Below are positions 1 to 64,000 of a stretch of DNA of 64,000 nucleotides, piece by piece (position 1 is the first letter of the stretch; every line of letters starts with the position of its first letter). Below the pieces are notes generated by a model. That model was not told where the DNA came from and did no database searches. It saw nothing but the letters and a program-made list of their open reading frames with translations. The stretch is from Acidobacteriota bacterium (GTDB lineage Bacteria > Acidobacteriota > Vicinamibacteria > Vicinamibacterales > Fen-181): positions 2,283 to 66,282 of the forward strand of contig JADGOB010000006.1 in the NCBI GenBank assembly GCA_017883185.1. Direction: 5' to 3'. The translations under genes were made by a program, and so were the position numbers.

Positions 1-1668
1 GACCGCGCCGGCCTCGACGAACGGGCTGAGGTTGTTCGGAAGTTCGACGACGAGTGCGGGCACGTCCAGCGGCATCGCCTCGATGGCGGCCGTCGAGTTG
101 ACGGTCACGAGCGCGCTCGACGCGGCCACGAGCCGCGCCAGATCCGCCGAGGCGGGCGCGATCGTCACGTTGGTCGCGCCACTGGCCGCCCGTTCGTACG
201 GAGCCGCGGTTTCGGCAGGATGGCACTTCACCACCAACCGCACGTCCGGCATTCCCGCGACCGCTTCGATCAACGCCTCGAAGGCCCCGGCCATCTGCGA
301 GTACTTCGTGGCCACGACCACCAGATGCTGGTCCGTCCTGGCACCGACCGACGCCCGCAACGCCGCACGCGCGTCGTCGTCCATGTGGCGCGCCGATTCG
401 ACGAAGGCATCGAGCTTTGGGCTGCCGGCCACGGCGATCGCTTCGTCCGGAAAACGGCCCGCGTCGATCAGGTGACGCGCGGCGAACTGATCGTAGACGA
501 GCGTCAGGTCTGGCCGTGGAAAACCGAGGTCGGCCGGGTTGCGCGGGGAGGGCTGCATCTCGTCCGCCTCGTGCAGGTAGTTCAGCCAGTGCCGGTAAAT
601 GAAGCCGTGCTGCAGCCCGGCGACCGGGATCCCGCGGCGTCGGGCCTCGAGAACGAGCGCGCGCCCGGAACCGCCCGCCTCGGCGTAGGTGATGGCCACG
701 CGAGGTTTCAGCGCGTCGAGCGCTGCGCCGATCTCGTCCATCGTTCGCGCGGACCAGGGAAACTGCAGGTGCGAGATGCCGGTGAACTCGTTGCGCATGA
801 GCGGCCACGCGTCACACCCGCGGAACACGCAGGCGGTGCGGAGGGCGTCGCTGCCGACCAACGCCTGCCTGGTCGCGTTCCGCCCGGCCCAGACGGCGGT
901 GGACGGCGCGAGCGCGCGCCCCGAGGCGTAGCTGCCGACCGGAGCGAACGGGAGCGTGTCGGCCGTCTGGTGCACGATCTCCGCCAGCCGTTGTTTCCAG
1001 GTGCGAGAGCGGAAGTTCGTTTTCGGGCCAAGGCCGACCAGCGTCAGTTGGTGGTCGCCAACTCGCTTCGACACCTCGCGCAGCACCGGGCCGATGTACG
1101 ACTCGTCGCCGGTCGCCTGGCGCCAGAATGCGGAGTGCACGAAGGCCACGACCGTGACCGCGCCCCGTGTTCCTGGAGATCGTCGGCCAGGCCTGTATCG
1201 CTCCGCGACCGCGCTCGCCGTGTACAGCAGGCCGCGCCAGAGAGGCTCCGCGCGCTGGCGCCATGGAACGCGGGCGGGCGCCGGAGAGCCGCGCCAGGAG
1301 AGATGTCGCCCTTCGGCGAACTGGCGCGCGAGGTGGGTCAGCAGGACGTCTCCCTCCGCCACGCCCAGCGCGAGCGGTCGTTCGCGGGCGAGCAACGTCT
1401 CGAGGGCGTACAGCGTCCGGAGGATGGCGACGACCACGCGGCGCTTGTGGAGGTACAGCTCGGCAAACCACCAGAGGGAATCGCCGCGGAACAAGAACCG
1501 ATCGCGCAACGGGACGCCGTCCACCGGCAGGCCGCGAAGCGATTTGATCCAGGCGTTCGCGTCACTCTCCGCGCGCTCGGCCGCCTCGGCATCCAGGTAG
1601 GTGGTCAGCGATACGCGGCGCTCACCGTCGCCGGTATTCACGATGAGGATCTGTTTCTGGTCAGCCAT
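1..1668 (-). CDS. putative GT-B-type glycosyltransferase / capsule-synthesis-like protein; C-terminus runs off the window start
   Basis: Absent from the ORF track because its stop lies beyond position 1. Manual reverse translation from the ATG (1668-1666) gives an open 556-codon frame (MADQKQILIVNTGDGERRVSL...RLVVKCHPAE...LVTVNSTAAIEAMPLDVPALVV). The KxHP ... NST..IEA pattern resembles Capsule_synth (KpsC/KpsS-like) proteins. The start overlaps the GT9 stop by 31 nt. Confidence 0.55.
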   Translation of the reverse strand, partial: MADQKQILIVNTGDGERRVSLTTYLDAEAAERAESDANAWIKSLRGLPVDGVPLRDRFLFRGDSLWWFAELYLHKRRVVVAILRTLYALETLLARERPLALGVAEGDVLLTHLARQFAEGRHLSWRGSPAPARVPWRQRAEPLWRGLLYTASAVAERYRPGRRSPGTRGAVTVVAFVHSAFWRQATGDESYIGPVLREVSKRVGDHQLTLVGLGPKTNFRSRTWKQRLAEIVHQTADTLPFAPVGSYASGRALAPSTAVWAGRNATRQALVGSDALRTACVFRGCDAWPLMRNEFTGISHLQFPWSARTMDEIGAALDALKPRVAITYAEAGGSGRALVLEARRRGIPVAGLQHGFIYRHWLNYLHEADEMQPSPRNPADLGFPRPDLTLVYDQFAARHLIDAGRFPDEAIAVAGSPKLDAFVESARHMDDDARAALRASVGARTDQHLVVVATKYSQMAGAFEALIEAVAGMPDVRLVVKCHPAETAAPYERAASGATNVTIAPASADLARLVAASSALVTVNSTAAIEAMPLDVPALVVELPNNLSPFVEAGAV

Positions 1669-2864
1669 GTGTCCCCACTCAAGACCTCGGAGGCTGCATC
1701 GTACACCGCGTCGGCGCCGATCGCCCCGAGGCAATCGGGGACGTGACCGCGGCACCGCTGGGGTGGCCGACGAATCCGGTTGCACGGGCTGCAGGGCAAC
1801 TGGACCCGGACGACGCGGGCCGACCCGGAGACCGGGCCCCACCGCGCGGGATCGGAAGGCCCGAAGACTGCGACAAGGGGAACGTCCAGGGCGGCCGCGA
1901 GGTGCATCGGCCCCGTGTCGCCCGTCAGCAGCAGGTCCGCCTCCTCGAGGACGGCGGCCAGGGTGGCCAGGTCCACCCGCCCGGCGAGGTCGAGACATTC
2001 GACCTCGCGTCGCAGGCCGGACTTCATCTGGTCCACCAGGGGACGATCCTCCGCGCTGCCAGATAGGACGATGGACGCGCCGTGCGACGCTGACAGGCGG
2101 TTGGCGACCTCGGCGAACCGCGCGAGGTTCCACTGCTTGATCTCGCGGCCGCCGCCGGCGTGCACCACGACCACCGGTGTGCCGCCCCGGCTCCGGGCTG
2201 CGAGCAGCGCTGCGGCGCGTTCGCGCGCCTCGTCCGGCATCCGCAGTCGCCTCGCACCGGGTTCCGGCCTGTGCGATTCGAGAGAGCCAGTCGGCAAGTC
2301 GAACGCGCGCTCGACCAGGCGCAGCGAGTTCGATCGCGTGTGAATCGCGGGATTGAAAGCCACCCGGTCGGTCAGCATCGGCCCGCCGCCCGCCATGTCG
2401 AAACCCACGCGGCGAGCCGCTCCCGACAGGCCGAGGAGCGCGTGGCTGCGAACGTCTCCCTCGAAGTTGATCGCCACGTCGTAGCGCCGGCCGCGCCAGC
2501 CCTTCGCACGCTTTACCATGTCTCCGAACGAGTGGCTGGCCGCTCCTCGCGCGAGCCAGGGGGCGTTCAGCGTCTCGATGCGGTCGAGACCGGGGATGAG
2601 CCGCGCGAGCTGTTCGTTCCAGCTCCCCACCACGAGGTCGATGGTCGCGTGCGGGGACCGGGCCCGGACGGCGCCGATGGCATCGAGCGTCATCAACAGG
2701 TCGCCCACCCGCTCGAACCGCAGCAGCAGGATGGCCGGGCGGTCGTCTCCCCCGCCGGCGCCAGGGGAGCGCCGCAGAAATGGTGCGGCCGCGGCAAGGC
2801 CGATATCCGCCAGCCCGACCAGCCACCGTTCACGCCAATCCGTGAGTTGCAGATGAGAAAACAC
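1638..2864 (-). CDS. glycosyltransferase family 9 (heptosyltransferase-like)
   Basis: ORF track, 408 aa, GTG start. GT9-type motifs: LLLRFERVGDLLMT near the N-terminus and GDTGPMHLAAALDVPLVAVFGPSDP near the C-terminus. Confidence 0.8.
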   Translation of the reverse strand: MFSHLQLTDWRERWLVGLADIGLAAAAPFLRRSPGAGGGDDRPAILLLRFERVGDLLMTLDAIGAVRARSPHATIDLVVGSWNEQLARLIPGLDRIETLNAPWLARGAASHSFGDMVKRAKGWRGRRYDVAINFEGDVRSHALLGLSGAARRVGFDMAGGGPMLTDRVAFNPAIHTRSNSLRLVERAFDLPTGSLESHRPEPGARRLRMPDEARERAAALLAARSRGGTPVVVVHAGGGREIKQWNLARFAEVANRLSASHGASIVLSGSAEDRPLVDQMKSGLRREVECLDLAGRVDLATLAAVLEEADLLLTGDTGPMHLAAALDVPLVAVFGPSDPARWGPVSGSARVVRVQLPCSPCNRIRRPPQRCRGHVPDCLGAIGADAVYDAASEVLSGDTWLTRNRSSS

Positions 2865-2872
2865 CCAACCGT

Positions 2873-2935
2873 CCCCTGACCCCTGACCCCTAACTCCTAA
2901 CCCCCGATCCCCGATCCCTGCCCCCTGATCCCTAT
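2873..2935. repeat. heptanucleotide tandem array, 9 in-phase units (CCCCTGA family)
   Basis: Direct read: cccctga cccctga cccctaa ctcctaa cccccga tccccga tccctgc cccctga tccctat. It fills the junction between the upstream gene's stop (2932-2934) and the GT9 start (2864). Confidence 0.95.
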
Positions 2936-5442
2936 TTCACCGCCACCCTCTGCACCATCACGCCGAGCGTGCGGTGGTCATCGACACCCAACACAGCCTT
3001 GGGCGACCACGGCGAGGACGCGATGCGGAGGAGCGCCGGCTCTTCCCGGGCGGCAGCGGCGGCCGCGATGTCCGCGGGGATGGCGAAGGAATAGGGCTTG
3101 AACCCGCTATCGACGGTGGCTTCACCGATGAGGCGGTTGTCCAGATAGCACGTGATCGTGGCGGGACCTGCCGAAGCCGGCCGTCCGCCGTTGTCCATCC
3201 AGATCGCCAGGCTCGACGCGCGGTCGGTCAGGCCCAGGATCGTCACGTACGACGAATCGGTCGTCCAGCGAAACGAGCGACCGTTCATCCACTCCTTGGC
3301 GTTGAACCGAACGACGTACAGGTCGTCGTTCGTGCCGACGTCGATGTCGAACGGACGTGTCTCGCTCGCGGGATCGACGAACTTGTAGATGCTGAAGTCG
3401 AATTCCTTCTGGCGAGGGCCGCGTGGATAGCCGTCCCACACCGCCTCGTACTCGGGCACCTGGAACCGCTCGGTGGCCACGGGCACGACCGCGATCGCGC
3501 GCGACAGGAGGTCGGTGCCGCCGCTGCCGACGAAGTAGACGTTCTGGTAGCGGCTGCGGGCCCAGTCGAGGAACCCGCGGAACCGCTGGCGGTCGGGCCT
3601 GGGCGTGCTCAGCACGAGGACGTTGCGATTGAAGATGTAGGCCAGCGGCAAGGCGACGACGTGCAGATCGGACGACCGTCGAGATTCGACCACGACCAGG
3701 TCGCGCGGGCCGAAGTGATTCGAGAGAGCCTCGACGCGCGACCACAGCCCCTGGTACTCGACATGCCGAAAGACCGGCTGGTCCGCCCGGATGAGCAGCG
3801 CGCCGACGATCGTCACGAACACGAGCGGCGGAACCCACGCTGCCACGCGAGCCAGCGTCCCGCCCTTCGGTGTCGGCGTCTCGCCGGTCCCGTCCGTTTT
3901 CCGTGACCACACGCCGTAGAACGCGCCTGCAGCCAGCAGCAGGAACGCCGACGGCAGGATCACCGGCACGAATCGACGGGTCATCCAAAAGTGCTCGGGC
4001 ACGATCTGAATCTTGTAGAAGACGAAGAAGCCGTACACCACCGTGACGAGCAGCAGCGCCGGGTCGCGCCAGAACCGCCTCCAGGCTAGCAGGACGAAGC
4101 CGGCGACGGCGGCGATCAGACCCGCCCACGGGAAGTACCACGTGAACGTCCGGAGCGACAGCGCATCGTGCGGCGCCAGCCGACCGGCAGGAACGCGGAA
4201 GAACCAGGCGTAGATGACGGCACCGACGACGACGACGCCGAGGGCCGGAGGCGACCACGTGGAGATCACCCGCTCGAGCCGCTGGTTGCGGGAGAGGAGC
4301 AGGAGCGCGACCGCGGCCAGCACGCCGATGCCGAGAAACGTCAGGTGGATCGGACGCAGGTTCTCGAAGAACACCGCGTAGCGCCCGAAGCCTGGCCGCA
4401 TGATCGTCGAGATATAGACGCCGACGGCGACCAACGCCGCCACCATCGGGATGACAAACCAGGCGCGCGGCCACCGGCGCCGGAACAGCAGGAACAGCAC
4501 CGCGAGGCCGACGCCCGCCCACGCCAGGACGGCGTCGAAACGCAGGAACACCAGCAGTCCGAGAACCACGCCGGCCACAGGCGCAAAGAACCGGTCGTCG
4601 TCCACGTGCGACCGCGCGAAGGCGAGCAATCCTGCGAACAACAGCGCCTGCAGTCCGATCTCCGAGTTTGGATACCGGCCGAACCAGAGTTCGACGACGC
4701 AGAGCGCCAAAAGTGCCGAGGCGCAGAACGCCGGGATCCGCCCGAGCAGGCGGGCGCCCGCAAAATAGACGCCGAGCAACCCGAAGATGGCCCACGCGCC
4801 GATCATGCGCAGGCCGCCGCTCAGACCATCGAGCCCGTAACCGATCGCGACCCACGCCGGGTAGAGGTGCGGGAACTGGGCGACCACCGTGCCCTTGAGC
4901 GGATCGACCAGGAAGAAACCCATGAAGCGGAGGCTGTAGTACCAGCGATCGTGATACGGCGGGAAGAACAGGTCGCGGTGGACGGGCTGAACGGCTGCGA
5001 CCAGCGAGTCGCGGATCACCAGTGAGCCGCGCTGCGCGAGCGCGATCCCCTCGTTGATGTAGACGCCGGGGTCCCTGCCGCCGATGACGAATTCGGCGAC
5101 CGGGAAGAACAGGGCCATGCCGAGCGCGACGAGCGCAACCGGGAAAAGAGCCGTGACCCCGGGCCGTTGCGCCGTTCCGCGGTAGAGCAGGTGGCCGCGC
5201 CAGGCAGCGAGGGCCGCAGCCGAAAGCAATCCGTTGGCGATCAGCAGTCGCGGGAAGGTATACCAGGAGGCCGCCGCCAGCGCGAGCACGACGATCGACG
5301 ACCAGGCGGCGCTGATGACGACCGCCCAGAAGACGCGCTCCTCGGCGGCCAGCTGTGCCCGGCGGTCGCGCTCGGCGACAGGTGCGCGGAACAGCAGCGC
5401 GCCCGGCACGAACGCGATCAGCAGAAGCTCAGGAAGCCACAT
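2932..5442 (-). CDS. GT-C fold membrane glycosyltransferase (ArnT / PMT_2-like) with a large C-terminal soluble domain
   Basis: ORF track 2932..5562, trimmed to ATG 5442 (MWLPELLLIAFVPGALLF...); the upstream extension is Arg-rich and overlaps the DegT gene. About 560 aa of multiple hydrophobic helices are followed by about 270 aa of soluble domain. It sits in an operon with polyprenyl-P GT2 and sugar-modifying enzymes. Confidence 0.7.
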   Translation of the reverse strand: MWLPELLLIAFVPGALLFRAPVAERDRRAQLAAEERVFWAVVISAAWSSIVVLALAAASWYTFPRLLIANGLLSAAALAAWRGHLLYRGTAQRPGVTALFPVALVALGMALFFPVAEFVIGGRDPGVYINEGIALAQRGSLVIRDSLVAAVQPVHRDLFFPPYHDRWYYSLRFMGFFLVDPLKGTVVAQFPHLYPAWVAIGYGLDGLSGGLRMIGAWAIFGLLGVYFAGARLLGRIPAFCASALLALCVVELWFGRYPNSEIGLQALLFAGLLAFARSHVDDDRFFAPVAGVVLGLLVFLRFDAVLAWAGVGLAVLFLLFRRRWPRAWFVIPMVAALVAVGVYISTIMRPGFGRYAVFFENLRPIHLTFLGIGVLAAVALLLLSRNQRLERVISTWSPPALGVVVVGAVIYAWFFRVPAGRLAPHDALSLRTFTWYFPWAGLIAAVAGFVLLAWRRFWRDPALLLVTVVYGFFVFYKIQIVPEHFWMTRRFVPVILPSAFLLLAAGAFYGVWSRKTDGTGETPTPKGGTLARVAAWVPPLVFVTIVGALLIRADQPVFRHVEYQGLWSRVEALSNHFGPRDLVVVESRRSSDLHVVALPLAYIFNRNVLVLSTPRPDRQRFRGFLDWARSRYQNVYFVGSGGTDLLSRAIAVVPVATERFQVPEYEAVWDGYPRGPRQKEFDFSIYKFVDPASETRPFDIDVGTNDDLYVVRFNAKEWMNGRSFRWTTDSSYVTILGLTDRASSLAIWMDNGGRPASAGPATITCYLDNRLIGEATVDSGFKPYSFAIPADIAAAAAAREEPALLRIASSPWSPKAVLGVDDHRTLGVMVQRVAVK

Positions 5443-6520
5443 GAATCGCCCTTGCCACCTCGACCGCGTGCGTCTCCGGCATCGAGGGATACAGGGGCAG
5501 CGAGAAGATCTCCGCGCACACCTGGTCCGCGACGGGGCAGGCCGCGGGCGACTCGGAGGCAAGCGCAGGCTGGCGCGGGATCGGAACCGGGTAGTGGATC
5601 AGCGTCTCGATGCCGGCCTCATCGAGCTTCGCCCGAAGCGCCTCGCGCGCCGACGAGCGGACCGGGAACAGGTGGTAGACGTGGCCGGGATCCAGCTCCG
5701 GCGGGACGACGACGCCCGAGCCGATGAGCTCGCGCCGGTACACCGCCGCCAACGTCCGACGCTGTTCTGTCCACCGCGGCAGGAATTCGAGTCGCGCCAA
5801 CAGGATGGCCGCCTGGATCTCGTCGAGGCGGCTGTTGATGCCTGGCTCGCCGTGGTGGTAGCGGTCCGTTTGACCGCCGTTGCGAAGCCGCTTCAGCTTC
5901 GCCGCCAACTCCGCGTCGTTGGTGGTGATGGCCCCGCCGTCGCCAAGCGCGCCGAGGTTCTTCGTGGGGTAGAAGCTGTACGCCGCAGCCACGCTGAACG
6001 ACCCGACCGGTCGGCCGCGGAAGGTCGCCAGGTGCGCCTGGCAGCAGTCTTCGATCATCGCCAGGTCGTGGCGCGTGGCCATCGCGGCGAGTTCGTCCAT
6101 CGCGGCCGGCTGGCCGTAGAGGTGCACGGGAATGATCGCCGCCGTGTCGGGACCGATCGCCGCCTCGACGGCTGCCGGATCCAGCGTGAGGCGCTGCGGG
6201 TCGAGATCAACGAAGACCGGCCTGGCCCCGACGATCATCACGGCCAGCGCGGTATAGGCCGCCGACAGCGGCGTGGTGATGACCTCGTCGCCGCGGCCGA
6301 TGCCGAGCGCCTTCAGAATCAGCACCAGCGCGTCCGTGCCCGTGCCGACGCCGATGCCGAACTGCGCGCCCGACGCGTGAGCGAAGGCCCGCTCGAAGCT
6401 CTCCACCTCGGGGCCGAGCACGAACCAGCCTCGATCGACCACGCGGCGGATGGCCGCATCCACCGCCGGGCCGTCCTCGCCCGGCTTCAGGCTCATGAAC
6501 GGAATGCGCGTCGCGGTCAT
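5429..6520 (-). CDS. DegT/DnrJ/EryC1/StrS-family PLP-dependent sugar aminotransferase
   Basis: ORF track, 363 aa. Family-typical FVLGPEVESFE and the PLP-lysine region SFYPTKNLGALGDGG. ATGA overlap with the upstream SDR gene. Confidence 0.9.
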   Translation of the reverse strand: MTATRIPFMSLKPGEDGPAVDAAIRRVVDRGWFVLGPEVESFERAFAHASGAQFGIGVGTGTDALVLILKALGIGRGDEVITTPLSAAYTALAVMIVGARPVFVDLDPQRLTLDPAAVEAAIGPDTAAIIPVHLYGQPAAMDELAAMATRHDLAMIEDCCQAHLATFRGRPVGSFSVAAAYSFYPTKNLGALGDGGAITTNDAELAAKLKRLRNGGQTDRYHHGEPGINSRLDEIQAAILLARLEFLPRWTEQRRTLAAVYRRELIGSGVVVPPELDPGHVYHLFPVRSSAREALRAKLDEAGIETLIHYPVPIPRQPALASESPAACPVADQVCAEIFSLPLYPSMPETHAVEVARAIHVAS

Positions 6521-7548
6521 AGGATGCCGGCCAGGTCCTCGGGAACGGGGTTGAGATATCGGGCCAGGTGCTCGCGGTAGAACGCGATGGTCCGCTCGAA
6601 CCCTTCCCGGAGCGAGACCTTCGGTTCCCAGCCCACGGCCGCATTGAACTTGCTGGAATCGGCGTAGAAGTTGCCGATGTCAATCGCTTTCTTCTCGGCG
6701 GGCCACTCGACGAACGTCACCCGCCCGGCGCCCGCCAGGTCGAGCAGCAGGGCGACGAGTTCCCGGTGGCTGATCGGCGACTGGCCGCCCACGTTGAACG
6801 CCTCTCCGTTGCACGCGTCCGACGCGCCCGCTCTCAGGAAGGCGTCGGCCGCATCATCGACGTAGACGAAGTCGCGAAGCTGCGAGCCATCGCCGTAGAT
6901 CTGGATCTCGCCGCCCTCGACCGCCGTGCGGATGAACCAGCCGATGAATCCCTGTCGGTTGTGCTTGACGAGCTGCCGCGGGCCGTAGACGTTGGTGAGT
7001 CGCAGCGAGCAGGCGCGGATGCCGAAGACGTGGTTGTACAGCAGGTGGTAGTTCTCCCCCGCCGCCTTGTTGATGCCGTTGACATCCGTTGGGCTCACCA
7101 GGTGCCGCTCGGTGACCGGCAGGAAATCGGGCTTCCCGTACACCTGGCGCGTGCCCGCGAACACCACCCGCACGTCCGGGTTGTGCCGACGGCACGCCTC
7201 GAGAATCGACAACTGGCTGCGGCAGTTGATCTCGAGGTCCGTGTACGGATCCCGCATGCTGTCGATGTGGCTCACCTGCCCGGCGAGGTTGAAGATGACC
7301 GCCCGGTTCCGCACCAGGTAGTTCATCGTGCTCTCCTGGCGGATGTCCGCGACGTTCACCCTCACGCGGTCTTCGATCCCCTGGATGTTGAAGAAGTTGC
7401 CCCCGTAGTCCGGGATCATCGAGTCCACGAGCAGGACGTCGGCGCCCAGCTCCACCAGCTGGCGCGCGAGGTTGCTGCCAATGAAGCCCAGACCGCCGGT
7501 GATCATCACCTTGCGGTGGCGGTAGAAGGATCGATAGTCTGCGGTCAC
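6517..7548 (-). CDS. extended SDR, NAD-dependent epimerase/dehydratase family (atypical active site)
   Basis: ORF track, 343 aa. Rossmann motif ITGGLGFIGSNL. At the position expected for YxxxK the sequence reads NGINK (nt 7066-7080). GTGA overlap with the upstream GT2. Confidence 0.85.
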   Translation of the reverse strand: MTADYRSFYRHRKVMITGGLGFIGSNLARQLVELGADVLLVDSMIPDYGGNFFNIQGIEDRVRVNVADIRQESTMNYLVRNRAVIFNLAGQVSHIDSMRDPYTDLEINCRSQLSILEACRRHNPDVRVVFAGTRQVYGKPDFLPVTERHLVSPTDVNGINKAAGENYHLLYNHVFGIRACSLRLTNVYGPRQLVKHNRQGFIGWFIRTAVEGGEIQIYGDGSQLRDFVYVDDAADAFLRAGASDACNGEAFNVGGQSPISHRELVALLLDLAGAGRVTFVEWPAEKKAIDIGNFYADSSKFNAAVGWEPKVSLREGFERTIAFYREHLARYLNPVPEDLAGIL

Positions 7549-8276
7549 GGTCGTCGCCTGTGCAGCACCAGTTCACGCCAGAGTTTGAAGACGTCGGCCG
7601 CCGTGCGCACCAACCGGCCGAAGTTGAAGAACTGCGATTTGCCGTACGCCCGGTGGTAGTGGTGCACCGGGACTTCCACGATCGAGAAGCCCGCGTCCGT
7701 GATCTTCTTCATCATCTCGAGGCAGATCACGCCGCTCGACTTCTCCAGCGTCACCCGGTCGAACATGCGGCGGCGCATCAGCCTGAAATCGCAGTCCACG
7801 TCGCGCACCGTGAGGCCGAACAGCAATTTCACGGTGTGGTGGTAGAGGCGGCCAATGATGATGCGGTGCAGCGGGTCCGATCGGCTGATCTTGTAGCCGT
7901 TCACCAAGTCAACCGATTCCGACATCTTCTCCCACAACCGCGCCATCTCGCGCGGGTCGTACTGCGCGTCGCCATCCGTGTAGAAAATCCAGTCCTTGGT
8001 CGCCGACGCGAAGCCCGTGCGTAGCGCGCCGCCGTAGCCCCGGTTCTTCTCGTGATGGATGGCGCGGACCTGCGGGTAGATTCGCGACAACTCGTCGATG
8101 ATCTCGGCCGTCGCGTCGGTGCTCCCGTCGTTGATGACCAGGACCTCGAAATCGGGCGTCAGTCGGCTCGCCGTCTGAACGGCCGCGATCACCAAGCTGG
8201 CAATGGTGCCGCTGTCGTTGTAGGCGGGGAAGAACACCGTCAGTCCGACTGGCCGCTGGTCGAGTGAAGATGACAT
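7545..8276 (-). CDS. GT2 glycosyltransferase, polyprenyl-phosphate sugar synthase type (ArnC/DPM1-like, soluble)
   Basis: ORF track, 243 aa. FFPAYNDSGTI ... VINDGSTDAT ... YTDGDAQYDP, typical of GT2 family A-fold polyisoprenyl-phosphate glycosyltransferases. Confidence 0.8.
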   Translation of the reverse strand: MSSSLDQRPVGLTVFFPAYNDSGTIASLVIAAVQTASRLTPDFEVLVINDGSTDATAEIIDELSRIYPQVRAIHHEKNRGYGGALRTGFASATKDWIFYTDGDAQYDPREMARLWEKMSESVDLVNGYKISRSDPLHRIIIGRLYHHTVKLLFGLTVRDVDCDFRLMRRRMFDRVTLEKSSGVICLEMMKKITDAGFSIVEVPVHHYHRAYGKSQFFNFGRLVRTAADVFKLWRELVLHRRRP

Positions 8277-8307
8277 CGTCTGAAAGCGCTAAACCATAGC
8301 ACGAGCG

Positions 8308-9600
8308 TCACTTGGAGGGCAAGCCGGCCGCGATGGCGTTTCGCGCGTCGGGGCCTTTTCTCGCGTTCCGGTACGCCCGTTCGAACGCTTCCGCCACGCG
8401 AGTCCAGCTGTGCTCCCGGAGCACATCTTCGCGCGCCCGCGCCCCCAGGCGCGCGCGCGTGTCCGGCGAACGGAGCAGCCGATCGATCGTCCCGGCCAGC
8501 CCGTCCACGTCGCGCTCGGCCACGAGCGCCGCGTTCACGTCGTCGTGCGCGACGGCCGCAATTCCGCCGGCCGTTGTCGCCACCAGCGCCGTGCCCGACG
8601 CGAGCGCCTCCATCACGACGTTGGGCAGCCCGTCCACGTTCCCGGAATCGTCTCGGATCGAGGGGACGACCGCGAGGTCGGCCGCGGCAAGGTAGTCGGC
8701 CACTTCTCCCTGCGCCAGGACACCCGGGAAGAACAGGCGGTCGGCCACCCCTTGGCCGGCGCCGCGGGCGCGCAGTTCACCGTCGAGATCACCGTCGCCC
8801 CCGATCGCGAGACGCAGGCCAGGCCACCGGGGGGCCAGGCGGGCGACGGCGTCGATCAGATACTCGAACCCCTTCTTCCGGACGAAGCGCCCGGCCGTGA
8901 AGAGCAGGGGATCGTCTTCGCGTAAGCCGAGTGGCCCTCGGACCCGCGCTCGTGCCTCGGCGTCAGGACGAAAGCGATCGGCGTCCACGCCGTACGGAAC
9001 TGTTTCAGAGCGCTCGGCCGTCGCGCCAAGGGCAATCGCGCGCGACCGGAGATCCTCGCTGCAAGCGGTCATCCAGCCGGCGTGCTGAAATACCGCGCGC
9101 GCGACGCGCTTGGCGACCGGGTTCCGTTCCGCGAGGTAGACGTCGGACCCATGGAGGCTCACCACCATCGGGAGCCGGGGACACGCCGCGGCGGCGATGG
9201 CGCCGCCCGGGATCACCCAGTGGGCGTGGATGACGGTGGCGCCGAACACGCGGGCGATGTTCCGCGCCTTCAGCCAGCCGGCGGCGAGCGCGAGGGGAGC
9301 CACCGCGTAGGCGGACAGCCGAAGACTCACGTCGGCCCGCAGCGCTCCGGCGTACCCGAAAACACAGAGGCTGCGAGCGGGCGCGTACCGGAACGGATGG
9401 AAGCGCACCCCGTCCTCGACGTGCTCGCGCGCGAGTCGCGGGTGCCACGGGATCACCATGTGCACCTCGTGACCGCGTGCGGCCACGCCGCGCGCGATCG
9501 GCTCCATGAAGGTGCCGATCGTGTCACCCGGAAACCGCGGATAGGAGGTGGCCACCATGACCACGACCTCCCGCCCCTGTGCCTTCGACCGTTCGTCCAC
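8308..9600 (-). CDS. GT4 (GT-B, Glycos_transf_1) glycosyltransferase
   Basis: ORF track, 430 aa (GTG start; the internal ATG giving MVATSYPRF is an alternative). C-terminal EX7E-type region GLPNVVMEALASGTALVAT. Confidence 0.8.
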   Translation of the reverse strand: MDERSKAQGREVVVMVATSYPRFPGDTIGTFMEPIARGVAARGHEVHMVIPWHPRLAREHVEDGVRFHPFRYAPARSLCVFGYAGALRADVSLRLSAYAVAPLALAAGWLKARNIARVFGATVIHAHWVIPGGAIAAAACPRLPMVVSLHGSDVYLAERNPVAKRVARAVFQHAGWMTACSEDLRSRAIALGATAERSETVPYGVDADRFRPDAEARARVRGPLGLREDDPLLFTAGRFVRKKGFEYLIDAVARLAPRWPGLRLAIGGDGDLDGELRARGAGQGVADRLFFPGVLAQGEVADYLAAADLAVVPSIRDDSGNVDGLPNVVMEALASGTALVATTAGGIAAVAHDDVNAALVAERDVDGLAGTIDRLLRSPDTRARLGARAREDVLREHSWTRVAEAFERAYRNARKGPDARNAIAAGLPSK

Positions 9601-9604
9601 GATG

Positions 9605-10324
9605 CTATCGCCCCAGGAGTTTCCGCAGGCGCAGGCGCCACGGCATGATCACCGACTCGGCGAGCACGCTGCTCGACAGCTTGGAGGCGCCCATCCGGCG
9701 CTCGACGAAGACGATGGGGACCTCACCGATTCGACACTGCTGCCGCGCGGCTTCGAACAGCATCTCCACCATGAACGAGTATCCATCCGACACGATCCGG
9801 CCGAGCGGGATGCGCCCGAGCGCCTCACGCCGCCAGCACCGGAAGCCGCCGGTGCAGTCGCGAACGGCCAGGCCGGTCACGGCGCGGATGTAGCGGTTGG
9901 CGAACGTGCTCAGGATGAGTCGGTGGAGCGGCCAGTTCACCACGCTGATCCCGTTCAGGTAGCGGGAACCGACGACCACTTCGTGATCCTCCGCCGCCGC
10001 GATCAGCGACGGCAGGTATTTCGGATCGTGCGAAAAGTCCGCATCCATCTGGCAGATGAGGTCGACGTCCCGCTCGAGCGCGAGGCCGAATCCCTCCACG
10101 TAGGACCTGCCGAGGCCGCGCTTGCCCACTCGGTGCACCACGTCCACGCGACCGGGAAACTCCCGGGCGAGATCGTCGGCCACCTCCCCGGTGCCGTCGG
10201 GAGACTGGTCGTCCACGATCATGACCGCGCACCCTTCGTGCTCCAGGATCTGCCGCACGAGCGGTCCCAGGTTCTCGCGTTCGTTGTAAGTCGGGATCAC
10301 GACCAGGCTGCGTGGCGTTCTCAT
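9605..10324 (-). CDS. polyprenol-monophosphomannose synthase-like GT2 (Ppm1/DPM1-like)
   Basis: C-terminal 239 aa of track ORF 9605..11416, starting MRTPRSLVVIPTYNERENL...VDDQSPDGT...MDADFSHDP. The longer ORF is an Arg-rich extension overlapping the upstream gene. ATGA overlap with that gene's stop. Confidence 0.85.
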   Translation of the reverse strand: MRTPRSLVVIPTYNERENLGPLVRQILEHEGCAVMIVDDQSPDGTGEVADDLAREFPGRVDVVHRVGKRGLGRSYVEGFGLALERDVDLICQMDADFSHDPKYLPSLIAAAEDHEVVVGSRYLNGISVVNWPLHRLILSTFANRYIRAVTGLAVRDCTGGFRCWRREALGRIPLGRIVSDGYSFMVEMLFEAARQQCRIGEVPIVFVERRMGASKLSSSVLAESVIMPWRLRLRKLLGR

Positions 10325-11685
10325 CGTCGTCCTGCGCTCCCCTCTCGATCGGTCAGCATCGCCGGCGCGCAGGCGGCCGCGTACACGATCAGCACGGGGT
10401 CGATCACCGGGATCCGAAAGCGTTCCTGGGGAAAGAACACGAGACACACCATCACGGAGGCGGCGGCCAGCAACCAGAGCGCCACGGGGGGCGTTGTGCA
10501 GCCTCGCGCCCGCCACGCGCCGACGACGGCGAATGGCAGCACGAGCAGGTACGACGCGACCGAGGCGACGACGAACCGCGTGGAGTGCAGCGTGTACGAC
10601 GGCCCGACAGGGACCATGGTGTAGAAGGCCTTTCGCGCGAGCAGGTCGATCCACCGGACCGGGTCGCTGCGAATGTCGTCGAGCGCAGCCCTGTAGAAGA
10701 TTCCCTCGAGAGCCTCCGGCGTGGCGTTGCCGGCCGCGCGTTCGATTTCGAGGGCCGCGCGCTTCATCTCGAGGTTCGCCGCAAGGTCGCCTTCGCCACG
10801 CGCCAGCCGGTTGTTGCCCGTCCAGAATGTCACGCCGCCTTCCGAGGCGACCAGCACGAACCGGCCGTAGACCGCGTGGTTCCTGGCGGTCCAGGGAAAG
10901 ACGACGAGCATCGCGCCGGCGAGCACCGCCGCGAGCCACCATCCGCGGCGGCGAACGAGCCCCCAGGCCGCGACGAGCGCCAGGAACAACAGGATGGCCG
11001 GGCGCGCCAGCGCGGCGAGGCCGGTCAGCAGCCCGCCGGCCAGCGCAAGCCCGTACGACCGAACGGCGGTCGTCGGCGTCATCGCGCGGTCGATCACGAG
11101 CGCGGCCAGCAAGGCGAGCACCGCGTAGAGACTCTCGCTCAGCGCGTAGCTGCCGATCCAGACCAGCGGGGGGTAAACCGCCGCCAGGAACGCGGCCGCG
11201 ACCCCGGCGACGGCCGGGTGACGGCCTGCCAACTGCCGGCCGGCGACCGCCGCAGCACCTGGCCCCGCGACTCGCGTCGCCCACCACCCGACGAGCCAGA
11301 TGAGGGCGCAGCCGAGCAGCGCCTGCACGACCTTCACCTCGGTCGGCACCGACGCGGGCAGGCGATCCCCGCGAATCGCGCTCCCCGGAACCGCCACGGA
11401 GATACCCGCGAGCCACAGCGGGTAGAGCGGCGCCCGCCCGACGTGCCGCCCCTCAACCCTCCCCGATTCCGGCGACGCGTACGAGAACCCGCGGCCGTGG
11501 GCCAGGTTGTGAGCCAGCAGCAGGTACTCCTGTTCATCGAGCGTGAGGGGCTTGTCCACCCAATACGCCAGGCCGAAGACCAGGCGCAGGACGAAGCCGA
11601 GGAGCACGGCCGCCGCGAGCCACCAGCCAGTGCGGTTCGAGCCCGGCGGCGCCGTCGTCGGTCCGGCTCCTGGCGCCCGCATCAT
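10321..11685 (-). CDS. GT-C fold membrane glycosyltransferase (PMT_2 / GT39-GT83-like)
   Basis: ORF track, 454 aa, polytopic hydrophobic protein (WWLAAAVLLGFVLRLVFGLAYW..., DEQEYLLLAHNLAHGRGF). It lies directly upstream of and is coupled to the Ppm1-like GT2. Confidence 0.7.
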   Translation of the reverse strand: MMRAPGAGPTTAPPGSNRTGWWLAAAVLLGFVLRLVFGLAYWVDKPLTLDEQEYLLLAHNLAHGRGFSYASPESGRVEGRHVGRAPLYPLWLAGISVAVPGSAIRGDRLPASVPTEVKVVQALLGCALIWLVGWWATRVAGPGAAAVAGRQLAGRHPAVAGVAAAFLAAVYPPLVWIGSYALSESLYAVLALLAALVIDRAMTPTTAVRSYGLALAGGLLTGLAALARPAILLFLALVAAWGLVRRRGWWLAAVLAGAMLVVFPWTARNHAVYGRFVLVASEGGVTFWTGNNRLARGEGDLAANLEMKRAALEIERAAGNATPEALEGIFYRAALDDIRSDPVRWIDLLARKAFYTMVPVGPSYTLHSTRFVVASVASYLLVLPFAVVGAWRARGCTTPPVALWLLAAASVMVCLVFFPQERFRIPVIDPVLIVYAAACAPAMLTDREGSAGRR

Positions 11686-12546
11686 CTACTCCCGTCCTTC
11701 GAAGCGGAGTGCTGCGATCTGCTCGGACACCAGTCCCATCAGGAACACGATCACGCCGAGCATGATGAGGAGCACCGAGGAGTTCGTCACGTGCGACTGC
11801 GTGGCGATGGTCCACATGGCGTAGCCGAGGCCGACCGCGAACGATGCGAGGCTGACGGGCAGGAACACGCGCAGCGGGCTGAAGATCGTGACGACCTTGA
11901 GCACGATCAGGGAGAACTTGGCGCCGTCGCGCAGCAGCCGGATCTTCGACTGGCCCACCCGCAGGCGCGCCTCGACCGGCTCGAACACCACGTTGTAGCC
12001 CGCTTTGATGAAGGCCAGGGTCGTGGTCGTCGGCGCCGAGAACCCGTTGGGCAGCAGGTGGATGAACTCGTGGAGGTGCTGCCGCCGCGCGGCGCGAAAC
12101 CCGGACGTCAGGTCGGGGATTGGCCGGCCCGTCAGGTACGAGGCGAGGCCGTTGAGCAGGTGGTTGCCGAGACGCCGGGCCACGGTGGCCTGCGTGGCGT
12201 GCGCCCGCGCGCCGACCACCAGGTCGTAGTCGCCGAGCCGCGACACGAGGCGCGTGGCGTCCGCCGGCTGGTGCTGCCCGTCGGCGTCGATGATCAGCAC
12301 GTACTCGCCGGTCGCTTCGCGGATGCCGCTCTTCACTGACGCGCCGTTGCCCTTGTTGTACGGATGGCGGACCACCCGCGCGCCGGCGGCCTGCGCCGCG
12401 GCGCTCGTGGCATCCGTCGACCCGTCGTCCACGACGAGGATCTCGTGCCACGCGGCCGATCGGCGCAGCCCCGAGACGACATCGGCGATGTCGTCGGCCT
12501 CGTTGAAGGCGGGGATCACGACGGACGTCTGTTCGGGTGACGCCAC
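11686..12546 (-). CDS. GT2 glycosyltransferase with C-terminal transmembrane helices (GtrB / bactoprenol-glycosyltransferase-like)
   Basis: C-terminal 286 aa of track ORF 11686..13308, from GTG 12546 (VASPEQTSVVIPAFNEADDI...VVDDGSTDAT...IDADGQH), with two C-terminal hydrophobic helices. The upstream part of the ORF is Arg-rich junk overlapping the next gene. Confidence 0.8.
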   Translation of the reverse strand: MASPEQTSVVIPAFNEADDIADVVSGLRRSAAWHEILVVDDGSTDATSAAAQAAGARVVRHPYNKGNGASVKSGIREATGEYVLIIDADGQHQPADATRLVSRLGDYDLVVGARAHATQATVARRLGNHLLNGLASYLTGRPIPDLTSGFRAARRQHLHEFIHLLPNGFSAPTTTTLAFIKAGYNVVFEPVEARLRVGQSKIRLLRDGAKFSLIVLKVVTIFSPLRVFLPVSLASFAVGLGYAMWTIATQSHVTNSSVLLIMLGVIVFLMGLVSEQIAALRFEGRE

Positions 12547-13541
12547 TAGCGCTCCACGTGTTCCTGCTTGCGGGCGGCCGCGGTGACCGCGCTTTCGCCG
12601 AGCGTCAGCTCGATACCTCGGACCCGGTAGAGCAGGTCTTCGATCAGTTTCCGGTTGCCGGAAATCACATCCGCGACGAGGCCGATCAACGCGACCTGGA
12701 AGCCGACGATCAGCAGCACGGCCGCGAGGATCAACGACTGCAGGTGCCCGCGGCCCGTGCCCGTCAGGTAGAAGTAGAGGAACCGGATCGACACGCCAAC
12801 GCCGCAGAGGAAGACGACGGTGCCGATCGAGGTAAAGACCTTGAGCGGCTCGTACATCGTGTAGATGCGGACGATCGTCGCGGCCGACGCCTTGATGTAG
12901 GCCCACGTGCTGCTGAACAACCGCGACTCGCGCATGCGCGGGTTCGTCGCGATCGGCACGTGCGCGATCGCCATCCGCTTCTTCCCCGCCTGGATGATCG
13001 ACTCCAGCGTGTACGAGAAGTCGGACACGATGGTGAGCCGGAGCGCCGCGTCGCGGGTGTAGGCCCTGAACCCGCTCGTCGTGTCGGGCACCCGCGTGTT
13101 CGACACCTGGCGCACCACCCAGCTTCCCAGCAACTGCAGGCGCTTCCTGGTGGCGCTCATCTGCTTGACGGCCTGGATGTTCCGGTCGCCGATGACCATG
13201 TCGGCTTCGGCCGACAGCAGCGGCTGCAGCAGCGTGCCGACGTCCTTCGCGCAGTACTGGTTGTCCCCGTCCGTGTTGACGATGAAGTCGGCGCCGAGCT
13301 TGAGGCACGCATCGATGCCGGCCATGAACGCCGCGGCCAGGCCCTTGCGACGGCGGAACCGCACGACGTGATGGACGCCGTGCGCCCTCGCGACCTCGGA
13401 CGTCCCGTCGGTCGAGCCGTCATCGACCACCAGGAACTCGACGACATCGATGCCGGGCACGTGGCGCGGCAGGTCGGCAATCGTCTCCGGGAGCGTCTTC
13501 GCCTCGTTCAGGCACGGGATCTGGATGATGAGTTTCTTCAC
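12546..13541 (-). CDS. GT2 glycosyltransferase with C-terminal transmembrane helices (GtrB-like), second copy
   Basis: C-terminal 331 aa of track ORF 12546..15020, from GTG 13541 (VKKLIIQIPCLNEAKTL...VVDDGSTDGT...NTDGDNQY), with C-terminal TM helices. GTGA overlap with the upstream GT4 stop. Confidence 0.8.
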   Translation of the reverse strand: MKKLIIQIPCLNEAKTLPETIADLPRHVPGIDVVEFLVVDDGSTDGTSEVARAHGVHHVVRFRRRKGLAAAFMAGIDACLKLGADFIVNTDGDNQYCAKDVGTLLQPLLSAEADMVIGDRNIQAVKQMSATRKRLQLLGSWVVRQVSNTRVPDTTSGFRAYTRDAALRLTIVSDFSYTLESIIQAGKKRMAIAHVPIATNPRMRESRLFSSTWAYIKASAATIVRIYTMYEPLKVFTSIGTVVFLCGVGVSIRFLYFYLTGTGRGHLQSLILAAVLLIVGFQVALIGLVADVISGNRKLIEDLLYRVRGIELTLGESAVTAAARKQEHVER

Positions 13542-14584
13542 TGTCCACCAACGAACTTCTCGATGACGCCGTCCCACGTAATCGTCTGCGCGCGCTCGCG
13601 TCCGGCAGCCCCGAGCGACGCCGCCCGCGCGCGGCTGGCGGCCAGGCCGTTCATCGCCCGCGCGATGTCGTCGGCATCCGGCGCGCAGACGTACCCGTTC
13701 ACCCCGTCCTCGACGAACTCGAGGACGCCGCCCGAATCCGAGGCGGTCACCACCGGCTTGCCGCTCAGGAACGCCTCGAGCGTCACGTACCCGTAATCCT
13801 CGTCGAACGGGGCATAGACGACGCCGAGCGCGCCCGCGTAGAGATCGACAAGGTCGTCGTCCGAACGGGCGCCGAGGAACTCCACACGGTCGCGGACCCC
13901 CGCCTCCTCCGCCACCCGTTCCACGTTCTCGCGCTGCGTGCCCTCGCCGACGACGAGCAGCCGCACGCCAGGGTCCACGTGCCGGAACGCCCGAATCGCG
14001 AGGTCCACGCGCTTGATCGACTCGAGGCGGCCCACCGACAGGATATAGTCGCCGAACGCGCCGCAGCGCAACCGATCCGCCAGCCTCGGGGGATGATAGA
14101 GCGGCTCGGCGCCGACGCCCACGTATTTCTGCAGGCGGTTGGCGACGTTCCGGGCGATCGCATAGATGCGGCGCGACTCGAGCAGCATCTCGCGATCGAG
14201 ACTGAAAATGCGCTCGCGCAACGCCACGTCGAGCTCGGTGTAATCGAAATCGCCGTACTCGGTTCCGCAGAGCTCGTACGCGGCGCGGTACTGGTGCGTG
14301 AGCCAGGTGACCTTGTTCGGGTGTCGCACGAAGTACGACGGGAACTTCGTGGTGATCACCATGTCGATCGGCCGGCCGTTGCTCTCGCTGAGGTCGAGCA
14401 GCCGCCACGCGGCCGCGTGCGTGAGGATCTCCTGCTTGGGATACCACTTGAACGGCACCGACACGATGCCGGCGGCGTACCCGCGGAGCGTCAACTGGTG
14501 CGCGAGCTGGCGGACCAGTCGCTCGGCGCCGCCTTCGACGAGCGGCACCTGCACTTCGCAGACGAGGACGGTGCGGACGGACAT
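13538..14584 (-). CDS. GT4 (GT-B) glycosyltransferase; first gene of the glycan cluster
   Basis: ORF track, 348 aa. GGAERLVRQLAHQL N-terminal motif and EDYGYVTLEAFLSGKPVV EX7E-type region. Confidence 0.8.
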   Translation of the reverse strand: MSVRTVLVCEVQVPLVEGGAERLVRQLAHQLTLRGYAAGIVSVPFKWYPKQEILTHAAAWRLLDLSESNGRPIDMVITTKFPSYFVRHPNKVTWLTHQYRAAYELCGTEYGDFDYTELDVALRERIFSLDREMLLESRRIYAIARNVANRLQKYVGVGAEPLYHPPRLADRLRCGAFGDYILSVGRLESIKRVDLAIRAFRHVDPGVRLLVVGEGTQRENVERVAEEAGVRDRVEFLGARSDDDLVDLYAGALGVVYAPFDEDYGYVTLEAFLSGKPVVTASDSGGVLEFVEDGVNGYVCAPDADDIARAMNGLAASRARAASLGAAGRERAQTITWDGVIEKFVGGQ

Positions 14585-14587
14585 AAC

Positions 14588-14619
14588 AGTTGAAGAGAAG
14601 GGCGAGGCAGGTCTCGCCC
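14588..14619 (-). terminator. candidate intrinsic terminator downstream of ychF
   Basis: Minus-strand read: GGGCGAG-ACCTGC-CTCGCCC followed by TTCTCTTCAACTGTT. The 7-bp GC stem is at 14600-14619. The T-tract is interrupted, so this is only moderate. Confidence 0.45.
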
Positions 14620-14635
14620 GCGGACAGCCATCCAG

Positions 14636-15730
14636 TTACGTGGCGAACCGGAAATTGATCACGTCCCCGTCCTCGACCACGTACTCCTTGCCCTCGAGTC
14701 GGACCTCCGCGTGCTCGCGGCAAGTACCAAGCGATCCTCGGGCGACAAGGTGCTCGAAACGCACGACCTCGGCCCGGATGAACCCGCGCGCGATGTCCGA
14801 GTGAATCTCCCCGGCCGCCACCTGCGCGTGCGTTCCGCGCGGGACCGACCAGGCGCGGCATTCGTCCTCGCCCGCGGTGAGGAAGGAAATGTAGCCAAGC
14901 AGGTCGTAGGTGGTCCTGATCACCCGATTGACGCCGGGTTCCGCCAGGCCGAGATCGGCGAGAAACGCCTGCGCATCTGCGGCGTCCAGTTGCCCGATCT
15001 CGAGCTCGATCTTCGCGCACACCGCTACGACACCTGTGCCGGCGCGCGAGAGGAAGGTGGTCAGCCCGGCCACCTCGGCGGCTCGCGCTCCGTCGGCGAG
15101 GAGCGCCGTGTCGGCCTCGTCGAGATTCACCACGAGCAGCAGCGGCTTGGCCGAGAGGAACTGGAACCCTCTCAGCATCTTCCGCTCGTCGTCGGTCATC
15201 GAGAGGCCGCGGAGCGGCAGGCCGTTCTCCAGCGCGTCCTTGCAGCGGATGATGAGCGCCTTTTCGCGCTCCAGCTCCGGTGTCCGCCCCTTCTTCATGT
15301 CGCGATTGATCCGATCGAGGCGCTTCTCGGTCACCGCGAGATCGGCAAGGAGGAGCTCGTCCTCCATCGCCTGAGCGTCAGTGGCCGGGTTGATCCCGTC
15401 CGCGTGGTGCGTGACCGTCGGGTCGCGGAACGCGCGGATCACGTGCACGAGCGCATCGGCGTTGCGGTACGGCGCCACGTCGAGCAGCGCCTGCGCGCCC
15501 GTTCGACCCGGCCCGACCAGGTCTGCGAATTCCACGGTGGCGGGCGTCGTCTTCTTCGGCTTGTACAGATCGGCCAGCCGATCCACGCGGACGTCAGGCA
15601 CACGGGCGACCCCGACGACCGCTTCGAGCTTGCCGTGGCCCGCCTTGGGGGCCTCGTGCTGGTTCGTCATCAGCTGAAACAGCGCCGTCTTGCCGGACGA
15701 GGGAAATCCAATCAGTGCAGTTCGTAGCAT
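14636..15730 (-). CDS. ychF: redox-regulated ATPase YchF (Obg-family)
   Basis: ORF track, 364 aa. N-terminal P-loop GFPSSGKTALF, a central coiled insertion and a C-terminal TGS-like end ...EGKEYVVEDGDVINFRF. Confidence 0.9.
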   Translation of the reverse strand: MLRTALIGFPSSGKTALFQLMTNQHEAPKAGHGKLEAVVGVARVPDVRVDRLADLYKPKKTTPATVEFADLVGPGRTGAQALLDVAPYRNADALVHVIRAFRDPTVTHHADGINPATDAQAMEDELLLADLAVTEKRLDRINRDMKKGRTPELEREKALIIRCKDALENGLPLRGLSMTDDERKMLRGFQFLSAKPLLLVVNLDEADTALLADGARAAEVAGLTTFLSRAGTGVVAVCAKIELEIGQLDAADAQAFLADLGLAEPGVNRVIRTTYDLLGYISFLTAGEDECRAWSVPRGTHAQVAAGEIHSDIARGFIRAEVVRFEHLVARGSLGTCREHAEVRLEGKEYVVEDGDVINFRFAT

Positions 15731-15894
15731 GCCAAACCTCGAATGCTATCACGCTCGCGGCAGACCCGGAACGATTGCCCGCCACACGGGCCCCCAGCCA
15801 TCGTCTTGGACGTCTGAACTTGGATAGGCCAGCGAAGCAAAAGCGAACCACCGACGTCCCCGCGCGCAGGGCAACCTCTTCCATTTCTTAGGGA

Positions 15895-15923
15895 TTGACA
15901 ACCCCCAACTCGTCCCTTACCAT
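15895..15923 (+). promoter_or_regulatory. sigma70-type promoter of the dcw cluster (Pmra-like)
   Basis: TTGACA (15895-15900), a 17-nt spacer, then TACCAT (15918-15923), about 40 nt upstream of the mraZ ATG. Confidence 0.6.
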
Positions 15924-15926
15924 CCG

Positions 15927-15951
15927 AGTGGTCCAAAGTGGAGCGAGGTGG
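15927..15951 (+). promoter_or_regulatory. three direct GTGG boxes at exact 10-nt spacing (candidate MraZ operator)
   Basis: gAGTGGt (15928), aAGTGGa (15938), aGGTGGg (15948). They lie immediately downstream of the -10 box and upstream of mraZ. Confidence 0.55.
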
Positions 15952-15961
15952 GAGAGTAAGC

Positions 15962-16429
15962 ATGTTGCGCGGCAGTTTCACGGCGAAAATCGACGAAAAG
16001 AGCCGCCTGAAGATTCCCCGCGACTTCCTCAAGTCGATCGAGGAGAAATTCGGCCGCGAGTTCTTCGTGACCAGCCTCGATGGCATCTCTGCCCACCTCT
16101 ACCCGATGCCCGTCTGGACTGAGATCGAACGGCAACTTGGCGCGCAGGGGCTGGTCCGGGATCCCGAAGTGGATCGCTTCTTCAAACATACCAGCTTTTA
16201 TGGCCAGGTGGCCGAGATCGACAACCAGGGCCGCCTGCTGATCCACCCTCGGCTCCGCGAGAGAGCGAGCATGGCCGGCGACGTGGACGTGGTCGGCAAC
16301 TTCGACCACCTCGAGGTCTGGAACCTGGAGCGGCTCAAGGCGGATCTGGCGGCCGCGCCGTTCACCGACAACGACCGGCGCGTCGTGGCGGGCCTGCTGC
16401 GGCAGACTCAGAAAATCGAGACCCCGTAA
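15962..16429 (+). CDS. mraZ: transcriptional regulator MraZ
   Basis: Track ORF 15938..16429, trimmed to ATG 15962 (MLRGSFTAKIDEKSRLKIPRDF...). Duplicated SpoVT/AbrB-like halves, GGAGAG RBS upstream, first gene of the dcw cluster. Confidence 0.9.
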   Translation: MLRGSFTAKIDEKSRLKIPRDFLKSIEEKFGREFFVTSLDGISAHLYPMPVWTEIERQLGAQGLVRDPEVDRFFKHTSFYGQVAEIDNQGRLLIHPRLRERASMAGDVDVVGNFDHLEVWNLERLKADLAAAPFTDNDRRVVAGLLRQTQKIETP

Positions 16430-16448
16430 CGGGCGGCAAGGACGGCCA

Positions 16449-17342
16449 GTGACCATGCCCGAGCACGTTCCGGTGATGAGAGCCGAGGTTCTGCACGCTC
16501 TCGATCCGCAGCGCGGCGGGCTCTTCGTGGATTGCACGCTCGGCCTTGGAGGCCACGCTGCGGCGGTGCTGGAGGCGGGGGCGACACGGCTGATCGGGAT
16601 CGACAGGGACCTCGAGGCGCTGTCGATTGCGCGCGAGCGCCTGGGGCGATGGGCCGATCGGGTGGAGTTCGTGCACGCGGATTACAAGGACCTCGGCGAG
16701 GTGCTCGACGCGCGCGGGGTGCAGTGCGCGGACGGCATCGTCGCCGATCTTGGCGTCTCCTCGCTGCAGTTCGACGGCGAGGGGCGCGGGTTCAGTTTCC
16801 AGAGGGACGAACCGCTCGACATGCGGATGGACCGGTCGGCCGGAATGACGGCCGCTGATCTGATCGCGGAGCTCGAGGAGCACGAACTCGCCGACCTGGT
16901 CTACGCGTTCGGCGAGGAGCGCTACTCGCGGAGGATTGCGCGCGCGGTCGTGGAAGCACGCCGCGAGGGTCCGGTCGCCACGACGGGGCAGCTCGCGGCC
17001 ATCGTGCGTCGGGCGGTGCCACGGAAGGGCTACAGCCCGATTCACCCTGCGACGCGCACGTTCCAGGCGCTGCGAATCCGCGTGAACGGCGAGCTCGACG
17101 GGCTCGATCGATTCGTAGACCACGCGTGCCGGCGGCTGGCGCCGGGCGGGCGCCTGGTCGTGATCGCGTTTCACTCGCTCGAGGACCGGATCGTCAAGCA
17201 CACGCTGCGGCAGCTCGCGGCCGACGAGACGCGGTCACTCCGGCTGCTGGCCCGCAAGGCGGGCCAGCCCACCGACGAGGAAGTGGCCATCAACCCGAGG
17301 GCCCGGAGCGCAAAGCTCAGGGCCGTCGAGCGAGTGGCTTGA
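16449..17342 (+). CDS. rsmH: 16S rRNA (cytosine1402-N4)-methyltransferase RsmH
   Basis: ORF track, 297 aa. HVPVM...FVDCTLGLGGHA...SLEDRIVK motifs. Start is GTG 16449 or ATG 16455. Confidence 0.92.
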   Translation: MTMPEHVPVMRAEVLHALDPQRGGLFVDCTLGLGGHAAAVLEAGATRLIGIDRDLEALSIARERLGRWADRVEFVHADYKDLGEVLDARGVQCADGIVADLGVSSLQFDGEGRGFSFQRDEPLDMRMDRSAGMTAADLIAELEEHELADLVYAFGEERYSRRIARAVVEARREGPVATTGQLAAIVRRAVPRKGYSPIHPATRTFQALRIRVNGELDGLDRFVDHACRRLAPGGRLVVIAFHSLEDRIVKHTLRQLAADETRSLRLLARKAGQPTDEEVAINPRARSAKLRAVERVA

Positions 17343-17370
17343 GACACGTTTTACGGGAGAGGACCGCGAC

Positions 17371-17772
17371 ATGCAGGGCAGGGTCAACACCCCCACCGCC
17401 TTCGAGGTGAGCCCGGCGCTACCCCGCCAGCAGGTCAACCTCGAGGTGGACCAGGCGCGACAGCGCGAGTTTCGGCGCTGGCTGCTGGTCGGGCTCGTGA
17501 TCATTGTGGCCGCGCTGTTCGACGGGACGCAGCGATATGTCCCGTCCTCGCTCGGGTACCAGCTGGAGCAAGTGCAGCAACAACACGCCCAGGAGGACGC
17601 GATCGCCCGCGCGCTGCGGCTCGATATTGCGATGCTGCGGGCGCTGCCACGCATTGAGGGGCTAGCCACGAACCTTCTGCACATGACTGCTCCCGGGCGC
17701 GGCAATACCATCGTGATCGAGCGAGTTGTTCCGCCCGAGCAACCACCCTCGTCAGTCGTCGCGGCGCGATAG
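17371..17772 (+). CDS. ftsL: cell division protein FtsL-like (single-pass membrane, coiled coil)
   Basis: ORF track, 133 aa. One TM helix (WLLVGLVIIVAALF) followed by a heptad-like region. Canonical position between rsmH and ftsI. Confidence 0.7.
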   Translation: MQGRVNTPTAFEVSPALPRQQVNLEVDQARQREFRRWLLVGLVIIVAALFDGTQRYVPSSLGYQLEQVQQQHAQEDAIARALRLDIAMLRALPRIEGLATNLLHMTAPGRGNTIVIERVVPPEQPPSSVVAAR

Positions 17773-17780
17773 GAGCGATC

Positions 17781-19808
17781 ATGGCTGAGCAACCCGATCC
17801 ACGCAACTGGCGGCTTACCGTGGGCCCCCGCCTGGTCGTGGTCGTCGTCGTGTTCGCGGTCTGTCTGCTTGCCGTGTTCGTCCGCCTTGTCAATCTCCAG
17901 ATCTACCAGCACGACGAACTCCAGGCGAGGAGCGAGCGCCAGCGGACGAGTCTGCTGGAGGAGCCCGCGCAGCGGGGCGACATCGTGGACCGTCACGGCA
18001 GGGTGCTCGCCTCCAGCGTCGAGGTCGACACGGTGGTCGCCGTGCCGAGCAAGCTAGTGAACAAGGAGCAGGTGGTCGCGAGTTTGTGCGACGCGCTCGG
18101 CGACTGCGACGACGCCGAGCGTGTGGCCATGACGAAGCGCCTCAGCCGGAAGAAGTCGTTCGCCAACGTGCGTCACCATGTGAAACCCGAGCAGGCGCGC
18201 CGGGTGGAAGCGCTCGGGATTGACGGCGTCTACTTCGTGAAGGAGCCGCGCCGCTACTATCCCAACCAGGAGCTGGCTGCGGCCGTGCTCGGCTACGTCG
18301 GGATCGAGAACAAGGGCCTGGCCGGGCTCGAGGACACCTACGACTCGAAGCTCCGCGGACGTCCGGGCCTCATGCGGCTGCAACACGACGGCCGCAAGAC
18401 CGGTCGAAAGTCCTTCAGTCGCGTCGGCGATCCGCCCGTGCCCGGGGCCACCATCGAGCTCACGATCGACGCGAACCTGCAGTACATCGCCGAACGGGAA
18501 CTGCGGGCGGGCGTCGAGGAGAACCGGGCGATCGGCGGCAGCGTGGTCATGATGGATTCGACGACCGGCGAGATCTTCGCCCTCGCGAGCGAGCCGTCGT
18601 TCAACGCGAACGACTACGGGCACGTGCCCGCCGAGCATCGGCGCAATCGCGCTGTCCAGGACATCTACGAGCCGGGATCAACCTTCAAGCTCGTCACGGC
18701 ATCGGCCGCGCTCGAAGAGAAGGTGATGAGCCCGACCGACCTGGTCGAGACCGGCGGCGGGTCGATCGCGATTGGGTCCAGGATCATCAAAGAAGCACAG
18801 GGGCACGCGTACGGGACGCTCTCGTTCACCGACGTGATCGTCAAATCGAGCAACGTCGGTGCGATCAAGATCGGGTTCCGCCTTGGGGCGGAACGCCTCG
18901 GTCGCTACGTCGAACGCTTCGGGTTCGGCACGCGCCTGTCGCCCGACTTCCCGGGGGAGAACGCCGGCATCGTGTGGCGGCCGTCGCAGTGGACCGACGG
19001 CGCGCTGGCTTCGGTCTCGATGGGCTACCAGATCGGCGTGACGCCGCTGCAGATGGCGGCCGCCGCGAGCGTCGTGGCCAACGGCGGCGAACTGGTGCAG
19101 CCGCGGGTGGTGCGAGCGGTGATCGACGGCAACCGGCGCGCGGTCGTCCCGCGCAAGGTGATTCGTCGGGTGACCTCGGCGGAAACCGCGGCGGAGCTGA
19201 CCTCCATCATGGAAGCCGTGGTCGATCGCGGGACCGGGAAGAATGGCAAGCTTCTGGACTTCACCGTCGCGGGCAAGACCGGCACCGCGAACAAGGTCCA
19301 GGATGGGCAATACCTGAAGAAGGACTTCAACGTGTCGTTCGTCGGCTTCGTCCCGTCGCGCAAGCCGGCGCTGACGATCCTCGTCCTCATCGACACCCCA
19401 CGCGGCCCGAACAGACCCTTCGGCGGCACCGTGGCGGCGCCGATCTTCCGGCGGATCGCCGACGCCGCGCTCCGTTACATGGCCGTCGCGCCGACCATCA
19501 ACCCGATGCCTCCCGTCCTCGTGGCGCGTCACGACAGCGGCAACGGAATCAAGGTGTCCGGTCCGGTCCTGCCGTTGACGATCATCCCGGCCGTCAGCCC
19601 GTCGTCGACCGGACAGATCGTGCTGCCGGAGTTGCGGGGGCTGAGCGGGCGCGAGGCGCTCCGGGTGCTGGCCCGGCTGGGTATCACGCCGCGCGTGACG
19701 GGCGACGGCGTGGTGACTGAACAGGATCCGCTGCCTGGCGCGGCGCTCGAGGCCGGCGGGTCGTGCCGCCTGGCGCTCGGCCGCCACGCCCCGGGGCTGC
19801 GTCCATGA
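17781..19808 (+). CDS. ftsI: peptidoglycan D,D-transpeptidase FtsI (class B PBP) with a C-terminal PASTA domain
   Basis: ORF track, 675 aa. SxxK (GSTFK), SxN (KSSNVG) and KTG (GKTGTA) motifs. C-terminal LPELRGLSGREALRVLARLGITPRVTGDGVV is PASTA-like. Confidence 0.92.
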   Translation: MAEQPDPRNWRLTVGPRLVVVVVVFAVCLLAVFVRLVNLQIYQHDELQARSERQRTSLLEEPAQRGDIVDRHGRVLASSVEVDTVVAVPSKLVNKEQVVASLCDALGDCDDAERVAMTKRLSRKKSFANVRHHVKPEQARRVEALGIDGVYFVKEPRRYYPNQELAAAVLGYVGIENKGLAGLEDTYDSKLRGRPGLMRLQHDGRKTGRKSFSRVGDPPVPGATIELTIDANLQYIAERELRAGVEENRAIGGSVVMMDSTTGEIFALASEPSFNANDYGHVPAEHRRNRAVQDIYEPGSTFKLVTASAALEEKVMSPTDLVETGGGSIAIGSRIIKEAQGHAYGTLSFTDVIVKSSNVGAIKIGFRLGAERLGRYVERFGFGTRLSPDFPGENAGIVWRPSQWTDGALASVSMGYQIGVTPLQMAAAASVVANGGELVQPRVVRAVIDGNRRAVVPRKVIRRVTSAETAAELTSIMEAVVDRGTGKNGKLLDFTVAGKTGTANKVQDGQYLKKDFNVSFVGFVPSRKPALTILVLIDTPRGPNRPFGGTVAAPIFRRIADAALRYMAVAPTINPMPPVLVARHDSGNGIKVSGPVLPLTIIPAVSPSSTGQIVLPELRGLSGREALRVLARLGITPRVTGDGVVTEQDPLPGAALEAGGSCRLALGRHAPGLRP

Positions 19809-21355
19809 CACTTGCCGACCTGCTGGCGGCACTCGGCGACCTCGCGCCTGACGCGCGCTCGACGCTCGACGCGTCGCTGGCCGAGCGGGTCGTCAAGGCG
19901 GTGGCCTACGACTCGCGCAAGACGGGCCAGGGTTCCCTCTTCGTGGCGCTCAAGGGACAGAAAGCGGACGGCAGCGCGTTCGCGGTGCAGGCGCTCTCGA
20001 AAGGCGCGCTGGCGGTCGTCGCCGAGTCGGAGCGCCCGCGCGACGTGCAGGCGCCGTGGGTCGTCGTGCCCGACGCGCGCCTCGCCATGGCGCGGCTCGC
20101 GGCGGCGTTCTACCGTCATCCTTCCCGCGAACTGAAAGTCGTGGGCATCACCGGCACCAACGGCAAGACCACGACGGCGTACCTGGTCACCGCGCTGTTC
20201 GAGGCCGCGGCCATTCGGTGCGGCATGCTCGGCACTGTCGTCTACCGGATCGGCCTCGAGGACCGCGAGGCGACCCGAACGACGCCGGAGTCGGTGGACG
20301 TGCAGCACATGCTGCGCGAGATGGTGACCCGCGAGTGCGGCGCGTGCGCGATGGAGGTGTCTTCTCACGCGCTTTCGCAGCGGCGCGTGGACGGGACGCG
20401 GTTTGCCGTCGGCGTCTTCACGAACCTGACGCGCGACCACCTCGACTTCCACGGCGACATGGAGTCGTACTTCGCGGCCAAGCGACGCCTGTTCGAGATG
20501 ATGGGCCCTGACGGCGTGGCCGTGCTCAACGTGGACGATCCCCGCGGCTCGACGTTGGGCGGCCTCGCCGGACGGACGCTCACCTACGCCGTCGACCGGC
20601 CGGCTGACATCTCCCCCTCGAAGCTGACGCACTCGATCAGGGGCTTCACCTTCCAGGCCGTGACGCCGGTTGGATCGATCCAGGTGTGCTCGTCGCTGGT
20701 TGGCCGCCCGAACGTGTACAACGTGCTTGCGTCGATCGGCGCGGCGCTGGCGTGCGGTCTCCAGGCTGACGCGATCGAGCGTGGCCTGGCCGGGCTCGAA
20801 GGCGTGCCGGGCCGCTTTCAGGTGGTGTCCGAACCGGGCGACGACATCACCGTCGTCGTCGACTATGCGCACACCGACGACGCGCTGAAGAACCTGCTCG
20901 AAACGGCGCGGCCCCTGGCCACCCAGCGGCTGATTACCGTGTTCGGCGCCGGCGGGGAGCGCGACCGGACCAAGCGCCCGCTGATGGGCGCCGTGGCGGC
21001 GAGGCTCAGCGACCTCGTGATCATCACGTCGGACAACCCGAGAGGCGAGGACCCGACGGAGATCATCGAGGAGATCAAGCGGGGGGTCGCCATGCCGGCC
21101 GAGCGCACGCGAGCGTCAGAGACGCGCGAAGGCCAGCCGAAGTACACGCCGCCGAAGGCCACGGCGCACATGGCGATCGTGGATCGCAAGCTGGCGATCG
21201 AGCGGGCGATCAGCCTCGCGCGTCCCGATGATGTCGTGCTGATCGCCGGGAAGGGCCACGAGAAGTACCAGGTGATCGGCGACCGGGAGATTCCGTTCGA
21301 CGATGTCGCCGTATCGAGGCAGGCGCTGGAGCGAAGGCGCGCGGGTCGTGGGTAG
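19805..21355 (+). CDS. murE: UDP-N-acetylmuramoyl-L-alanyl-D-glutamate--2,6-diaminopimelate ligase MurE
   Basis: Track ORF 19763..21355, trimmed to ATG 19805 (ATGA overlap with the ftsI stop). GITGTNGKTTTAYL P-loop; DNPR motif (SDNPRGEDP). Confidence 0.92.
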   Translation: MTLADLLAALGDLAPDARSTLDASLAERVVKAVAYDSRKTGQGSLFVALKGQKADGSAFAVQALSKGALAVVAESERPRDVQAPWVVVPDARLAMARLAAAFYRHPSRELKVVGITGTNGKTTTAYLVTALFEAAAIRCGMLGTVVYRIGLEDREATRTTPESVDVQHMLREMVTRECGACAMEVSSHALSQRRVDGTRFAVGVFTNLTRDHLDFHGDMESYFAAKRRLFEMMGPDGVAVLNVDDPRGSTLGGLAGRTLTYAVDRPADISPSKLTHSIRGFTFQAVTPVGSIQVCSSLVGRPNVYNVLASIGAALACGLQADAIERGLAGLEGVPGRFQVVSEPGDDITVVVDYAHTDDALKNLLETARPLATQRLITVFGAGGERDRTKRPLMGAVAARLSDLVIITSDNPRGEDPTEIIEEIKRGVAMPAERTRASETREGQPKYTPPKATAHMAIVDRKLAIERAISLARPDDVVLIAGKGHEKYQVIGDREIPFDDVAVSRQALERRRAGRG

Positions 21356-21364
21356 CGAGCACCG

Positions 21365-22768
21365 ATGACGTTGACCGTTGCAGACATCGTCGAGGCCGTC
21401 GGCGGACGGCTCCTTTCCGGTGATGGGAAGGCGGTGGTCCCGGGGCTGTCGATCGACACGCGCACGCTCGAGGCGGGTGATCTCTACATCGCCATCCGCG
21501 GCGAGCGGTTCGACGGTCATGCGTTTGTGGAGGCTGCGCTCGCGGGCGGCGCGTGCGGTGCCGTCGTCAGCCAGCCGGTAGGGCACCTGCCGCCGGTGGT
21601 GGTTTCCGGGCGGGCCTTGATCGTCGTGCCCGACACCACGGGCGCCCTGCAGCGCCTGGCGCGCTGGGTGCGGCGTCAGTCGGGCGCACGCGTCGTGGTC
21701 ATCACGGGAAGTGTGGGCAAGACGACGACGAAGGACGTGACGGCGGCGTTTCTCGGGCTGCGGCATCGGGTGATGCGGTCGTCGGGCAACCTGAACAACC
21801 ACATTGGCCTGCCGCTGTCGCTGCTGGAACTGCGGCACGGGGCCGACGTCGCCGTGGTCGAGCTCGGGATGAACCACGCGGGCGAGATCAGCCGACTCGT
21901 GGCGATCGCCGACCCCGACGTGCGCGTCTGGACCAACGTCGCGGAGGTGCACATCGAGTTCTTCGCGTCGATCGACGCGATTGCCGACGCGAAGGCCGAG
22001 GTGCTCGAGGGGGCGACCGCGACAACGGTCCTCGTCGCGAACGCAGACGACCCTCGGGTGATGAGCCGCGCAGGAGGGTTCCCGGGGCGAGTGCTGACGT
22101 TCGGCACCGCGCCCGGGTCAACCGTCACGGCCTCGGAGGTCGAGGACCTGGGCATCGACGGGATGACTGCGCGGGTGAGCACCGGCGCCGGAAGCGTCCG
22201 CGTTCAGGTGCCGCTGCTCGGCCGGGGCAACCTGCAGAACGTCCTCGCGGCCGTCGCCGTCGCGCAAGAGTTCGGAGTGGGGCTCGCGGACATCGCCGGG
22301 CGAGCGACGACGCTCGGTCCGGCGTCGCATCGGGGCGACGTGATCCGGCTGGGTGGGGGCGTCACCGTTGTCGATGACGCGTACAACTCCAACCCGCGTG
22401 CGCTGCAGGGCGCGCTGGGAGTGATGGCCAGCGAGCGGAGATTCACCCGCCGCGTCGCCGTTCTGGGCGAGATGCTCGAACTGGGCGAACAGGCCGTTTT
22501 GCTGCACGAGGCGTGCGGCCGCACGGCGGCCGCGTCAGGCCTGTCACTGCTGCTGACGGTGGGCGGAGAGCCGGCGCGTGCGATGGGGCGGGCGGCCGTG
22601 CAGGCGGGAATGTCGGAAACGGCGGTCCGGCACGCCGGCTCGAGCGCCGAGGCCGCCGAGATCGCGGCGACCGCGGTCCACGCGGGCGATCTCGTGCTGG
22701 TCAAGGGTTCGCGCGGCATCAGGACCGAGCGCGTCGTCGAGCGATTGGCCACCGCGTTCCCGGTGTAG
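21365..22768 (+). CDS. murF: UDP-N-acetylmuramoyl-tripeptide--D-alanyl-D-alanine ligase MurF
   Basis: ORF track, 467 aa. ITGSVGKTTTKD P-loop; LELGMNHAGEI; DAYNSNP. Confidence 0.92.
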   Translation: MTLTVADIVEAVGGRLLSGDGKAVVPGLSIDTRTLEAGDLYIAIRGERFDGHAFVEAALAGGACGAVVSQPVGHLPPVVVSGRALIVVPDTTGALQRLARWVRRQSGARVVVITGSVGKTTTKDVTAAFLGLRHRVMRSSGNLNNHIGLPLSLLELRHGADVAVVELGMNHAGEISRLVAIADPDVRVWTNVAEVHIEFFASIDAIADAKAEVLEGATATTVLVANADDPRVMSRAGGFPGRVLTFGTAPGSTVTASEVEDLGIDGMTARVSTGAGSVRVQVPLLGRGNLQNVLAAVAVAQEFGVGLADIAGRATTLGPASHRGDVIRLGGGVTVVDDAYNSNPRALQGALGVMASERRFTRRVAVLGEMLELGEQAVLLHEACGRTAAASGLSLLLTVGGEPARAMGRAAVQAGMSETAVRHAGSSAEAAEIAATAVHAGDLVLVKGSRGIRTERVVERLATAFPV

Positions 22769-22782
22769 CGCCGGAAGGCGTC

Positions 22783-22824
22783 GGGGATCGGGGATCAGGG
22801 ATCGGGGATCAGGGATCAGGGATG
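22783..22824 (+). repeat. heptanucleotide tandem array, 6 units (GGGGATC/AGGGATC), ending in the murD ATG
   Basis: Direct read: ggggatc ggggatc agggatc ggggatc agggatc agggATG. It occupies almost the whole murF-murD spacer. Confidence 0.95.
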
Positions 22825-24204
22825 TCCGAGGTTCATGTGACCGGCAAGCGTGTCGTGGTCGTCGGGGCCGCCCGCAGCGGGATTGCCGCCGCCGAGCTGC
22901 TGGCGCGCCGTGGTGCACGCGTGATCCTCGCCGACCGGAAGCCGGAGTTGCCAGACGCCTCGAGACTGCGTGAACTCGGCGTCGAAACCGAGCTCGGTCC
23001 GCACAATCCGAAGACGTTCACGGCGGCAGACCTGATCGTGCTGAGCCCAGGGGTTCCGCTTCGGCAGCCGGTGCTGGTGCGCGCGAGGCGGGCCAGGGTC
23101 CCGATCATCGGCGAGGTGGAGCTGGCATCGCGGATGCTGCGGGGCCGGATCATCGCGATCACCGGCACGAAGGGAAAGTCGACGACGACGACGCTGGTTG
23201 GCCGGATGCTCACGGCCGCCGGGCTGAACGCCTCGGTGGCGGGCAACATCGGCGATCCGCTGGCGGCCAAGGTCGAGGCGTCCACGGACCAGACGATCCA
23301 CGTCGTCGAGGTGAGCAGCTTCCAGCTGGAATCGACCGAGACGTTCCACCCGTGGATCGCCGTGCTATTGAACTTCTCGGCCGATCACCTCGACCGGCAC
23401 GCGAACCTGCGCGAGTACGCCGCTGCCAAGGCGCGCGTCTTCGCCAACCAGGGCGAGTCGGACTGGGCCGTGATCAATGCAGACGATCCCCCGGCGATGC
23501 GGCTCGCCGCCCGGCGCGCGCACGCGCCGAAGCGGCTGTTCGCGCTGGATCGCGCGCTCACCGAGGGCACCGTGCTCGCCGACGGCTGGATCGTGTCGCG
23601 AGTGCCAGGGCAGGCCGACGTGCCCGTGCTGCCCGTGAGCGAGGTGCAGTTGATCGGGCGCCACCTCCTGTCCGACGTCGCGGCGGCCGCCACGGTCGCG
23701 ATGCTCGCGGGCGCGACGCCCGACGCGATCCGCCTCGCGGTTTCGGGCTTCGGCGGACTCGAGCACGCGCTCGAACGTGTGAAAGTGGTGGCGGGCATCC
23801 AGTTCGTCAACGACTCGAAGGCCACCAATGTCGAGTCCGCCCGGCGGGCGATCGAGAGCTTTGACGGACGGCTCGTGCCGATCATCGGCGGGCGTTTCAA
23901 GGGCGGGGATCTTCGCGACCTGCGGCCGGCGCTTGATGGGCGTTCGACGGCAGTCGTCGCGATCGGCGAAGCCCGCGCGGCGGTGCGTGAGGCGCTCGGG
24001 GACCTGGTGGCCGTGATCGAAGCGGGATCGATGGCGGAGGCGGTGCGCGCGGCGTTTGGCGCGGCGCCGCCCGGCGGGACGGTGGTGCTGGCGCCCGCGT
24101 GCGCCAGTTTCGATATGTTCCGTGACTACGCGGAACGGGGACGGATGTTCAAGCAGGAAGTCGAGAGGCTCGCGCAGGAATTCAACGGAACCCGTGAGCC
24201 GTGA
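22822..24204 (+). CDS. murD: UDP-N-acetylmuramoylalanine--D-glutamate ligase MurD
   Basis: Track ORF 22513..24204, trimmed to ATG 22822 (MSEVHVTGKRVVVVGAARSGIAAAELL...). GTKGKSTTT P-loop. The upstream extension overlaps murF and is Arg/Gly-rich. Confidence 0.92.
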   Translation: MSEVHVTGKRVVVVGAARSGIAAAELLARRGARVILADRKPELPDASRLRELGVETELGPHNPKTFTAADLIVLSPGVPLRQPVLVRARRARVPIIGEVELASRMLRGRIIAITGTKGKSTTTTLVGRMLTAAGLNASVAGNIGDPLAAKVEASTDQTIHVVEVSSFQLESTETFHPWIAVLLNFSADHLDRHANLREYAAAKARVFANQGESDWAVINADDPPAMRLAARRAHAPKRLFALDRALTEGTVLADGWIVSRVPGQADVPVLPVSEVQLIGRHLLSDVAAAATVAMLAGATPDAIRLAVSGFGGLEHALERVKVVAGIQFVNDSKATNVESARRAIESFDGRLVPIIGGRFKGGDLRDLRPALDGRSTAVVAIGEARAAVREALGDLVAVIEAGSMAEAVRAAFGAAPPGGTVVLAPACASFDMFRDYAERGRMFKQEVERLAQEFNGTREP

Positions 24205-24319
24205 GCAGTCGTCAGTCGGCACGCGCGATTGGGAGTTGACCGCTGGGAACGCAGGCTGCCCCGGTCTGCGAGGTCGGTGTCCCAATCCCGGCTGGCTGAT
24301 GACTGTTCACTGCTCACGG
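24194..24319. repeat. nested imperfect inverted repeat built from heptamer units (murD-ftsW spacer)
   Basis: Outer arms ccgtgagcagtCGTcagtc (24199-24217) and gactgTTCactgctcacgg (24301-24319): 16 of 19 positions complementary. Inner arms gattggga (24228-24235) and tcccaatc (24280-24287). The arms read as 7-mers gtgagcc gtgagca gtcgtca gtcggca and tgatgac tgttcac tgctcac. Confidence 0.85.
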
Positions 24320-24403
24320 TGTTCCGTCCTGCAGAGGTTATTTCGGGTCGACGTGCCGTAAAGTTTAGGCCCGGGCGCAGCAGGACGGCAAGGAAGGCGA
24401 ACG

Positions 24404-25504
24404 ATGGCGCGCAAGCTCAAATCCGACGCGGTGCTGTTCAGCACCACCCTGGTGCTGCTCGTCATCAGTATGGCCTGGGTCTACGGCGCGTCGGTCACGT
24501 TCGCGACGGAGATAAAGCACGACCCGAGCCACTTCGTGATCCGGCAGGGCATGTGGGTGGCGCTCGGGATGGTCGGGCTGATGGTCGCCATGAAGCTCGA
24601 CTACCGCCTGTTCCGCAATCGCACCTTGCTGCTATGGATAGCGGGAGCGACCGCCGTCGCACTCGTGGCGGTCCTGTTCAGTCGCCCGGTGAACAACTCG
24701 ACTCGATGGCTGGGATTAGGCGGCCTCGGCGTCCAGCCGGCCGAATTCGCCAAGTTGGTTGCCATCTTTTTCGTCGCCACCGTGCTCGAACGGAGGCTGG
24801 AGCAGCAGGAACCCCTGGAGCCCGGGCTGTTCCAGGCGGGCGTGCTGCTGACCGTCTTCGCGGGGTTGATCATGATTGAGCCCGACTTCGGCACCGGGCT
24901 CGTGCTGCTGGCGGCGGCGGGCACGATGATCTTCGTCGCGGGCCTCGCGTATCGATGGGTGCTGACTGCGGTTCTCGTGCTGCCGTGGCCGCTCATCGCG
25001 ATCATGCTGTACGAGCCGTACCGGCTGCGGCGGTGGCTCGCGTTCCTGAACCCTTATGATGACCCGCTTGACAGTGGCTACCAGACGCTCCAGTCGCTGA
25101 TCGCGGTCGGCACGGGCCACGTGTGGGGCAAAGGGTTCACGATGAGCGTGCAGAAGATGTTCTACCTGCCGGAGGCGCACAGTGACTACATCTTCGCGGT
25201 CATCGCCGAGGAGACGGGCCTGGTCGGCGCGACAGTGGTGCTTGCGTGCTTTGGCCTCATCGTGTGGCGCGGTCTGCGGGTGGCGCGGCGCGCGCCCGAC
25301 GCGTTCGGGTCGCTCCTTGCGGTCGGCATCACCGCCCTGATCGGCATCCAGGCCATGGTGAACCTGGGGGTCGTGGTCGGGATCCTGCCGTCGAAGGGGA
25401 TCCCGCTGCCGTTCGTGAGCGCCGGCGGCTCATCGATGATTGTCAGCCTGGTGGCGATGGGCGTGCTGTTGAATATCTCGCAACAGGCATCGGCGACGGA
25501 GTAA
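24404..25504 (+). CDS. ftsW: peptidoglycan glycosyltransferase / lipid II flippase-family protein FtsW (SEDS)
   Basis: ORF track, 366 aa polytopic membrane protein. SEDS motifs: PAEFAKL, LPEAHSDYIFAVI, LPSKGIPLPFVSAGGSS. Confidence 0.92.
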   Translation: MARKLKSDAVLFSTTLVLLVISMAWVYGASVTFATEIKHDPSHFVIRQGMWVALGMVGLMVAMKLDYRLFRNRTLLLWIAGATAVALVAVLFSRPVNNSTRWLGLGGLGVQPAEFAKLVAIFFVATVLERRLEQQEPLEPGLFQAGVLLTVFAGLIMIEPDFGTGLVLLAAAGTMIFVAGLAYRWVLTAVLVLPWPLIAIMLYEPYRLRRWLAFLNPYDDPLDSGYQTLQSLIAVGTGHVWGKGFTMSVQKMFYLPEAHSDYIFAVIAEETGLVGATVVLACFGLIVWRGLRVARRAPDAFGSLLAVGITALIGIQAMVNLGVVVGILPSKGIPLPFVSAGGSSMIVSLVAMGVLLNISQQASATE

Positions 25505-25507
25505 CGC

Positions 25508-26923
25508 GTGCTGGGACGTACCCGGAGAGTGCATTTCGTCGGTATTGGCGGCAGCGGCATGAGCGGTATCGCCGAGTTGCTCGCGAACCTCGACTACGCG
25601 GTGAGCGGGTCCGATGCCCGGCTGTCGCCGGTGACTGCGCACCTGGCCTCTCTCGGCGTCCGCGTCGAGGAGGGGCACGATGCCAGCCACGTCGGCGATG
25701 CGGACGTCGTCGTCTACTCGTCCGCGGTGCGCCCGACGAACCCGGAGATCGTCGAGGCCACGCGGCGCCGCATCCCGGTGATCCCCCGCGCCGAGATGCT
25801 GGCGGAGTTGATGCGGCTGAAGTACAGCGTCGCGGTGGCCGGGGCACACGGCAAGACCACCACCACCTCGATGATCGCTCTCGTGCTGGAACGGGGCGGC
25901 CTCGACCCGACGGCGGTGATCGGGGGGCGCCTGAGCGCGTTCGGCAGCAGCGCTCGGCTGGGCCGCGGCGACTTCATGGTGGTGGAGGCTGACGAAAGCG
26001 ACCGCTCGTTCCTGAAGCTCACGCCGTCGGTGGCCGTCGTCACCAACATCGACCAGGAGCACCTGGAGAGCTACCGCGACTTCGAGGACCTACAGCAGGC
26101 CTTCGTCGCGTTCGCCAACAAGGTGCCGTTCTACGGGACGATCGTCGCGTGCGCCGACGATGGGTACCTGCGGCAGTTGCTGCCGGCTATGACGCGGCGC
26201 GTCATCACGTACGGCCTCGACGCGCCGGACACGCACTACCGCGGCGTCGAGGTGCGCGGCGTCGGGTTCGACTGGCGCTGCACGGTCGTTCGCGACCTGC
26301 GCCAGATCAGCCGCGGCGAGGGGGCCGGGCCGGTCACGCTCGGCGAGATCGTGCTGCACGTGCCCGGTCGCCACAACCTCCAGAACGCGCTGGCCGCCGT
26401 CGCCGTCGGCCTCGAGCTCGACGTGCCGTTCGATCGCATCGCCGCCGCGCTCGACGAGTTCCGGGGCGCCGAACGGCGGTTCGAGGATCACGGCGTTGCC
26501 GGCGGCGTTCGGGTCATCGAGGACTACGGGCACCATCCCACTGAGATTGCCGCGGTGATCGGCGCCGCGAAAGCGGCCCTTGAAGGCCGCCTGCTCGTGG
26601 TGTTCCAGCCCCATCGATACTCGCGCACGCGTCGACTGCTCGATCGATTCGGGCCGGCCCTGGCTGGCGCGGACATGGTGGTGCTGACCGACATCTACGC
26701 GGCGGGCGAGGACCCCGAGCCGGGTGTCACCGTGGAGGCGCTGGCCGACGAGATCCGCCGCCACCTCCAGGCGCCGCTGCTCGTGGTGAAGGACATCAAG
26801 GACGTGCCGTTGGCGGTCTCGCGGCTGGCGACGCCTGGCGATGTGATCCTCACGCTCGGGGCGGGATCGATCGGGGCGGCGTCGGACGAGATCCTGAACG
26901 AGCTGGGGAAGACAGCGAAATGA
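25508..26923 (+). CDS. murC: UDP-N-acetylmuramate--L-alanine ligase MurC
   Basis: ORF track, 471 aa, GTG start 3 nt after the ftsW stop. VHFVGIGGSGMSGIAELL, AGAHGKTTTTSM, DYGHHPTEI. Confidence 0.92.
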   Translation: MLGRTRRVHFVGIGGSGMSGIAELLANLDYAVSGSDARLSPVTAHLASLGVRVEEGHDASHVGDADVVVYSSAVRPTNPEIVEATRRRIPVIPRAEMLAELMRLKYSVAVAGAHGKTTTTSMIALVLERGGLDPTAVIGGRLSAFGSSARLGRGDFMVVEADESDRSFLKLTPSVAVVTNIDQEHLESYRDFEDLQQAFVAFANKVPFYGTIVACADDGYLRQLLPAMTRRVITYGLDAPDTHYRGVEVRGVGFDWRCTVVRDLRQISRGEGAGPVTLGEIVLHVPGRHNLQNALAAVAVGLELDVPFDRIAAALDEFRGAERRFEDHGVAGGVRVIEDYGHHPTEIAAVIGAAKAALEGRLLVVFQPHRYSRTRRLLDRFGPALAGADMVVLTDIYAAGEDPEPGVTVEALADEIRRHLQAPLLVVKDIKDVPLAVSRLATPGDVILTLGAGSIGAASDEILNELGKTAK

Positions 26924-26950
26924 CGTCTTGGGACTGATGGATCCATCAAC

Positions 26951-27814
26951 GTGCCCGTAACCGCACCGGCCGATCGTCGGTTCCTGCGCGCGCAGGTCAA
27001 GCCAGGGCGGCGCCAGCCGCCGTGGCGGCCGTGGCTTCGGCTGTGCCGCGCGCTCGTGCTCTTCGCCCTCGTCGGGTGGGCCGGCTGGTGGTGCGCGATG
27101 TCGATCCTGCACGCCCCGGTCCTGCGGGTCGCGCACATCACCGTGATGGGCACGCGGCACCTGTCGACTGGCGAGGTGCTGGCGCTGGTCGACGGGCTTC
27201 GCGGCCAGAACATCCTGCTGGTGCGCCTGGACGACTGGCGCGAACGAGTGCTGACGTGTCCGTGGGTGGCCGACGCGACACTCCGGCGGTCGTTGCCGGG
27301 CACCGTGGAGGTTCGGATCGCCGAGCGGCATCCGCTCGCGATCGGACGCGTCGGCGAGGAACTGTTCCTCGTGGACGATCATGGCCGCGTCATCGACGAG
27401 TACGGCCCGCGCTACGCGGATTTTGACCTGCCGATTCTCGACGGGCTGGCCCCGGGATTCGCGCAGGAGGCGAGCGCCAACGAGCGCCGCGCGCAACTGG
27501 CGTCGCGACTGTTGCGGGACGTGCGCACCCGGCCCGACCTCGCCAGGCGCATTTCGCAGCTCGACGTGTCGGACCCGCGCGACGCCGTCGTGATCGTGGA
27601 CCAGGATACGGCTCGCGTCCGGCTGGGTGAAGAGCGGTTCGTCGAGCGGCTGCAGTCGTACGTGGACCTCGCGCCTACACTGCGCGAACACGTTCCCGTC
27701 ATCGACTACGTGGATCTCAGGTTCGGCGAGCGGGTATTCGTCGGATCGCAGGCAGGAGTCGCTCCGGCGGCAACGACCGGGCCCGTGCGTCGGCCGGGCA
27801 CGACGAACCAGTAG
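26951..27814 (+). CDS. ftsQ: cell division protein FtsQ (POTRA domain)
   Basis: ORF track, 287 aa. N-terminal TM helix (ALVLFALVGWAGWWCAM) followed by a POTRA-like region. Canonical position before ftsA. Confidence 0.8.
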   Translation: MPVTAPADRRFLRAQVKPGRRQPPWRPWLRLCRALVLFALVGWAGWWCAMSILHAPVLRVAHITVMGTRHLSTGEVLALVDGLRGQNILLVRLDDWRERVLTCPWVADATLRRSLPGTVEVRIAERHPLAIGRVGEELFLVDDHGRVIDEYGPRYADFDLPILDGLAPGFAQEASANERRAQLASRLLRDVRTRPDLARRISQLDVSDPRDAVVIVDQDTARVRLGEERFVERLQSYVDLAPTLREHVPVIDYVDLRFGERVFVGSQAGVAPAATTGPVRRPGTTNQ

Positions 27815-27912
27815 AGGATCAGCCGGGGCGCGACGCGGACGGACCAACTGGGCAGGCGGCAGGCGCGCCGCGCAGGGCGCCGCCAACCGCAGGGTGACAG
27901 AGCGGAGGGGGA

Positions 27913-29151
27913 GTGGCGCGAAAGGAACGGTATCTCGTCGGCCTCGACATCGGCACGTCGAAGACGACGGCGATCGTCGGTGAGCCGGGCGAGAACAACA
28001 GCCTGAACATCGTCGGCATGGGCGTCGCCGAATCGAACGGCATCCGTCGCGGCCTCGTGGTGAATCTCGCGGCGGCGGTGGATTCGATCAAGAAGGCGAT
28101 CATGGAAGCGGAGCTGACCGCCGGCATCGAGATCGACAACGTCTACCTCGCCCTTTGCGGCCCGCACGTCAAGGGGTTCAACAGCCGCGGCGTCGTGGCG
28201 GTGTCCGGCAAGAACCGGGAGATCACCCGCGAAGACGTCGGGCGGGCCATCGACGCGGCCAAGGCGGTCTCGCTCCCGACCGGGCGCCAGATCCTGCACG
28301 TCCTGCCGCAGGACTTCGTCGTGGACGACCAGGACGGCATCCGCGACCCGATCGGGATGACCGGCGCCCGGCTCGAGGTGAACGTGCACGTGGTGACCGG
28401 GAGCGTGTCGGCGACGCAGAACATCGTCGCGTGCGTGAACCGGGCGAATGTGCACGTCAAGGGCACCGTGCTCGGGCAGCTGGCCGCGAGCGACGCGGTG
28501 CTGACGGAAGACGAGAAGGAGTTGGGCGTCGCGCTGCTCGACGTGGGCGGCGGCACGACCGACCTGGCGATCTTCGAGCGGGGCAGCCTCTGGCACACCG
28601 CGGTGATCCCGATCGGCGGCGATCACTTCACGAACGACATCGCCGTCGGCCTCCGGATGCCGATCCCCGAGGCCGAGAAACTCAAGCGCCGCAGCGGATG
28701 CGCGCTGTCCGGCATGGTCGCGGACGAAGAGACGATCGAGGTGGCGAGCGTGGGTCGGCGGCGCCCGCGCGTCATGAGCCGGCGGATTCTGACCGACGTG
28801 CTCCAGCCGCGCGCGGAGGAGATCTTCCACCTCGTGTGGGACGAGATCCGGCACGCGGGTTACGAGAAGGTCCTGAACTCTGGCATCGTCCTCGCCGGCG
28901 GCGGGGCGATTCTCGACGGCCTCCCGGAGATCGCCGAGCAGATCTTCGACCTGCCCATCCGGCGCGGCAATCCTGCCGGCGTGGGTGGCGGGCTGGCGGA
29001 TCACGTGAACAGCCCTGCGTTCGCGACCGCGGTCGGCCTCGTGCAACGCGCGCACGCCCAGTGGCTGCGCGAGACGCCGCGCAATGGTAGCGGGCCGTTC
29101 TCCCGGGTAGCGGGCAGGATTGGACGATTGCTTCGCGAGTTCGTCCACTGA
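27913..29151 (+). CDS. ftsA: cell division protein FtsA (actin-like ATPase)
   Basis: ORF track, 412 aa. LVGLDIGTSKT, DVGGGTTDLAIF, VLAGGGA motifs. GGAGGGGGA RBS upstream of the GTG start. Confidence 0.92.
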   Translation: MARKERYLVGLDIGTSKTTAIVGEPGENNSLNIVGMGVAESNGIRRGLVVNLAAAVDSIKKAIMEAELTAGIEIDNVYLALCGPHVKGFNSRGVVAVSGKNREITREDVGRAIDAAKAVSLPTGRQILHVLPQDFVVDDQDGIRDPIGMTGARLEVNVHVVTGSVSATQNIVACVNRANVHVKGTVLGQLAASDAVLTEDEKELGVALLDVGGGTTDLAIFERGSLWHTAVIPIGGDHFTNDIAVGLRMPIPEAEKLKRRSGCALSGMVADEETIEVASVGRRRPRVMSRRILTDVLQPRAEEIFHLVWDEIRHAGYEKVLNSGIVLAGGGAILDGLPEIAEQIFDLPIRRGNPAGVGGGLADHVNSPAFATAVGLVQRAHAQWLRETPRNGSGPFSRVAGRIGRLLREFVH

Positions 29152-29438
29152 CCAATGGAGTCGAGCCATCATGAACGAACACCGAGAATCGCAAACGACC
29201 GGAAGCGGCACGAACCCGCCCGTCGATTCACACATGGCCACTCTCGGCGCCGGCGCGGCGGGGCGATCGGGGGCCTGGCCTGCAATCGCGATCGGGCCGG
29301 TCAGTCGAACGACTCTCAGGGCCAGGCTGGCCCTGCTGAGGCCGCTCGCGCTGAAGGTGCAGCCGGCAAGGGCCGCCCGGCCCTGATCCGGTCGGCGGAA
29401 TTACATCATCTGGACCCGAGCGAGACGTGGAGGATTGA

Positions 29439-30734
29439 ATGGCGAACCCGCAGCACCTGATCCCCGGCACCGGCACAAATTCTCTTTCGGATTCGCTGCG
29501 GATCCAGCTTGGCGATGACCCGCGTCGCCTGGGCGCGCGCATCAAGGTGATCGGCGTGGGCGGCGGCGGCGGAAACGCCGTCAACCGGATGGTCCGCGCC
29601 GGGTTCCCTGGCGTCGAGTTCATCGTGACGAACACCGATGTCCAGGCGTTGCAGCAGAGCAACGCCCCGATCAAGGTGCAGCTGGGCGAGAAGCTGACCA
29701 AGGGCCTCGGCGCCGGCGCCGACCCCGTGGTGGGCCGCGCGGCCGCGCTCGAGGACACCGAGCGATTGCTCGAAGTGCTCGACGGGGCCGACATGGTGTT
29801 CGTGACCGCCGGCATGGGCGGCGGGACAGGCACCGGCGCCGCCCCGGTGGTAGCCAGCCTCGCCAGCGAGATTGGCGCACTGACCATCGCGGTGGTCACC
29901 AAGCCGTTCACATTCGAAGGAGGCCAGCGCAACCAGCAGGCCGAACAGGGGCTCTCCGAGCTCCGCCAGTCCGTGGACAGCGTGATCACCATTCCGAACG
30001 AGCGCCTCCTCGCCGTCGATCGCGGCCTCACCCTGCTCAAGGCGTTCGAGGCGGCCGACGACGTCCTGCGGCAGGCGATTCAGGGCATCTCGGATCTCAT
30101 CCTCGTGCCCGGGTTGATCAACCTCGACTTCGCCGACGTCAAGGCGATCATGAGAGGCATGGGCGTCGCCGTGATGGGCACAGGCATCGCCGAGGGACCC
30201 GACCGTGCGATCGAGGCGGCGAAGAAGGCCATCTCGAGCCCGCTGCTCGAGGATGCCTCGGTGGACGGCGCCCGCGGCGTCATCATCAACATCACCGGAG
30301 GCAGCAGCCTTGGCATCGGCGAGGTGAACGACGCCTCGCAGATCATCTTCAAGGCCGCGCATCAGGACGCGAACATCATCTTTGGCGCGGTGGTGGACCC
30401 GAGCCTCGAGGACCGGGTGAAGATCACCGTCATCGCCACCGGGTTCGACGGCGGGCGCCCGAGTAAGACGGGGCGGCTCAACGTCGACACGCCTGTTGCC
30501 ATCGAGAACTACAAGAACTGGCACGAGGAACACCGCCAGGCTCCGCCTGCCAGCGAGGTGGGCTCGGCCACCTCGTCCATTCCTGTCCGCCGGCGTTCGG
30601 TGATCTCGGTGTCGGCGCCAGCGCGGACCGTCGTGAACGGATCGCCCGTTGAGCCGGTATCGGACGAGGGTGTCGAGCCGGACGACACGTCTCCGTTCGA
30701 CGTGCCGGCCTTCCTCCGCCGCCAGCAGGGGTGA
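29439..30734 (+). CDS. ftsZ: cell division GTPase FtsZ
   Basis: ORF track, 431 aa. Tubulin signature [13 protein letters not shown] and NTDVQAL. C-terminal DVPAFLRRQ peptide. GGAGGA RBS. Confidence 0.97.
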
Positions 30735-30885
30735 GCGGCCAGGCGAACGCCCGTTCCCGCCTCGGGCGCGTGGTAAACTAAAAATATCCACGGCACCCGT
30801 GAACGTCGGCGTTTCAGGCGCAGCCGGCGCTCAACCCGACTCTTGTCGTCCGGGTCGGTCCAAGCCGTCCCACCGAAACGAGACC

Positions 30886-32592
30886 ATGAGTTCCTGGCAA
30901 CAGCGCGAACGGGCGCGGGAGATCCTGTCCCGCGAGGTCGGCGCCATCCGCAAGTCGCACCGCGATCGGTTGCGCGTGGCATTGGCCTTTCCCAACTCCT
31001 ACTTCGTCGGCATGTCGAACCTCGGCTTCCAGACCGTCTATCGCCTCTTCAACGAGAGCGACGACGTGGTGTGCGAGCGAGTGTTCCTGCCACCGAAGCA
31101 GGAACTGCAGGAGGCGCTGCGTGCCGGCGTGCGCCTGGCAACGCTCGAGTCGCAGTTGCCGGTCGCGGATGTCGACGTGCTGGCGTTCTCCGTGTCGTTC
31201 GAGTGGGACTACACGAACGTCCTCACGATGCTGCGCCTTGCCGGAGTGCCGCTTCGTGCCGACGAGCGGGACGACCGGCATCCGCTCGTCGTGCTCGGCG
31301 GCGCGATCAGCTTTCTCAACCCCGAACCGCTCGCGCCGTTCGTGGACCTCGTGTGCGCCGGCGAAGGAGAGGTCCTCGTCCCCGACCTCGTGAAGGCGAT
31401 CGGCGAGGGTGGGGGCCACGCCGCGATCCTCCGCCGGCTCGTGGGACGCCCAGGGATGTACGTGCCGGCTCTCGTCGAGATCCGCTACGACGTCGATGGC
31501 CGAGTTGACGGATTCGCGCCGGCGGCAGATTCCCCGGTACGAGTTCCCGTGACCAAGGCCGCGCTCAAGGCCGCCGAGATGGCGGAACCGCCGGCCACCA
31601 CGGTGTTCTCTCCGGACACCGAGTTCGGGTCGCGGCTACTGATCGAGGTCGTTCGCGGGTGCGCCAATCTGTGCCGCTTCTGCTGGGCCGGCTACAACTA
31701 CCTGCCGGTGCGCGCCTTCGATGCCGACCGGATCCTCCGCCTGGCCGAGACGGCCCGGCCGTACTCGTCCCGAGTGGGCCTGGTGTCGATCGCCTTGTGC
31801 GACCACCCGGAGATCGAACGGATCCTCGGTCGGCTCCACGAGCTCGGCTACCGAATCAGCCCGGCATCGCTTCGTCTCGACGAGCTGACGGAGCCGATCG
31901 TCCGCCTGCTCCGCGCGAGCGGCGAGCGCAGCATCACCATCGCGCCCGAGACCGGATCCGACCGCCTTCGCCGAGTCATCAACAAGACGGTGACGAACGC
32001 CCAGATCCTCGACCGCGCGGAACTGGTGTTCGCGGCCGGCATCGAGAACCTGAAGCTCTACTACATGCTCGGCCTTCCCACCGAGACCGACGAGGACTTG
32101 GTCGCGATACGGGACCTGACCGCGGCCATCCGGGACCTGATGATGCGGTATGCCCGCGGTCGTGGCGCGGTCGGCCGAATCGTGGCCAGTGTCAACCCGC
32201 TGGTGCCGAAGCCCGGAACGGCGTACCAGTGGATGCCGATGGAGGCCGCCCCGGTGACCGAGCGCAAGATGCGGCGTCTACGACAGCTCGTGGCCGGACT
32301 CGACAACGTCTACTTCAACATCAAATCCGAGCGGCACTCCTATTACCAGGCCCTGCTCTCGCTCGGCGACCGGCGCGTCGCCCCGGTGATCGAAGCGGCG
32401 GAACGGAACGGGGGCCAGTGGCGCGCAGCCGCCGCCGAAGCGGGCGTGGACCCGGACTGGTACGTGTTCCGTGACCGAAGAGAGGACCGATGGCTGCCAT
32501 GGGACGTGATCGACGGGGGCATGAAGCCGGCCTTTCTCCGCACCGAGTTCGACCGCGGTCTGCGCGAGGAATGGACCACCACCCGTTTGTGA
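30886..32592 (+). CDS. radical SAM protein with an N-terminal B12-binding-like domain (TIGR03960-like, function unknown)
   Basis: Track ORF 30649..32592, trimmed to ATG 30886 (MSSWQQRERAREIL...). FPNSYFVGMSNLGFQTVY N-terminal pattern and a CxxxCxxC cluster in VVRGCANLCRFCWAGYNY. Confidence 0.8.
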   Translation: MSSWQQRERAREILSREVGAIRKSHRDRLRVALAFPNSYFVGMSNLGFQTVYRLFNESDDVVCERVFLPPKQELQEALRAGVRLATLESQLPVADVDVLAFSVSFEWDYTNVLTMLRLAGVPLRADERDDRHPLVVLGGAISFLNPEPLAPFVDLVCAGEGEVLVPDLVKAIGEGGGHAAILRRLVGRPGMYVPALVEIRYDVDGRVDGFAPAADSPVRVPVTKAALKAAEMAEPPATTVFSPDTEFGSRLLIEVVRGCANLCRFCWAGYNYLPVRAFDADRILRLAETARPYSSRVGLVSIALCDHPEIERILGRLHELGYRISPASLRLDELTEPIVRLLRASGERSITIAPETGSDRLRRVINKTVTNAQILDRAELVFAAGIENLKLYYMLGLPTETDEDLVAIRDLTAAIRDLMMRYARGRGAVGRIVASVNPLVPKPGTAYQWMPMEAAPVTERKMRRLRQLVAGLDNVYFNIKSERHSYYQALLSLGDRRVAPVIEAAERNGGQWRAAAAEAGVDPDWYVFRDRREDRWLPWDVIDGGMKPAFLRTEFDRGLREEWTTTRL

Positions 32593-32603
32593 CCGGCCTC
32601 CGC

Positions 32604-32906
32604 CTACTCAGCCATGGCCGCCTGTTCCTCGTGTTCCTGGTAAGCCTGCAGGATCAGATCCCGCAGCCTGTCCTGCGCGCTCCCGTCGACCGACGGTCGC
32701 AGGAGCGCGAAGCTGCGCCGCTCGCCATTGACCGAGTACTGCCTCGCCGGGAACGTGACATTGCGTCCGGTGCCGTTGCGGCGCTCCCAGACGGCGAACC
32801 CAATCAACTTGAGTCCGTCGAGCGCGCCCTCGCTGAAGTGCAGTTCTGCCTCGGCCAGTTTGCCCGGCGGGTTGCCCTTGTCGTTCCGGTTGATCTTGAC
32901 CAGCAT
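32604..32906 (-). CDS. small conserved protein, possibly SpoVG-like fold
   Basis: ORF track, 100 aa. By-eye similarity to the SpoVG pattern (GKLAEAELHF..., LIGFAVWERRNGTGRNVTFPARQ..., RLRDLILQAY). Not verifiable without an HMM search. Confidence 0.45.
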   Translation of the reverse strand: MLVKINRNDKGNPPGKLAEAELHFSEGALDGLKLIGFAVWERRNGTGRNVTFPARQYSVNGERRSFALLRPSVDGSAQDRLRDLILQAYQEHEEQAAMAE

Positions 32907-33259
32907 GCGCAGCCTCCGTGTTGGTGACGCGTCGAGACGGCCAATGTGACGTGGTGGGGCGGGCCGATGGGCCGCTGCGCGCCGTGGCCGTGTGGCCTCG
33001 GGAGACGAGTGAGCAATCCGTATTCCGCCGAGAGCCGATCACGAGCGGAGCCGCAAGCTGCTGGTGGGCCAGACCTTGAGCGATCGGTCTCGACTGCGCC
33101 CCCCGCGGGCCACCGGGTGACGGCCGGAAACGACAACCCGGGTTGCGGGGCCGAGCCGCTGCCGGCGACTGCGGAAAGCACTGCGCGCGCGTCGGGCCGG
33201 CCATATCCGGGCCACTGGCTGTCGGGCACAAGCGGCCCGCAACCGTTTATTATTGGAGG

Positions 33260-33643
33260 ATGCAGATCATCGGGATTGGCCTCGACGCGACGGAAATACC
33301 CCGCATCGCCGAGACGATGGCGCGCCACGGCGAGCGATTTCTCACCAGGATCTTCACCGAGGGCGAGGTCGCGTACTGCCAGGCGCATCGGCATGCTGCC
33401 CAGCATTTCGCCGCGCGGTTCGCCGTCAAAGAGGCAGCCATGAAAGCGCTCGGCACCGGGCACTCGCACGGCGTGCTCTGGCGGGATGTCGAGGTGGTTC
33501 GCCGGGGAGGTCCTCCGCAACTGCAGTTGCACGGGGGCGCGGCCCGTCGGTTCGACGTGATCGGCGGCCGGTCGTCGGTGGTCACGATTGCCCACACCGA
33601 CACGCTGGCGATCGCCCAGGTGATCCTCATGGGCGATCAGTGA
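33260..33643 (+). CDS. acpS: holo-[acyl-carrier-protein] synthase AcpS
   Basis: Track ORF 33143..33643, trimmed to ATG 33260 (MQIIGIGLDATEIPRI...), with GGAGGA directly upstream. FAAKEAAMKALG-type motif (FAVKEAAMKALG). Confidence 0.9.
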   Translation: MQIIGIGLDATEIPRIAETMARHGERFLTRIFTEGEVAYCQAHRHAAQHFAARFAVKEAAMKALGTGHSHGVLWRDVEVVRRGGPPQLQLHGGAARRFDVIGGRSSVVTIAHTDTLAIAQVILMGDQ

Positions 33644-34542
33644 TGCTCCGCCTCGAACCGCCGAGATCGCCGGGACGGCCGTCAACGAACGGATTTGTCT
33701 GGACGAGGGAGTCGTGGGGCACGGCGCTGCGGTGCGCGTCCCTGACGGAGGTGGCGGATCACTTCTTCACGACCCGTCAACTGCGGTTGCGGGGAGCGTC
33801 GGAACCGGACGACTGGGCGCATGTGGCCTCGACGATCGGGGTGACACCGGGTCGCCTGCTCCGCCTGACCCAGGTCCACGGCCACCGCGTGGTCGTGGCA
33901 CGCCGCCCGGAATCGGCAGGCCGCCCCGGATCGGCCAGCCTGCCTTTGCCGGAAAACGGGAGCACCTCCAGCAGGAGCGGGCACGACTGGCCCGAGGCCG
34001 ACATCCTGGTGTCGGACGACCCGGAAGTGGCCCTGGCCATCCAGGTGGCTGACTGCGTGCCGCTGCTCATGGCTGACCGTCGCTCTGGCGCGGTGGCGGC
34101 CGTCCACGCCGGCTGGCGGGGAACGGTGGCTGGTGCCGGGCCTGCCGCGGTCGATGCGCTGTCGCGGGAATTCGGCGCACGTCCCGAGGACCTCCTCGTG
34201 GCTCAGGGACCGAGCATCGGGCCCTGCTGCTACGAAGTGGGCGGCGACCTGCGCGGTGCCTTCGAAGAGAGCGAATTCAGGACGCACATCGACCGATGGT
34301 TCTCGCGCGGCGCGGACGGTCGTTTCCTGCTCGACCTGTGGACGGCCAACCGCGACCAACTGCTCGCGTCAGGCGTGCGCCCGGACGCCATTCACCAATC
34401 GGGTCTCTGCACCGCCAGCCACCCTGACTTGTTTGCATCGTATCGGCGGGACGGGCCGGGCACGGGTCGGATCGCGGCGGTGGTCCGAAGCCGGGGGCTC
34501 TCAGGTGAAAGTGAGAATCGAGGATTGAGAATCGAGGATTGA
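33643..34542 (+). CDS. pgeF: peptidoglycan editing factor PgeF / YfiH (Cu-oxidase_4, DUF152)
   Basis: Track ORF 33253..34542, trimmed to ATG 33643 (TGATG overlap with acpS). QVHG, ADCVPLL, HAGWRG and C..S motifs. The last codons are encoded by a heptamer array. Confidence 0.85.
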   Translation: MLRLEPPRSPGRPSTNGFVWTRESWGTALRCASLTEVADHFFTTRQLRLRGASEPDDWAHVASTIGVTPGRLLRLTQVHGHRVVVARRPESAGRPGSASLPLPENGSTSSRSGHDWPEADILVSDDPEVALAIQVADCVPLLMADRRSGAVAAVHAGWRGTVAGAGPAAVDALSREFGARPEDLLVAQGPSIGPCCYEVGGDLRGAFEESEFRTHIDRWFSRGADGRFLLDLWTANRDQLLASGVRPDAIHQSGLCTASHPDLFASYRRDGPGTGRIAAVVRSRGLSGESENRGLRIED

Positions 34543-34554
34543 AGATCGACGACC
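34513..34554. repeat. heptanucleotide array, 6 units (GAGAATC/GAGGATT)
   Basis: gagaatc gaggatt gagaatc gaggatt gaagatc gacgacc. It overlaps the pgeF stop (34540-34542). Confidence 0.95.
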
Positions 34555-34599
34555 GCTGCTGTCCAAGCCGGTCACCTGGAGGCGGCCGCGCGCTCGGCC

Positions 34600-34627
34600 A
34601 TTCTCCATTCTCAATTCTTCATTTCCG
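34600..34627. repeat. heptanucleotide array, 4 units (ATTCTCC family); inverted partner of 34513-34554
   Basis: attctcc attctca attcttc atttccg. It overlaps the rnhA stop (34611-34613). Its reverse complement (GGAGAAT/TGAGAAT) matches the first array at about 15 of 18 positions. Confidence 0.9.
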
Positions 34628-35024
34628 GTTGACCGGCTTCGTCCATCGCCTTGTTGGCCAGGCGATCGGCTTCGGTGTTCAGTTCCCGCCGGACGTGCTG
34701 GAAGCCGACGCGCCCGATCCGGGACACCAGCGAGCGGGCCCGCTGGTACAGCGGTTGAAGGCCGGGGTTCTTGACGCGGTAGACGCCGAGCATCTGCTTG
34801 ACCAGGAGTTCCGAGTCGGAGCGAATCTTCAGCGCCCGCAACTCGTGATCAGCCGCCCACGTCAGCGCCGCCACCAGGCCGTGGTATTCGGCCACGTTGT
34901 TGGTCGCGACGCCCAGCGCGCCGTGCAGTTCCTCGACTAGCGTCCCGTCCTTGTCTTCGATGCGCACGCCGTAGCCGGCCGGCCCGGGGTTGCCGCGCGA
35001 CCCGCCGTCGATGTACGCGACCAT
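34611..35024 (-). CDS. rnhA: ribonuclease HI-family protein
   Basis: Track ORF 34611..35105, trimmed to ATG 35024 (MVAYIDGGSRGNPGPAGYG...NNVAEYHGL...NTEADRLAN; DEDD residues). 1-nt overlap with the upstream zinc-ribbon gene's stop. Confidence 0.85.
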   Translation of the reverse strand: MVAYIDGGSRGNPGPAGYGVRIEDKDGTLVEELHGALGVATNNVAEYHGLVAALTWAADHELRALKIRSDSELLVKQMLGVYRVKNPGLQPLYQRARSLVSRIGRVGFQHVRRELNTEADRLANKAMDEAGQPEMKN

Positions 35025-35767
35025 CAGCTGTGTGCTCCCGTTCCATTCTCGGCGGCCGGTGCAGCCGCGGGCGGGTAGTAGAGGATGCGTTGGCAGCTCT
35101 CGCACTGGAACAGCATGTCATTCCGCCGGAGTTCGTTGGCGGCCTGCGGACGCAGCCGCACGTGGCAGGCGCTGCAGTAGTCGCCCTTTACCTCGGCGAC
35201 GGCCGTGCCACGGCGTCCGCGGACGAGCTCGTAGGTCGAGAGCGGTCCCGGCGCGACCTCGGCGACCAACTGCGCCCGCTTCGACGTCGCCTCTTCCAGT
35301 TCCCGCTGCAGCCGCGTCGTCTCCTCCTCGAGCTGCGTGCGCTCGCACGCGATGACCTGCTTGTCAGCCGCGAGCCGTGCCTCTGCGTTCTTCTGGCGCG
35401 CCGCCAGCTCGTCGGCCTCGAGCATGCGCTCGAGGATGCGATCTTCAAGATGGCGCACCTCGGTCTGCGCGGCCTCGATCTCCTTGAGCATCGCCTGGTA
35501 TTCCTTGTTGGTCTTGACGTCCATCAGTTGACCCTTGAACTTGCTCAGCCGCGTCTGGATCATCGCGAGGTCCTTCTCGACCGCGCGCCGCGCCGCCTGG
35601 TTCTCGGCGACGCGCGCCCGGGCGGTCTCGAGTCCATCCGTGGCGGAGGCCAAGCGAGTGTCGAGACCCTGGGCCAGGCTCGGATGATCGGCAACGCGCC
35701 TTCGGGCGCTCTCGCCGAAGAGGTCGATCTGCTGGAGGCGGATGAGACGTTCGAGGTCAGCGTGCAT
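35024..35767 (-). CDS. coiled-coil plus C4 zinc-ribbon protein (COG1579/DUF164-like)
   Basis: ORF track, 247 aa. Long heptad region with TNKEYQAMLKEIE and a C-terminal CSACHVRL...CESCQRILY zinc ribbon. The pairing with an RNase H gene is a known conserved neighbourhood. Confidence 0.8.
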   Translation of the reverse strand: MHADLERLIRLQQIDLFGESARRRVADHPSLAQGLDTRLASATDGLETARARVAENQAARRAVEKDLAMIQTRLSKFKGQLMDVKTNKEYQAMLKEIEAAQTEVRHLEDRILERMLEADELAARQKNAEARLAADKQVIACERTQLEEETTRLQRELEEATSKRAQLVAEVAPGPLSTYELVRGRRGTAVAEVKGDYCSACHVRLRPQAANELRRNDMLFQCESCQRILYYPPAAAPAAENGTGAHS

Positions 35768-35783
35768 GGAGCATCAGCGCCTG

Positions 35784-35810
35784 ATAAAAAAGGCCCCGTG
35801 GACCGGGGCC
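35784..35810 (-). terminator. intrinsic terminator downstream of the tRNA
   Basis: Minus-strand read: GGCCCCG-GTCCA-CGGGGCC followed by TTTTTTAT (stem 35792-35810, A-run 35786-35791 on the plus strand). Confidence 0.8.
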
Positions 35811-35895
35811 TTGGTGGTCGGGCGCGCACGCCAGCGCACATCCGTGCGTGGCGATCCAGACAGCGCGCGAGGTCGGAACTCTGTGCATCTTGTGC

Positions 35896-35971
35896 TGGTG
35901 GGCCCACCAGGATTCGAACCTGGGACAGGCCGGTTATGAGCCGGCGGCTCTGACCGCTGAGCTATGGGCCC
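35896..35971 (-). tRNA. tRNA with CAT anticodon (elongator Met, or Ile2 if lysidine-modified), CCA encoded
   Basis: 76-nt cloverleaf folded by hand: acceptor GGGCCCA/TGGGCCC, D-arm GCTC-AGCGGTCA-GAGC, anticodon arm GCCGG-CTCATAA-CCGGC, T-arm CCAGG-TTCGAAT-CCTGG, ACCA end. The G1-C72 pair argues against an initiator. Confidence 0.9.
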
Positions 35972-36077
35972 CAAACGATGACGTGCTCGGAGCGACGCGG
36001 CCAGTCGCGCTCCCGGCGCCGCAGCGACGGGACGAACCGGGCCATGAACAGTCTACCCCCTGCCGGGGTCGCCGCCA

Positions 36078-36120
36078 ACGGAAACCGTGGACGGAAACCG
36101 TGGACCCAAACCGTGGACGG
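36078..36120. repeat. 13-nt direct repeat x3 (ACGGAAACCGTGG) plus a partial fourth
   Basis: acggaaaccgtgg acggaaaccgtgg acccaaaccgtgg acgg. It lies in the 400-nt spacer between the tRNA (minus) and the blaI-like gene (plus). Confidence 0.9.
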
Positions 36121-36373
36121 GGCCGTCCGCGGGCCGGATGCCGCCGGGTATCGTCGCCATGGCGCGGCTCGGCCATGCCTAGGCGTGCTCCCAGCGCCAC
36201 CCGGGTTCACGGCGAGATCTGTGGTCTGCTGCGCGTGCGCGCTGGTGGTCGGGAACGCGCGAAAGGCGGCCTGACCGGCTCATCCTCACTCCGCACGTGA
36301 ATCCACCCGACCCGCCGTGGGCGCGGGCGAGCCTCGCGCGGCGGTGAAGTATACTCGTCATCGGTCACTCAGC

Positions 36374-36757
36374 ATGATCCACACCCCTCTGCGACCCACC
36401 GACGGTGAACTCATGATCCTGCGGGTCCTCTGGCACCGCGGGCCGAGCACTGTGCGACAGGCTCACGACGTGCTCGAGCGCGACCGGCCGACCGGCTACA
36501 CCACGGTCCTGAAACTGCTGCAGATCATGCACGAGAAAGGGCTGGTCCTACGGGACGAGTCTGAGCGCCGCCACGTCTACCGTCCGCGCGCGTCCGAGCA
36601 GCAGACCCAACGGCAGCTGGTGCGTGATCTCGCGGATCGGGCGTTCGACGGATCGATCGCACGGCTGGTCCTCCAGGCGCTCGCCGTCAGGCGGCCGAAC
36701 CGCGAGGAGATGGCCGATATCCGGGCCGCTCTGGCCGAGGCCGACCCCGAAACGTAG
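36374..36757 (+). CDS. BlaI/MecI/CopY-family winged-helix repressor (orphan; no adjacent sensor gene)
   Basis: Track ORF 36317..36757, trimmed to ATG 36374 ([31 protein letters not shown]...[18 protein letters not shown]...). The palindrome AGTATACT (36348-36355), which includes a TATACT -10-like box, lies upstream. Confidence 0.8.
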
Positions 36758-36872
36758 CCTACGGTCCTTGGGAGGCACGCACGAGACGGCCGCGAGGTCC
36801 GCCTCACGCCGCAAGAACAGGCCGGGTACAAGAAAAAGGCGCTGACAGGGTGTGCCCCATCGGCGCCCTTGG

Positions 36873-37062
36873 CAACCGCCCCGTCCTCGTCAGCACCGCC
36901 CCGTCCTCGTCAGCACCGACCCGTCCCCGTCAGCACCGACCCGTCCCCGTCAGCACCGCCCCGTCCTCGTCAGCACCGACCCGTCCTCTCGTCAGTTCCG
37001 CCCCGTCCTCGTCGGCACCGACCCGTCCTCGTCAGCACCGACCCGTCCCCGTCAGCACCGAC
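36873..37062. repeat. 20-bp minisatellite, about 9.5 tandem copies, two alternating variants
   Basis: Units caccgCcccgtccTcgtcag and caccgAcccgtccCcgtcag (one 21-nt, one 22-nt and one diverged unit). The array ends 2 nt before the rpoD stop codon (37065-37067). All three plus-strand frames are open across it. Confidence 0.95.
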
Positions 37063-37064
37063 TA

Positions 37065-38747
<1,683 letters not shown>

Positions 38748-38790
38748 GGGCAGTCCTCCTCGAAAACATGATGTCTACGCTGGCCGACAG

Positions 38791-40548
38791 TTACGCAATC
38801 CGCAGCCGGTTGATTTCCCGGCTCAGTTCGACTTTCCGTTGCCCCAGAACTTCCAACCGTTCGCCGGTCTCGCCGCTCGACTGCAGCTGCTCGATCTCCC
38901 GCTGCATGCCCGCTCGCTCCCGCTCGTAGCGCAGCAACCGCAATTCCGCCGCCGACTCGGCCGCCGGCACCGGCCGGACCGACTCGGCCGCCATCCCGGT
39001 GACGAGGCGCGCCTCCTCGGTATTTAGACGCGCGAGCAGCGCCGAAGGTACGTCCTCAGTCCCGCTTTCGTGCAGGCCCTGCGCTATTTCCAGGATCCTG
39101 CGCGTCAGCAATGTTTCGAAATCGTCCGGGACGAGGCCGGCCAGCGCCTCCCGCGCCCCGTCGTCATCGTGGAACAGGGCCCAGATCAGCCCTCGTTCCG
39201 CCGGTCTGATCTGGCCGAAGCTCGGCAGTTCCCGCGTCGTCAACGTCGGCCGGCGATCGACGGCCGCCTTACGGATCTCGGCGCGAACGACATCTTCCGT
39301 AATTCTGGCCTTGTGCGCGAGCCGGTCGGCGAACTGGTCGCGGCCGGCCGCGTCCGGAATCTGCGCGGCGACCGGCAGCATCCGGTTCAGGAACTCGCGC
39401 CGGACCTCGTCGCTCCCGAAATCGCGTCCCTCCGCCGCCCGGTCGATCAGGTACTCCAAGTACGGACGCGACGCCTTGAGCCGTTCCATGTACGCGCCGG
39501 CGCCCTGCTTCCGGATGAACCCGTCGGGGTCGTCCCCCGGCGGCAGCAGCGCCACGTTCACCAGGAACCCCTCCTGGACGAGCAGCAGCGACGAGCGCTC
39601 CGCCGCGCCCTGGCCCGCGGCGTCCGGATCGTAGCTGAGGACCACCTTCGCGGCAAACCGATGCAACAGGTGGGCCTGCTGCACGGTCAGCGCCGTGCCG
39701 CACGAGGCGACAACCGCCAGGACGCCAGCCTGCAGTGCCTGCGCGAAGTCGAAATACCCTTCGACCAGCACCGCGTACCCCACACGCCGGATGTCGCCCT
39801 TCGTGAGGTGCAGCCCGTAGAGCGTACGGCTCTTCGAGTAAATCGGCGTTTCCGGCGAGTTCAGGTACTTCGGCTGCTGATCCGCCTCCATCGCACGTCC
39901 GCCGAACGCGACCACCGACCCGCTGTCGCGGCAGATCGGGATCATCAACCGTCCCTTGAACCGGTCTATCGCCTGCCCGTCCTCGCGCTGCAGCACCAGG
40001 CCGCTCTTCACGAGGAGCGGCAGGTCGAATCCCTGCCGCAGCAGCCACGTCTTGAGCGCGTCGCGTGACGGAAGCGCGTAGCCGAGTCCGAGCCTGTCGA
40101 TCGTCTCGCGGCTGATCCCGCGCGCCGCCAGTTGCTGCCGTCCCCGGGTCCCGGCCGGCGAGGCGAGGTGCTCGCGGAACCTCGCCTCGGCCGCCTCGTG
40201 GATCTTCAGGAGCGTTTCGCGCTCGACGCTGTCGGTGTCGTTCGAGCCGGTTGCCTCCGGCACCGTCATGCCAAATTTGCGCGCGATCAGCCGCACCGCG
40301 TCCTGGAACCCGATCTTCTCCTGCAGTTCGACGAACTTGAAGACGTCGCCACCCGTCTGGCACCCGAAACAGTAGAAGAAGCCCTTGTCTGGGTTGACAT
40401 GGAACGACGGCATCTTCTCCCCGTGGAACGGGCACAGGCCTTTCCACGTCGATCCCGACTTCTTCAACGGCACATAATCCTGCACCACCTGGACGATGTC
40501 CGCCCGGGTGCGCAGGTCGTCGATGAAGGTCTGGGGGAGCAGGCCCAC
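38791..40548 (-). CDS. dnaG: DNA primase DnaG
   Basis: ORF track, 585 aa. Zinc finger CPFHGEKMPSFHVNPDKGFFYCFGCQTGGDVFKF and a TOPRIM region (VLVEGYFD). Confidence 0.95.
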   Translation of the reverse strand: MGLLPQTFIDDLRTRADIVQVVQDYVPLKKSGSTWKGLCPFHGEKMPSFHVNPDKGFFYCFGCQTGGDVFKFVELQEKIGFQDAVRLIARKFGMTVPEATGSNDTDSVERETLLKIHEAAEARFREHLASPAGTRGRQQLAARGISRETIDRLGLGYALPSRDALKTWLLRQGFDLPLLVKSGLVLQREDGQAIDRFKGRLMIPICRDSGSVVAFGGRAMEADQQPKYLNSPETPIYSKSRTLYGLHLTKGDIRRVGYAVLVEGYFDFAQALQAGVLAVVASCGTALTVQQAHLLHRFAAKVVLSYDPDAAGQGAAERSSLLLVQEGFLVNVALLPPGDDPDGFIRKQGAGAYMERLKASRPYLEYLIDRAAEGRDFGSDEVRREFLNRMLPVAAQIPDAAGRDQFADRLAHKARITEDVVRAEIRKAAVDRRPTLTTRELPSFGQIRPAERGLIWALFHDDDGAREALAGLVPDDFETLLTRRILEIAQGLHESGTEDVPSALLARLNTEEARLVTGMAAESVRPVPAAESAAELRLLRYERERAGMQREIEQLQSSGETGERLEVLGQRKVELSREINRLRIA

Positions 40549-40550
40549 CT

Positions 40551-43070
40551 CTACTCCTTCAACTCCACCACGGTGACGCCGCCGCCGCCACGCTCCGGCA
40601 GCGCCTGCTGGTAGCCGGCCACGAGCGGGTGGTTCTTCAGGTACTCGGTGATCGCCCGTCGCAGCTGCCCGGTGCCGTACCCGTGGATCACGCGAACGGT
40701 CCGCTGTTCGGCCAGCAGCGTGTCATCGAGGAACCGCTCGGTCCGCGCCAGCGCCTCTTCCACCGTGCACCCGATGACGTTCAGGTCGCCAATGACGCCG
40801 TCGCCCCGGGGCTGGAGCTGGACGTTGACGCTCACGCGGCCGGCGTCCTTCTCGACCGCCGACCCGCCCTTCGAGACGAGCCGGAGGTCGGCCGCGCGCG
40901 CGCGCAGCCGCTTGCCGTGGATGTCGATCTCGGCGTCGTCGCCGTGCAGCAGCGCGAGTGTGCCTTCGAGACCCAGCCCGGCCACGGTCACGCGGTCGCC
41001 GATCGCGGGGCGACCTTCGAAGGTGACGGGCGGCTCGAGACGAGGGGGCTCGCCGCCGTGGAACCGCGCCGCGGCTTCGTCGATGGCCTGCCGCGCTTCG
41101 ACGCGCGCCGAGCCGGCATCGCCCGTCGAGATGGGCGGGCCGCTGAAGGTGCGCTTCGACAGCCGCCGTTCGGCCTCCGCGGTCATGTCGGACGCTTTCT
41201 TCTTGAGGTCGTCGATGACCTTGTCGATCTCGCGCCGCGCATCGCGAAGCCGCTCGTCCAGTCGGTCCTCGGTCCTGCGCCGGAACGTCTCCTCACGCTG
41301 GCGCAGCCCCTCTTCGCGCAGCTTCAGGCGCGTCTCGGACTCGCCGACCGCCTGGCGCTCGCGCGCGACCAGCCGGCGCTCGTGCTCCAGGTCGTGAAGG
41401 CTCTGGTCGATCCTGGCCAGGTGCTCGGCGAGTTGCGCGTCACGGGCGCTCAGGTTGTGACGGGCCCGGGCGAGGACCGTGGCGCCCAGGCCCAGCCGGC
41501 CGGCAATTTCGAGCGCCAGGCTGCGACCGGGCGACCCGTAGACCAGGCGATAGCTTGGCGCAAACGACACGGGGTCGAAGCCGAAGGCCGCCACCGTCAC
41601 GCCGGGAGTCGTCGTCGCATACGTCTTGACCGCGTCGCTGTGGCTGGTGCAGATGACGACCGCGCCGCGATTCCTGAAGTGGTCCACGACCGCCGTGGCC
41701 AGCGCGCCGCCTTCGGCCGGATCCGTGCCAGACCCCAGCTCGTCGAACAGCACCAGCGCCGGCAAGGCCAGCATCCGCTCCATCGAGACGAAGTTGGAGA
41801 CGTGCCAGGAGAAGGTGCTCAGATTCGCCGCGATCGACTGCTCGTCGCCGATGTCGGCGAACACGCCGCGGAACACCGGGAGGCGCGAGCCCGGGGCGGC
41901 CGGGATGTGCAGGCCAGCCTGCGCCATCAGCGCCAGGAGCCCTGTGGTCTTGAGCGCAACCGTCTTGCCGCCCGTGTTCGGGCCCGTGATGACGAGGACC
42001 GTGGCCGGCGGCGCGACGAGAATATCCACCGGCACCGGTTCCGCCGGTTGTTCGCGGGCGTCCTGGCGCTCGCGTCCCTCGTCCGCATCGTTCGCCGAGG
42101 TGGACGACGCCGCGGCAAGGCGCTCGGTGACCGCGCGGATCAGGAGCGGGTGGCGCGCCGAGTGCAGCTCGAGCCCCCCGTCATTCGACATCACCGGTTC
42201 GACGCCGCCGACCAGGCGCGAGAATCGCGCCTTGGCCTGCACGACGTCGAGTTCCGTGGCCGATTCGACCGTCCGCTGGAAGTCGCCGGCGCGGCGGCGG
42301 AACGCGTCGGTCAGCGCCAGCAGGATGCGCCGGATTTCCGCGGCTTCCTGCTCTTCCATGGCCACCACGTCGTTGTTGATCTCGACGGTGCTGAGCGGCT
42401 CGAGGTACAGGCTTGCCCCGCTCGCCGAACTGCCGTGGATGATGCCCGGGATGGCCGACCGGTGCTCGGCGCGCACGACGAGGACGTAGCGCCCGTTGCG
42501 ATCGGTGACGACCTGGTCCTGGAGGTAACGGGAGGTGTCCCGTCCCCGCAAGTACGACTCAAGCGTGTTCCGGAGACGGGCGCGCTGTTTGCGGAGGCGG
42601 TCACGGATCGCGCGAAGCTCGCCGCTCGCGTGGTCGTTGACGTCGCCGCTGCCGTCGATCTTCTCACGGATGTCGCCCACTTCCGACTTGAACGACGACC
42701 CCATCTCGACCAGCGACGCCAGATACACGTAGTTGCCGGCGGCCCGCCGGACCGCGGCGCGGGTCTGCTCGAGCGAGTCGAGGAAGTCGGCAAGGCCCAG
42801 CAGCCGGAGCGGTTCGAGCGGGCGCCCCTCCACGGCCAGCGCAGACAGGCTGGTGTCGATGTCGGATGGGGCCTGGAGCGGGAAAAGACCGCCGTCAGCC
42901 AGGTAGCGCGTCCCCTCGCTGGTCGCCCCGAGCCACTGCGCGACGCGTCGCGGGTCGGACTGCGGGCGCAATGACGCCAGCCGGTCGCGCCCGAGGGGCG
43001 TCGCGGCGAAACTGCCCACCGCCTCGACGATCCGGTGAAACTCCAGGGCTTGCTGCGCAGCTCGCTGCAT
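40551..43070 (-). CDS. mutS2: endonuclease MutS2 (MutS domain V ATPase plus C-terminal Smr)
   Basis: ORF track, 839 aa. Walker A ITGPNTGGKTVALK; Smr end VRVIHGYGTGQLRRAITEYLKNHPLV. The stop is 2 nt from the dnaG start. Confidence 0.93.
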   Translation of the reverse strand: MQRAAQQALEFHRIVEAVGSFAATPLGRDRLASLRPQSDPRRVAQWLGATSEGTRYLADGGLFPLQAPSDIDTSLSALAVEGRPLEPLRLLGLADFLDSLEQTRAAVRRAAGNYVYLASLVEMGSSFKSEVGDIREKIDGSGDVNDHASGELRAIRDRLRKQRARLRNTLESYLRGRDTSRYLQDQVVTDRNGRYVLVVRAEHRSAIPGIIHGSSASGASLYLEPLSTVEINNDVVAMEEQEAAEIRRILLALTDAFRRRAGDFQRTVESATELDVVQAKARFSRLVGGVEPVMSNDGGLELHSARHPLLIRAVTERLAAASSTSANDADEGRERQDAREQPAEPVPVDILVAPPATVLVITGPNTGGKTVALKTTGLLALMAQAGLHIPAAPGSRLPVFRGVFADIGDEQSIAANLSTFSWHVSNFVSMERMLALPALVLFDELGSGTDPAEGGALATAVVDHFRNRGAVVICTSHSDAVKTYATTTPGVTVAAFGFDPVSFAPSYRLVYGSPGRSLALEIAGRLGLGATVLARARHNLSARDAQLAEHLARIDQSLHDLEHERRLVARERQAVGESETRLKLREEGLRQREETFRRRTEDRLDERLRDARREIDKVIDDLKKKASDMTAEAERRLSKRTFSGPPISTGDAGSARVEARQAIDEAAARFHGGEPPRLEPPVTFEGRPAIGDRVTVAGLGLEGTLALLHGDDAEIDIHGKRLRARAADLRLVSKGGSAVEKDAGRVSVNVQLQPRGDGVIGDLNVIGCTVEEALARTERFLDDTLLAEQRTVRVIHGYGTGQLRRAITEYLKNHPLVAGYQQALPERGGGGVTVVELKE

Positions 43071-43293
43071 ATCGGGATTTGGAGACCGGGCTCAGGAAGG
43101 CACGGACTACACGTCCGTCGGCCAACCGCACAAGCGGAGGCAACCCCCTAGACTACCACAGGCATGGTAGATAGGGGATCAAAATTGATGACCGCCGGAA
43201 ATCACTCGCGGAGTGGTTCTCTCGTGCGGTGTGGTCGGCACCGACGCCGCAGGTCGCGAGCCACACGTCGCAAGCCAACTGGTCGTGTTGAGC

Positions 43294-44052
43294 CTACAGG
43301 TGATTGATCAGGCTGGCAATGGTGGCGGCCCCGAACCCATTGTCGATGTTCACCACCGAGACCCCTCCGGCGCAACTGTTGAGCATGCCGAGGAGCGCGG
43401 CGATCCCCCCAAAGCTGGCGCCGTAGCCGATGCTCGTCGGCACCGCGATGATCGGGACCCTCACCAACCCTCCGATCACGCTCGGCAGCGCCCCCTCCAT
43501 CCCGGCCGCGACGATGATCACGCGCGCCGCAGTGAGGCGATCGTGCGCGCTCAGCAGGCGGTGCAACCCGGCCACGCCGACATCGAAGAGCCGCTCCGTC
43601 TGGTTCCCCATCAGCTCGGCCGTCACCACCGCTTCTTCAGCCACCGGCAGGTCTGCCGTGCCCGCGGCGACCACCAGTACGGTTCCCTTTCCGGGTGCGA
43701 TGTCCTGTTGCTGCAACGTGATAGCCCTGGCGACCGGGTGGAAGACGCCGGCCGGCACCTCGGCCAGAACCGCGGCATAGGCCGTCTCGTCGGTCCGCGT
43801 CACCAGCAGCGAATGCCCCCTGGCTACGATCCGGGCGGCAATGGCCGCGATGTGGGCCGGGGTTTTGCCTGTACCCAGGATGACCTCGGGAAAACCCTGT
43901 CGGAGGGCGCGGTGATGGTCTATCCGGGCGAACCCGATGTCCTCGTAGGGAAGTTCCCGGAGGTAGTCGAGGAGGCGCTGCTCGGCCTCGCCGGCTGGCA
44001 ACGTGCCCGAGGACACCTGCTCGAGGATGTCGCGAAGAGGCGGCAGATTCAT
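43294..44052 (-). CDS. larB: LarB-like (PurE-family) nickel-pincer cofactor biosynthesis protein
   Basis: C-terminal 252 aa of track ORF 43294..45069, from ATG 44052 (MNLPPLRDILEQV...ARIDHHRALRQGFPEVILGTGKT...VVAAGTADLPVAEEA...AGMEGALPSV). The upstream extension overlaps the divergent GT2 gene. Confidence 0.8.
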   Translation of the reverse strand: MNLPPLRDILEQVSSGTLPAGEAEQRLLDYLRELPYEDIGFARIDHHRALRQGFPEVILGTGKTPAHIAAIAARIVARGHSLLVTRTDETAYAAVLAEVPAGVFHPVARAITLQQQDIAPGKGTVLVVAAGTADLPVAEEAVVTAELMGNQTERLFDVGVAGLHRLLSAHDRLTAARVIIVAAGMEGALPSVIGGLVRVPIIAVPTSIGYGASFGGIAALLGMLNSCAGGVSVVNIDNGFGAATIASLINHL

Positions 44053-44078
44053 GGGCGGCTCCGGAGCGAGACGACGGT

Positions 44079-44106
44079 TTGACTTGTCATGACTCGGCTG
44101 TATAAT
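44079..44106 (+). promoter_or_regulatory. near-consensus sigma70 promoter for the processive GT2 gene
   Basis: TTGACT (44079-44084), a 16-nt spacer, then TATAAT (44101-44106), 37 nt upstream of ATG 44143. The spacer contains the palindrome GTCATGAC. Confidence 0.6.
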
Positions 44107-44142
44107 TGAGTGTTTGTTGACCAACCAAGAGACACTGACCAT

Positions 44143-45639
44143 ATGACGCCCACTGAAACCCTGATCCTCGGGGCGTATTTTTTCATCCTGAGCATCCTCG
44201 CCCTCTACGGTTGGCACCGCTACTTCCTTGTGTATCTTTACATGAAGCACAAGGGCGACAAAGTCGCGACGCCGGTCGTGCCGGAGACATGGCCCGCGGT
44301 CACGGTGCAGTTGCCGCTGTACAACGAGATGTACGTCGTGGACCGCCTCGTCGAGGCGGTGTGCCGGATGGACTACCCGAAGGATCGCCTCGAAATCCAG
44401 GTCCTCGACGATTCCAACGACGAGACCCAGGACATCGCTCGTCTCGCCGTGCATCGCTACGCGGCGCAGGGCTTCGACATCAAGTACATCCACCGCGACG
44501 ATCGCCTCGGCTACAAGGCCGGGGCGCTCGAGGCGGCGCTGAAGGTGGCGACCGGCCGCTTCGTCGCGATCTTCGACGCCGACTTCGTGCCGTCCGCCGA
44601 TTTCCTGAAACGCACGGTGCCGTACTTCGCGGAACCGCGCGTGGCGATGGTTCAGGCGCGCTGGACGCATCTGAACCAGGATTTCTCGCTGCTCACGAAG
44701 GTCCAGTCGATCCTGCTCGACGCCCACTTCGTCCTCGAGCACGGCGGACGCAACCGGTCCGGCCGGTTCTTCAATTTCAACGGCACCGCCGGTATCTGGC
44801 GGCCTGAAGCCATCGCGGATGGCGGCGGCTGGCAGCACGACACCCTGACCGAGGACCTCGACCTGAGCTACCGCACGCAGCTCAAGGGCTGGAAGTTCGT
44901 CTTCCTCCCCGACCTCGAGGCCCCCGCGGAAGTGCCGGTCGAGATGAACGGGTTCAAGTCGCAGCAGCATCGCTGGGCGAAGGGGTCGATCCAGACCTGC
45001 CTGAAGCTGCTGCCGCACATCCTCCGCTCGAACGCGTCGTTCGAAGTGAAGGCCGAGGCGTTCATGCACCTGACGGCCAACTTCAACTACCTGTTGATGA
45101 TCGTCCTGTGCCTGCTGATCTTCCCGTCGATGGTGATCCGGTACAACATGGGTTGGTACGAGATGCTCCTCATCGACGTGCCGCTCTTCTTCGCCGCCAC
45201 CGCCTCGGTCGCCAACTTCTACATCGTCTCCCAGCGCGAGCTGTACCCGCTCGACTGGAAGTCGCGGCTGAAGTACGTGCCGTTCCTGATGTCGATTGGC
45301 ATCGGGTTGTCGGTGAACAACACGCGCGCGGTCATCGAGGCCGTGCTCGGCAAGCAGAGCGAGTTCGCCCGCACGCCGAAGTACGGCGTGGTGCAGCGCG
45401 AGACCGACGAATGGCAGACCAAGAAGTATCGCCAGTCGGTGGCGATCCAGCCGTTGGTCGAGCTGATGCTCGGCCTGTATTTCACCTGGACGGTGTTCTA
45501 CGCGCTCGCGAATGGCATCTACGCCACGGTGCCCTTTCTGATGCTCTTTCAGGTCGGCTTCCTCTACACCGGCGTCCTGTCGGTGGTGCAGCAGTACGCG
45601 GGCGAGAGCGTGGTGCTCAAGACAGAGGTGGCGAAATAG
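44143..45639 (+). CDS. processive GT2 beta-glycosyltransferase, cellulose-synthase-like (multi-TM)
   Basis: Track ORF 44110..45639, trimmed to ATG 44143 because the TATAAT box overlaps the GTG at 44110. D,D,D,QxxRW signature: VLDDSND, FDADF, TEDLDLS, QQHRWAKG. N- and C-terminal TM helices. Confidence 0.85.
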   Translation: MTPTETLILGAYFFILSILALYGWHRYFLVYLYMKHKGDKVATPVVPETWPAVTVQLPLYNEMYVVDRLVEAVCRMDYPKDRLEIQVLDDSNDETQDIARLAVHRYAAQGFDIKYIHRDDRLGYKAGALEAALKVATGRFVAIFDADFVPSADFLKRTVPYFAEPRVAMVQARWTHLNQDFSLLTKVQSILLDAHFVLEHGGRNRSGRFFNFNGTAGIWRPEAIADGGGWQHDTLTEDLDLSYRTQLKGWKFVFLPDLEAPAEVPVEMNGFKSQQHRWAKGSIQTCLKLLPHILRSNASFEVKAEAFMHLTANFNYLLMIVLCLLIFPSMVIRYNMGWYEMLLIDVPLFFAATASVANFYIVSQRELYPLDWKSRLKYVPFLMSIGIGLSVNNTRAVIEAVLGKQSEFARTPKYGVVQRETDEWQTKKYRQSVAIQPLVELMLGLYFTWTVFYALANGIYATVPFLMLFQVGFLYTGVLSVVQQYAGESVVLKTEVAK

Positions 45640-45668
45640 TCGCCAGATGTCCCCCGTTCACCCTCCGG

Positions 45669-45717
45669 ATTCTGACTTCTGAATTCTGTCTTCTGACTTC
45701 CGACTTCTCCCTCCTGC
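45669..45717. repeat. heptanucleotide array, 7 units (ATTCTGA/CTTCTGA family)
   Basis: attctga cttctga attctgt cttctga cttccga cttctcc ctcctgc, followed directly by TATAAT (45718-45723), 11 nt before the lepA ATG. Confidence 0.95.
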
Positions 45718-45734
45718 TATAATTCTGAGATCCG

Positions 45735-47540
45735 ATGGACCCGCGTTACATTCGCAACTTCTCCGTCATCGCGCACATCGACCACGGCAAGTCCACGCTC
45801 GCGGACCGCTTCCTCGAGCTGACGGGCGCCGTGCAGTTGCGGGACATGGAGGCCCAGTTGCTCGACAGCATGGACCTCGAGAAGGAACGCGGTATCACGA
45901 TCAAGGCGCACCCCGTCCGGCTCACCTACCTGGCCGATGACGGCAACAAGTACGTGCTGAACCTGATCGACACGCCCGGCCACGTGGATTTCTCGTACGA
46001 GGTAACTCGCTCGCTGGCCGCGTGCGAGGGCGCGGTGCTGCTGGTTGACGCCGCGCAGGGCGTCGAGGCCCAGACGCTGGCCAACGCCTACCTGGCCGTT
46101 GACGACGGCCTCGAGATCGTGCCGGTCATCAACAAGATCGATCTCCCGGGCGCCCAGCCCGAGGAAACGCGACGCCAGATCGAGGACATCATCGGGCTCG
46201 ACGGAAGCCAGGCCATCCTGGCGAGCGCCAAGGTGGGCACCGGCATCAGGGAGGTCCTCGAGGCGATCGTGCACCGCCTGCCGCCCCCTGCCGGAACCGC
46301 CGCCGCCCCGCTGAAGGCGTTGGTCTTCGATTCCTGGTACGACGCCTACCGGGGCGTCGTCATCGTCATCCGCGTGATCGACGGCGTCATCCGCAAGGGC
46401 ATGCAGGTCAAGTTCATGGCCGCCGGCCAGGAATACGAGATCGAGGAAGTCGGCGCGTTCACGCCGAAGGCCACGCCCCTCGAGGAACTCGCCGTGGGCG
46501 AGGTCGGGTTCATTACTGCCGGCATCAAGAAGGTGGCGGACGCCAAGCTCGGCGACACCATCACCGAGACCGCCCGGCCGACCTCCGAGCCGTTTCCGGG
46601 TTTCAAGGAACTCAAGCCGATGGTCTTCGCCGGGCTCTACCCGGTTGAGGGACACGAGTACGCCGAACTGCGCGACGCGCTCGAGAAGCTGCGGCTGAAC
46701 GACGCATCGTTCTTCTACGAGCCGGAAACCTCGGTCGCCCTCGGCTTCGGGTTCCGCTGCGGCTTTCTCGGCCTGCTGCACATGGAGATCGTGCAGGAGC
46801 GCCTCGAGCGCGAGTTCAACCAGGACCTGGTCACCACCGCGCCGAGCGTGTTGTACCGGGTGACGACGACCGACGGCGAAGTCCGCGAGGTGGACAGCCC
46901 CGCGAAGCTGCCGGACGCGGGCCGCATCCAGAAGCTCGAGGAGCCGGTCATCACGGCGATGATCCTGACGCCGGCCGAGCACGTCGGCGGGATTCTCACG
47001 CTGTGCCAGGACAAGCGCGGGGTCCAGAAGACGCTCGAGTACCTCGCCAGCAACCGCGTGCTCATCACCTACGAGCTGCCGTTCAACGAGGTCGTGCTCG
47101 ATTTCTACGACCGGCTGAAGACGATCTCGCGCGGCTATGCGTCGCTCGACTATCACGTCACGGGGTACTGGGAGTCGCCGCTGGTGAAACTCGATATCCT
47201 GGTGAACGGCGACCCGGTGGACGCCCTGTCCGTCATCGTCCACAGGGACTCTTCGTACCAGCGCGGTCGCGCGCTGGCGAGCCGGATGCGCAGCCTGATC
47301 CCGAGGCAGATGTTCGAGGTGGCAATCCAGGCGGCGATCGGCGGCCGGATTATCGCCCGCGAGTCGGTGAAGGCGCTGCGGAAGAACGTGCTGGCCAAGT
47401 GCTACGGCGGCGACATCACGCGCAAGCGGAAGCTGCTCGAGAAACAAAAGGAAGGCAAGCGCCGGATGAAGCGCGTGGGGAAGGTCGAGATTCCCCAGGA
47501 GGCGTTTCTCGCCGTGCTCAAGATGGATGGGGACGAGTAG
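45735..47540 (+). CDS. lepA: elongation factor 4 (LepA)
   Basis: ORF track, 601 aa. [19 protein letters not shown]1 motif, [13 protein letters not shown]. LepA C-terminal domain. Confidence 0.97.
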
Positions 47541-47552
47541 AAGGGACCTGCT

Positions 47553-48299
47553 GTGAAGAATCAAACGAAGGCTGCCCAGAAACCCGCGCCGGCTGCGCCT
47601 CAGCCCTTCCGGAAATCGACCGCCCGCGAGTACTTCGAGTCGATCGTCATCGCCGTCATCCTGGCGCTCTTCATCCGGACGTTCGTCGTCCAGGCCTTCA
47701 AGATCCCCACCGGGTCGATGGAGAACAACCTGCTCATCGGCGATCACCTGCTGGTGAACAAGTTCGTCTTCGGGCCGGCCAACAGCCCGATCGAACGCGC
47801 GCTGCTCCCCGAGCGCGCGATCCGTCGCGGCGACATCATCGTCTTCAAGTACCCGGAAGATCGGGAGCGCGATTTCATCAAGCGGGTGATCGGCCTGCCG
47901 GGCGAGACGCTCGAGGTGAAGGACAAGCGCGTCTACATCAACGGCAAGAAGGTCGATGAGCCCTACGTGCACTTCCTGGAGCCGCCCCAGGGCACGTCGT
48001 CCTACTCCGAGATCACCTCCTACGACCTGCGCGAGCGCTACGGCCCGATTTCCATCCCCGCCGACAAGTACTTCGTGATGGGAGACAACCGCGACAATTC
48101 GCAGGACAGTCGCTACTGGGGGCTGTTGCCGCGCGAGGACGTCAAGGGACGCGCCGTGATGATCTACTGGTCCTACGAGTCGGAGACCGAGGACTACCAG
48201 CAGACCGGGATCGGCGCGATCGCGAAGGACCTGTTCACCGTGGTCACCCAGTTCTTCTCTCGCACGCGCTGGTCGCGGATGTTCCACCTCATCCGCTGA
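47553..48299 (+). CDS. lepB: signal peptidase I
   Basis: ORF track, 248 aa. TM anchor, catalytic Ser region IPTGSMENNL, RVIGLPGE, and GDNRDNSQDSRYWG box E. Confidence 0.93.
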   Translation: MKNQTKAAQKPAPAAPQPFRKSTAREYFESIVIAVILALFIRTFVVQAFKIPTGSMENNLLIGDHLLVNKFVFGPANSPIERALLPERAIRRGDIIVFKYPEDRERDFIKRVIGLPGETLEVKDKRVYINGKKVDEPYVHFLEPPQGTSSYSEITSYDLRERYGPISIPADKYFVMGDNRDNSQDSRYWGLLPREDVKGRAVMIYWSYESETEDYQQTGIGAIAKDLFTVVTQFFSRTRWSRMFHLIR

Positions 48300-48431
48300 C
48301 CGTGGTGACGGCGGACCACCCAGTGTCCTTTGTGGTTGCCTCGGCCGTCCCTACACAGAAACGGCTCTTCGACCGAAACAGCTACTGACGCCCTCCCCCC
48401 GTCCGCCCTACGGCTCGAGGACCGGTGTGCC

Positions 48432-48833
48432 ATGGCCAAGACGCTGATCAAGATTGTCATCGCGCTGGTTGTCATCCACGGCGCCTTCAGGATTGGAAGC
48501 GCCTACTGGAACTTCTACCGCTACGAGGACGCGCTCCAGCAGTTGGCGCAGTTCGGCGAGCGGCGGACCGACCGGCAGTTGTGCGATGAGGCGATAGAAA
48601 CGGCGGGGAACTACGGCGTGCCGATCGCCGCGACGGGGCTGAACATCCGGCGGGGAAACAACCCGGTGTTCAACTGCGAGGCCGGTGCAACCGCTCCGCA
48701 GGCCGGCGTCGTCGCGCAGGCGTCAGGGCAGATGACGATCGAAGGGGCCTACACGGACCGCGTCCAGCTGTTCCCGGGCTTCTTCTATCCCTGGGAGTTC
48801 AAGCCGAGCATCAAGGTGTGGCTCAGGCCGTAA
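48432..48833 (+). CDS. hypothetical membrane-anchored protein
   Basis: Track ORF 48330..48833, trimmed to ATG 48432 (MAKTLIKIVIALVVIHGAF...). One N-terminal TM helix; I recognise no family. Confidence 0.5.
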   Translation: MAKTLIKIVIALVVIHGAFRIGSAYWNFYRYEDALQQLAQFGERRTDRQLCDEAIETAGNYGVPIAATGLNIRRGNNPVFNCEAGATAPQAGVVAQASGQMTIEGAYTDRVQLFPGFFYPWEFKPSIKVWLRP

Positions 48834-48854
48834 CAGCTGGTCTGAAGGCCCGCC

Positions 48855-50102
48855 CTACACGACGACCCGGCCGTTCTTGACGACGCGCGTGATGGCTGGT
48901 GCGCCAACGCGAATCAGGTCTACCGCTTCCCCGGCCACGATCACGGCGTCCATCAGCTTGCCGGGTTCGAGGCTGCCCAGGTCTCCGTCGCGCCCGAGGG
49001 AGTACGCGGCGTTGATCGTCGCCCCGACGAGCGCTTCCTCGAGCGTCATTCCCATCCCGAAGCAGGCGAGCGTGATGACGAACGGCATCGACGGCGTGAA
49101 GCCGCCGCCGGGGTTGAGGTCGGTGGCGAGCGCGACCGCAACGCCGCGCTCGATCAGCATCCGTGCGGGCGCAAACCGCCCGAGCTTCAGGTAGAACGCC
49201 GCGGCGGGGAGCAGCGTGGCGACCACGCCGGCCTCCGCCATGCGATCGGCGGACGTCGGCTGCACGAACAGCAGGTGATCGGCGGACCTGGCGCCGACAT
49301 CGGCAGCCACATCGGAACCGCCGCTGGCCGCCAGTTCGTCGGCATGAATGCGCGGGCGCAAGCCGGCTCTGGCGCCGGCCTCCAGGATCGCCCGCGATTC
49401 GCCCGGCGTATACACGCCGGTTTCGCAGAACACGTCGCACCAGGCGGCCAGGCTCTCGCCCGCGACGGCCGGGATCATCTCCCCGGTGAGCAGGTCGAGA
49501 TACGCCTGGCGGCGGTCGCGGTACTCGCGCGGGATCTCGTGTGCGCCGAGAAACGTCGCGACCAGGTCGATGGGCTGCGACCCGGCGAGATGTCGAATCG
49601 CCCGCAGCATCTTCAGTTCCGCCGCCGTCTCCAACCCGTACCCGCTCTTGGCTTCCGCCGTCGTCGTGCCGCAGCGCAGCATCTCGGCCAGGCGCGGCCG
49701 CGCGGACTCGATCAGCTCTTCTTCGGTGGCCTCTCTGGTCGCCCGAACCGTGCTGAGGATGCCCCCGCCCTCGGCCGCGATCTCGGCGTAGGTCGCCCCG
49801 GCCAGGCGGCGCCGCAGTTCTTCACGCCGGTCGCCCGCGTAGATCACGTGCGTGTGCGGATCGACGAAGCCGGGGACGACCGTGCCGCCGCCGGCATCGA
49901 CAATCACGGCGTCGGCTGTCGCCTGCACGCTCCCCTGGAACTCGGTCTCGGACCCGGTGAAGACAATGCGGCCGGCGCGCGAGGCGACAACGCCGTCGGA
50001 AATGGAGGAGGCGACGCGCTGGGCGGCACCGCGACGCGGTGCCGGCCCGGCGCAGGTCAGAACCTGCCTGGCGTGGCGGATGACGAAATCAGCGGTGACC
50101 AC
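48855..50102 (-). CDS. hutI: imidazolonepropionase HutI
   Basis: ORF track, 415 aa. Amidohydrolase motifs GFVDPHTHV, AKSGYGL, IHADE and TDLNPG. Confidence 0.9.
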   Translation of the reverse strand: MVTADFVIRHARQVLTCAGPAPRRGAAQRVASSISDGVVASRAGRIVFTGSETEFQGSVQATADAVIVDAGGGTVVPGFVDPHTHVIYAGDRREELRRRLAGATYAEIAAEGGGILSTVRATREATEEELIESARPRLAEMLRCGTTTAEAKSGYGLETAAELKMLRAIRHLAGSQPIDLVATFLGAHEIPREYRDRRQAYLDLLTGEMIPAVAGESLAAWCDVFCETGVYTPGESRAILEAGARAGLRPRIHADELAASGGSDVAADVGARSADHLLFVQPTSADRMAEAGVVATLLPAAAFYLKLGRFAPARMLIERGVAVALATDLNPGGGFTPSMPFVITLACFGMGMTLEEALVGATINAAYSLGRDGDLGSLEPGKLMDAVIVAGEAVDLIRVGAPAITRVVKNGRVVV

Positions 50103-50121
50103 GGGTCGATGGGAATGTGGG

Positions 50122-50730
50122 CTACTTCTGTCCCTCGACCGCCGCGTCGAGCGCGTGCATCACGGTGCTGGCGGGCGAGCCGCCCACCGCGTGGGCCTGT
50201 GGCTGCGAATCCTGCACGGGGGGCTCCATGGCGACCTGGCGCGGGCGGTGATAGAGGATCTTGTCCTCGCGGTCCTTCTGATCCTGCTCGCGCACGAATT
50301 CCAGCGAGTTGCGGAGGGTGGCAATCGTGGACTGCAGCGTCGTTTCGACGTCGCGACGCTTGAGCTTGAGGCCGTCGATCTCGCGCTGGATCTCCGTGAG
50401 CCGCCCCTGCGTCTGCTGGAAGATCAACTCGGCTCGCGACTCGGCTTCCTCGACGACGCGGCGCGATTCCAGCTCGGCGTGCTCGCGGATTTCGTCGGCG
50501 AGCCGCTGGGCGGTGAGCAGCGTGTTGCGGAGGTTGCGCTCGTGTTCACGGTGCTCCGCAACGACTGCCTCGAGCCGCAGCAGTTCCTGGTGCAGACGGT
50601 CCGACTCGCGCAGCGCCTGCTCGTAGTCATCGGCCACTTCGTTCAGTAGTGCGTCCACCTCGTTGCGATCGTAGCCGCGCATCGTGACTCGCAGTTTGGC
50701 CTGCCGCAGGTCGAGTGGGGTGACCTTCAT
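50122..50730 (-). CDS. divIVA: DivIVA domain-containing protein
   Basis: ORF track, 202 aa. N-terminal MKVTPLDLRQAKLRVTMRGYDRNEVDALLNEV lipid-binding motif followed by a coiled coil. Confidence 0.88.
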   Translation of the reverse strand: MKVTPLDLRQAKLRVTMRGYDRNEVDALLNEVADDYEQALRESDRLHQELLRLEAVVAEHREHERNLRNTLLTAQRLADEIREHAELESRRVVEEAESRAELIFQQTQGRLTEIQREIDGLKLKRRDVETTLQSTIATLRNSLEFVREQDQKDREDKILYHRPRQVAMEPPVQDSQPQAHAVGGSPASTVMHALDAAVEGQK

Positions 50731-50839
50731 GAACCTGTCTCCTCTGACACGTGAACGGAAGGAACTCCGGCTTCCAGCGAATGTGTGCCAGCATTCTACG
50801 TTTCGGCCGATCGTGCCCCGGGCTGCAGGGCGCGGGCGT

Positions 50840-51544
50840 TCAGGGCTGGCGCGTTCCGAAGATCGCGGTGCCGACCCGGACCAGGGTCGCGCCTTCCTCG
50901 ATCGCCACCTCGAAGTCGTGGCTCATGCCCATGGAGAGTTCGCGAAGCATCGCGGCCGGCACGCCCTCGTCGCTCAGGCGGTCGCGGAGTTCGCGTAACT
51001 GCCTGAAATAGGGTCGAACCTCCTCCGGGTCCTCGAGGTAGGGCGGCAGCAGCATCAGCCCGGCCAGCCGGACGGCACGGCTCCGCGCGGCCCGCTCCAC
51101 GACCGCGCGCACCAGATCCAGCGTCGCCCCGTGCTTGGTGGGTTCGGCCGCCAGGTCAACTTGGACGAGGACCTCCGGCGACGTGCCTGCGTCGGCGGCC
51201 GCGCGGTCCACCGCCTCGAGCAGATCGAGGCGGTCGATCGAGTGGACGCACGCGAACGAGACCGCGGCTTTCCTGGCCTTGTTCGACTGCAGGTGCCCGA
51301 TCAGGTGCCAGCGCACGTCGAGGTCCTGCGCCGACGCGATCTTCTGGAGCGCTTCCTGCACCCGGTTCTCGCCAAAGTCCCGTTGCCCCGCGGCCGCCGC
51401 GGCCCGCACGTGTTCGATCGGGTACGTCTTGGAGACGGCCACGAGGCGCACGTCGCCGGCCCCACGGCCGGCGCGCAGTGCGGCACGCGCCATCCGGTCG
51501 CGCACGTCGGCAAGGCGAAGGGCGAGAGCGGCTTCGAGTGTCAC
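50840..51544 (-). CDS. yggS: YggS-family pyridoxal-phosphate homeostasis protein
   Basis: Track ORF 50840..51583, trimmed to GTG 51544 because the longer start would lie inside the upstream terminator hairpin. LVAVSKT PLP-lysine, HLIGHLQSNK, MGMSHDFEVAIEEGAT. Confidence 0.85.
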   Translation of the reverse strand: MTLEAALALRLADVRDRMARAALRAGRGAGDVRLVAVSKTYPIEHVRAAAAAGQRDFGENRVQEALQKIASAQDLDVRWHLIGHLQSNKARKAAVSFACVHSIDRLDLLEAVDRAAADAGTSPEVLVQVDLAAEPTKHGATLDLVRAVVERAARSRAVRLAGLMLLPPYLEDPEEVRPYFRQLRELRDRLSDEGVPAAMLRELSMGMSHDFEVAIEEGATLVRVGTAIFGTRQP

Positions 51545-51548
51545 GGGC

Positions 51549-51592
51549 AGAGAAAGGAAAAGGCCGCCGGTTGCGACCGACAACCGGCGGCC
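51549..51592 (-). terminator. intrinsic terminator downstream of the TPR gene
   Basis: Minus-strand read: GGCCGCCGGTTG-TCGGTCG-CAACCGGCGGCC (12-bp perfect stem, 51562-51592) followed by TTTTCCTTTCTCT. Confidence 0.75.
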
Positions 51593-51640
51593 TCGACACT
51601 GACCGGGATCCTGATGACTGACCAGTTGACCGTCATTCTC

Positions 51641-51668
51641 TGGCCCCTGGCCCCGCGTCCCAGATCCC
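51641..51668. repeat. heptanucleotide array, 4 units (TGGCCCC family)
   Basis: tggcccc tggcccc gcgtccc agatccc, immediately 3' of the TPR gene's stop (51672-51674). In the minus sense it reads GGGATCT GGGACGC GGGGCCA GGGGCCA. Confidence 0.9.
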
Positions 51669-51671
51669 TCG

Positions 51672-52646
51672 TTACTTCTTGATCTGCAACAGCATCGCCT
51701 TCACCTGGGCCGCGTACTGGCCGTCGGGCGCGAGCTGCATGTACAACTCGAACTCGGTCACCGCCTCGGGCAGCTTGCCCAGGTTGATCAGGCACATTGC
51801 CAGCTGGTAGTGCGAGTTGGCGTGCTTCGGGTCGGCCTTGAGCGCCTCCTCGAACGCCTTCTTGGCATCTTCGGCCTTACCCGCGTTCCACGCGATGACG
51901 CCCTGGTTGTAGAGCGCGTCCACGCCGCCGCCACCCGCCGCCGATCCGCTCGCAGTCGCCAGGGCCGCGGCCTTCTGGCTGGCCGCTTGCGCGTCATCGA
52001 ATTTCTTCTGGGCGTTGTAGATGGTCGCCAAACCGTTGTAGGCCTCGATGTAGTCGGCCTTGAGCTCGATCGACTTCTTGAACGCCTCTTCGGACTTGTC
52101 GTATTCCTTCTTCTGGGCGTAGGCGTAGCCGATGTTGTAGTAGCAGTCGTAACAGGTCGGCATCACGTTGGCCGCCTCGGTGAACTTCGCGAGCGCGGTG
52201 TCGTTGTCGCCTGAACGGCTCGCGGCCACACCCTCGTCGAACAACTTCTTGATCGCTGCCACCTTGGCGGCGTCTTCCTTGGTCGGCCCGGACGAGCCAG
52301 GCGCGAGCTGGAAGTTGACCTCGGCCGTATCGCCAAGCCTCACGCGGCAGGGATACGACTGAGCCCCGACCTTTTCCTTTTCGGCCGTCACCTTGTAGTT
52401 GCCAGGCGGCAGGCCAATCTGGGTGTATTCACCCTTCTTGTTCGATTTGACCGTGTAGACGCGCGAGACGCCATCCTGGAATTCGATGGTCACCTTCGCA
52501 GCCTCAATCGGCTGACCCTTGCCGTCGAACACCTTACCCTTGACCATCCCGGTCGACTGAGCGGTCGCGGGCGACGTCATAGCAACGGCCACGAACACTG
52601 CACAGGCCACGAGCAGCACGCGAGGGCCGGAAAGAACGGGAAGCAT
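51672..52646 (-). CDS. secreted protein: carboxypeptidase-regulatory-like beta-sandwich plus TPR repeats
   Basis: ORF track, 324 aa. Signal peptide ...AMTSPATAQS; GMVKGKVFDGKGQPIEAAKVTIEF... (CarboxypepD_reg-like); several TPR-like helical pairs. Lys-rich and visibly less GC-rich than its neighbours. Confidence 0.75.
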   Translation of the reverse strand: MLPVLSGPRVLLVACAVFVAVAMTSPATAQSTGMVKGKVFDGKGQPIEAAKVTIEFQDGVSRVYTVKSNKKGEYTQIGLPPGNYKVTAEKEKVGAQSYPCRVRLGDTAEVNFQLAPGSSGPTKEDAAKVAAIKKLFDEGVAASRSGDNDTALAKFTEAANVMPTCYDCYYNIGYAYAQKKEYDKSEEAFKKSIELKADYIEAYNGLATIYNAQKKFDDAQAASQKAAALATASGSAAGGGGVDALYNQGVIAWNAGKAEDAKKAFEEALKADPKHANSHYQLAMCLINLGKLPEAVTEFELYMQLAPDGQYAAQVKAMLLQIKK

Positions 52647-52808
52647 CAGAATCCTCCGTCAGGTAGAGATGAAAAAATAGTACGGCGGTCGGCGGAACCG
52701 TCGAGTTCTAGTCTACACCGAAATCCCGTCGAAAGCGTAGCAAGCGGGAAAGACGCCTGGGGCAAGCGGCGCGGCCTAAAGCCGGGCTGCTCAGCCGGTT
52801 GGAGACGG

Positions 52809-54806
52809 TCAGCGCGCGAAGAAACGGGCGATATCGTCGAGCCGGGAGACAACCGGCGCCGGGGGGAGCGCGTCGAGGAAACGCGCGCCGTAGCCTTTCG
52901 ACCGGATCCGCGGATCGAGCACCGCCAGGACCCCGCGATCGCGGCGATGACGGATCAGTCGGCCGAGGCCCTGCTCGAGCGTCAGGATGGCGAGCGGGAG
53001 CTGGTACCGCTCGAACGCGTTCTCGCCGCGGGCAGTGATCGCGTCGATTCTCGCCGCGGTAATGGGCTCAGTGGGGGACGCAAACGGCAGCTTGTCCACG
53101 ATGACGCAGCTCAGCGCTTCGCCGACGACGTCCACGCCCTGCCAGAAGCTCGACGTCGCGAGCAGCACCGCGTTGCCGAGCGACCGGAACTGCGTCAACA
53201 GGACCGAGCGGGGCGCGCTGCCCTGGACGAGCACCGGATAATCGAGCGCCGACGCGAGCTGGCGCTCGACCTCGCGCAGCACCGAGTAGCTGGTGAAGAG
53301 CACGAACGCACGCCCCTCGGTTCGCTTCAGGATCTCCAGGATCTCGCGGCTGGCGGCCTTCGGGAACAGCGGCGACCGCGGATCGGGCATCGCGGGCGGC
53401 AGGTAGAGGATCGCCTGCTCCGAGTACCTGAACTCAGACGGCAGCCTCACCTCGCTGGCTTCACGTACCCCGAGGCGGCTGCGCACGTACTCGAACGACC
53501 CGGCGACGCTGAGGGTTGCGGAAGTGAGAACCGTGGCCTGCATCCGGTCGAGCAGGAGTTCGCGCACCATGGTCGAAACATCGATCGGCGACGCCCGAAG
53601 AAAGACGCCGCGCCCGCGGGCCTCGAGGTAGTAGACGTAGTCCGGGTCGCCGGCACGCAGCAGGAATCGCAGTTCGTCGCGCATCTCTCCGGCGCGTCGT
53701 CCTACCGCGGCCACGTCTTCACTCGGGTCCCTGGTGAGCGCCGCCACGCCCTGCAGCCCGTCGAGCGCCTCGATCAGCGCAACGCCCGCCGGTTGCACGC
53801 CACTGAGCAAGTCGGCGGTGACGCGCTGGCGATCGGGCGACGACGACCCGCCCTGCAAAACGTATCGCCCGCCGCCTGAGGGCGCCAGCTCGCGCAACGC
53901 GTGGAAGAACAGCATGGTCCTGTCGCGCACGCGGTCGCTGGCACGCCGCATCTCGACCGGGTCGTCCTTGTACGCCCCGCTCGCGACCACCCGCTCGACG
54001 TCCCGCACCAGGTCCTCGACCCGGTAGGTGCTCACCGTCATCCCGAAGTACTGCGTCGCGACGTCCTCGAGCTGGTGCGCTTCGTCGATCACCGCCACGT
54101 GGCACTCGGGGATCACCTCGCCATAGGCGTTCTGCCTGACGGAAGCGTCCGCGCACAGCAGGTGGTGATTGACGATGACAATGTCCGACTCGGCGGCGCG
54201 CTGCCGCATGCGCGTGATGAAGCAGTCCTTGTAGCGCGGGCACTCCGTCCCGACGCAGTTCTCGGACGTGGCCGCCATCTCGGACCAGAACGACAGGTCC
54301 TCGGGCAGGTCCTCGAGTTCGGCCCGGTCGCCCGTGTCAGTCCGTTCCGCCCAATCGGCGATGGCCGCGACCGTTTCCGTGTCGGCGAACGCCATCGACA
54401 TCGGGTTGTCGCGGAACAGATCGAACCGGTGGCGGCACAGGTAGTTGCCCCGGCCCTTCATGCAGGTGGCCTTGAAGGGCACGCCGAGCGCCTCCTGCAG
54501 GACCGGCAGGTCCTTCGAGAAGATCTGTTCCTGGAGGGTTTTGGTCCCGGTCGAGACCAGGACGCGGCGGCCGCTCAGGATCGCGGGGACGAGGTAGGCG
54601 ATCGTCTTGCCGGTGCCCGTTCCAGCTTCGGCCAGCAGGACGTGGCCGTCTTCGATGGCGTCGGCGACGGCGGCGGCCATCGCCCGCTGGCCGGGACGCG
54701 ACTCGAACTCGGGCACCGCCCGGGCCAGCGCGCCATCTTCGGCAAACACGCGGTCCACGATCGCGGACAGGCTGCGGGCCGCCGGAACCGACTTACCGTG
54801 GGACAT
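52809..54806 (-). CDS. dinG: ATP-dependent DNA helicase, DinG/XPD family (Fe-S)
   Basis: Track ORF 52809..54869, trimmed to ATG 54806 (MSHGKSVPAARSL...). Walker A AEAGTGTGKT, DEAH box VIDEAHQLED, and four Cys (CMKGRGNYLC ... CVGTECPRYKDC). Confidence 0.88.
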   Translation of the reverse strand: MSHGKSVPAARSLSAIVDRVFAEDGALARAVPEFESRPGQRAMAAAVADAIEDGHVLLAEAGTGTGKTIAYLVPAILSGRRVLVSTGTKTLQEQIFSKDLPVLQEALGVPFKATCMKGRGNYLCRHRFDLFRDNPMSMAFADTETVAAIADWAERTDTGDRAELEDLPEDLSFWSEMAATSENCVGTECPRYKDCFITRMRQRAAESDIVIVNHHLLCADASVRQNAYGEVIPECHVAVIDEAHQLEDVATQYFGMTVSTYRVEDLVRDVERVVASGAYKDDPVEMRRASDRVRDRTMLFFHALRELAPSGGGRYVLQGGSSSPDRQRVTADLLSGVQPAGVALIEALDGLQGVAALTRDPSEDVAAVGRRAGEMRDELRFLLRAGDPDYVYYLEARGRGVFLRASPIDVSTMVRELLLDRMQATVLTSATLSVAGSFEYVRSRLGVREASEVRLPSEFRYSEQAILYLPPAMPDPRSPLFPKAASREILEILKRTEGRAFVLFTSYSVLREVERQLASALDYPVLVQGSAPRSVLLTQFRSLGNAVLLATSSFWQGVDVVGEALSCVIVDKLPFASPTEPITAARIDAITARGENAFERYQLPLAILTLEQGLGRLIRHRRDRGVLAVLDPRIRSKGYGARFLDALPPAPVVSRLDDIARFFAR

Positions 54807-55251
54807 CCGCGTGCGAACCCTGAAGCGCCATGATCTTGTCCACGCGCCGCTGGTGGCGGCCGCCGGCAAACGGCGTCTCGAGGAAGAGGCGCACGATCGC
54901 CATGGCGAGGTCCGGGGGCGTCAGCCGGGCGCCGAGCGTGAGCACGTTGGCGTCGTTGTGCTCGCGGCAGAGCCGGGCCGATTCGAGGTCGCCGGCCGCC
55001 GCGGCGCGAATGCCGTCCACCTTGTTGGCGGCCATGGCCATCCCGATCCCGGTGCCGCAGATGAGGATGCCGCGGTCGCACGCGCCCGAGACGACCAGCC
55101 GGGCCACCGCCTCGGCATAGTCGGGATAGTCCACCGACGCGTCCCCGGTGGTCCCCGCATCGTCAAGGGCGACGCCCGCGTCGATCAGGCCCGCCTTGAG
55201 CGTTTCCTTCAGCAGGTAGCCTGCGTGATCGGATCCGATGGCAACGCGCAT
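54793..55251 (-). CDS. rpiB: ribose-5-phosphate isomerase B
   Basis: Track ORF 54793..55368, trimmed to ATG 55251 (MRVAIGSDHAGYLLKE...ICGTGIGMAMAANK...). 14-nt overlap with the dinG start. Confidence 0.9.
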   Translation of the reverse strand: MRVAIGSDHAGYLLKETLKAGLIDAGVALDDAGTTGDASVDYPDYAEAVARLVVSGACDRGILICGTGIGMAMAANKVDGIRAAAAGDLESARLCREHNDANVLTLGARLTPPDLAMAIVRLFLETPFAGGRHQRRVDKIMALQGSHADVPR

Positions 55252-55942
55252 GAGTGAATTGTACCCGCGATCGCGGGAACTTGCGACCGGGCGCGCTGCC
55301 CGACCGACAACGACAAAGCACACAGAGCACACAAAGGACGTCGGAAAGACCCCGGCCGACGCCGGCACCGTCGGAAGGGCCTCGCCCTCCGTGTCCTTGG
55401 TGATCTTGGGTACGCCAGTGAGTCCTTTTCATTCTCGCTGACTGAAAGGAGTCAGCCATGTGAATTGCTCGTTCAGCATGTAGCGGCGGTCCGGCACGTG
55501 GAGGCAACAAAGCGTGCGAAGCGGACCGGTTGGCCGTGGCCGCCGCGGCAACGGCCAGCCACGGAGAGGGTCCTCTCCCGACCGCGAAGACGCGAGCCCT
55601 AGCGCAAGCGAACCTGTTTCGGCCTCGTGACACTGCACTGGCGGCGGCCAATCTGCCGAAGATGCTGAAGCCTGCCACCGACGAGGAAGCAACGAGCATC
55701 CGCACTCGTCGGGCCGCTCGGGGTGAGAGGGGAGAGCGCGCGTCGACCGAATGAGAAGGGCGCTGGGAGACCCGGCGAGGGGTGCCGCCGCAGGGCGGGA
55801 CACCGGCACGTGGGAAACCATAACCACGCGGCGGCCTCGGCCGGGAGTCGGACCGGCTCGTAGTAGCGAGGAAGCGGGGTAACGCCCGTGGAGCGAAGGG
55901 GCCGGACTTCACACGCGTTTCTGTCGCAGAAGGAGGTGCCGA

Positions 55943-57289
55943 TTGAGCGACCGCCGCTCTCTGACGGACTGGGAAGCCGACGGCTTCACGCCGGAGGCGC
56001 ACCTGCCAGTGCGGGTCTCGCTGCTGCGCTGGAAACTGGGCCGCAAGGCCAAGCAGGAACCGGGGTTCCGATTCTACAACCTGTTCGGGCACGTGCTGCG
56101 GGCCGACGTGCTGACGGCGGCCAGTCAGCGCGTGCGAGCGAACAAGGGCGGGCCGGGCGTGGATGGCGTCACCTGGGCGACCATCGATGCTCAGCCGGGA
56201 GGGGAGACGGTGTGGCTGGAGGCCCTCGCGGAGGACCTGCGGCGGCACCGCTACCATCCCCAGCCGGTCCGTCGCGTCTACATTCCGAAGGCCGATGGCC
56301 GGCCGCGGCCGCTGGGGATTCCCACGGTCCGCGACCGGGTGGCGCAAGCCGCGGTCCTGCTGGTGATCGAGCCGATCTTCGAAGCGGACTTCGAGGCGTG
56401 CTCGTTTGGCTTCCGCCCGGGGCGGTCGGCCCACCAAGCGCTGGACACGCTGCAGGTGGCCATCAAGGCCGGACGCACCGAGGTCTACGACGCGGACCTG
56501 TCGAGCTACTTCGATACGATCGACCACGGGCGGCTGATGGCGCAGCTCCACCGGCGGATCACCGACAGCGGCGTGCTGCGGCTGATCCGTCTGTGGCTGC
56601 GGTGTCCGATTGCCGAAGAGGACGGCGACAGCGGGACCCGCCTGACGCGTCCCACGCGCGGGACGCCCCAGGGTGGGGTCATCTCGCCGCTGCTGGCCAA
56701 CGTCTATCTGCACGACTTCGACCGCGCCTTCCACGGTCCCGACGGCCCGGCCCAGTTTGCGAACGCGCGGCTGGTGCGGTACGCCGATGACTTCGTGGTC
56801 GTGGCGCGGTGGATGGGGTCGCGCGTCGTCGGTTGGGTCGAGACGATGCTCGAACAGCGGCTGCAGCTCACCATGAATCGGACCAAGACACGGGTAGTAC
56901 GATTGGGAGACCCGGGCACGTCCGTGGATTTTCTGGGGTTCACGCTGCGCTTCCTGCGTGACCGCCACGGACGGCCGCATCGCTATCTCGCGGTCGGCCC
57001 GTCGGCGCGCGCCAGTCAACGCCTGCGCGAGAAGGTGCGGGCGCAGATTGGGTGCGGCTTCAACGGGTCGCTCGCGGCGGCCATCGCGGCCGTCAACGCG
57101 TTGCTGCGCGCCTGGAAGCCCTACTTCGCGTACGGCTATCCCCAGGTCGCGTTTCGGGACCTCAATCATTTCACCCGCGAACGGTTCGGACGCTTCTTGC
57201 GTCATCGGAGTCAACGACGGGCCCGGCCCTTTCGGCGGGGCGAGACGCTCTACGCGGGGTTGCACCGCTATGGCTTTCGTCCGCTGTGA
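55943..57289 (+). CDS. group II intron reverse transcriptase/maturase (no endonuclease domain evident)
   Basis: ORF track, 448 aa. TTG start 7 nt after GGAGG. RT blocks: GVDGVTW, RRVYIPKADGRPRPLGIPTVRDRVAQ, GTPQGGVISPLLANVYL, and VRYADDFVVV (YADD). Maturase X region LLRAWKPYFAYG. Confidence 0.93.
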   Translation: MSDRRSLTDWEADGFTPEAHLPVRVSLLRWKLGRKAKQEPGFRFYNLFGHVLRADVLTAASQRVRANKGGPGVDGVTWATIDAQPGGETVWLEALAEDLRRHRYHPQPVRRVYIPKADGRPRPLGIPTVRDRVAQAAVLLVIEPIFEADFEACSFGFRPGRSAHQALDTLQVAIKAGRTEVYDADLSSYFDTIDHGRLMAQLHRRITDSGVLRLIRLWLRCPIAEEDGDSGTRLTRPTRGTPQGGVISPLLANVYLHDFDRAFHGPDGPAQFANARLVRYADDFVVVARWMGSRVVGWVETMLEQRLQLTMNRTKTRVVRLGDPGTSVDFLGFTLRFLRDRHGRPHRYLAVGPSARASQRLREKVRAQIGCGFNGSLAAAIAAVNALLRAWKPYFAYGYPQVAFRDLNHFTRERFGRFLRHRSQRRARPFRRGETLYAGLHRYGFRPL

Positions 57290-57340
57290 CCGGTCCGTCC
57301 ACAGCTCTCTGCGTCTGCCCTGTGGCGAGAGTGTGTCGGT

Positions 57341-57412
57341 GAGCCGGATGCGGGAAATCTGCATGTCCGGTTCGAAGAGGGGGAGGGGAATCAACCCCCC
57401 TCCCTACTCGAC
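57341..57412 (+). ncRNA. group II intron domains V and VI (catalytic hairpin and branch-site helix)
   Basis: DV: GAGCCGGAUGCGG-GAAA-UCUGCAU(GU)CCGGUUC, with the AGC triad and a 2-nt bulge. DVI: GGGAGGGG-loop-CCCCUCCC with bulged A57406 and a terminal AC. Confidence 0.85.
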
Positions 57413-57463
57413 TGGTTGGAATTCATGCCGGCGTCCAGGGAGGCTTCGCGGTAAGCTAACGCC

Positions 57464-58627
57464 ATGCAGCCATCAGTCGCCGTGTCGGGCCGTGCGGAGG
57501 AGCGAATCCAGGCGGGCCATCTCTGGATCTACAAGAGTGACGTGCTCGACGTGGAGGCAGATCCTGGCGACACGGTGACCGTTCTGGGGGCCCGAGGCCG
57601 CGCAATCGGCCAAGCGCTCTACAGCGACCGGTCGCAGATTACGCTGCGCCTGCTGTCGCACGGCGCGGAGCCGGCGGATGCGGCCCTCTGGCGTCGCCGC
57701 CTCGTCAGCGCGATCGGGTTCCGAGAGACACTGAAGATCGATGCGTCCGCCTGCCGCCTGGTTCATGCCGAGGGCGACCTGCTTCCCTCGCTGATCGTCG
57801 ATCGCTACGGCGACTACCTCGTGGTGCAGTCGTTGTCACAGGGAGTCGAGCGGTTGCTGCCGACGATCACCGGGCTGCTGGTGGAGCTGCTGGCCCCGCG
57901 CGGCATCCTCGCGCGTAACGACGCAAAAGTGCGGGCGCTCGAGGGGCTCGATCAGCGCGTCGAGGTGCTGCACGGCGAGGTGCCCGCCTCGATCACCGTC
58001 CGCGAGGGGCCGATCGAGTACGACGTGGATCCGTGGAAGGGGCAGAAGACCGGCCTGTTCCTGGACCAGCGCGAGAACCGCGTGGCGGCCGCCCAGTACG
58101 CGCGCGGCCGGGTGCTCGACTGCTTCAGCTACAACGGCGGCTTCGCCATGCGGCTGGCCTCGTCGTGCGACGAGGTGACGGCCATCGACATCTCGGCCGA
58201 CGCCGTGGCGCGCATCGCCGCAAACGCGGCGCGCAATCGCCTGCCGCAGATCCAGGTGCGCGAGGCGAACGTGTTCGACGAGTTGCGGCGACTGGAACGC
58301 GAAGCGGGCCGCTTCGATACGATCGTCCTGGATCCGCCTGCATTTGCCAAGAACAAGGCGTCGGTGCCGAAGGCGCTGTCCGGCTATCGCGATATCAACC
58401 TGCGGGCGCTCCGCCTGCTGAAGCCAGGCGGGTTCCTCGTCACCTGCAGTTGTTCCTACAACGTGGACGAGGCGACGTTCGGGCAGGTGATCCGCGAAGC
58501 GGCCACCGACGCGCTCGTGCACGTGGACGTGGTGGAAAAACGCATGCAGGCGCGCGATCACCCCGTGCTGCTGGGCGTCCCCGAGAGCTACTACCTCAAG
58601 TGCTTCATCCTGCGCCGCCTCAGCTGA
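57464..58627 (+). CDS. rlmI: class I SAM-dependent 23S rRNA m5C methyltransferase, RlmI-like (PUA plus MTase)
   Basis: ORF track, 387 aa. HLWIYKSDV (PUA-like N-terminus), QKTGLFLDQREN, VLDCFSYNGGFA, VLDPPAF, TCSCS. Confidence 0.85.
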   Translation: MQPSVAVSGRAEERIQAGHLWIYKSDVLDVEADPGDTVTVLGARGRAIGQALYSDRSQITLRLLSHGAEPADAALWRRRLVSAIGFRETLKIDASACRLVHAEGDLLPSLIVDRYGDYLVVQSLSQGVERLLPTITGLLVELLAPRGILARNDAKVRALEGLDQRVEVLHGEVPASITVREGPIEYDVDPWKGQKTGLFLDQRENRVAAAQYARGRVLDCFSYNGGFAMRLASSCDEVTAIDISADAVARIAANAARNRLPQIQVREANVFDELRRLEREAGRFDTIVLDPPAFAKNKASVPKALSGYRDINLRALRLLKPGGFLVTCSCSYNVDEATFGQVIREAATDALVHVDVVEKRMQARDHPVLLGVPESYYLKCFILRRLS

Positions 58628-58633
58628 CTGGCC

Positions 58634-58661
58634 GGCTTGCGACTGGCGGCTTGCGACCTGC
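58634..58661. repeat. 14-nt (2 x 7) direct repeat x2 (GGCTTGC GACYKGC)
   Basis: ggcttgc gactggc ggcttgc gacctgc, starting 7 nt after the rlmI stop. Confidence 0.9.
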
Positions 58662-58726
58662 GGCCATGCTGCGCCGTGCCACCCAGGACCGGCGGATCTC
58701 GCCCGTCCTACCGCGCGCTCACGGCC

Positions 58727-58754
58727 GTCAGCCGTCAGCCGCAAGCCGTCAGGC
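58727..58754. repeat. heptanucleotide array, 4 units (GTCAGCC family)
   Basis: gtcagcc gtcagcc gcaagcc gtcaggc, abutting the S9 peptidase stop (58757-58759). CGCAAGCCG (58740-58748) is complementary to CGGCTTGCG in the 58634 array. Confidence 0.9.
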
Positions 58755-58756
58755 GA

Positions 58757-61435
58757 TCACTTCTTCAAGTACTCCTCGAACAGCCTCAGGATCCGCTTGT
58801 ACTCGTCGGCCCAGCTGGTTTCCTCGGTGAAGCTGTGGTCTTCGACCGGGTACGGCGCCACGGACCAGGTCTCCTTCCGAAGCTCGATCAGCCGCTGCAT
58901 CAGCCGCACCGTGTCCTGGTAGAACACGTTCGTGTCCACCATCCCGTGGAGGATGAGCAGTTGATTCTTCAGCCCCTCGGCGAAGTAGATCGGTGAGCTG
59001 CGCTTGTAGGCCTCGAGGTTGGTCTGCGGGAGGCCGAGGATCGGCGCGGTGTAGCTGTGGTTGTAGTGCGCCCAGTCGGTGACGGGCCGCAGCGCGGCAC
59101 CGGCGGCAAACACGTCGGGCGTCGTGAAGAGCGCCATCAGCGTGAGGAACCCGCCGTAGCTCCCCCCGTAGACGCCAATCCGCTTCGGGTCCACCTTCTC
59201 GGTCGCCACCAGGAACTTCGCGCCGTCCACCACGTCGTCGAGATCCTTGCCGCCCATGTGCTCGTAGATGCCCGTGCGCCAGTCGCGCCCGTAGCCCGAG
59301 CTGGCCCTGTAGTCAGGCGCGAGCACCACGTAGCCGCGCGCGGCCAGCAGGTGGTTGAACATGTGTTCGCGGTAGTAGTTCTGCGACCAGTACTTGTGCG
59401 CGAACTGCAGGTAGCCCGCCCCGTGAACGAAGACCACGGCGGGACGCTTCGGGTTGCGCTTCGCGCCGACCATTTCCGGCGTGTAGAGCCTCGCGTAGAC
59501 CATGCCACCGTCACGCGCCTTGTAGGTGATGACCTTCGGCTCGATCCACTTGAACGCCATCCACTCGTCGGTCGGCGTCGTCGTCACCTTTTTGGCCGTG
59601 GCGCCCGTCGTGAACGGCATCACGAACAGTTCGGGCGGCCGGTTGATGGTCGAGTAGAGAAGCGCCAGCGTCTTCTCGTCGGGGGACACGGTCGCCTCGT
59701 TGCCGCCCGTCATGGTGGTGACGCGGGTGAACGAACCGCCGTCCACCGGGACCGTGTAGAAGTGGTGCTCGCCCAGGTGAACCTCGCTCGCCGTGAAGTA
59801 CACCTTCGTGCGGTCGTTCGACAATCGCGCGTTCGAAATCTCCCACTTCCCGGTTGTCAGCGCCTTCGGCGCCGGCATGGCGGCTGTCACGTCGAGTGAA
59901 TAGAGGTGCATCCAGCCGTCGCGTTCAGCGAGGAACAGGAAGCGCTTGTTGTCGGGAAGCCAGGTGACACCGCCGCCGCCGAACCCGCCACCACCGAACC
60001 CACCTCCGCCCGTGCCGGTCGAGACCACGCCTTCACGGATCCAGGCGTCGTCGTGCAGGTTGTCGATCGACGTGGCCTTGCCCGTGGCGGGATCGACGGT
60101 CACGAACCAGCGGTCGTGATTGTCCTTGGAGCGGGCCGTCGCGACGCACCGGCCGCCGTCGTCCGGGCACTCCGGCAAGCTCCAGTCGACGATGCGCGGA
60201 ACCGCCGTGTCGGTCGGCTTGGCGGTCTTTTCGTTGCCGGCGAACGCCGACGCGTCGGCCCAGAGCGTCTTGGTCTGCTTGAGGTCGAGGACGGCGAGCA
60301 GGCGGCGCGACTGCGAGTCGCCGACGTTCGTCCGGCCGTTGACCATCTCTGGATATGCCGATTCGGTGACGTAGTTCGGCACGTCCTGGTTGCGGCCCGT
60401 CACTTCCGGCCGCTCGGTCACGGCGATGAAGACGTAGTTCTCGTCAGACGAGAGCAGCATGTCGGTGACCGACTGCCGGGGGCCCGGCTGGAAACGGGCG
60501 ATCGGCTCCGCGGCCGGACCACCGGCTCCTCCCTGTCCGCCGCGGCCGCCGCGCTGGCCCCCGCCCAGCATTGCCAGGGCACCGCGGGCGCCCTGCTGCC
60601 GCTGCTCCGTCTCGCGCTTGAGGTGCTCGATCAACTTCAGTTCTTCCTGGCGCAGGATGCGCTGCGATTCGGTCAGGCCCTGATCGCTGCCGCTGCTCCC
60701 GCGGGCGGCCTGTCCGCCCTGTGCCTGGGCACCACCGCCCTGGCCTCCGCCGCGCTGTCCCGTCGCCGCGGCACCACCCATCGCACCGCGCGAGCCGCCG
60801 GCGCCCGCGCCGCCGTCCGATGCGACTGTCGCCACATCGGTCAGCTGCACTTCCGTCGGTGAGTTGGCCGACCCGTCGAGCGACAGCATGAACAGGTTCC
60901 CGTCACGCATGAACGTGACGGCGGTGTCATTGCGCGCCCACCTCGGGTTCGATTCGATGCTCGCCGTTTTCATGAGCAGGCGCCGCGCGTTGGTGCCCAG
61001 GTCGTAGATGACGATGTTGCCGCCTTCGGCGGCGACCAGCTTCTTCCGGATCCGATCGAGACGGCCGCTTGGCGTAGCGGGAATCTGCCGCACGTCCTCA
61101 GTGGTCAGCTGCTTGAGATCGGTGCCGTCACGACTGACCGAATAGGTGTTGGCGCGGTCTTCGTTGGGCTTCTGCCAGGAGAAGTAGATCTTCGACGAGT
61201 CCGGCGCCCACCGGACCGACGTTGGCGCGGACCCGATCAGCTTCTGACCGCGCATGATGTTGTCGATCGTCAGCGTGAACGGTGTCGGCTTGGCGGCCGC
61301 CGGCTTCGTAGGTGTCGCCTGCGCGGCCTTCACCGGAGGCGTCGGCGGGGTTGTCGGTGTGGTCTGCGGTTGCTGGGCGCGAACCAGCCAGGTGCAGGTC
61401 GCGCAGAGAGCAAGGACGATCAGGAATCGGCGCAT
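58757..61435 (-). CDS. secreted S9-family serine peptidase (DPP-IV/prolyl oligopeptidase-like: beta-propeller plus alpha/beta hydrolase)
   Basis: ORF track, 892 aa. Signal peptide MRRFLIVLALCATCTWLVRAQ; catalytic GxSxG in VYGGSYGGFLT; C-terminal HGMVDTNV and EDHSF (Asp/His region). Contains a roughly 100-aa Gly/Gln/Arg-rich insert. Confidence 0.88.
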   Translation of the reverse strand: MRRFLIVLALCATCTWLVRAQQPQTTPTTPPTPPVKAAQATPTKPAAAKPTPFTLTIDNIMRGQKLIGSAPTSVRWAPDSSKIYFSWQKPNEDRANTYSVSRDGTDLKQLTTEDVRQIPATPSGRLDRIRKKLVAAEGGNIVIYDLGTNARRLLMKTASIESNPRWARNDTAVTFMRDGNLFMLSLDGSANSPTEVQLTDVATVASDGGAGAGGSRGAMGGAAATGQRGGGQGGGAQAQGGQAARGSSGSDQGLTESQRILRQEELKLIEHLKRETEQRQQGARGALAMLGGGQRGGRGGQGGAGGPAAEPIARFQPGPRQSVTDMLLSSDENYVFIAVTERPEVTGRNQDVPNYVTESAYPEMVNGRTNVGDSQSRRLLAVLDLKQTKTLWADASAFAGNEKTAKPTDTAVPRIVDWSLPECPDDGGRCVATARSKDNHDRWFVTVDPATGKATSIDNLHDDAWIREGVVSTGTGGGGFGGGGFGGGGVTWLPDNKRFLFLAERDGWMHLYSLDVTAAMPAPKALTTGKWEISNARLSNDRTKVYFTASEVHLGEHHFYTVPVDGGSFTRVTTMTGGNEATVSPDEKTLALLYSTINRPPELFVMPFTTGATAKKVTTTPTDEWMAFKWIEPKVITYKARDGGMVYARLYTPEMVGAKRNPKRPAVVFVHGAGYLQFAHKYWSQNYYREHMFNHLLAARGYVVLAPDYRASSGYGRDWRTGIYEHMGGKDLDDVVDGAKFLVATEKVDPKRIGVYGGSYGGFLTLMALFTTPDVFAAGAALRPVTDWAHYNHSYTAPILGLPQTNLEAYKRSSPIYFAEGLKNQLLILHGMVDTNVFYQDTVRLMQRLIELRKETWSVAPYPVEDHSFTEETSWADEYKRILRLFEEYLKK

Positions 61436-61484
61436 GCGAGTACCTCGGAATGCAGCAGAGAACAGGGGCTTCGAGATTCTACCG

Positions 61485-62651
61485 TCAGGGTGTCACTTTC
61501 ACCATGATCACGTCGTGTGGCGGGACGCTGGCGACGAAGGTGCCCTTGATCTTCCCCAGGTCCTTCTTCGCCCACAGATCGCGGACGGCGGGTTCGGCGT
61601 CGAACGAGAGACCGAGCTCCTGCCAGGACAGCGCGATCTGCGCAGCCGTCTCACCACGATTGAAGAGCACCAGCGCCCAGGCGTCGCCCGTCAGCTTCTT
61701 CGCCCACACTTCGAGGTCGCCGTTCTTCCGCACGCGGCGTCCCTGCTGAAGCGGGTCCTGGTCGACCGCGATGACCTCCTTGTGGGTCAGGATGTCTCGA
61801 ATCTCAGGCGTCATGCTGCGGATGTCGTTGCCGGCCATCAGTGGAGCCGACAGCAGGCACCACAGGCTGAAGTGCGCGCGATACTCGTGGATCTTCATGC
61901 CGCCGTTGCCGACTTCCAGCATGTCGGGATCGTTCCAGCCGCCGGGACCGGCGTACTTCTCGAGGCCGACCTGCTGATCGAGCAGGCGCGTGAAGCTCGC
62001 CCATCGGTCCTGGATGTCGCCGGTCGTGCGCCAGATGTGCGCAACACCTCGCACCCATGTCCATGGCTGGTTGCGTCCCCACTCGCACATGCTGAACACG
62101 ATCGGCCGGCCCGTCGCCTTCAGGGCATCCCTCATCGTCGGGTAGGCGATCTTCGGGTCCACGCCGTCGGTGTTGCACCAATCGTACTTCAGGTAGTCCA
62201 CGCCCCAGGCCGCGTATTGACGGGCGTCTTCGACCTCGTACCCGTTACTGCCCGGGCGGCCCTCGCAGGTTTTCGAGCCCGCGTCGGAGTACACGCCGAA
62301 CTTGAGACCCTTCGAGTGGACGTAGTCGGCCAGGGCCTTCATCCCCGAAGGAAACCGCTGCGCGTCCGGCACGATGGTCCCGCTCTTGTCGCGCGACACC
62401 TGCCAGCAGTCGTCGATGACGACGTATTGATAGCCGGCGTCCTTCATGCCGGACGAGACCATCGTGTCGGCGACCTCGCGAATGAGCGTGTCGCTGACGT
62501 TGCAGCCGAACTTGTTCCAGCTGTTCCAGCCCATGGGCGGAGTTCGGGCGAGTTCCATCCAGGCCGGCTGACTCTGACCGGAACTTGTGGCCCCAAGTGA
62601 GCATCCAACGATCAGGACGAGGAGCGTTCGACGGATGAATGCGTATGTCAC
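61485..62651 (-). CDS. alpha-galactosidase, GH27
   Basis: ORF track, 388 aa. Signal peptide, then PPMGWNSWNKFGCN, YQYVVIDDCWQ and YLKYDWC, typical of GH27 melibiase. Confidence 0.9.
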   Translation of the reverse strand: MTYAFIRRTLLVLIVGCSLGATSSGQSQPAWMELARTPPMGWNSWNKFGCNVSDTLIREVADTMVSSGMKDAGYQYVVIDDCWQVSRDKSGTIVPDAQRFPSGMKALADYVHSKGLKFGVYSDAGSKTCEGRPGSNGYEVEDARQYAAWGVDYLKYDWCNTDGVDPKIAYPTMRDALKATGRPIVFSMCEWGRNQPWTWVRGVAHIWRTTGDIQDRWASFTRLLDQQVGLEKYAGPGGWNDPDMLEVGNGGMKIHEYRAHFSLWCLLSAPLMAGNDIRSMTPEIRDILTHKEVIAVDQDPLQQGRRVRKNGDLEVWAKKLTGDAWALVLFNRGETAAQIALSWQELGLSFDAEPAVRDLWAKKDLGKIKGTFVASVPPHDVIMVKVTP

Positions 62652-62697
62652 GGCAAGCCTCCTGCGCGCGGACTGTATCAGGGGACGGCCCGGGGCT

Positions 62698-62764
62698 CAA
62701 GGCGGCAGGTGGAAAGGCGGGAAGGCGGGAAGGCGGCAGGCGGAGGGCGGACGGCGGAAAGGCT
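62698..62764. repeat. G-rich 7-8-nt tandem array (RRGGCGG units)
   Basis: caaggcgg caggtgg aaaggcgg gaaggcgg gaaggcgg caggcgg agggcgg acggcgg aaaggc, in the divergent spacer between the GH27 and blaI genes. Confidence 0.85.
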
Positions 62765-62835
62765 CGGGGCGCGAGGTCGCGAATTGGGGCCAGGCCTGTC
62801 TTGCGAATTTTCTCCTTGACATGTGAATTCAACAG

Positions 62836-62851
62836 TACTAATTTGTTAGTA
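62836..62851. promoter_or_regulatory. palindromic operator candidate for the BlaI-family repressor
   Basis: TACTAA-tttg-TTAGTA (6-bp arms) ends 1 nt before the blaI ATG, in a locally AT-rich stretch. TTGACA lies at 62816-62821. Confidence 0.55.
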
Positions 62852-62852
62852 T

Positions 62853-63227
62853 ATGAGACCAACCAGCGTGACGCTGACGCCCCAGGAACTCGAGCTGATG
62901 AAGATCGTCTGGCACAAAGGCGAGGCGACGGTGCGAGACGTCTACGAGACGCTGCTCGAGCGCCGCAAGATCGCCTACACCACCGTGATGACGATGATGC
63001 GGGTGCTGGAGAAGAAGGGGCACGTCAAGACACACCGGGAGAACCGGGCGTTCGTCTACCGGCCGACGCGTCCCGAGCGCCAGGTCGTCCGGTCGATGGT
63101 TCGCGAGTTCGTCGATCGCGTGTTCAACGGGTCCGCGCAGCCGCTTCTCGTGCACCTGGTCGAGGACCGTCGGTTGTCCCCGCAGGAACTCGAAGAGCTG
63201 GAGCGCCTCATCCGCGAGGCTGAGTGA
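62853..63227 (+). CDS. blaI: BlaI/MecI/CopY-family transcriptional repressor
   Basis: ORF track, 124 aa. ELELMKIVWHKGEATVRDVYE...AYTTVMTMMRVLEKKGHV. Translationally coupled (TGATG) to the downstream M56 sensor. Confidence 0.88.
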   Translation: MRPTSVTLTPQELELMKIVWHKGEATVRDVYETLLERRKIAYTTVMTMMRVLEKKGHVKTHRENRAFVYRPTRPERQVVRSMVREFVDRVFNGSAQPLLVHLVEDRRLSPQELEELERLIREAE

Positions 63228-64000
63228 TGGACGTCCTGAGTTCGGCCAACCTCCTCGCCTGGGCGATCCAGGCCGGCGTCATCGTCCTCGTCGCCGCGCC
63301 GCTGCCGCACTTGCTTGGGCTCTGGTCTCCGCGCGCGCGGATGATCTTCTGGCGCGGGGTGCTCGTTGCCTGCCTGCTGCTGCCGCTGCTGCAGCCGTGG
63401 GCCACGCCAGTCGTTGCCGTAGGGGCGACCGGCCGGTCGCCCCTGCGGGCGATTGGCGCCAGCGTAGAAGTCCAGGGGACGACGTCGGCCACCGGTGTGC
63501 CCGTGCCCGCAACGCCGGTCGCGGCCGCGCCGACGAGTGCCGGGTGGACATGGCCGTCGCCGACAGTGGTGCGTAACGTGATCGCGGCGGGCATCGTGCT
63601 GCGTCTTGGCTGGCTCGGCCTCGGGCTCGTCACGGTGTCCCGCCTTCGTCGAGCCTCCTCGCGCTTGTGGCCGCGCCCACAGTCGATCGACAGGGCCGCC
63701 ACGCTCGCCGAGACCGACGCCGAGTTCCTCGTGTCGGCGACGACGAGCCGGCCGGTGACCTGCGGCGTGCTGTGGCCAGTTGTGATGGTGCCTAGCAACT
63801 TCGAGTCGTTCCCGGAACAGGAGCAGACGGCGATCGCCTGCCACGAACTGCTGCACGTGAGCCGGGCGGACTGGGTGCGGAACGGGTTCGATGAAATCGT
63901 CCGCGCCGTGCTGTGGTTCCACCCGGCCATCTGGTGGCTGATCAATCAGATTCAGCTCGCCCGCGAACAAGTGGTCGATCGTGAGGCGGTCCGCCGGCTC
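63227..64000 (+). CDS. blaR1: BlaR1/MecR1-like M56 peptidase-domain sensor; N-terminal 258 codons, runs off the window end
   Basis: Not in the ORF track (no stop in the window). Manual translation: MDVLSSANLLAWAIQAGVIVLV... multi-TM, with the HExxH zinc motif in AIACHELLHVSRADW and FHPAIWW. Confidence 0.8.
   Translation, partial: MDVLSSANLLAWAIQAGVIVLVAAPLPHLLGLWSPRARMIFWRGVLVACLLLPLLQPWATPVVAVGATGRSPLRAIGASVEVQGTTSATGVPVPATPVAAAPTSAGWTWPSPTVVRNVIAAGIVLRLGWLGLGLVTVSRLRRASSRLWPRPQSIDRAATLAETDAEFLVSATTSRPVTCGVLWPVVMVPSNFESFPEQEQTAIACHELLHVSRADWVRNGFDEIVRAVLWFHPAIWWLINQIQLAREQVVDREAVRRL

Follow-up and report, generated by a model that had tools for sequence, protein, structure and literature searches.

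What does a tightly packed block of glycosyltransferase genes make when no polymerase, exporter, or initiating transferase accompanies it? This question is raised by a contig from an uncultured Vicinamibacteria (Acidobacteriota) genome, in which 12 minus-strand genes fill positions 1–14,584 of the analyzed window, a stretch of 64,000 nucleotides, according to a GC3 frame plot and start-codon mapping (Table 1). The host is an uncultured soil acidobacterium of this class. The junctions from g12 to g1 measure -4, -1, 0, -4, +4, +31, -4, -4, -14, +67, and -31 nt, that is, all are within -31 to +4 nt save the 67-nt heptamer array and the 31-nt spacer, matching the near-zero intergenic DNA that a first-pass annotation of the sequence had described for a 12-gene single-strand cluster. 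Gene calls of the identical public contig agree with the frame-plot models but for two starts: that of g9 is placed one codon later, and that of g7 at a later ATG, which would make the gap 46 nt. The GTG at 9600 is favored as the start of g7, since its orthologues align from residue 10. As previously supposed, the cluster runs past position 1: the public contig carries the remainder of g1 (615 aa in full), a UDP-glucuronate-decarboxylase-like gene (d1), a gene for a radical-SAM/SPASM enzyme (d2), and one for a secreted protein, giving a complete cluster of at least 14–15 genes. Outside the cluster, Pfam annotation of the window revealed dcw-cluster and housekeeping genes.

Table 1. Coordinates of the cluster genes and neighboring features in the window
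Feature	Position	Strand	Basis
g1, DUF6716 GT-B-fold protein, partial (556 of 615 aa)	1–1668	-	sub-threshold Pfam/NCBIfam matches
g2, GT9 heptosyltransferase-family enzyme, 408 aa	1638–2864	-	PF01075, 137.7 bits
67-nt spacer, g3 stop/g2 GTG	2865–2931	-	about 9 G-rich heptamers (GGGGTCA-like), sequence read
g3, GT-C glycosyltransferase, 836 aa	2932–5442	-	homologue PF13231, AF2/Foldseek fold
g4, DegT/ArnB/PseC-type sugar 4-aminotransferase	5429–6520	-	PF01041, 364 bits
g5, extended SDR (NAD epimerase/dehydratase family)	6517–7548	-	PF01370, 162 bits
g6, short soluble GT2, ArnC/DPM1-like	7545–8276	-	PF00535
31-nt spacer, g7/g6	8277–8307	-	sequence
g7, GT4 glycosyltransferase, 430 aa	8308–9600	-	PF00534, PF13439, related families
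g8, short soluble GT2, polyprenyl-phosphate sugar synthase-like	9605–10324	-	PF00535
g9, short ArnT/PMT_2-like GT-C membrane glycosyltransferase, 454 aa	10321–11685	-	homologue PF13231, DE loop motif
g10, GT2 with two C-terminal TM helices, predicted polyprenyl-phosphate glycosyltransferase	11686–12546	-	PF00535
g11, GT2 with two C-terminal TM helices, polyprenyl-phosphate glycosyltransferase-like	12546–13541	-	PF00535
g12, GT4 glycosyltransferase, first gene of the block	13538–14584	-	PF00534, 108.7 bits
Weak terminator-like hairpin, ychF/g12 spacer	14600–14619	-	scan match GGGCGAGACCTGCCTCGCCC then TTCTCTTCAA
ychF, ribosome-binding ATPase	14636–15730	-	PF06071

Profile and fold assignments agree with the earlier view of one glycan-biosynthesis block comprising GT9 (g2), GT4 (g7, g12), GT2 (g6, g8, g10, g11), and GT-C (g3, g9) enzymes. 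All enzyme classes named in that view are present, but the DegT aminotransferase (g4) and the SDR (g5) had been left out. The label "Capsule_synth-like" given to g1 is not supported: PF05159 was matched below threshold (E = 0.028), and g1 is more aptly classed with the DUF6716 proteins of GT-B fold, its HP motif being KCHPAE (residues 481–486). Sub-threshold Pfam/NCBIfam matches of g1 included Epimerase_2, DUF6716, TIGR04396, and BFO_1060, its homologues carry PF20471, and the best Foldseek matches of its AF2 model (pLDDT 88) were UDP-GlcNAc 2-epimerases (TM ~0.65). It is probably a glycosyltransferase. For g12, the NCBIfam matches were generic GT4 families, and for g7, weak matches to MshA and GlcNAc-phosphatidylglycerol synthase were found.

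The GT9 enzyme g2 carries the catalytic and ADP-heptose motifs of its family (RVGDLL, IKQW, and GDTGPMHLAAAL). It shares PF01075 membership and the motifs GD, K-x-W, and GDxGPxHLAAA with enterobacterial WaaC, WaaF, and WaaQ, and among PDB entries it matches WaaF best (1psw, E = 5e-21). However, it scores far below every NCBIfam WaaC/WaaF/WaaQ equivalog cut-off and has a 44-aa N-terminal extension; unlike waa loci, the cluster contains no gene for WaaA, WaaL, or ADP-heptose synthesis. Genes of the lpx, waaA, kds, and ADP-heptose types were absent from the whole window.

Two of the four GT2 enzymes, g10 and g11, have the pair of C-terminal TM helices typical of GtrB/ArnC-type carrier-lipid glycosyltransferases (segments ~213–240 and 256–274 in g10, the GtrB/ArnC/AglJ architecture). 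The NCBIfam scores of g10 were 143.6 bits for AglJ and 99 bits for PpgS, both below the cut-offs, and g11 scored 134 bits for AglJ. The other two contain no TM segment: g8 matches AglJ/ArnC/DPM-like families, and g6, with ArnC as the best NCBIfam match (85 bits, far below the cut-off), is a predicted polyprenyl-phosphate amino-sugar synthase. The genes g6, g5, and g4 constitute an optional Arn-like amino-sugar cassette, present here. The aminotransferase g4 scores 219 bits for PseC and 201 bits for ArnB, both under the equivalog cut-offs. In g5, PDB alignments place N157 at the catalytic Tyr of YxxxK, and the TRQ...NGxNK segment is kept in all 45 scorable orthologues. The d1 product, encoded just outside the window, contains STSEVYG; among PDB entries, UDP-glucuronate decarboxylase matches it best (E = 6e-61). 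Compared with the Arn system (PmrHFIJKLM), which places 4-amino-4-deoxy-L-arabinose on lipid A, the locus shares a UDP-GlcA-decarboxylase-like SDR (d1), a DegT/ArnB-type aminotransferase (g4), an ArnC-like GT2 (g6), ArnT/PMT_2-like GT-Cs (g9 and g3), and the principle of a carrier-lipid-linked amino sugar transferred at the periplasmic face. It differs in lacking the formyltransferase domain, ArnD deformylase, and ArnE/F flippase, in the absence of the ArnC TM helices from g6, in scores far below the equivalog cut-offs, in d1 being closer to UXS than to ArnA, and in that the cassette lies within a much larger glycosyltransferase operon and includes an additional SDR (g5) without the catalytic Tyr.

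The copies of g3 and g9 in this genome have no Pfam match, while PF13231 (PMT_2) was found in some homologues of g3 and in many of g9, the latter named "Ara4N transferase-like" by JGI. The g3 protein is predicted to have ~13 TM helices and a periplasmic C-terminal domain of ~285 aa (alpha/beta plus beta-sandwich), weakly CBM/BcsB-like in Foldseek. Its AF2 model (pLDDT 88.7) matched STT3/PglB/AglB, ALG9/12, Emb, and ArnT with a probability of 1.0 and TM-scores of 0.3–0.48. E117 and D124 of the first loop are invariant, and the WWDYG motif is missing. One NCBI record labels a g3 homologue as GT39; the family itself is not covered by any Pfam model, and none of its close relatives has a solved structure. 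With 9–11 TM segments and an invariant D50-E51 loop motif, g9 has TMEM260 as its best PDB match (E = 3e-4).

The probable product of the cluster is a cell-envelope glycolipid, which its enzymes would both build and decorate. We consider it somewhat better than an even chance that the locus is an envelope-glycoconjugate block working in two compartments, the cytoplasm and the periplasm. In the cytoplasm, the four GT-B enzymes (g12, g7, g2, and g1) would use nucleotide sugars to elongate a lipid-anchored acceptor. This acceptor would most likely be the lipid A-Kdo/inner-core region of LPS, since g2 has the full heptosyltransferase signature with intact GT9 motifs, and an LPS core the most likely product. 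The four DPM1/GtrB/ArnC-type GT2 enzymes could put single sugars onto polyprenyl phosphate, and after flipping, g3 and g9 would attach these carrier sugars, in the periplasm, to the glycan that has been exported. A 4-amino sugar is probably among the donors. Its precursor, a pentose or 4-keto-pentose, would come from d1 (UXS/ArnA-like); after transamination by g4, g6 would load the amino sugar on the carrier, as in the Arn route but with no formyl cycle. The place of g5 in this route is in doubt, because it lacks the SDR catalytic Tyr.

As noted in the first-pass annotation, Wzx/Wzy, an ABC transporter, a chain-length regulator (Wzz), and an initiating phosphoglycosyl transferase (PGT) were not found by Pfam annotation in the window, and Wzx/Wzy, ABC transporter, and PGT genes were also absent from the 7 kb beyond it. 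The two-compartment logic would explain this absence, since a periplasmic stage that is fed by monosaccharide carriers and acts on an acceptor made beforehand needs none of these components. The same annotation assigned such enzyme types to pathways that are usually separate, which is overstated: cytoplasmic core glycosyltransferases combined with polyprenyl-phosphate GT2/GT-C decoration are the established logic of the Arn, Rgt, Gtr, and teichoic-acid three-component systems. In Rhizobium leguminosarum, the GT-Cs RgtA-D and the GT2 RgtE perform periplasmic galacturonosylation of the LPS core and lipid A. That system likewise has several ArnT-like GT-Cs, an ArnC-like GT2 making a polyprenyl-P-sugar, and adjoining cytoplasmic core glycosyltransferases, but the Rhizobium core lacks heptose and GT9, and the gene organization differs. 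Three-component systems of the carrier-lipid/GT-C type, one of them with a C-terminal CBM on its GT-C, are established (PMC11127046). The systems GtrA/GtrB/GtrC, CsbB-GtcA-YfhO, and Citrobacter GT136 pentofuranose (PMC11127046) similarly pair a polyprenyl-phosphate sugar synthase with a GT-C, and g3 shares a C-terminal carbohydrate-binding-like domain with the GT136 prototype; the present cluster differs in having several synthases, two GT-Cs, and cytoplasmic GT-Bs in one operon, no dedicated flippase gene, and a GT-C family (g3) without a Pfam model or a close solved relative. We therefore regard it as a familiar type of locus in a form particular to this lineage, not as a new kind of system. 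Several findings count against the two-compartment reading: the candidate carrier-lipid GT2s (four) outnumber the GT-Cs (two), TM helices are missing from g6 and g8, and no polyprenyl-P-sugar flippase of the GtrA, ArnE/F, or MATE type is encoded within the cluster. So do the scores of g2, g4, and g6, which fall far below the NCBIfam equivalog cut-offs (WaaC/F/Q, ArnB, and ArnC). The literature on Vicinamibacteria yielded no glycan chemistry.

Twelve co-directional packed genes are ordinary operon architecture, and it is the conservation across relatives that goes beyond chance. The order ychF-GT4-GT2-GT2-GT-C-GT2-GT4-[GT2-SDR-aminotransferase]-GT-C-GT9-DUF6716-SDR-rSAM recurs in dozens of species-level Vicinamibacteria genomes at 45–90% identity and with equally tight spacing (median junctions from -4 to ~+40 nt), and was identical in a relative with 53% g3 identity. 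Among 60 loci with enough upstream flank, g7 was present in 59, g10 in 50, and g9 in 48; with enough downstream flank (62 loci), g2 followed g3 in 61, and d1 and d2 were present in 49 and 50, respectively. The modules g4-g6, g8-g9, g1-d1-d2, and d4-MBOAT vary independently of the g12-g11-g10-g7-g3-g2 core. The g4-g6 genes are present or missing as one block and, with the exception of one IS-disrupted locus, occur only where g1-d1-d2 is present, and g8 co-occurs with g9, although such co-occurrence is confounded by phylogeny. The AlgX-like SGNH and MBOAT pair carried by relatives is an optional O-acyl cassette. A GmhA-like SIS_2 gene, which favors the heptosyltransferase reading of g2, directly adjoins the cluster in a single examined relative. 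In a clade with a reduced cluster, additional genes alongside encode GT4 enzymes, methyltransferases, and an uncharacterized membrane protein. The block is vertically inherited, operon-like, and common to nearly all relatives, and the possibility of a patchwork conserved in no relative clearly fails.

The same inventory was weighed against other products. A non-LPS membrane glycolipid or lipoglycan, in which the GT4s, on the cytoplasmic side, add sugars to an anchor of phospholipid or diacylglycerol and the GT-Cs extend it outside the membrane from polyprenyl-P-sugars, is unlikely. The PIM/LM/LAM route uses PimA/PimB, Ppm1, and PimE/Mpt, mirrored here by two GT4s, Ppm1-like GT2s, and GT-Cs; the weak matches of g7 and the class-wide, core-genome position adjoining the dcw cluster also suit it. 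However, the most tightly conserved partner of g3 is a GT9 with heptosyltransferase motifs, no inositol- or lipid-anchor-specific enzyme is encoded in the locus, and the GT4 matches are all generic. Slightly less likely still is an en-bloc pathway like archaeal Agl, with an AglJ-like GT2 (g10 or g11) starting an oligosaccharide on polyprenyl monophosphate, GT4, GT9, and DUF6716 enzymes extending it, and g3 transferring the flipped glycan to envelope proteins or another acceptor. AglJ, which with AglB and others serves Haloferax N-glycosylation, is the top curated family for both GT2s, and such initiation would make a PGT unneeded and account for its absence; Wzx and Wzy are missing as well. 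Oligosaccharyltransferases head the Foldseek matches of g3, and the GT39 label of its homologue fits too. Yet the AglJ scores are less than half the 325-bit cut-off, and both GT2s also match the PpgS, ArnC, and DPM families; g3 is not an STT3/AglB-type oligosaccharyltransferase, because it has no WWDYG, and its TM-scores to these enzymes are no better than to ALG, Emb, and ArnT. Moreover, no flippase is encoded, and the acceptors known for GT9 enzymes are lipid A-core or proteins rather than polyprenyl-linked glycans.

It is very unlikely that the block is an exopolysaccharide or capsule locus with the initiating transferase, polymerase, and exporter elsewhere in the genome. The block is rich in glycosyltransferases with sugar-nucleotide-modifying genes, g1 weakly resembles capsule and teichoic-acid HP-motif transferases, and further genes adjoin it in the reduced-cluster clade, but the 7 kb downstream and the 49 kb upstream contain no gene for export, polymerization, or initiation, the strict vertical conservation beside ychF is unlike the typical variable EPS/O-antigen loci, and GT-Cs with carrier-lipid GT2s are decoration, not polymerization, enzymes. 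We give the smallest credence to co-located independent glycosylation units (e.g., g12-g7, g6-g4, g3-g2, and g1-d2) serving different targets. The independent modules, a GC content ~5% lower across g5-g6, and the 31-nt and 67-nt spacers, which could house internal promoters, speak for it, whereas order, strand, and 4-nt overlaps are kept class-wide across module boundaries, and a sequence scan found no sigma-70-like promoter for the cluster, internal ones included, and no convincing internal terminator.

The block directly follows ychF without a recognizable promoter of its own, as first described. The gene ychF is a conserved upstream anchor, preceding g12 in at least 21 relatives with flank long enough, and is possibly co-transcribed with the block. 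The hairpin between them (minus strand, 14619–14600), once proposed as the ychF terminator, lies 15 nt ahead of the g12 ATG and is weak as a terminator: the 51-nt spacer has a folding energy of -17.8 kcal/mol (z = -1.86), the U tail is interrupted, and terminator-like sites in the region show no excess over shuffles. It is not conserved among relatives, where this spacer measures 4 to 195 nt. The median g7/g6 spacer among relatives is 33 nt. The heptamer array (2873–2933 by TRF, period 7, 8.7 copies) has no significant fold in its spacer, and the g3/g2 junction of relatives contains unrelated heptamer arrays or merely 1–30 nt.

Since the GC content of the window is about 68–70%, reading frames were chosen by third-position GC, and candidate starts were then mapped. 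The resulting gene models agreed with the first-pass annotation, which had described twelve consecutive minus-strand genes filling positions 1–14584; these are numbered here from g12, the first gene, on the ychF side, to g1, the last, cut at position 1. The junction lengths were also as it had stated, namely -4, -1, 0, -4, +4, +31, -4, -4, -14, +67, and -31 nt from g12 to g1. Independent calls on an identical public contig gave the same models except that g7 began at a later ATG and g9 one codon further on. Orthologues of g7 align with its long form from residue 10 onward, in favour of the GTG at 9600 as the start of this gene.

Coordinates of the cluster genes and of the adjoining ychF gene in the window
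Gene	Position	Strand	Remark
g1	<1-1668	minus	
g2	1638-2864	minus	
g3	2932-5442	minus	836 aa
g4	5429-6520	minus	
g5	6517-7548	minus	
g6	7545-8276	minus	
g7	8308-9600	minus	
g8	9605-10324	minus	
g9	10321-11685	minus	454 aa
g10	11686-12546	minus	
g11	12546-13541	minus	
g12	13538-14584	minus	
ychF	14636-15730	minus	strand shared with the cluster

The spacer between ychF and g12 contains a hairpin (14619–14600) and then TTCTCTTCAA, 15 nt ahead of the g12 ATG. The hairpin is weak (the 51-nt spacer folds with -17.8 kcal/mol, z = -1.86), and terminator-like sites in the region were not in excess over shuffled sequence. Being absent from relatives, it was rejected as a defining element of the locus. 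A sigma-70 scan found no sigma-70-like promoter ahead of the cluster, and an Rfam scan of window positions 1–17000 found no RNA family.

A profile of g3 yielded 80 species-level loci with 10-kb flanks, which were searched by tblastn with all cluster proteins. All relatives were MAGs of Vicinamibacteria/Acidobacteriota; the g3 protein itself has identical copies on two public contigs, one in ENA (269 kb) and one in JGI (236 kb). The order and strand ychF-g12-g11-g10-g9-g8-g7-[g6-g5-g4]-g3-g2-g1-d1-d2, where d1 and d2 lie past window position 1, were shared at 45%–90% identity. Among the 60 loci with sufficient upstream flank, g7 was present in 59, g10 in 50, g9 in 48, g8 in 44, and g4 in 43, while 61 of the 62 loci with sufficient downstream flank contained g2 (d2, 50; d1, 49; g1, 48). 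In GCA_016294925.1, with a g3 identity of 53%, ychF and the order of all twelve genes are identical, and d1 and d2 are also present. Median junctions in the relatives ranged from -4 to about +40 nt. A patchwork conserved in no relative was named in the first-pass annotation as an outcome that would speak against it; this was not borne out, since order, strand, and tight junctions recur across species-level loci. A co-located patchwork of separate units is an unlikely rival reading.

The locus is modular. The genes g6-g5-g4 are either all there or all missing, as one block, g8-g9 co-occur with g1-d1-d2, g4-g6 are confined to loci with g1-d1-d2 (the sole exception being one IS-disrupted locus), and one clade is reduced to g12-g11-g10-g7-g3-g2, the co-occurrence of modules being confounded by phylogeny. 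Many relatives (locus L026, 7275–9943; L011, L021, and L039) carry genes for an AlgX/AlgJ-like SGNH protein and an MBOAT protein, a pair of the AlgI/PatA/DltB type, between g4 and g3. The GC content falls to 0.63–0.65 at window positions 7000–8500 (g6 and most of g5) versus about 0.69–0.72 in the adjoining genes, consistent with g4-g6 as the portion of the locus that varies. In L088, the contig of database protein P0054 from a long-read MAG, the cluster is split by IS1595-/DDE-type transposases with fragmented genes (5902–6876 and 14121–19768), and the search for linked LPS genes in this disrupted locus was uninformative.

As had been supposed from the window, the block runs on past position 1: on the public contig (L001) the rest of g1 is followed by d1, d2, and d3. 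The d1 gene encodes an SDR with STSEVYG and YxxxK motifs, whose closest PDB structure is human UDP-glucuronate decarboxylase UXS1 (E = 6e-61; ArnA, 1e-35). It is nearer to UXS1 than to ArnA; as a candidate for the UDP-glucuronate C4-oxidase/decarboxylase of an Arn-like system, it may release the 4-keto-pentose. The d2 product is a radical-SAM/SPASM enzyme of 317 aa, and d3 encodes a secreted Pro-rich protein. On the opposite strand, d4 (L001, 18649–19950) encodes an SGNH/AlgX-like protein, with no MBOAT gene adjoining. No other pair in the locus is as conserved as d1 and d2 (L001, 15679–17635), with 70%–80% identity across the class, and in one relative (L089, 15681–19067) a B12-binding radical-SAM enzyme is added to them. 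The conservation of this UXS-like/radical-SAM pair suggests an unusual modified pentose.

The g2 protein is a member of GT9, matching PF01075 (Glyco_transf_9) with 137.7 bits at a cut-off of 22, and its closest solved relative is WaaF. The motifs of this family, defined from WaaC/WaaF structures, are an N-terminal GD with the catalytic Asp, K-x-W, and the C-terminal nucleotide-sugar motif (D/N)-x-G-P-x-H-L-A-A-A. In g2 they read RVGDLL (52–57), IKQW (242–245), and GDTGPMHLAAAL (314–325). All NCBIfam equivalog cut-offs for the LPS heptosyltransferases I, II, and III (WaaC, WaaF, and WaaQ) were missed by g2 (HepIII, 116 vs 170 bits; HepII, 110 vs 135; HepI, 100 vs 185). Pfam and NCBIfam assigned g7 and g12 to GT4. 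The g1 protein, 615 aa in full length on the public contig, had been described as Capsule_synth-like; its match to that family (PF05159, KpsC/KpsS) was sub-threshold (14.3 bits vs a cut-off of 20, E = 0.028), and the label was not upheld. Its window part scored 24.2 bits with PF20471 (DUF6716; cut-off 27), most close homologues have a precomputed match to this family, and NCBI gives one of them the name DUF6716. The AF2 model of g1 (pLDDT 88) has a GT-B fold with UDP-GlcNAc 2-epimerases as the nearest structures, and an HP motif is present. Database protein P0274 (767 aa, ENA contig) is called as a C-terminal part of a GT9 enzyme fused to a g1 homologue. As g2 and g1 overlap by 31 nt in the window, this call could reflect a frameshift, an error of gene calling, or a real fusion.

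Four proteins (g6, g8, g10, and g11) are GT2 enzymes of the DPM1/GtrB/ArnC/AglJ type according to Pfam and NCBIfam. In g10 and g11 the GT2 domain is followed by two C-terminal transmembrane helices, a GtrB/ArnC-like architecture, while g6 and g8 are soluble and DPM1-like, with no transmembrane helices. Neither g3 nor g9 of the window had a Pfam match; many of their homologues match PF13231 (PMT_2) or are ArnT-like by name. The AF2 model of g3 (pLDDT 88.7) has a GT-C fold, and Foldseek related it to STT3/PglB/AglB, ALG9/12, Emb, ArnT, DPY19, and Pmt4, all with probability 1.0 and TM scores of only 0.3–0.48. The C-terminal domain of g3 (residues about 560–836) contains a beta-sandwich with a weak likeness to carbohydrate-binding modules. 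A g3-family profile did not match PDB sequences. The g3 sequence lacks WWDYG, the motif of the periplasmic domain of STT3/PglB/AglB oligosaccharyltransferases, as well as any WW or WWD motif; membership in that family was rejected because WWDYG is missing, the likeness being at the level of the fold. The g9 profile matched only TMEM260 among PDB sequences, and weakly; the first-loop motif D50-E51 of g9 is invariant. An hhalign probability of just 43% rejects g9 and g3 as close paralogues.

The variable cassette comprises a DegT/ArnB/PseC-type aminotransferase (g4), an extended SDR (g5), and the GT2 enzyme g6. In g5, Asn stands where the YxxxK motif has its catalytic Tyr (TRQ...NGxNK; NGINK in the window copy), and the upstream motif is TRQ instead of TDE, TSE, or SxS. 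Each of the 45 scorable orthologues shows the replacement, which, judged from these sequences, is a subfamily trait rather than a mutation. Arn equivalogs were not reached by g4 (201 bits for ArnB, cut-off 631) or g6 (85 bits for ArnC, cut-off 529), and g9 and g3 are linked to ArnT through their homologues at the level of the PMT_2 family only. A Pse/Leg nonulosonic acid pathway is hinted at by matches of g4 to PseC, of d1 and g5 to LegB, and of g1 to TIGR04396, BFO_1060, and the 2-epimerase fold; it was rejected because the NeuB-type synthase, CMP-synthetase, and N-acetyltransferase are all absent.

The best-supported reading of the locus is a two-compartment envelope-glycan pathway. In the cytoplasm, the four GT-B enzymes would lengthen a lipid-anchored acceptor, and the GT2 enzymes would load polyprenyl phosphate with single sugars, which the two GT-C enzymes, g3 and g9, would pass on at the periplasmic face. 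An amino sugar may follow the route d1, g4, g6, and a GT-C enzyme, and in relatives the MBOAT/SGNH pair may contribute periplasmic O-acylation. Cytoplasmic assembly followed by carrier-lipid decoration has precedents in the Arn, Rhizobium Rgt, Gtr, and teichoic-acid systems. The amino-sugar route parallels Arn, but the cluster differs from it: in the twelve genes and the four downstream ones, Pfam and NCBIfam revealed no ArnA formyltransferase domain, ArnD deformylase, or ArnE/F flippase. Similarly, the GtrB/ArnC-like GT2 (g10, g11) and GT-C (g3, g9) components of three-component periplasmic systems are present, whereas their dedicated flippase is missing: no GtrA, MATE, or EamA/SMR protein was found among the called genes, and the coding space of the locus is all assigned. 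Besides the missing flippase gene, weak points of this reading are four candidate synthases for two GT-C enzymes, the lack of the catalytic Tyr in g5, and scores below the cut-off for every specific-function model. The two-compartment logic has a further precedent in the GT136 system (PMC11127046), whose GT-C enzyme ends in a carbohydrate-binding module and in this respect resembles g3.

The first-pass annotation had seen no phosphoglycosyl transferase, Wzx/Wzy, chain-length regulator, or ABC transporter, and precomputed Pfam matches of called genes in window positions 1–64000 and 7 kb past position 1 likewise revealed no PGT, Wzx/Wzy/Wzz, or ABC (Wzm/Wzt, Kps) exporter. A Wzy-, ABC-, or synthase-dependent polymer made at this locus was rejected on these grounds. 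The two-compartment logic would account for the finding with no need of such genes. An EPS locus whose export genes lie elsewhere is an unlikely rival. A PIM/LM-like lipoglycan, another unlikely rival, could be drawn from the same GT4, GT2, and GT-C enzymes. The acceptor would most likely be the LPS core, since g2 keeps the heptosyltransferase signature and no other gene accompanies g3 as constantly, and since a GmhA-like SIS_2 gene adjoins the cluster in one relative. That gene (L087, 5422–6018) lies in divergent orientation next to a reduced cluster and encodes a 198-aa protein of the size and family of the phosphoheptose isomerase GmhA.

A further rival, more far-reaching and improbable in our estimate, is a bacterial pathway akin to the Agl route of archaea: an en-bloc glycoconjugate pathway independent of PGT and Wzx/Wzy that would make a class-specific envelope glycan with an unprecedented sugar. 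An AglJ-like GT2 would start an oligosaccharide on polyprenyl monophosphate, the GT4, GT9, and DUF6716 enzymes would extend it, and a new GT-C family, that of g3, which lacks both a Pfam model and a closely related solved structure, would transfer it en bloc, the sugars being tailored by the Tyr-less SDR and by the UXS-like decarboxylase paired with the radical-SAM/SPASM enzyme. The missing WWDYG motif argues against an AglB-type transferase.

The first-pass observation was correct: the cluster exists as described and is strongly conserved. Its interpretation was essentially right, but the locus is less unusual than had been implied, given the known precedents. It belongs to a known locus type, of which it represents a lineage-specific variant, and contains several uncharacterised families, namely the g3 GT-C family, DUF6716, the Tyr-less SDR, and the UXS/radical-SAM pair. 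It is a class-wide core-genome marker anchored at ychF, adjoins the division and cell-wall cluster in this genome, and probably defines a signature surface glycolipid. Vicinamibacteria are abundant in soil, and almost none of their envelope biochemistry has been described in the literature; searches on DUF6716, Vicinamibacter glycosyltransferases, Acidobacteria heptosyltransferases, and radical-SAM nucleotide-sugar enzymes returned nothing on this locus. As cytoplasmic assembly followed by carrier-lipid periplasmic decoration is already well known in principle, the value lies in cataloguing and enzyme discovery rather than in a new concept. The candidates are g3, as a new family of GT-C enzymes bearing a carbohydrate-binding-like domain, an SDR with no catalytic tyrosine (g5), the conserved d1/d2 pair, and a formyl-independent Arn-like amino-sugar cassette, optional across species and relevant to charge and antimicrobial-peptide resistance.

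Upstream of ychF, the other strand carries the dcw cluster murE, murF, murD, ftsW, murC, ftsQ, ftsA, and ftsZ (window positions about 17658–30734, plus strand; identified via L084), followed by rpoD, dnaG, mutS2, lepA, lepB, and other housekeeping genes. Among the called genes with their Pfam matches, mraY was missing from the interval between murF and murD, and murG from that between ftsW and murC. A 498-aa glycosyltransferase of the GT2/GT21 type, resembling processive synthases, is encoded just upstream of lepA (44110–45639, plus strand) and is unlinked to the cluster.

The 67-nt spacer between g3 and g2 (2865–2931) is a tandem array with a period of 7 and 8.7 copies. Such heptamer arrays, which resemble the STRR heptamer repeats of cyanobacteria, recur in intergenic spacers of Vicinamibacteria, and the repeat unit differs at one and the same junction. 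The g3-g2 junction also bears arrays in L034, L063, L041, and L058, with units GGGGTCA-like in the window, CGGTCTT in L034, and TACGGAC-like in L063, while L054 and L055 have arrays in the ychF-g12 spacer. The near relative L004 (95% amino acid identity) has an unrelated repeat-rich spacer of 206 nt. Since the mRNA strand of the window array is G-rich, it could form a G-quadruplex.

Follow-up and report, generated by a model that had tools for sequence, protein, structure and literature searches.

Enterobacterial REP/BIME elements form stable intercistronic stem-loops, which can stabilise upstream mRNA or terminate transcription, and the STRR families of heterocystous cyanobacteria consist of a few fixed units reused genome-wide. 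According to the summaries in PMC4679880 and PMC4692102, heptanucleotides outnumber all other long simple repeats in most prokaryotic genomes, and the ten richest genomes include GC-rich Burkholderia, Xanthomonas, and Actinobacteria (Mrazek et al., 2007). In Xanthomonas, GGGNATC heptamer arrays are intergenic, lie near ORF ends, sometimes as inverted pairs, and persist at given junctions while their length varies; they form G-quadruplexes in vitro, and no regulatory or in vivo role was found for them (Rehm et al., 2015; PMC4692102). The hmw1A repeat of H. influenzae, (ATCTTTC)n, is a transcribed heptamer array of variable copy number and forms one arm of a long 5'-UTR RNA hairpin, which is cleaved by RNase III and controls expression (PMC12721329). 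In marine Beggiatoaceae, TAACTGA direct repeats precede start codons by a few nt, also in essential genes, and a post-transcriptional role has been suggested (MacGregor, 2015; PMC4679880).

The DNA analyzed here (the window, 64,000 nt in full) belongs to a soil Acidobacterium with a Vicinamibacterales-like Acidobacteriota genome of 68% GC, and carries heptamer arrays at its gene junctions. Our literature search found no heptamer-array report for Acidobacteriota or Vicinamibacterales. An earlier note on this sequence had proposed that such arrays are new for a high-GC genome with this gene content; since heptamer repeats have been known from Burkholderia, Xanthomonas, and Actinobacteria since 2007, this claim fails. 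The heptamer class itself is already known, and what this analysis adds are the inverted-pair hairpins at gene junctions and a structured RNA between murD and ftsW. As far as the summaries of Mrazek, Guo and Shah (2007) describe the LSSR class, the arrays resemble it in their varied 7-nt units, longer than chance and mainly intergenic, in that GC-rich genomes are among the richest, and in the proposed origin by polymerase slippage; they differ in that many are inverted pairs reaching from stop codon to start codon.

The likeness to cyanobacterial STRR drawn by the note is fair insofar as both are tandem heptamers in the non-coding DNA of many loci. Here, however, an Acidobacterium is the host, and the units mostly derive from the junction at which they lie. 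The GGGGATC/AGGGATC unit of arrays 1 and 2 is the same as that of the GGGNATC and GGGGA(C/T)T repeats of Xanthomonas and Nostoc (PMC4692102), which are also intergenic, near ORF ends, partly in inverted pairs, G-quadruplex-capable, and retained at junctions while length and sequence vary. However, the G-rich strand upstream of Xanthomonas ORFs is mostly the non-coding one, while here it is the sense strand, and most arrays of the window use other, non-quadruplex units. The TAACTGA repeats, in turn, are one fixed unit genome-wide with almost no inverted pairs (one indirect repeat), whereas many units and frequent pairs occur here. REP elements share with the present hairpins the stable stem-loop between cistrons, but they are one conserved dispersed sequence family, and the hairpins described below share a period, not a sequence.

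Period-7 arrays in the non-coding DNA of the window

The gene map was built from third-codon-position GC. A lag-k scan of the 7.85 kb of non-coding DNA (21-nt windows, at least 15 self-matches at lag k) revealed 10 regions of period 7, compared to 0.20 in shuffles, and 9 regions of period 14; periods 4–6 and 8–13 gave 0–1 regions each. With at least 16 matches and dinucleotide-preserving shuffles, period 7 still gave 5 regions vs 0.02, and the 57 kb of coding DNA contained 0 regions of period 7. The ten regions are essentially the set listed in the note, which had suggested a scan of this kind, and the whole-window scan also picked up 24190–24221. These results bear out that heptamer arrays at junctions are real and enriched in non-coding DNA alone. 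They also agree with the proposal that a constant period with varying sequence reflects a period-specific process rather than one dispersed family, as the units vary between loci and match their own flanks. Abutment or overlap with stop or start codons was confirmed at array 1, murF/murD, the murD TGA, the Cu-oxidase_4 gene, the RNase H gene, and the 58.6-kb pair. Independent assemblies of many samples (JGI, ENA, and Logan) contain identical arrays, which are therefore no assembly artefact.

Table 1. Arrays and related features of the window, with the period-7 regions of the lag scan (at least 15 self-matches) and the Tandem Repeats Finder (TRF) matches of period 7 (or 14)
Feature	Position	Strand	Context	Lag-scan region	TRF match
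Array 1, ~9 units	2866–2935	-	836-aa gene stop to GT9 heptosyltransferase gene start	2864–2934	2873–2933
Array 2, GGGGATC/AGGGATC x6	22781–22824	+	murF-murD gap	22772–22830	22784–22823
Conserved murD-ftsW structured RNA, ~130-nt hairpin	24187–24324	+	fold, covariation	24289–24320	24192–24206 (short, period 7)
GGCAGGC x2	27851–27865	+	between ftsQ and ftsA; 2.1 copies (TRF)		27851–27865 (short, period 7)
GAGAATC/GAGGATT x6, period 14, left arm	34509–34555	+	overlaps Cu-oxidase_4 (PgeF-like) gene end	34509–34555	34512–34549
CCATTCT-type x4, right arm	34591–34627	+	overlaps stop (34611–34613) of convergent RNase H gene	34590–34618	34598–34623
(A/C)TTCTGA x7	45664–45717	+	GT2 glycosyltransferase gene to lepA	45664–45717	45670–45708
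Short array, 3–4 units	51640–51668	-	sense GGGGCCA GGGGCCA, degenerate neighbours	51640–51668	51640–51654 (short, period 7)
GGCTTGC/GACTGGC x4, period 14, left arm	58633–58666	+	3' of RlmI-like methyltransferase gene	58633–58666	58633–58664
GCCGTCA x4, right arm	58717–58756	+	up to convergent S9 peptidase gene stop (58757)	58717–58756	58724–58752
Degenerate 7–8-nt RRGGCGG array, ~8 units	62698–62764	+	divergent region	62723–62762	62699–62759

The weak GGCAGGC x2 run (27851–27864), which the note had also listed, is indistinguishable from chance and was rejected as an array: neither lag scan of the window gave a signal there, and similar two-copy matches occur within genes, e.g., at 19856–19872 and 41262–41276. 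The RRGGCGG array (8.3 copies of period 7, 76% matches, 7% indels by TRF) is flanked by an alpha-galactosidase gene (-) and a BlaI/MecI-type repressor gene (+); a search for an inverted partner of this array found none.

Local units and copy-number steps

Array 1 extends from the TAG that terminates the 836-aa gene, for which Pfam gave no match, to approximately 8 nt before the heptosyltransferase GTG (2864). Its G-rich sense strand reads TAG-GGAT CAGGGGG CAGGGAT CGGGGAT CGGGGGT TAGGAGT TAGGGGT CAGGGGT CAGGGGA (period 7, 8.7 copies by TRF), and in the near-identical strain L177 exactly one GGGGATC unit (7 nt) is missing. Array 2 begins 13 nt past the murF stop and extends into murD, whose ATG lies within the final unit (AGGGATG). 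It is unchanged in L081 and L082 (99.7%-identical contigs), 14 nt, i.e., two units, shorter and with substitutions in L083 (95.7% identical), and missing in L085 and L086 (MurD 76% and 74% identical). The comparison of orthologous junctions that the note had recommended thus revealed copy-number steps of 7 and 14 nt. The array at 51640–51668 lies between a TPR protein gene, whose stop it directly follows, and a YggS-like (Ala_racemase_N) gene downstream. Next to it is a separate stem of 13 bp without mismatch (51561–51593).

Arrays 1 and 2 and the segment 51644–51668 hold three of the four short-loop G-quadruplex motifs of the window, all three on the sense strand. One could ask whether the G-rich arrays owe their existence to quadruplex folding of (GGGG N3)n, in DNA or mRNA, that modulates transcription or translation, as the in vitro folding of GGGNATC arrays would allow (PMC4692102). 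We consider this unlikely: it fits at most 3–4 of the approximately 10 arrays, the ATTCTGA, GAGAATC, GCCGTCA, and GGCTTGC units are incapable of forming a quadruplex, the period of the arrays that are not G-rich is left unexplained, and the Xanthomonas study found no role in vivo (PMC4692102).

Non-coding DNA makes up 9.6% of 72 related, GC-rich loci (889 kb in total) and holds 74 of their 95 arrays. When periods divisible by 3 are set aside, 7 is the leading period in the Acidobacteriota loci (29 vs at most 5; 85 vs at most 8), followed by its multiple 14. The units are seeded locally: the flank TTGGGATTCGAT is continued by GGGATTY arrays, the flank TTGGAATTCGAT by GGAATTA arrays, and the first codons of murD serve as units of the arrays directly upstream of it, while loci that lack a murD-upstream array have an ATGA stop/start overlap instead. 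Gene starts in the related loci are approximate, because they were drawn from the codon-position GC heuristic. The units are not fully locus-specific: G-rich GGGRWYN-type and GGGTTCN/GAACCCN units recur at orthologous junctions in distant relatives.

The reading that we favor, with moderate confidence, is that the arrays belong to the LSSR class (Mrazek) of heptanucleotide simple-sequence repeats, grown by slippage and with roles as intercistronic hairpins. A unit would be taken from sequence already present at the gene junction, and the array would then grow or shrink by replication slippage in 7-nt steps; slippage and a polymerase-footprint hypothesis are summarised in PMC4679880 and PMC4692102, and mismatch repair deals poorly with loops of more than 3 nt (PMC4060949). 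Because a 7-nt step breaks the reading frame, arrays would persist in non-coding spacers only. By itself, slippage accounts neither for the preference of 7 over 5, 8, 10, or 11 nor for the lasting complementarity of two arms; template switching within hairpins may contribute, and we infer both this and the reason for 7. As the arrays are located inside operons, they are probably transcribed. Two forms occur in this lineage. The first consists of single arrays, G-rich on the sense strand (GGGGAUC type), which occupy the entire stop-to-start spacer, present a Shine-Dalgarno-like GGGGA/AGGGA approximately 7 nt before the start codon, and are G-quadruplex-capable. In the second, inverted array pairs give long predicted RNA hairpins at gene ends, of 25–30 bp in the window and 60–70 bp in relatives, which often enclose or extend a terminator hairpin.

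Inverted pairs and hairpins at gene junctions

Three of the array pairs in the note are hairpin arms. At 34.5 kb, the left array overlaps the end of the Cu-oxidase_4 (PgeF-like) gene by ~10 codons together with the TGA stop (34540–34542), and the arms 34516–34548 and 34591–34623 are 73% complementary. The fold of this hairpin surpasses shuffles only weakly (z-scores of -0.9 for the + strand and -2.1 for the - strand), and the pair is invariant among 10 conspecific contigs. At 58.6 kb, the left array begins 7 nt past the stop of the RlmI-like methyltransferase gene, and the right array, which the note had ended at 58754, 2 nt short of the stop of the convergent gene, reaches that stop. The arms 58633–58658 and 58723–58748 are 81% complementary, the hairpin has z-scores of -3.7 (+) and -3.1 (-), and the pair is identical, with no variation, in 4 other contigs. 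The invariance of both pairs (10 and 4 conspecific contigs) counts against the reading favored above, as does the 34.5-kb hairpin being barely better than shuffles.

The lepA array sits just 5' of a TATAAT box, and its unit ATTCTGA also recurs in the neighbouring TATAATTCTGAG. As it is pyrimidine-rich on the sense strand, the Shine-Dalgarno/G-quadruplex reading covers only a subset of arrays. Strains L164, L166, and L167 carry 109 additional nt past the GT2 stop, upstream of lepA, and the short contig L170 begins within this segment, which consists of AGAATTC x4, the reverse complement of the lepA array, and an intrinsic-terminator hairpin (GAGCCAGGAGGC...GCCTCCTGGCTC-TTTCGTTT). The lepA array is thus what survives of an inverted pair, namely its right arm, and other strains keep the partner arm and a terminator. 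L003, L007, L009, and L030 also have arrays upstream of lepA, with different units. Such a presence/absence polymorphism, together with the inverted-repeat architecture at intergenic sites, is what would be expected if mobile or dispersed palindromes (MITE or REP/BIME type) had inserted at the gene junctions. This origin is nevertheless scarcely credible: the 109-nt indel has no target-site duplication, its ends sharing only imperfect short similarity (AGTCG vs AGCTG), the loci share no sequence, the units match local flanks, and the covariance model of the best hairpin matched once in the window and nowhere in 850 kb from other loci.

Among 41 non-coding arrays, 17 have an inverted partner at most 220 nt away, the conserved murD-ftsW element being excluded. 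In relatives, heptamer-built hairpins of 60–70 bp reach from stop codon to start codon, with fold energies of -96 to -106 kcal/mol and z-scores of -9 to -10 (L143, L135, L102). The sense strand folds more stably than the antisense strand in 5/5 cases. In L093, L097, L102, L135, and L143, arm 1 lies -4 to +5 nt from the stop and arm 2 -3 to +8 nt from the start, a flush geometry that would arise trivially if arrays make up the entire spacer. The hairpin at the murG-murC junction recurs in loci with just 71–84% MurD identity.

The frequency of pairing also bears on whether the arrays are binding sites, in register, for a single-strand binder with a footprint of ~7 nt (cold-shock domain, S1, or CsrA-like) that regulates translation. 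MacGregor proposed such binding for the TAACTGA repeats, with candidate proteins discussed (PMC4679880), and the constant period with varying sequence and the many arrays immediately 5' of start codons would fit. Pairing of ~40% of the arrays with a partner would, however, block single-strand binding, and the units, from G-rich to pyrimidine-rich, are too diverse for one sequence-specific binder, which makes this proposal very unlikely.

A neutral origin, in which the arrays are debris of 7-nt-biased slippage in unconstrained DNA, hairpins and flush positions simply follow where short spacers are filled by arrays, and nothing is selected, is somewhat unlikely, although several observations speak for it. 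Local units turn over, the murD-upstream array is missing at 74–76% MurD identity, many orthologous junctions have only the ATGA overlap, the functions of the flanking genes are unrelated, and no regulatory role was found in Xanthomonas (Rehm et al.; PMC4692102). On the other side, arrays and hairpins with related units occupy the same junctions over 71–84% MurD identity, near-perfect complementarity is maintained over 60–70 bp, with the sense strand the more stable in 5/5 cases, and the murD-ftsW hairpin with its heptad arms is clearly under selection.

If the arrays are slippage-grown repeats with hairpin roles, the hairpins most likely act as intercistronic stem-loops in termination, in 3'-end protection, or as RNase III substrates, and arms touching stop and start may tie downstream translation to the upstream gene; all of these roles we infer from geometry and analogy. 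The hmw1A repeat is the best experimental model for paired arrays, although it is a single phase-variable adhesin locus of a pathogen whose other arm is a G-rich non-repeat, while here both arms are arrays, located at housekeeping operon junctions.

The murD-ftsW structured RNA

The GTGAGCC x4 and TGNTCAC x3 runs (24194–24221 and 24297–24317), regarded in the note as arrays, were rejected as free-standing repeats. They are the 5' arm (24192–24220) and 3' arm (24291–24319) of a conserved cis-acting RNA structure, which is no simple repeat. The murD TGA stop (24202–24204) lies inside the 5' arm, the arms retain a heptad pattern (GTGAGCN GTGAGCA GTCRTCA GTCGG), and the fold energy is -95.7 kcal/mol (z = -10). 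The structure is apparently undescribed, with no match in Rfam 15 even at E <= 10.

The element was found after murD in most of 80 metagenome loci. An alignment of 67 distinct sequences contains 50 pairs; 96.6% of its cells are paired, and 28 of the pairs show compensatory changes, compared to 16.4 +/- 1.9 in shuffles (0/500 reach 28) and to 11–15 pairs when the partners are slid. Searched with the covariance model, the window contains the RNA as a single copy, with a score of 130 bits on the + strand compared to 39.5 on the - strand.

Heptanucleotide arrays at gene junctions

Tandem Repeats Finder (TRF) revealed repeats of period 7 with 3.7-8.7 copies at eight sites in the window, and lag-7 scans concurred. 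The TRF arrays of period 7 or 14 coincided in position with the heptamer runs listed in an earlier note on this DNA and agreed with their described sequences; the sole listed array that fails is the GGCAGGC run at 27851-27864, which has two copies only and lies at chance level. A scan of 7.85 kb of non-coding DNA (21-nt windows, at least 15 self-matches at lag k) showed 10 regions for period 7 against a shuffle mean of 0.20, and 9 for period 14 against 0.08, while periods 4-6 and 8-13 gave 0-1 region each (shuffle means 0.06-0.20). A stricter scan (16 matches, dinucleotide-preserving shuffles) retained five period-7 regions against 0.02 expected, and the lag scan detected no period-7 array in the 57 kb of window coding DNA, so that both the arrays and the period-specific enrichment proposed for them proved real. 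The gene map underlying these scans was built on third-codon-position GC and checked by Pfam and by gene calls from other contigs; since some coding DNA, such as the PgeF-like gene (33.6-34.5 kb), was counted as non-coding, the enrichment estimate is conservative. Arrays are present at about one third of the approximately 25 window junctions with a spacer of at least 40 nt, and independent JGI, ENA and Logan assemblies reproduced them base for base, which excludes an assembly artefact.

The reported abutting of stop and start codons was confirmed. Arrays 1 and 2 constitute the whole stop-to-start spacer of co-directional gene pairs, with the G-rich strand as the sense strand, and the last unit of array 2 runs into the murD ATG. 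The arrays at 34.5 kb and 58.6 kb lie at convergent gene ends, where both stop codons are overlapped or touched, and the 62.7-kb array sits in a divergent promoter region. Whether the units exist to provide stop codons in all three frames was considered, but this does not hold generally, since no stop codon occurs in the sense-strand units of array 1 or array 2.

Array 2 consists of GGGGATC/AGGGATC x6 and array 1 contains GGGATC, GGGGATC and GGGGTCA units; among the window arrays, only these two have at least four tandem copies of GGGNATC/GGGGAYT. Both strands of the window together hold four short-loop G-quadruplex motifs, three of them in heptamer arrays and all three on the sense strand; quadruplex formation by the arrays is predicted by these motifs and by ViennaRNA with quadruplexes allowed. 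The G-rich units also put GGGGA or AGGGA about 7-10 nt ahead of the start codon, which may represent a Shine-Dalgarno-like site.

Positions of genes, arrays and further features in the window (nt along the stretch; z, z-score of the predicted RNA fold)
Feature	Position	Strand	Description
Polysaccharide gene cluster			
dcw (cell-division/cell-wall) cluster	15938-30734		mraZ-rsmH-(ftsL)-ftsI-murE-murF-murD-ftsW-murC-ftsQ-ftsA-ftsZ
Further genes			PgeF-like protein, RNase H, RpoD, DnaG, MutS2
GT2 glycosyltransferase gene, then lepA and lepB	45735-47540 (LepA)		
Later genes			RlmI-like methyltransferase, S9 peptidase, alpha-galactosidase, BlaI-type repressor
Group II intron	~55300-57412		Maturase ORF 55943-57289 (RVT_1 + GIIM); Rfam domain V/VI at 57339-57412
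Array 1	2866-2935	-	Before heptosyltransferase gene
Array 2	22781-22824	+	murF-murD spacer
lepA array	45664-45717	+	(A/C)TTCTGA x7
Array-borne G-quadruplex motif	22783-22807	sense	Sequence motif
Array-borne G-quadruplex motif	2909-2932	sense	Sequence motif
Array-borne G-quadruplex motif	51644-51668	sense	Sequence motif
Inverted pair	24192-24220 / 24291-24319		83% complementary; RNA fold -95.7 kcal/mol, z -10
Inverted pair	58633-58658 / 58723-58748		81% complementary; RNA fold z -3.7
Inverted pair	34516-34548 / 34591-34623		73% complementary; RNA fold weak, z -0.9 / -2.1
murD-ftsW RNA	24187-24324	+	~130-nt hairpin
20-nt repeat	36875-37062		Unit ACCGMCCCGTCCYCGTCAGC (sense strand GCTGACGAGGACGGGGCGGT), ~9 copies; between rpoD stop (37065, -) and its intrinsic terminator
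13-nt repeat	36078-36120		Unit ACGGAAACCGTGG x3.3; long non-coding stretch beside tRNA-Met
tRNA-Met	35896-35971		
BlaI/MecI-type repressor gene	62853-63227		TTGACA box and palindrome upstream, within 62800-62852
Second BlaI/MecI-family repressor gene	36374-36757		
Perfect 13-bp stem	51561-51593		AGGCCGCCGGTTG / CAACCGGCGGCCT, 7-nt loop
YggS-like gene	50840-51583	-	

Local origin of the units and relation to known repeats

The junction upstream of murD, compared in 76 loci, occurs in two forms: a 4-nt ATGA stop/start overlap, which is array-free, or an all-heptamer spacer whose unit equals the first bases of the murD coding sequence. A murD starting with TTG-GGA-TTC-GAT is paired with a ...GGGATTT GGGATTC array, and one starting with TTG-GAA-TTC-GAT with a (GGAATTA)n array; the first unit often takes in the upstream stop codon (TAGGGGC TAGGGGC ...). 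Arrays above the threshold adopted here were found in at least 15 of the 76 loci. At least eight different units occur in the 64 kb, in agreement with their local flanks, and the only recurring class is the G-rich GGGRWYN. Copying of units from the local junction sequence explains the apparent locus specificity of the units.

Comparison of orthologous junctions, which had been suggested as a check for turnover, revealed whole-unit changes. In contig L177, array 1 has exactly one GGGGATC unit fewer (-7 nt), and the murF-murD array of contig L083 has two units fewer (-14 nt) together with substitutions, while the remaining arrays were unchanged among conspecific contigs. No variation among these contigs was found in the paired arrays at 34.5 kb and 58.6 kb, and these pairs are therefore uninformative on slippage. 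At greater distance, the array is absent from the murF-murD junction of loci L085 and L086 (MurD identity 76% and 74%). Upstream of lepA, arrays with different units were found in four other loci (L003, L007, L009 and L030); the intergenic DNA of the lepA region in L001, L003 and L005 lies beyond alignment and was scored as array present or absent.

A set of 72 GC-rich related loci (889 kb) contains 95 period-7 arrays; 74 of them are located in non-coding DNA, which makes up 9.6% of the sequence, and 35 of the 95 are arms of a conserved murD-ftsW element. Period 7 leads among the periods that are no multiple of 3, followed by its own multiple 14. The Acidobacteriota lepA loci contain 29 period-7 arrays against at most 5 for any other period not divisible by 3, and the murD loci 85 against at most 8. 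A Nitrospinota locus of 41% GC (L033) has nine period-7 arrays in 15 kb (e.g., 8725-9252 and 11105-11185), among them inverted GGGGCAA / CCCTGMC pairs, and arrays were also detected in a Nitrospira locus (L038) and a deltaproteobacterial one (L047), while most of the Proteobacteria and Firmicutes loci compared are array-free. The arrays are thus tied neither to high GC nor to Acidobacteriota.

The window arrays belong to a known class of heptanucleotide repeats, and fit the heptanucleotide long simple sequence repeats (LSSR), a class with head-to-tail units of 5-11 nt, as tandem 7-nt units that exceed chance, lie outside coding DNA and change in copy number by whole units. According to the survey by Mrazek et al. 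(2007), as summarised in PMC4679880 and PMC4692102, heptanucleotides outnumber all other long simple repeats in the majority of prokaryotic genomes; Burkholderia, Xanthomonas and Actinobacteria are among the genomes richest in them, and slippage linked to the polymerase footprint is the proposed cause. The part of the earlier note that proposed a period-specific process with local units stands, but the novelty claimed for such arrays in a high-GC genome does not, GC-rich taxa being among the richest in that survey. Loops of more than 3 nt are poorly handled by mismatch repair (Huang and Mrazek; PMC4060949). The GGGNATC arrays of Xanthomonas and Nostoc, which form G-quadruplexes in vitro and for which no function was found (Rehm et al.; PMC4692102), have the unit, the location and an occasional inverted pairing in common with those of the window.

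The resemblance to cyanobacterial STRR holds for the heptamer tandem arrays in non-coding DNA and ends there: STRR reuse a few fixed units at many loci of (heterocystous) cyanobacteria, whereas the window has at least eight flank-matched units in a host whose LepA is nearest to Vicinamibacterales/Acidobacteriota. Phase-variation repeats lie in the promoter, 5' UTR or coding region of surface or virulence genes, whose expression they switch by copy number; copy-number polymorphism was observed for the window arrays, but the genes beside them are mostly housekeeping ones (murD, lepA, RNase H). A literature search found no report of heptamer repeats in Acidobacteriota; three features go beyond the literature searched, namely heptad hairpins running from stop to start codon, the persistence of these hairpins at orthologous junctions of the dcw cluster, and the conserved murD-ftsW RNA.

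Inverted pairs and the murD-ftsW RNA

In addition to the inverted pairs of the window, the apparently single array upstream of lepA is one half of such a pair. Contigs L164 (2797-2905), L166 and L167 carry 109 extra nt after the GT2 stop codon, corresponding to an insertion point at 45643/45644 of the window, and the short contig L170 starts within this segment, which consists of AGAATTC x4 (the reverse complement of the lepA array) and a canonical intrinsic terminator. The segment is missing from the window and from 6 of the 10 contigs; no target-site duplication was found at the indel, the ends of which share imperfect short similarity only (AGTCG vs AGCTG).

In related loci, an inverted partner lies no more than 220 nt away from 17 of the 41 non-coding arrays outside the conserved murD-ftsW element. 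The murG-murC junction bears paired GGGTTCN/GAACCCN-type arrays in all loci compared, at mere 71-84% MurD identity; this hairpin is absent from the window's lineage, which has no murG or mraY at those positions. In L143, L135 and L102, near-perfect hairpins of 60-70 bp are predicted (-96 to -106 kcal/mol, z -9 to -10). In these three loci and in L093 and L097, arm 1 starts within -4 to +5 nt of the stop codon and arm 2 stops within -3 to +8 nt of the start codon. The sense-strand fold was more stable than the antisense fold in all five hairpins tested for this, in the window and in relatives. The nearest experimental model for the paired arrays is Haemophilus influenzae hmw1A, where an (ATCTTTC)n repeat upstream of the gene supplies one arm of a long hairpin in the 5' UTR, whose cleavage by RNase III is required for expression and for repeat-number change (PMC12721329).

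The two arrays described at 24.2 kb are in fact not tandem repeats as such, but the arms of a conserved, covarying RNA hairpin. Of 80 metagenome loci (MurD identity 59-100% to that of the window), most have the murD-ftsW spacer sequence again 3' of murD. Their alignment (A1; 67 distinct sequences) yielded a hairpin whose consensus has 50 pairs; 96.6% of cells are paired, and 28 of the pairs show compensatory double changes, compared to 16.4 +/- 1.9 in shuffles (0 of 500 reaching 28) and 11-15 with slid partners. The bit score of the covariance model (R1) was 130 for the + strand and 39.5 for the - strand, G-U pairs are frequent on the sense strand, and the antisense fold is 20 kcal/mol weaker, which together argue that the element acts as a sense-strand RNA. 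The murD stop codon falls within the 5' arm, where the heptad pattern GTGAGCN GTGAGCA GTCRTCA GTCGG is kept; the sequence of about 12 stem bp does not vary on either side, and conservation extends to the internal loops UGGGAA and CCCC.

A dispersed element of the MITE or REP type was considered and rejected, as R1 matched the window once and gave no match in 850 kb of sequence from other loci, and the hairpins are without common sequence. A hammerhead ribozyme, to which the invariant CUGAUGA of the 3' arm might point, was likewise discarded: the motif is wholly base-paired and no ribozyme model matches. The Rfam 15 gathering-threshold scan of the whole window returned tRNA-Met and the group II intron domain only, and at E <= 10 the region 24100-24420 gave chance-level matches alone. 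A literature search for an ftsW RNA motif in Acidobacteria was without result. The element is a strongly covarying RNA structure, with no Rfam entry, ahead of a core cell-wall synthase gene.

Every function suggested here for arrays and hairpins is one that we infer. The murD-ftsW element probably acts in cis on the mRNA of ftsW or of the dcw cluster, where it could affect processing or stability or bind a protein. A joint reading, which we regard as tentative and rather doubtful, is that heptad hairpins form a systematic intercistronic device in Acidobacteriota, with the murD-ftsW RNA as a fixed ancient member and a new cis-regulator of ftsW expression, and the device might perhaps extend to Nitrospinota and Nitrospira. 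Arms reaching from the upstream stop to the downstream start codon would bring both codons together and hide the ribosome-binding site, so that the downstream gene, for cell wall or division, could be strictly coupled in its translation to the upstream gene or gated by RNase III, while the heptad register would let the stem gain or lose length through slippage with pairing kept.

Reports of STRR date from about 1990, and the role of bacterial heptanucleotide repeats and the reason for the number seven have been in question since then and since the 2007 survey. The lineage offers unusually clean test material: arrays fill entire stop-to-start spacers within the essential dcw operon, one heptad builds both arms of the 60-70 bp hairpins, junctions with and without an array can be compared across many relatives, and natural +/-7-nt variants are at hand. 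These properties make the slippage, RNase III and translational-coupling hypotheses directly testable.

In many relatives, extra heptamer arrays or hairpins were also observed between the murD stop codon and the conserved RNA, or just 3' of it (L100, 11470-11520; L108, L112, L146, L096, L111, L115 and L135), with units such as GGCTAAT.../...GCCATCA in L111, GTGCTAG x5 in L100 and GGGAGTC x4 in L146.

Gene content and other repeats of the window

The window has a GC content of 68%, and the closest matches of its LepA (82-85% identity) are from Vicinamibacterales/Acidobacteriota metagenome-assembled genomes. The region 12826-34201 is matched by metagenome contigs L081 and L082 at 99.7% identity and by L083 at 95.7%. 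The dcw cluster is without mraY, expected between murF and murD, and without murG, expected between ftsW and murC. In L085 and L086, murF is likewise directly upstream of murD, and relatives at 60-65% MurD identity have the orders mraY-murD and ftsW-murG-[heptad hairpin]-murC.

For annotation, heptamer arrays are not to be taken for CRISPR-like or mobile repeats, and they disrupt short-read assemblies. The group II intron also breaks assemblies, as indicated by contigs L171-L174 from other samples, which start inside it, at its 3' end. The 20-nt repeat next to rpoD differs in copy number by strain (3 in L192, about 10 in L185), and several metagenome contigs break off within it. Upstream of the BlaI/MecI-type repressor gene at the end of the window, the palindrome TACTAA-TTTG-TTAGTA looks like a candidate BlaI-type operator. 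The perfect 13-bp stem is separated from the GGGGCCA array by about 50 nt, and is located either across the 5' terminus of the YggS-like gene or just upstream of it.

Follow-up and report, generated by a model that had tools for sequence, protein, structure and literature searches.

In the genome of an uncultured member of the Vicinamibacterales (Acidobacteriota subdivision 6; best match of its MurD protein 84%), a run of G-rich heptanucleotides lies between two co-directional genes of a glycosyltransferase-rich surface-polysaccharide operon. This raises the question whether the run controls the translation of the gene that follows, or whether it is a tolerated by-product of repeat expansion. 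The original prediction favored control: an RNA G-quadruplex (G4), or an array of Shine-Dalgarno-like elements, was proposed to set the translation ratio between two coupled glycosyltransferase genes. We analyzed the junction in the 64,000-nt stretch of DNA that contains it (the window), in near-identical sequences from other assemblies and in related genomes.

Sequence and position of the array

On the minus strand the array consists of nine units of seven nucleotides (ATAGGGA, TCAGGGG, GCAGGGA, TCGGGGA, TCGGGGG, TTAGGAG, TTAGGGG, TCAGGGG and TCAGGGG), exactly as it had been read at the outset. By type these comprise AGGGATC twice, GGGGATC once and GGGGTCA twice, plus variants. TRF detected the repeat (period 7, 8.7 copies, 79% matches, score 59). 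The lag-7 self-match score of 26.5 is far beyond chance; in shuffled sequences about 0.05 arrays per window reached a score of at least 13. Eight of the nine units carry a tract of three to five G, which is the number of tracts predicted. The loops between the tracts measure 2-4 nt and in one case, across the GGAG unit, 10 nt, and are thus less uniform than the 3-4 nt that had been claimed.

The first base of the array lies one position before the TAG stop codon of the upstream gene (2934-2932), and its last base lies 8 nt before the GTG codon at 2864-2862 of a GT9-family glycosyltransferase gene, in agreement with the predicted placement (Table 1). The last G tract of the array together with one further base forms the putative Shine-Dalgarno sequence of the GT9 gene, which is the same in all alleles described below. 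Other genes of the operon have GGAG or GGGAG motifs 7-10 nt before their starts, and every unit of the array resembles these motifs, as the prediction of Shine-Dalgarno-like elements had held.

Table 1. Coordinates of the array, its flanking genes and the other heptamer arrays of the window.
Feature	Position	Strand	Remarks
Heptanucleotide simple-sequence repeat, nine units	2873..2935	minus	sequence, TRF, alleles, G4Hunter
TAG stop of upstream 836-aa gene	2932..2934	minus	inside first repeat unit
AGGGGA, probable Shine-Dalgarno of GT9 gene	2872..2877	minus	7 nt upstream of GTG; function presumed
8-nt non-repeat linker ACGGTTGG, array to start codon	2865..2872	minus	same in all alleles
GT9-family glycosyltransferase gene, 408 aa, GTG start	1638..2864	minus	PF01075, E=5e-40
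Upstream gene, 836-aa polytopic membrane protein	2932..5442	minus	public gene call
Period-7 array GGGGATC GGGGATC AGGGATC GGGGATC AGGGATC AGGGATG	22781..22823	plus	same unit type (RGGGATC)
Inverted array pair	34512-34552 and 34598-34623
Heptamer array TTCTGAC	45670-45707		at lepA
Heptamer array GCCGTCA	58724-58748
Heptamer array AAGGCGG	62699-62759

Flanking genes and operon

The predicted nature of the downstream gene and its GTG start held up. The N-terminal peptide (V/L)FSHLQLxDWRERWLVGLAD is kept from the GTG codon onwards in homologues with 73-88% identity, and starting at the next in-frame start codon would disrupt the conserved ILLLRFERVGD motif; GTG 2864-2862 was therefore taken as the true start. 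A start at 2708, called by a GC3-based gene caller, was rejected because it would remove the conserved N-terminus. The protein scored below all heptosyltransferase I/II/III equivalog cutoffs of NCBIfam. The upstream protein ends in ...TLGVMVQRVAVK*, which is kept in orthologues. Its roughly 12 hydrophobic segments would suit a membrane enzyme, but its assignment as a GT-C glycosyltransferase is tentative, as no Pfam family and no PDB relative were found for it and its only NCBIfam match, to a putative glycosyltransferase family, gave 22.8 bits against a cutoff of 200.

According to the public gene calls, the junctions of the cluster measure, in order, -1, 3, -4, 46, 31, -4, -4 and -14 nt, then the array junction, and -31, 42, 40 and 173 nt. 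The array junction had been described as standing out among junctions that, with one exception, overlap or span at most 4 nt, but spacers of 46, 31, 42, 40 and 173 nt are also present. Nor do the two genes form a coupled pair, since they are 60-81 nt apart across alleles. No promoter or terminator consensus was found near the array, and from its place within a co-directional 13-gene cluster the array is probably transcribed. At the array itself, no Rfam family was matched.

Unit number varies among near-identical strains

The exact GT9 protein or a 99% variant of it was found on contigs from several samples and assemblers. Including the window, the near-identical set comprised nine sequences (assemblies from ENA MEGAHIT, JGI and Logan) with flanks 99.6-99.96% identical to the window. 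When about 48 kb of these contigs was aligned, the array was the sole indel, and four alleles were present. Nine units and a spacer of 67 nt were found in the window and three contigs (L004, L005, L087); in three others (L001, L003, L104) TTAGGAGTTAGGGG is duplicated, giving 11 units and 81 nt. The two remaining alleles both have eight units and a spacer of 60 nt, one having lost a GGGGATC (L002) and the other a TCAGGGG (L006). The 9- and 11-unit alleles are each backed by at least three independent assemblies; the 8-unit alleles come from one short-read assembly each and could in principle be assembly errors. When metagenomes were scanned with the upstream flank, a single additional contig was recovered.

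These alleles correspond to three independent whole-unit events of 7 or 14 nt, all inside locally perfect sub-blocks, and all sparing the start-proximal unit, the 8-nt linker and both reading frames. Whole-unit gains and losses within locally perfect sub-blocks are the signature of slipped-strand mispairing, by which the array would change its length during replication.

History of the junction

In all relatives the spacer is flanked by the upstream C-terminus (...TLGVMVQRVxV*) and the GT9 N-terminus. In a sister species (L090-92; GT9 77% identical, DNA 82%) the junction reads TGA GGATCAGGGGCCGGGGATCGGGGGTTGGCTGA GTG and has 32 nt and four units. Here the stop codon is TGA, only three G3+ tracts are present (L090), and the spacer matches the 5' part of the array in the window at 23 of 25 positions. 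A second relative (L089) has TAG AGGGGGCGAC, a 10-nt plain Shine-Dalgarno spacer with one G3+ tract. In a third (L093) the genes meet in an ATGA overlap, and about 62 nt carry a different G-rich repeat that the gene caller took as coding. In the last (L088; GT9 88% identical), which has no G3+ tract, a 503-aa PMT_2-like gene is inserted, and its stop codon and the GT9 start share the sequence ATGA.

As relatives have three tracts, a 10-nt spacer or overlaps in its place, neither the array nor its four-tract G4 motif is conserved, and the junction states together point to a lineage-specific expansion of a short G-rich spacer. Judged by these comparisons, the locus lacks the conservation of a cis-regulatory RNA element such as a riboswitch, a leader or an RNA G4 (rG4) switch. 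The junction has kept an array of at least four units ever since the split from the species that is 82% identical at the nucleotide level, a long time if the repeat were purely neutral.

Quadruplex potential and RNA folding

Two non-overlapping canonical G4 motifs were found in the array, which bears out the claim that the motif occurs in it more than once. The start-proximal motif, GGGGTCAGGGGTCAGGGGACGGTTGGG, covers the Shine-Dalgarno sequence and the G of GTG. G4Hunter gave a mean of 1.92 for the array and 2.48 for its best 25-nt window, which is the top value of the 64 kb (99.9th percentile, 1.72). The window contains six canonical G4 motifs, compared to 4.4 +/- 2.1 in dinucleotide shuffles at 68% GC, and at this chance-level count a canonical motif alone is not unusual. 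What is exceptional is the periodic array and the extreme G4Hunter score, not the number of G4 motifs.

The minimum free energy of the array was -8.5 kcal/mol (z = -0.76), and its 171-nt context had a z of +0.75; RNA folding of the array and this context gave neither a competing hairpin nor a complementary C-rich arm. Every allele in the window's population retains at least one G4 motif, and in one 8-unit allele (L006) the proximal motif is short of one tract. The original prediction thus stood as far as the G4 potential at the sequence level on the presumed mRNA strand is concerned, whereas the role in setting the translation ratio was not backed by the comparison of relatives.

Other heptamer arrays in the window and in related genomes

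The array had been taken as singular to its junction, but the repeat class to which it belongs is dispersed, and this is one of its copies. The window contains five period-7 arrays and four of period 14, and none with periods of 4-6 or 9-12. All period-7 arrays are intergenic, the intergenic share of the window being 11%. Two of the arrays have RGGGATC units, and in 1.43 Mb from 80 related genomes we found nine more arrays with at least four G tracts at a 7-nt period. Heptamer units of the window that are not G-rich are TTCTGAC, GCCGTCA and TGAGAAT, which means that G4 capacity is not the common denominator of the class. Many heptamer units carry TAG, TGA or TAA, and a stop codon in each reading frame was considered as a possible reason for the period of 7.

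The second RGGGATC array lies between murF and murD, begins 12 nt past the murF stop, and contains the murD ATG (22822-22824) in its last unit, AGGGATG. This start of MurD is supported by an exact-protein match of 460 aa; for an alternative start at GTG 22837 the exact-protein look-up was empty, and it was also without match for a 349-aa gene at 61485-62534. The murF-murD array has six units in nine contigs and four in another (L106), with spacers of 53 and 39 nt. Further heptamer arrays adjoin lepA and sit between other housekeeping genes. The lepA array showed no unit-number variation in 10 contigs, so the arrays are not all equally unstable. The lepA spacer is dimorphic for a 109-nt segment with an inverted array, (TTCAGAA)4, and a terminator-like hairpin.

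Period 7 was the commonest in the 1.43 Mb of related sequence, with 31 arrays, followed by 27 of period 14 and 1-13 of the other periods. The units differ at almost every locus. The murD junctions have arrays in some species but none in others, the closest among them, and the G-rich arrays just upstream of murD in several species have unrelated units; this recurrence could reflect selection for some property at such junctions. Of the 36 array consensus units, 10 contain a CTGA/TCAG core, where about 2.2 would be expected; among the 136 four-mers tested, it ranked first. This enrichment is only suggestive, and the orientation of the core to transcription is mixed.

Arrays between co-directional genes have more G than C on the sense strand in 24 of 29 cases. 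As the same holds for 214 of 302 ordinary co-directional spacers (71%), the orientation bias is not clearly above background, and the skew of the arrays exceeds that of ordinary spacers in magnitude only. An explanation of the bias by selection at the RNA level, for example avoidance of C-rich Rho-loading sites, was dropped. The arrays lie a median of 14.5 nt from the upstream stop compared to 69.5 nt to the downstream start, with a split of 16 to 12, which is a trend towards stop-proximal placement in the class.

Discussion

G4-capable heptamer arrays are plentiful in some bacteria, and their function has been a question since the description of the cyanobacterial STRR repeats, of which STRR1 has the unit CCCCAGT. 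Rehm et al. (2015) described GGGNATC-type heptameric repeats, with GGGAATC in Xanthomonas and GGGGA(C/T)T in Nostoc PCC 7120 (PMC4692102). Their units have a G3-4 tract and a loop of 3-4 nt that includes ATC (consensus GGGNATC, GGGANTN or GGGGAYT), and an array counts from 2 units and 14 bp upwards. They are dispersed over about 90-190 loci per genome (about 186 in Xanthomonas), have 2-26 units, and differ in length between close relatives. Intergenic regions hold 89-93% of them, for the most part where the flanking ORFs are aligned and near the upstream ORF; on the coding strand they lie 0-50 bp from its stop codon or overlap it. They are transcribed, some form inverted pairs, and some are found inside operons, as in pecE-pecF of Anabaena. 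In vitro, oligonucleotides of this type fold into G4s that depend on K+ and have Tm values from 50 C to more than 95 C, as observed for DNA of (GGGGATT)4 and (GGGGACT)4 and, by CD, also for GGGAATC (PMC4692102).

The array described here has the same build, with heptamers in tandem, a G tract and a short loop, and its unit GGGGATC is an exact match to GGGNATC. It is non-coding, lies between co-directional ORFs, overlaps a TAG stop and is G-rich on the coding strand. Its unit number differs between close relatives (8, 9 and 11; four at 82% identity). In contrast to the known members, its host belongs to the Acidobacteriota, and its consensus is RGGGATC/GGGGTCA, not GGGAATC or GGGGAYT; as only some units fit GGGNATC letter for letter, we regard it as the same type with a different consensus. 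Xanthomonas has one dominant unit, whereas the G-rich type is one of several unrelated units within the 64 kb studied here. By its sequence features, all of those compared being shared, the array belongs to the GGGNATC-type class of G4-capable heptamers. With two RGGGATC arrays in 64 kb, the density of such loci may be similar to that published for the class. In the searchable literature we found no report of this class in Acidobacteriota. The array is not a new mechanism, but an extension of a known repeat class to a new phylum.

Two other groups of repeats are similar in part. TAACTGA direct repeats are found in intergenic regions of marine Beggiatoaceae, cyanobacteria and Bacteroidetes (MacGregor 2015, PMC4679880), and Geobacter metallireducens has 4x GGGACCG at 49 loci and inverted pairs of 5x MTYCTGA (PMC2700814). 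These arrays often lie directly upstream of start codons, and translational or global regulation has been proposed for them but not shown (PMC4679880, PMC2700814). Ours are also short tandem intergenic heptamers; the antisense of the array at the GT9 junction reads CCCCTGA, and the lepA array, CTTCTGA, corresponds to Geobacter MTYCTGA with the inverted-pair form included. Unlike the arrays studied here, the TAACTGA and Geobacter families are each dominated by a single unit within a genome, with sets of 2-6 copies. More generally, heptanucleotides are the commonest class of 5-11-nt simple-sequence repeats (SSRs) in prokaryotes, which has been attributed to a slippage-favoring polymerase footprint. 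Work of Mrazek and co-workers, as summarized in PMC4679880 and PMC4692102, has period 7 as the favored unit length of intergenic SSRs in large, high-GC genomes of non-pathogens, with slippage proposed as their origin. The period-7 excess in the window and in its 80 relatives agrees with this, but as a statistical class and not a functional family it is uninformative on the function of the junction.

We consider it probable that the array is a slippage-driven SSR that expanded from a Shine-Dalgarno spacer, with the proximal unit serving as ribosome-binding site and the distal units tolerated. In the lineage of the window, a short G-rich spacer carrying the Shine-Dalgarno sequence of the GT9 gene would have expanded to a heptamer array. 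The start-proximal AGGGGA, at its distance of 7 nt from GTG, would bind the ribosome, and every other unit would be a near-copy of this ribosome-binding unit, so that the upstream units may be a tolerated by-product. The reason for this tolerance would be that they occupy non-coding RNA, do not fold into a hairpin and do not disturb the initiation region. They may also uncouple GT9 translation from the upstream cistron, as the relatives have overlaps or 10 nt at this position, and could in principle fold as a G4 or act as extra Shine-Dalgarno-like sites or decoys. Any effect of unit number on expression would probably be small and graded, and for GT9 we would expect it to be at most modest because the Shine-Dalgarno-proximal unit and the linker are invariant across alleles. 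The array thus appears not to be a conserved, dedicated regulatory device. We infer that it is neutral, and tuning of translation by the array is possible.

A regulatory G4, formed in the RNA or in the non-template DNA, would hide the Shine-Dalgarno sequence and the first base of GTG, and thereby throttle GT9 relative to the upstream gene. The top G4Hunter score, the two canonical motifs with the proximal one over the initiation site, the retention of at least one motif in all alleles of the window's population, and the lack of a competing Watson-Crick fold are in line with such a role, and near-identical DNA units form very stable K+-dependent G4s (PMC4692102). There are precedents as well: in E. 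coli, expression falls when artificial rG4s mask the ribosome-binding site, and in M. tuberculosis the translation of PE/PPE mRNAs is inhibited by natural rG4s. However, G3+ tracts at the orthologous junction fall to three, one and none in the relatives (L090, L089 and L088), the proximal motif of one allele (L006) misses a tract, the number of motifs in the window is at the chance level for its GC content, and other members of the class are not G-rich. Rehm et al. could not identify a gene-regulatory role for GGGNATC-type repeats (PMC4692102), and RNA G4s were reported to be generally depleted in bacteria (Guo and Bartel 2016). We therefore regard a regulatory G4 as rather unlikely. Even less can be said for a platform on the mRNA that binds a CsrA-like regulator through GGA/GGGA motifs, or one cold-shock-domain protein per heptamer, to control translation or stability. 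CsrA recognizes GGA motifs that overlap Shine-Dalgarno sequences, and the array offers seven GGGA/AGGA motifs spaced 7 nt apart. In heptamer repeats bound by CspB of B. subtilis, each heptamer takes up one protein, but CspB prefers T-rich heptamers (PMC4679880). The units are wholly different between loci and species, which makes a sequence-specific partner a poor fit, and the array is not kept at orthologous junctions; such a platform seems very improbable.

Surface-polysaccharide operons are the classic setting for contingency repeats, and slippage at the array could shift the expression of GT9 and the genes downstream, giving reversible and heritable heterogeneity of the surface polysaccharide, for example against phages or predators. 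Four alleles in strains that differ by at most 0.4% elsewhere, in an operon of this very kind, would suit such a tuning knob. In the 5'-UTR of H. influenzae hmw1A, the adhesin level is inverse to the number of ATCTTTC repeats (PMC12721329), and the AGAT repeat in the 5'-UTR of M. catarrhalis uspA2 has been summarized as having an optimum copy number. The hmw1A/hmw2A repeats and the array have in common that a heptanucleotide SSR, transcribed in hmw and presumably so here, precedes a surface-structure gene and that its unit number varies in natural populations, in the array by gain or loss of whole units. The hmw switch, however, depends on the repeat pairing with a G-rich arm in a long hairpin, which RNase III processes (PMC12721329), whereas our array has no complementary arm or stable fold and lies between cistrons, not in a promoter-proximal 5'-UTR. 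Nor are the variable arrays restricted to surface or host-interaction genes: the same repeat type, equally variable, adjoins the essential gene murD, and others lie at lepA. The unit changes leave the Shine-Dalgarno-proximal unit, the linker and both reading frames unaffected, and with a spacing of 60-81 nt translational coupling is presumably already lost in every allele. For the class as a whole, Rehm et al. considered phase variation improbable, given the predominance of housekeeping genes (PMC4692102). A contingency function thus appears doubtful to us. The array might also be an assembly artefact or chance low-complexity sequence, given the metagenomic source and the tendency of tandem repeats to be mis-assembled. 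We see next to no likelihood of this, as nine sequences from different samples and assemblers have identical flanks, comparable arrays hardly ever arise in shuffles, and the perfect sub-blocks of the array are presumably shorter than the k-mers used by those assemblers.

With expansion from a Shine-Dalgarno spacer as the preferred reading, two bolder ideas are worth stating, although we hold both to be improbable. One is that the unit number, from 8 to 11, tunes the translation of GT9 and the genes downstream through an RNA G4 or a Shine-Dalgarno decoy; if true, an uncultured soil acidobacterium would have a heritable, reversible dial on its surface glycan. The other is that the arrays of Vicinamibacterales arise from a sequence-specific process. 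It draws on the CTGA/TCAG core shared with Beggiatoaceae TAACTGA and Geobacter MTYCTGA and on the occasional form of an inverted pair plus hairpin, and would mean that a process common to distant phyla makes or targets the arrays, in place of generic polymerase slippage.

The class of G4-capable heptamers now extends to the Acidobacteriota, which are among the most abundant and least cultured soil phyla. The locus offers a natural allelic series of 8, 9 and 11 units, plus four in the sister species, with an invariant ribosome-binding unit at a defined junction, which is a ready set of constructs for testing the effects of repeats on translation. The arrays also call for caution in annotation, since gene callers misplace boundaries around them: in one relative (L093) the repeat was called as coding, and in another (L089) the call for the upstream gene extended into the N-terminus of GT9.

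Variation at the glycosyltransferase junction

The junction between the glycosyltransferase gene GT9 and the gene for the 836-aa membrane protein upstream of it was compared in near-identical strains and in relatives. In contig L088 from a relative (1-5233, set against window 1638-5442) GT9 was 88% identical and an additional gene for a 503-aa PMT_2-like protein was found at the junction. The product of the upstream gene in this contig, of 834 aa, shared just 50% identity with the 836-aa protein of the window. From this comparison, the GT9 junction looks like a recombination boundary inside the polysaccharide cluster.

In two other relatives (L089, ~4830-4850, and L093, ~5001-5075) the conserved GT9 N-terminus LFSHLQL starts with CTG, and no canonical in-frame start was found upstream of this CTG in L089. 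The public gene calls were wrong in both contigs, each with an error of its own: in L089 the call for the upstream gene continues into the N-terminus of GT9, and in L093 the spacer with the G-rich repeat is treated as coding sequence. GT9 shares its reading frame with the upstream gene in the 8-unit (L002, 60-nt spacer) and 11-unit (L001, 81-nt spacer) alleles of the heptamer array, which is probably a coincidence. In L002 a TAG alone stands between the two genes, and its read-through would yield the Gly-rich linker GSGGRDRGLGVRGQGSGDGW.

Other repeat arrays in the window and its relatives

A second G-rich array was found at murD, where its final unit, AGGGATG, provides the ATG start codon. 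Because of this last unit, the array spans from 12 nt past the murF stop into the start codon of murD. Six units were present in nine contigs and four in L106. The surrounding dcw cluster has the gene order mraW, small ORF, ftsI, murE, murF, murD, ftsW and Mur ligase, with mraY absent between murF and murD and murG absent after ftsW. More distant Vicinamibacterales carry an MraY-like C-terminus (...LKLR followed by the stop) immediately upstream of murD.

When the consensus units of every period-7 array of the window and of contigs L007-L093 were counted, CTGA/TCAG was the most enriched four-mer (10 of 36 units vs approximately 2.2 expected from within-unit shuffles), in mixed orientation relative to transcription. 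The CTGA core is common to CCCCTGA (antisense of the main array), CTTCTGA (lepA), TAACTGA of Beggiatoaceae (PMC4679880) and MTYCTGA of Geobacter metallireducens (PMC2700814).

The spacer upstream of lepA occurs in two length forms across contigs whose LepA protein is identical: a long form of ~204 nt (L097, L098, L100) and a short form of 95 nt (L094-L096, L099, L101, L102). The extra 109 nt of the long allele contain (TTCAGAA)4, the reverse complement of the (TTCTGAM)5 array downstream, together with a terminator-like hairpin (GAGCCAGGAGGC...GCCTCCTGGCTC, then TTTCGTTT). TATAAT directly follows the lepA array. The long arrangement matches that of G. metallireducens, for which inverted pairs of 5x MTYCTGA are reported (PMC2700814).

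Structures like the inverted heptamer-array pair of the window were also detected in relatives (L019, 2200-2319; L063, 11325-11436). A 20-nt tandem repeat with a CTGA core starts 2-3 nt past the stop of a sigma-70 (rpoD-like) gene and is G-rich on the sense strand of that gene, making it one more repeat that abuts a stop codon. The window also contains a group II intron.

Coordinates of repeat arrays and other features in the window
Feature	Position	Strand	Details
dcw cluster	16566-26923		
murD G-rich array	22781-22824		
Inverted heptamer-array pair	34512-34552 and 34598-34623		(TGAGAATCGAGGAT)x2.7, then (CCATTCT)x3.7 after ~45 nt
20-nt tandem repeat	36875-37062		9.3 copies; unit on + strand ACCGMCCCGTCCYCGTCAGC
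Sigma-70 (rpoD-like) gene	37065-38747	-	
lepA upstream spacer	45640-45734		
Group II intron	55943-57412		
Reverse-transcriptase/maturase ORF	55943-57286	+	RVT_1 + GIIM; group II intron
Intron_gpII domain V/VI	57339-57412		Rfam match, 55.6 bits; after maturase ORF
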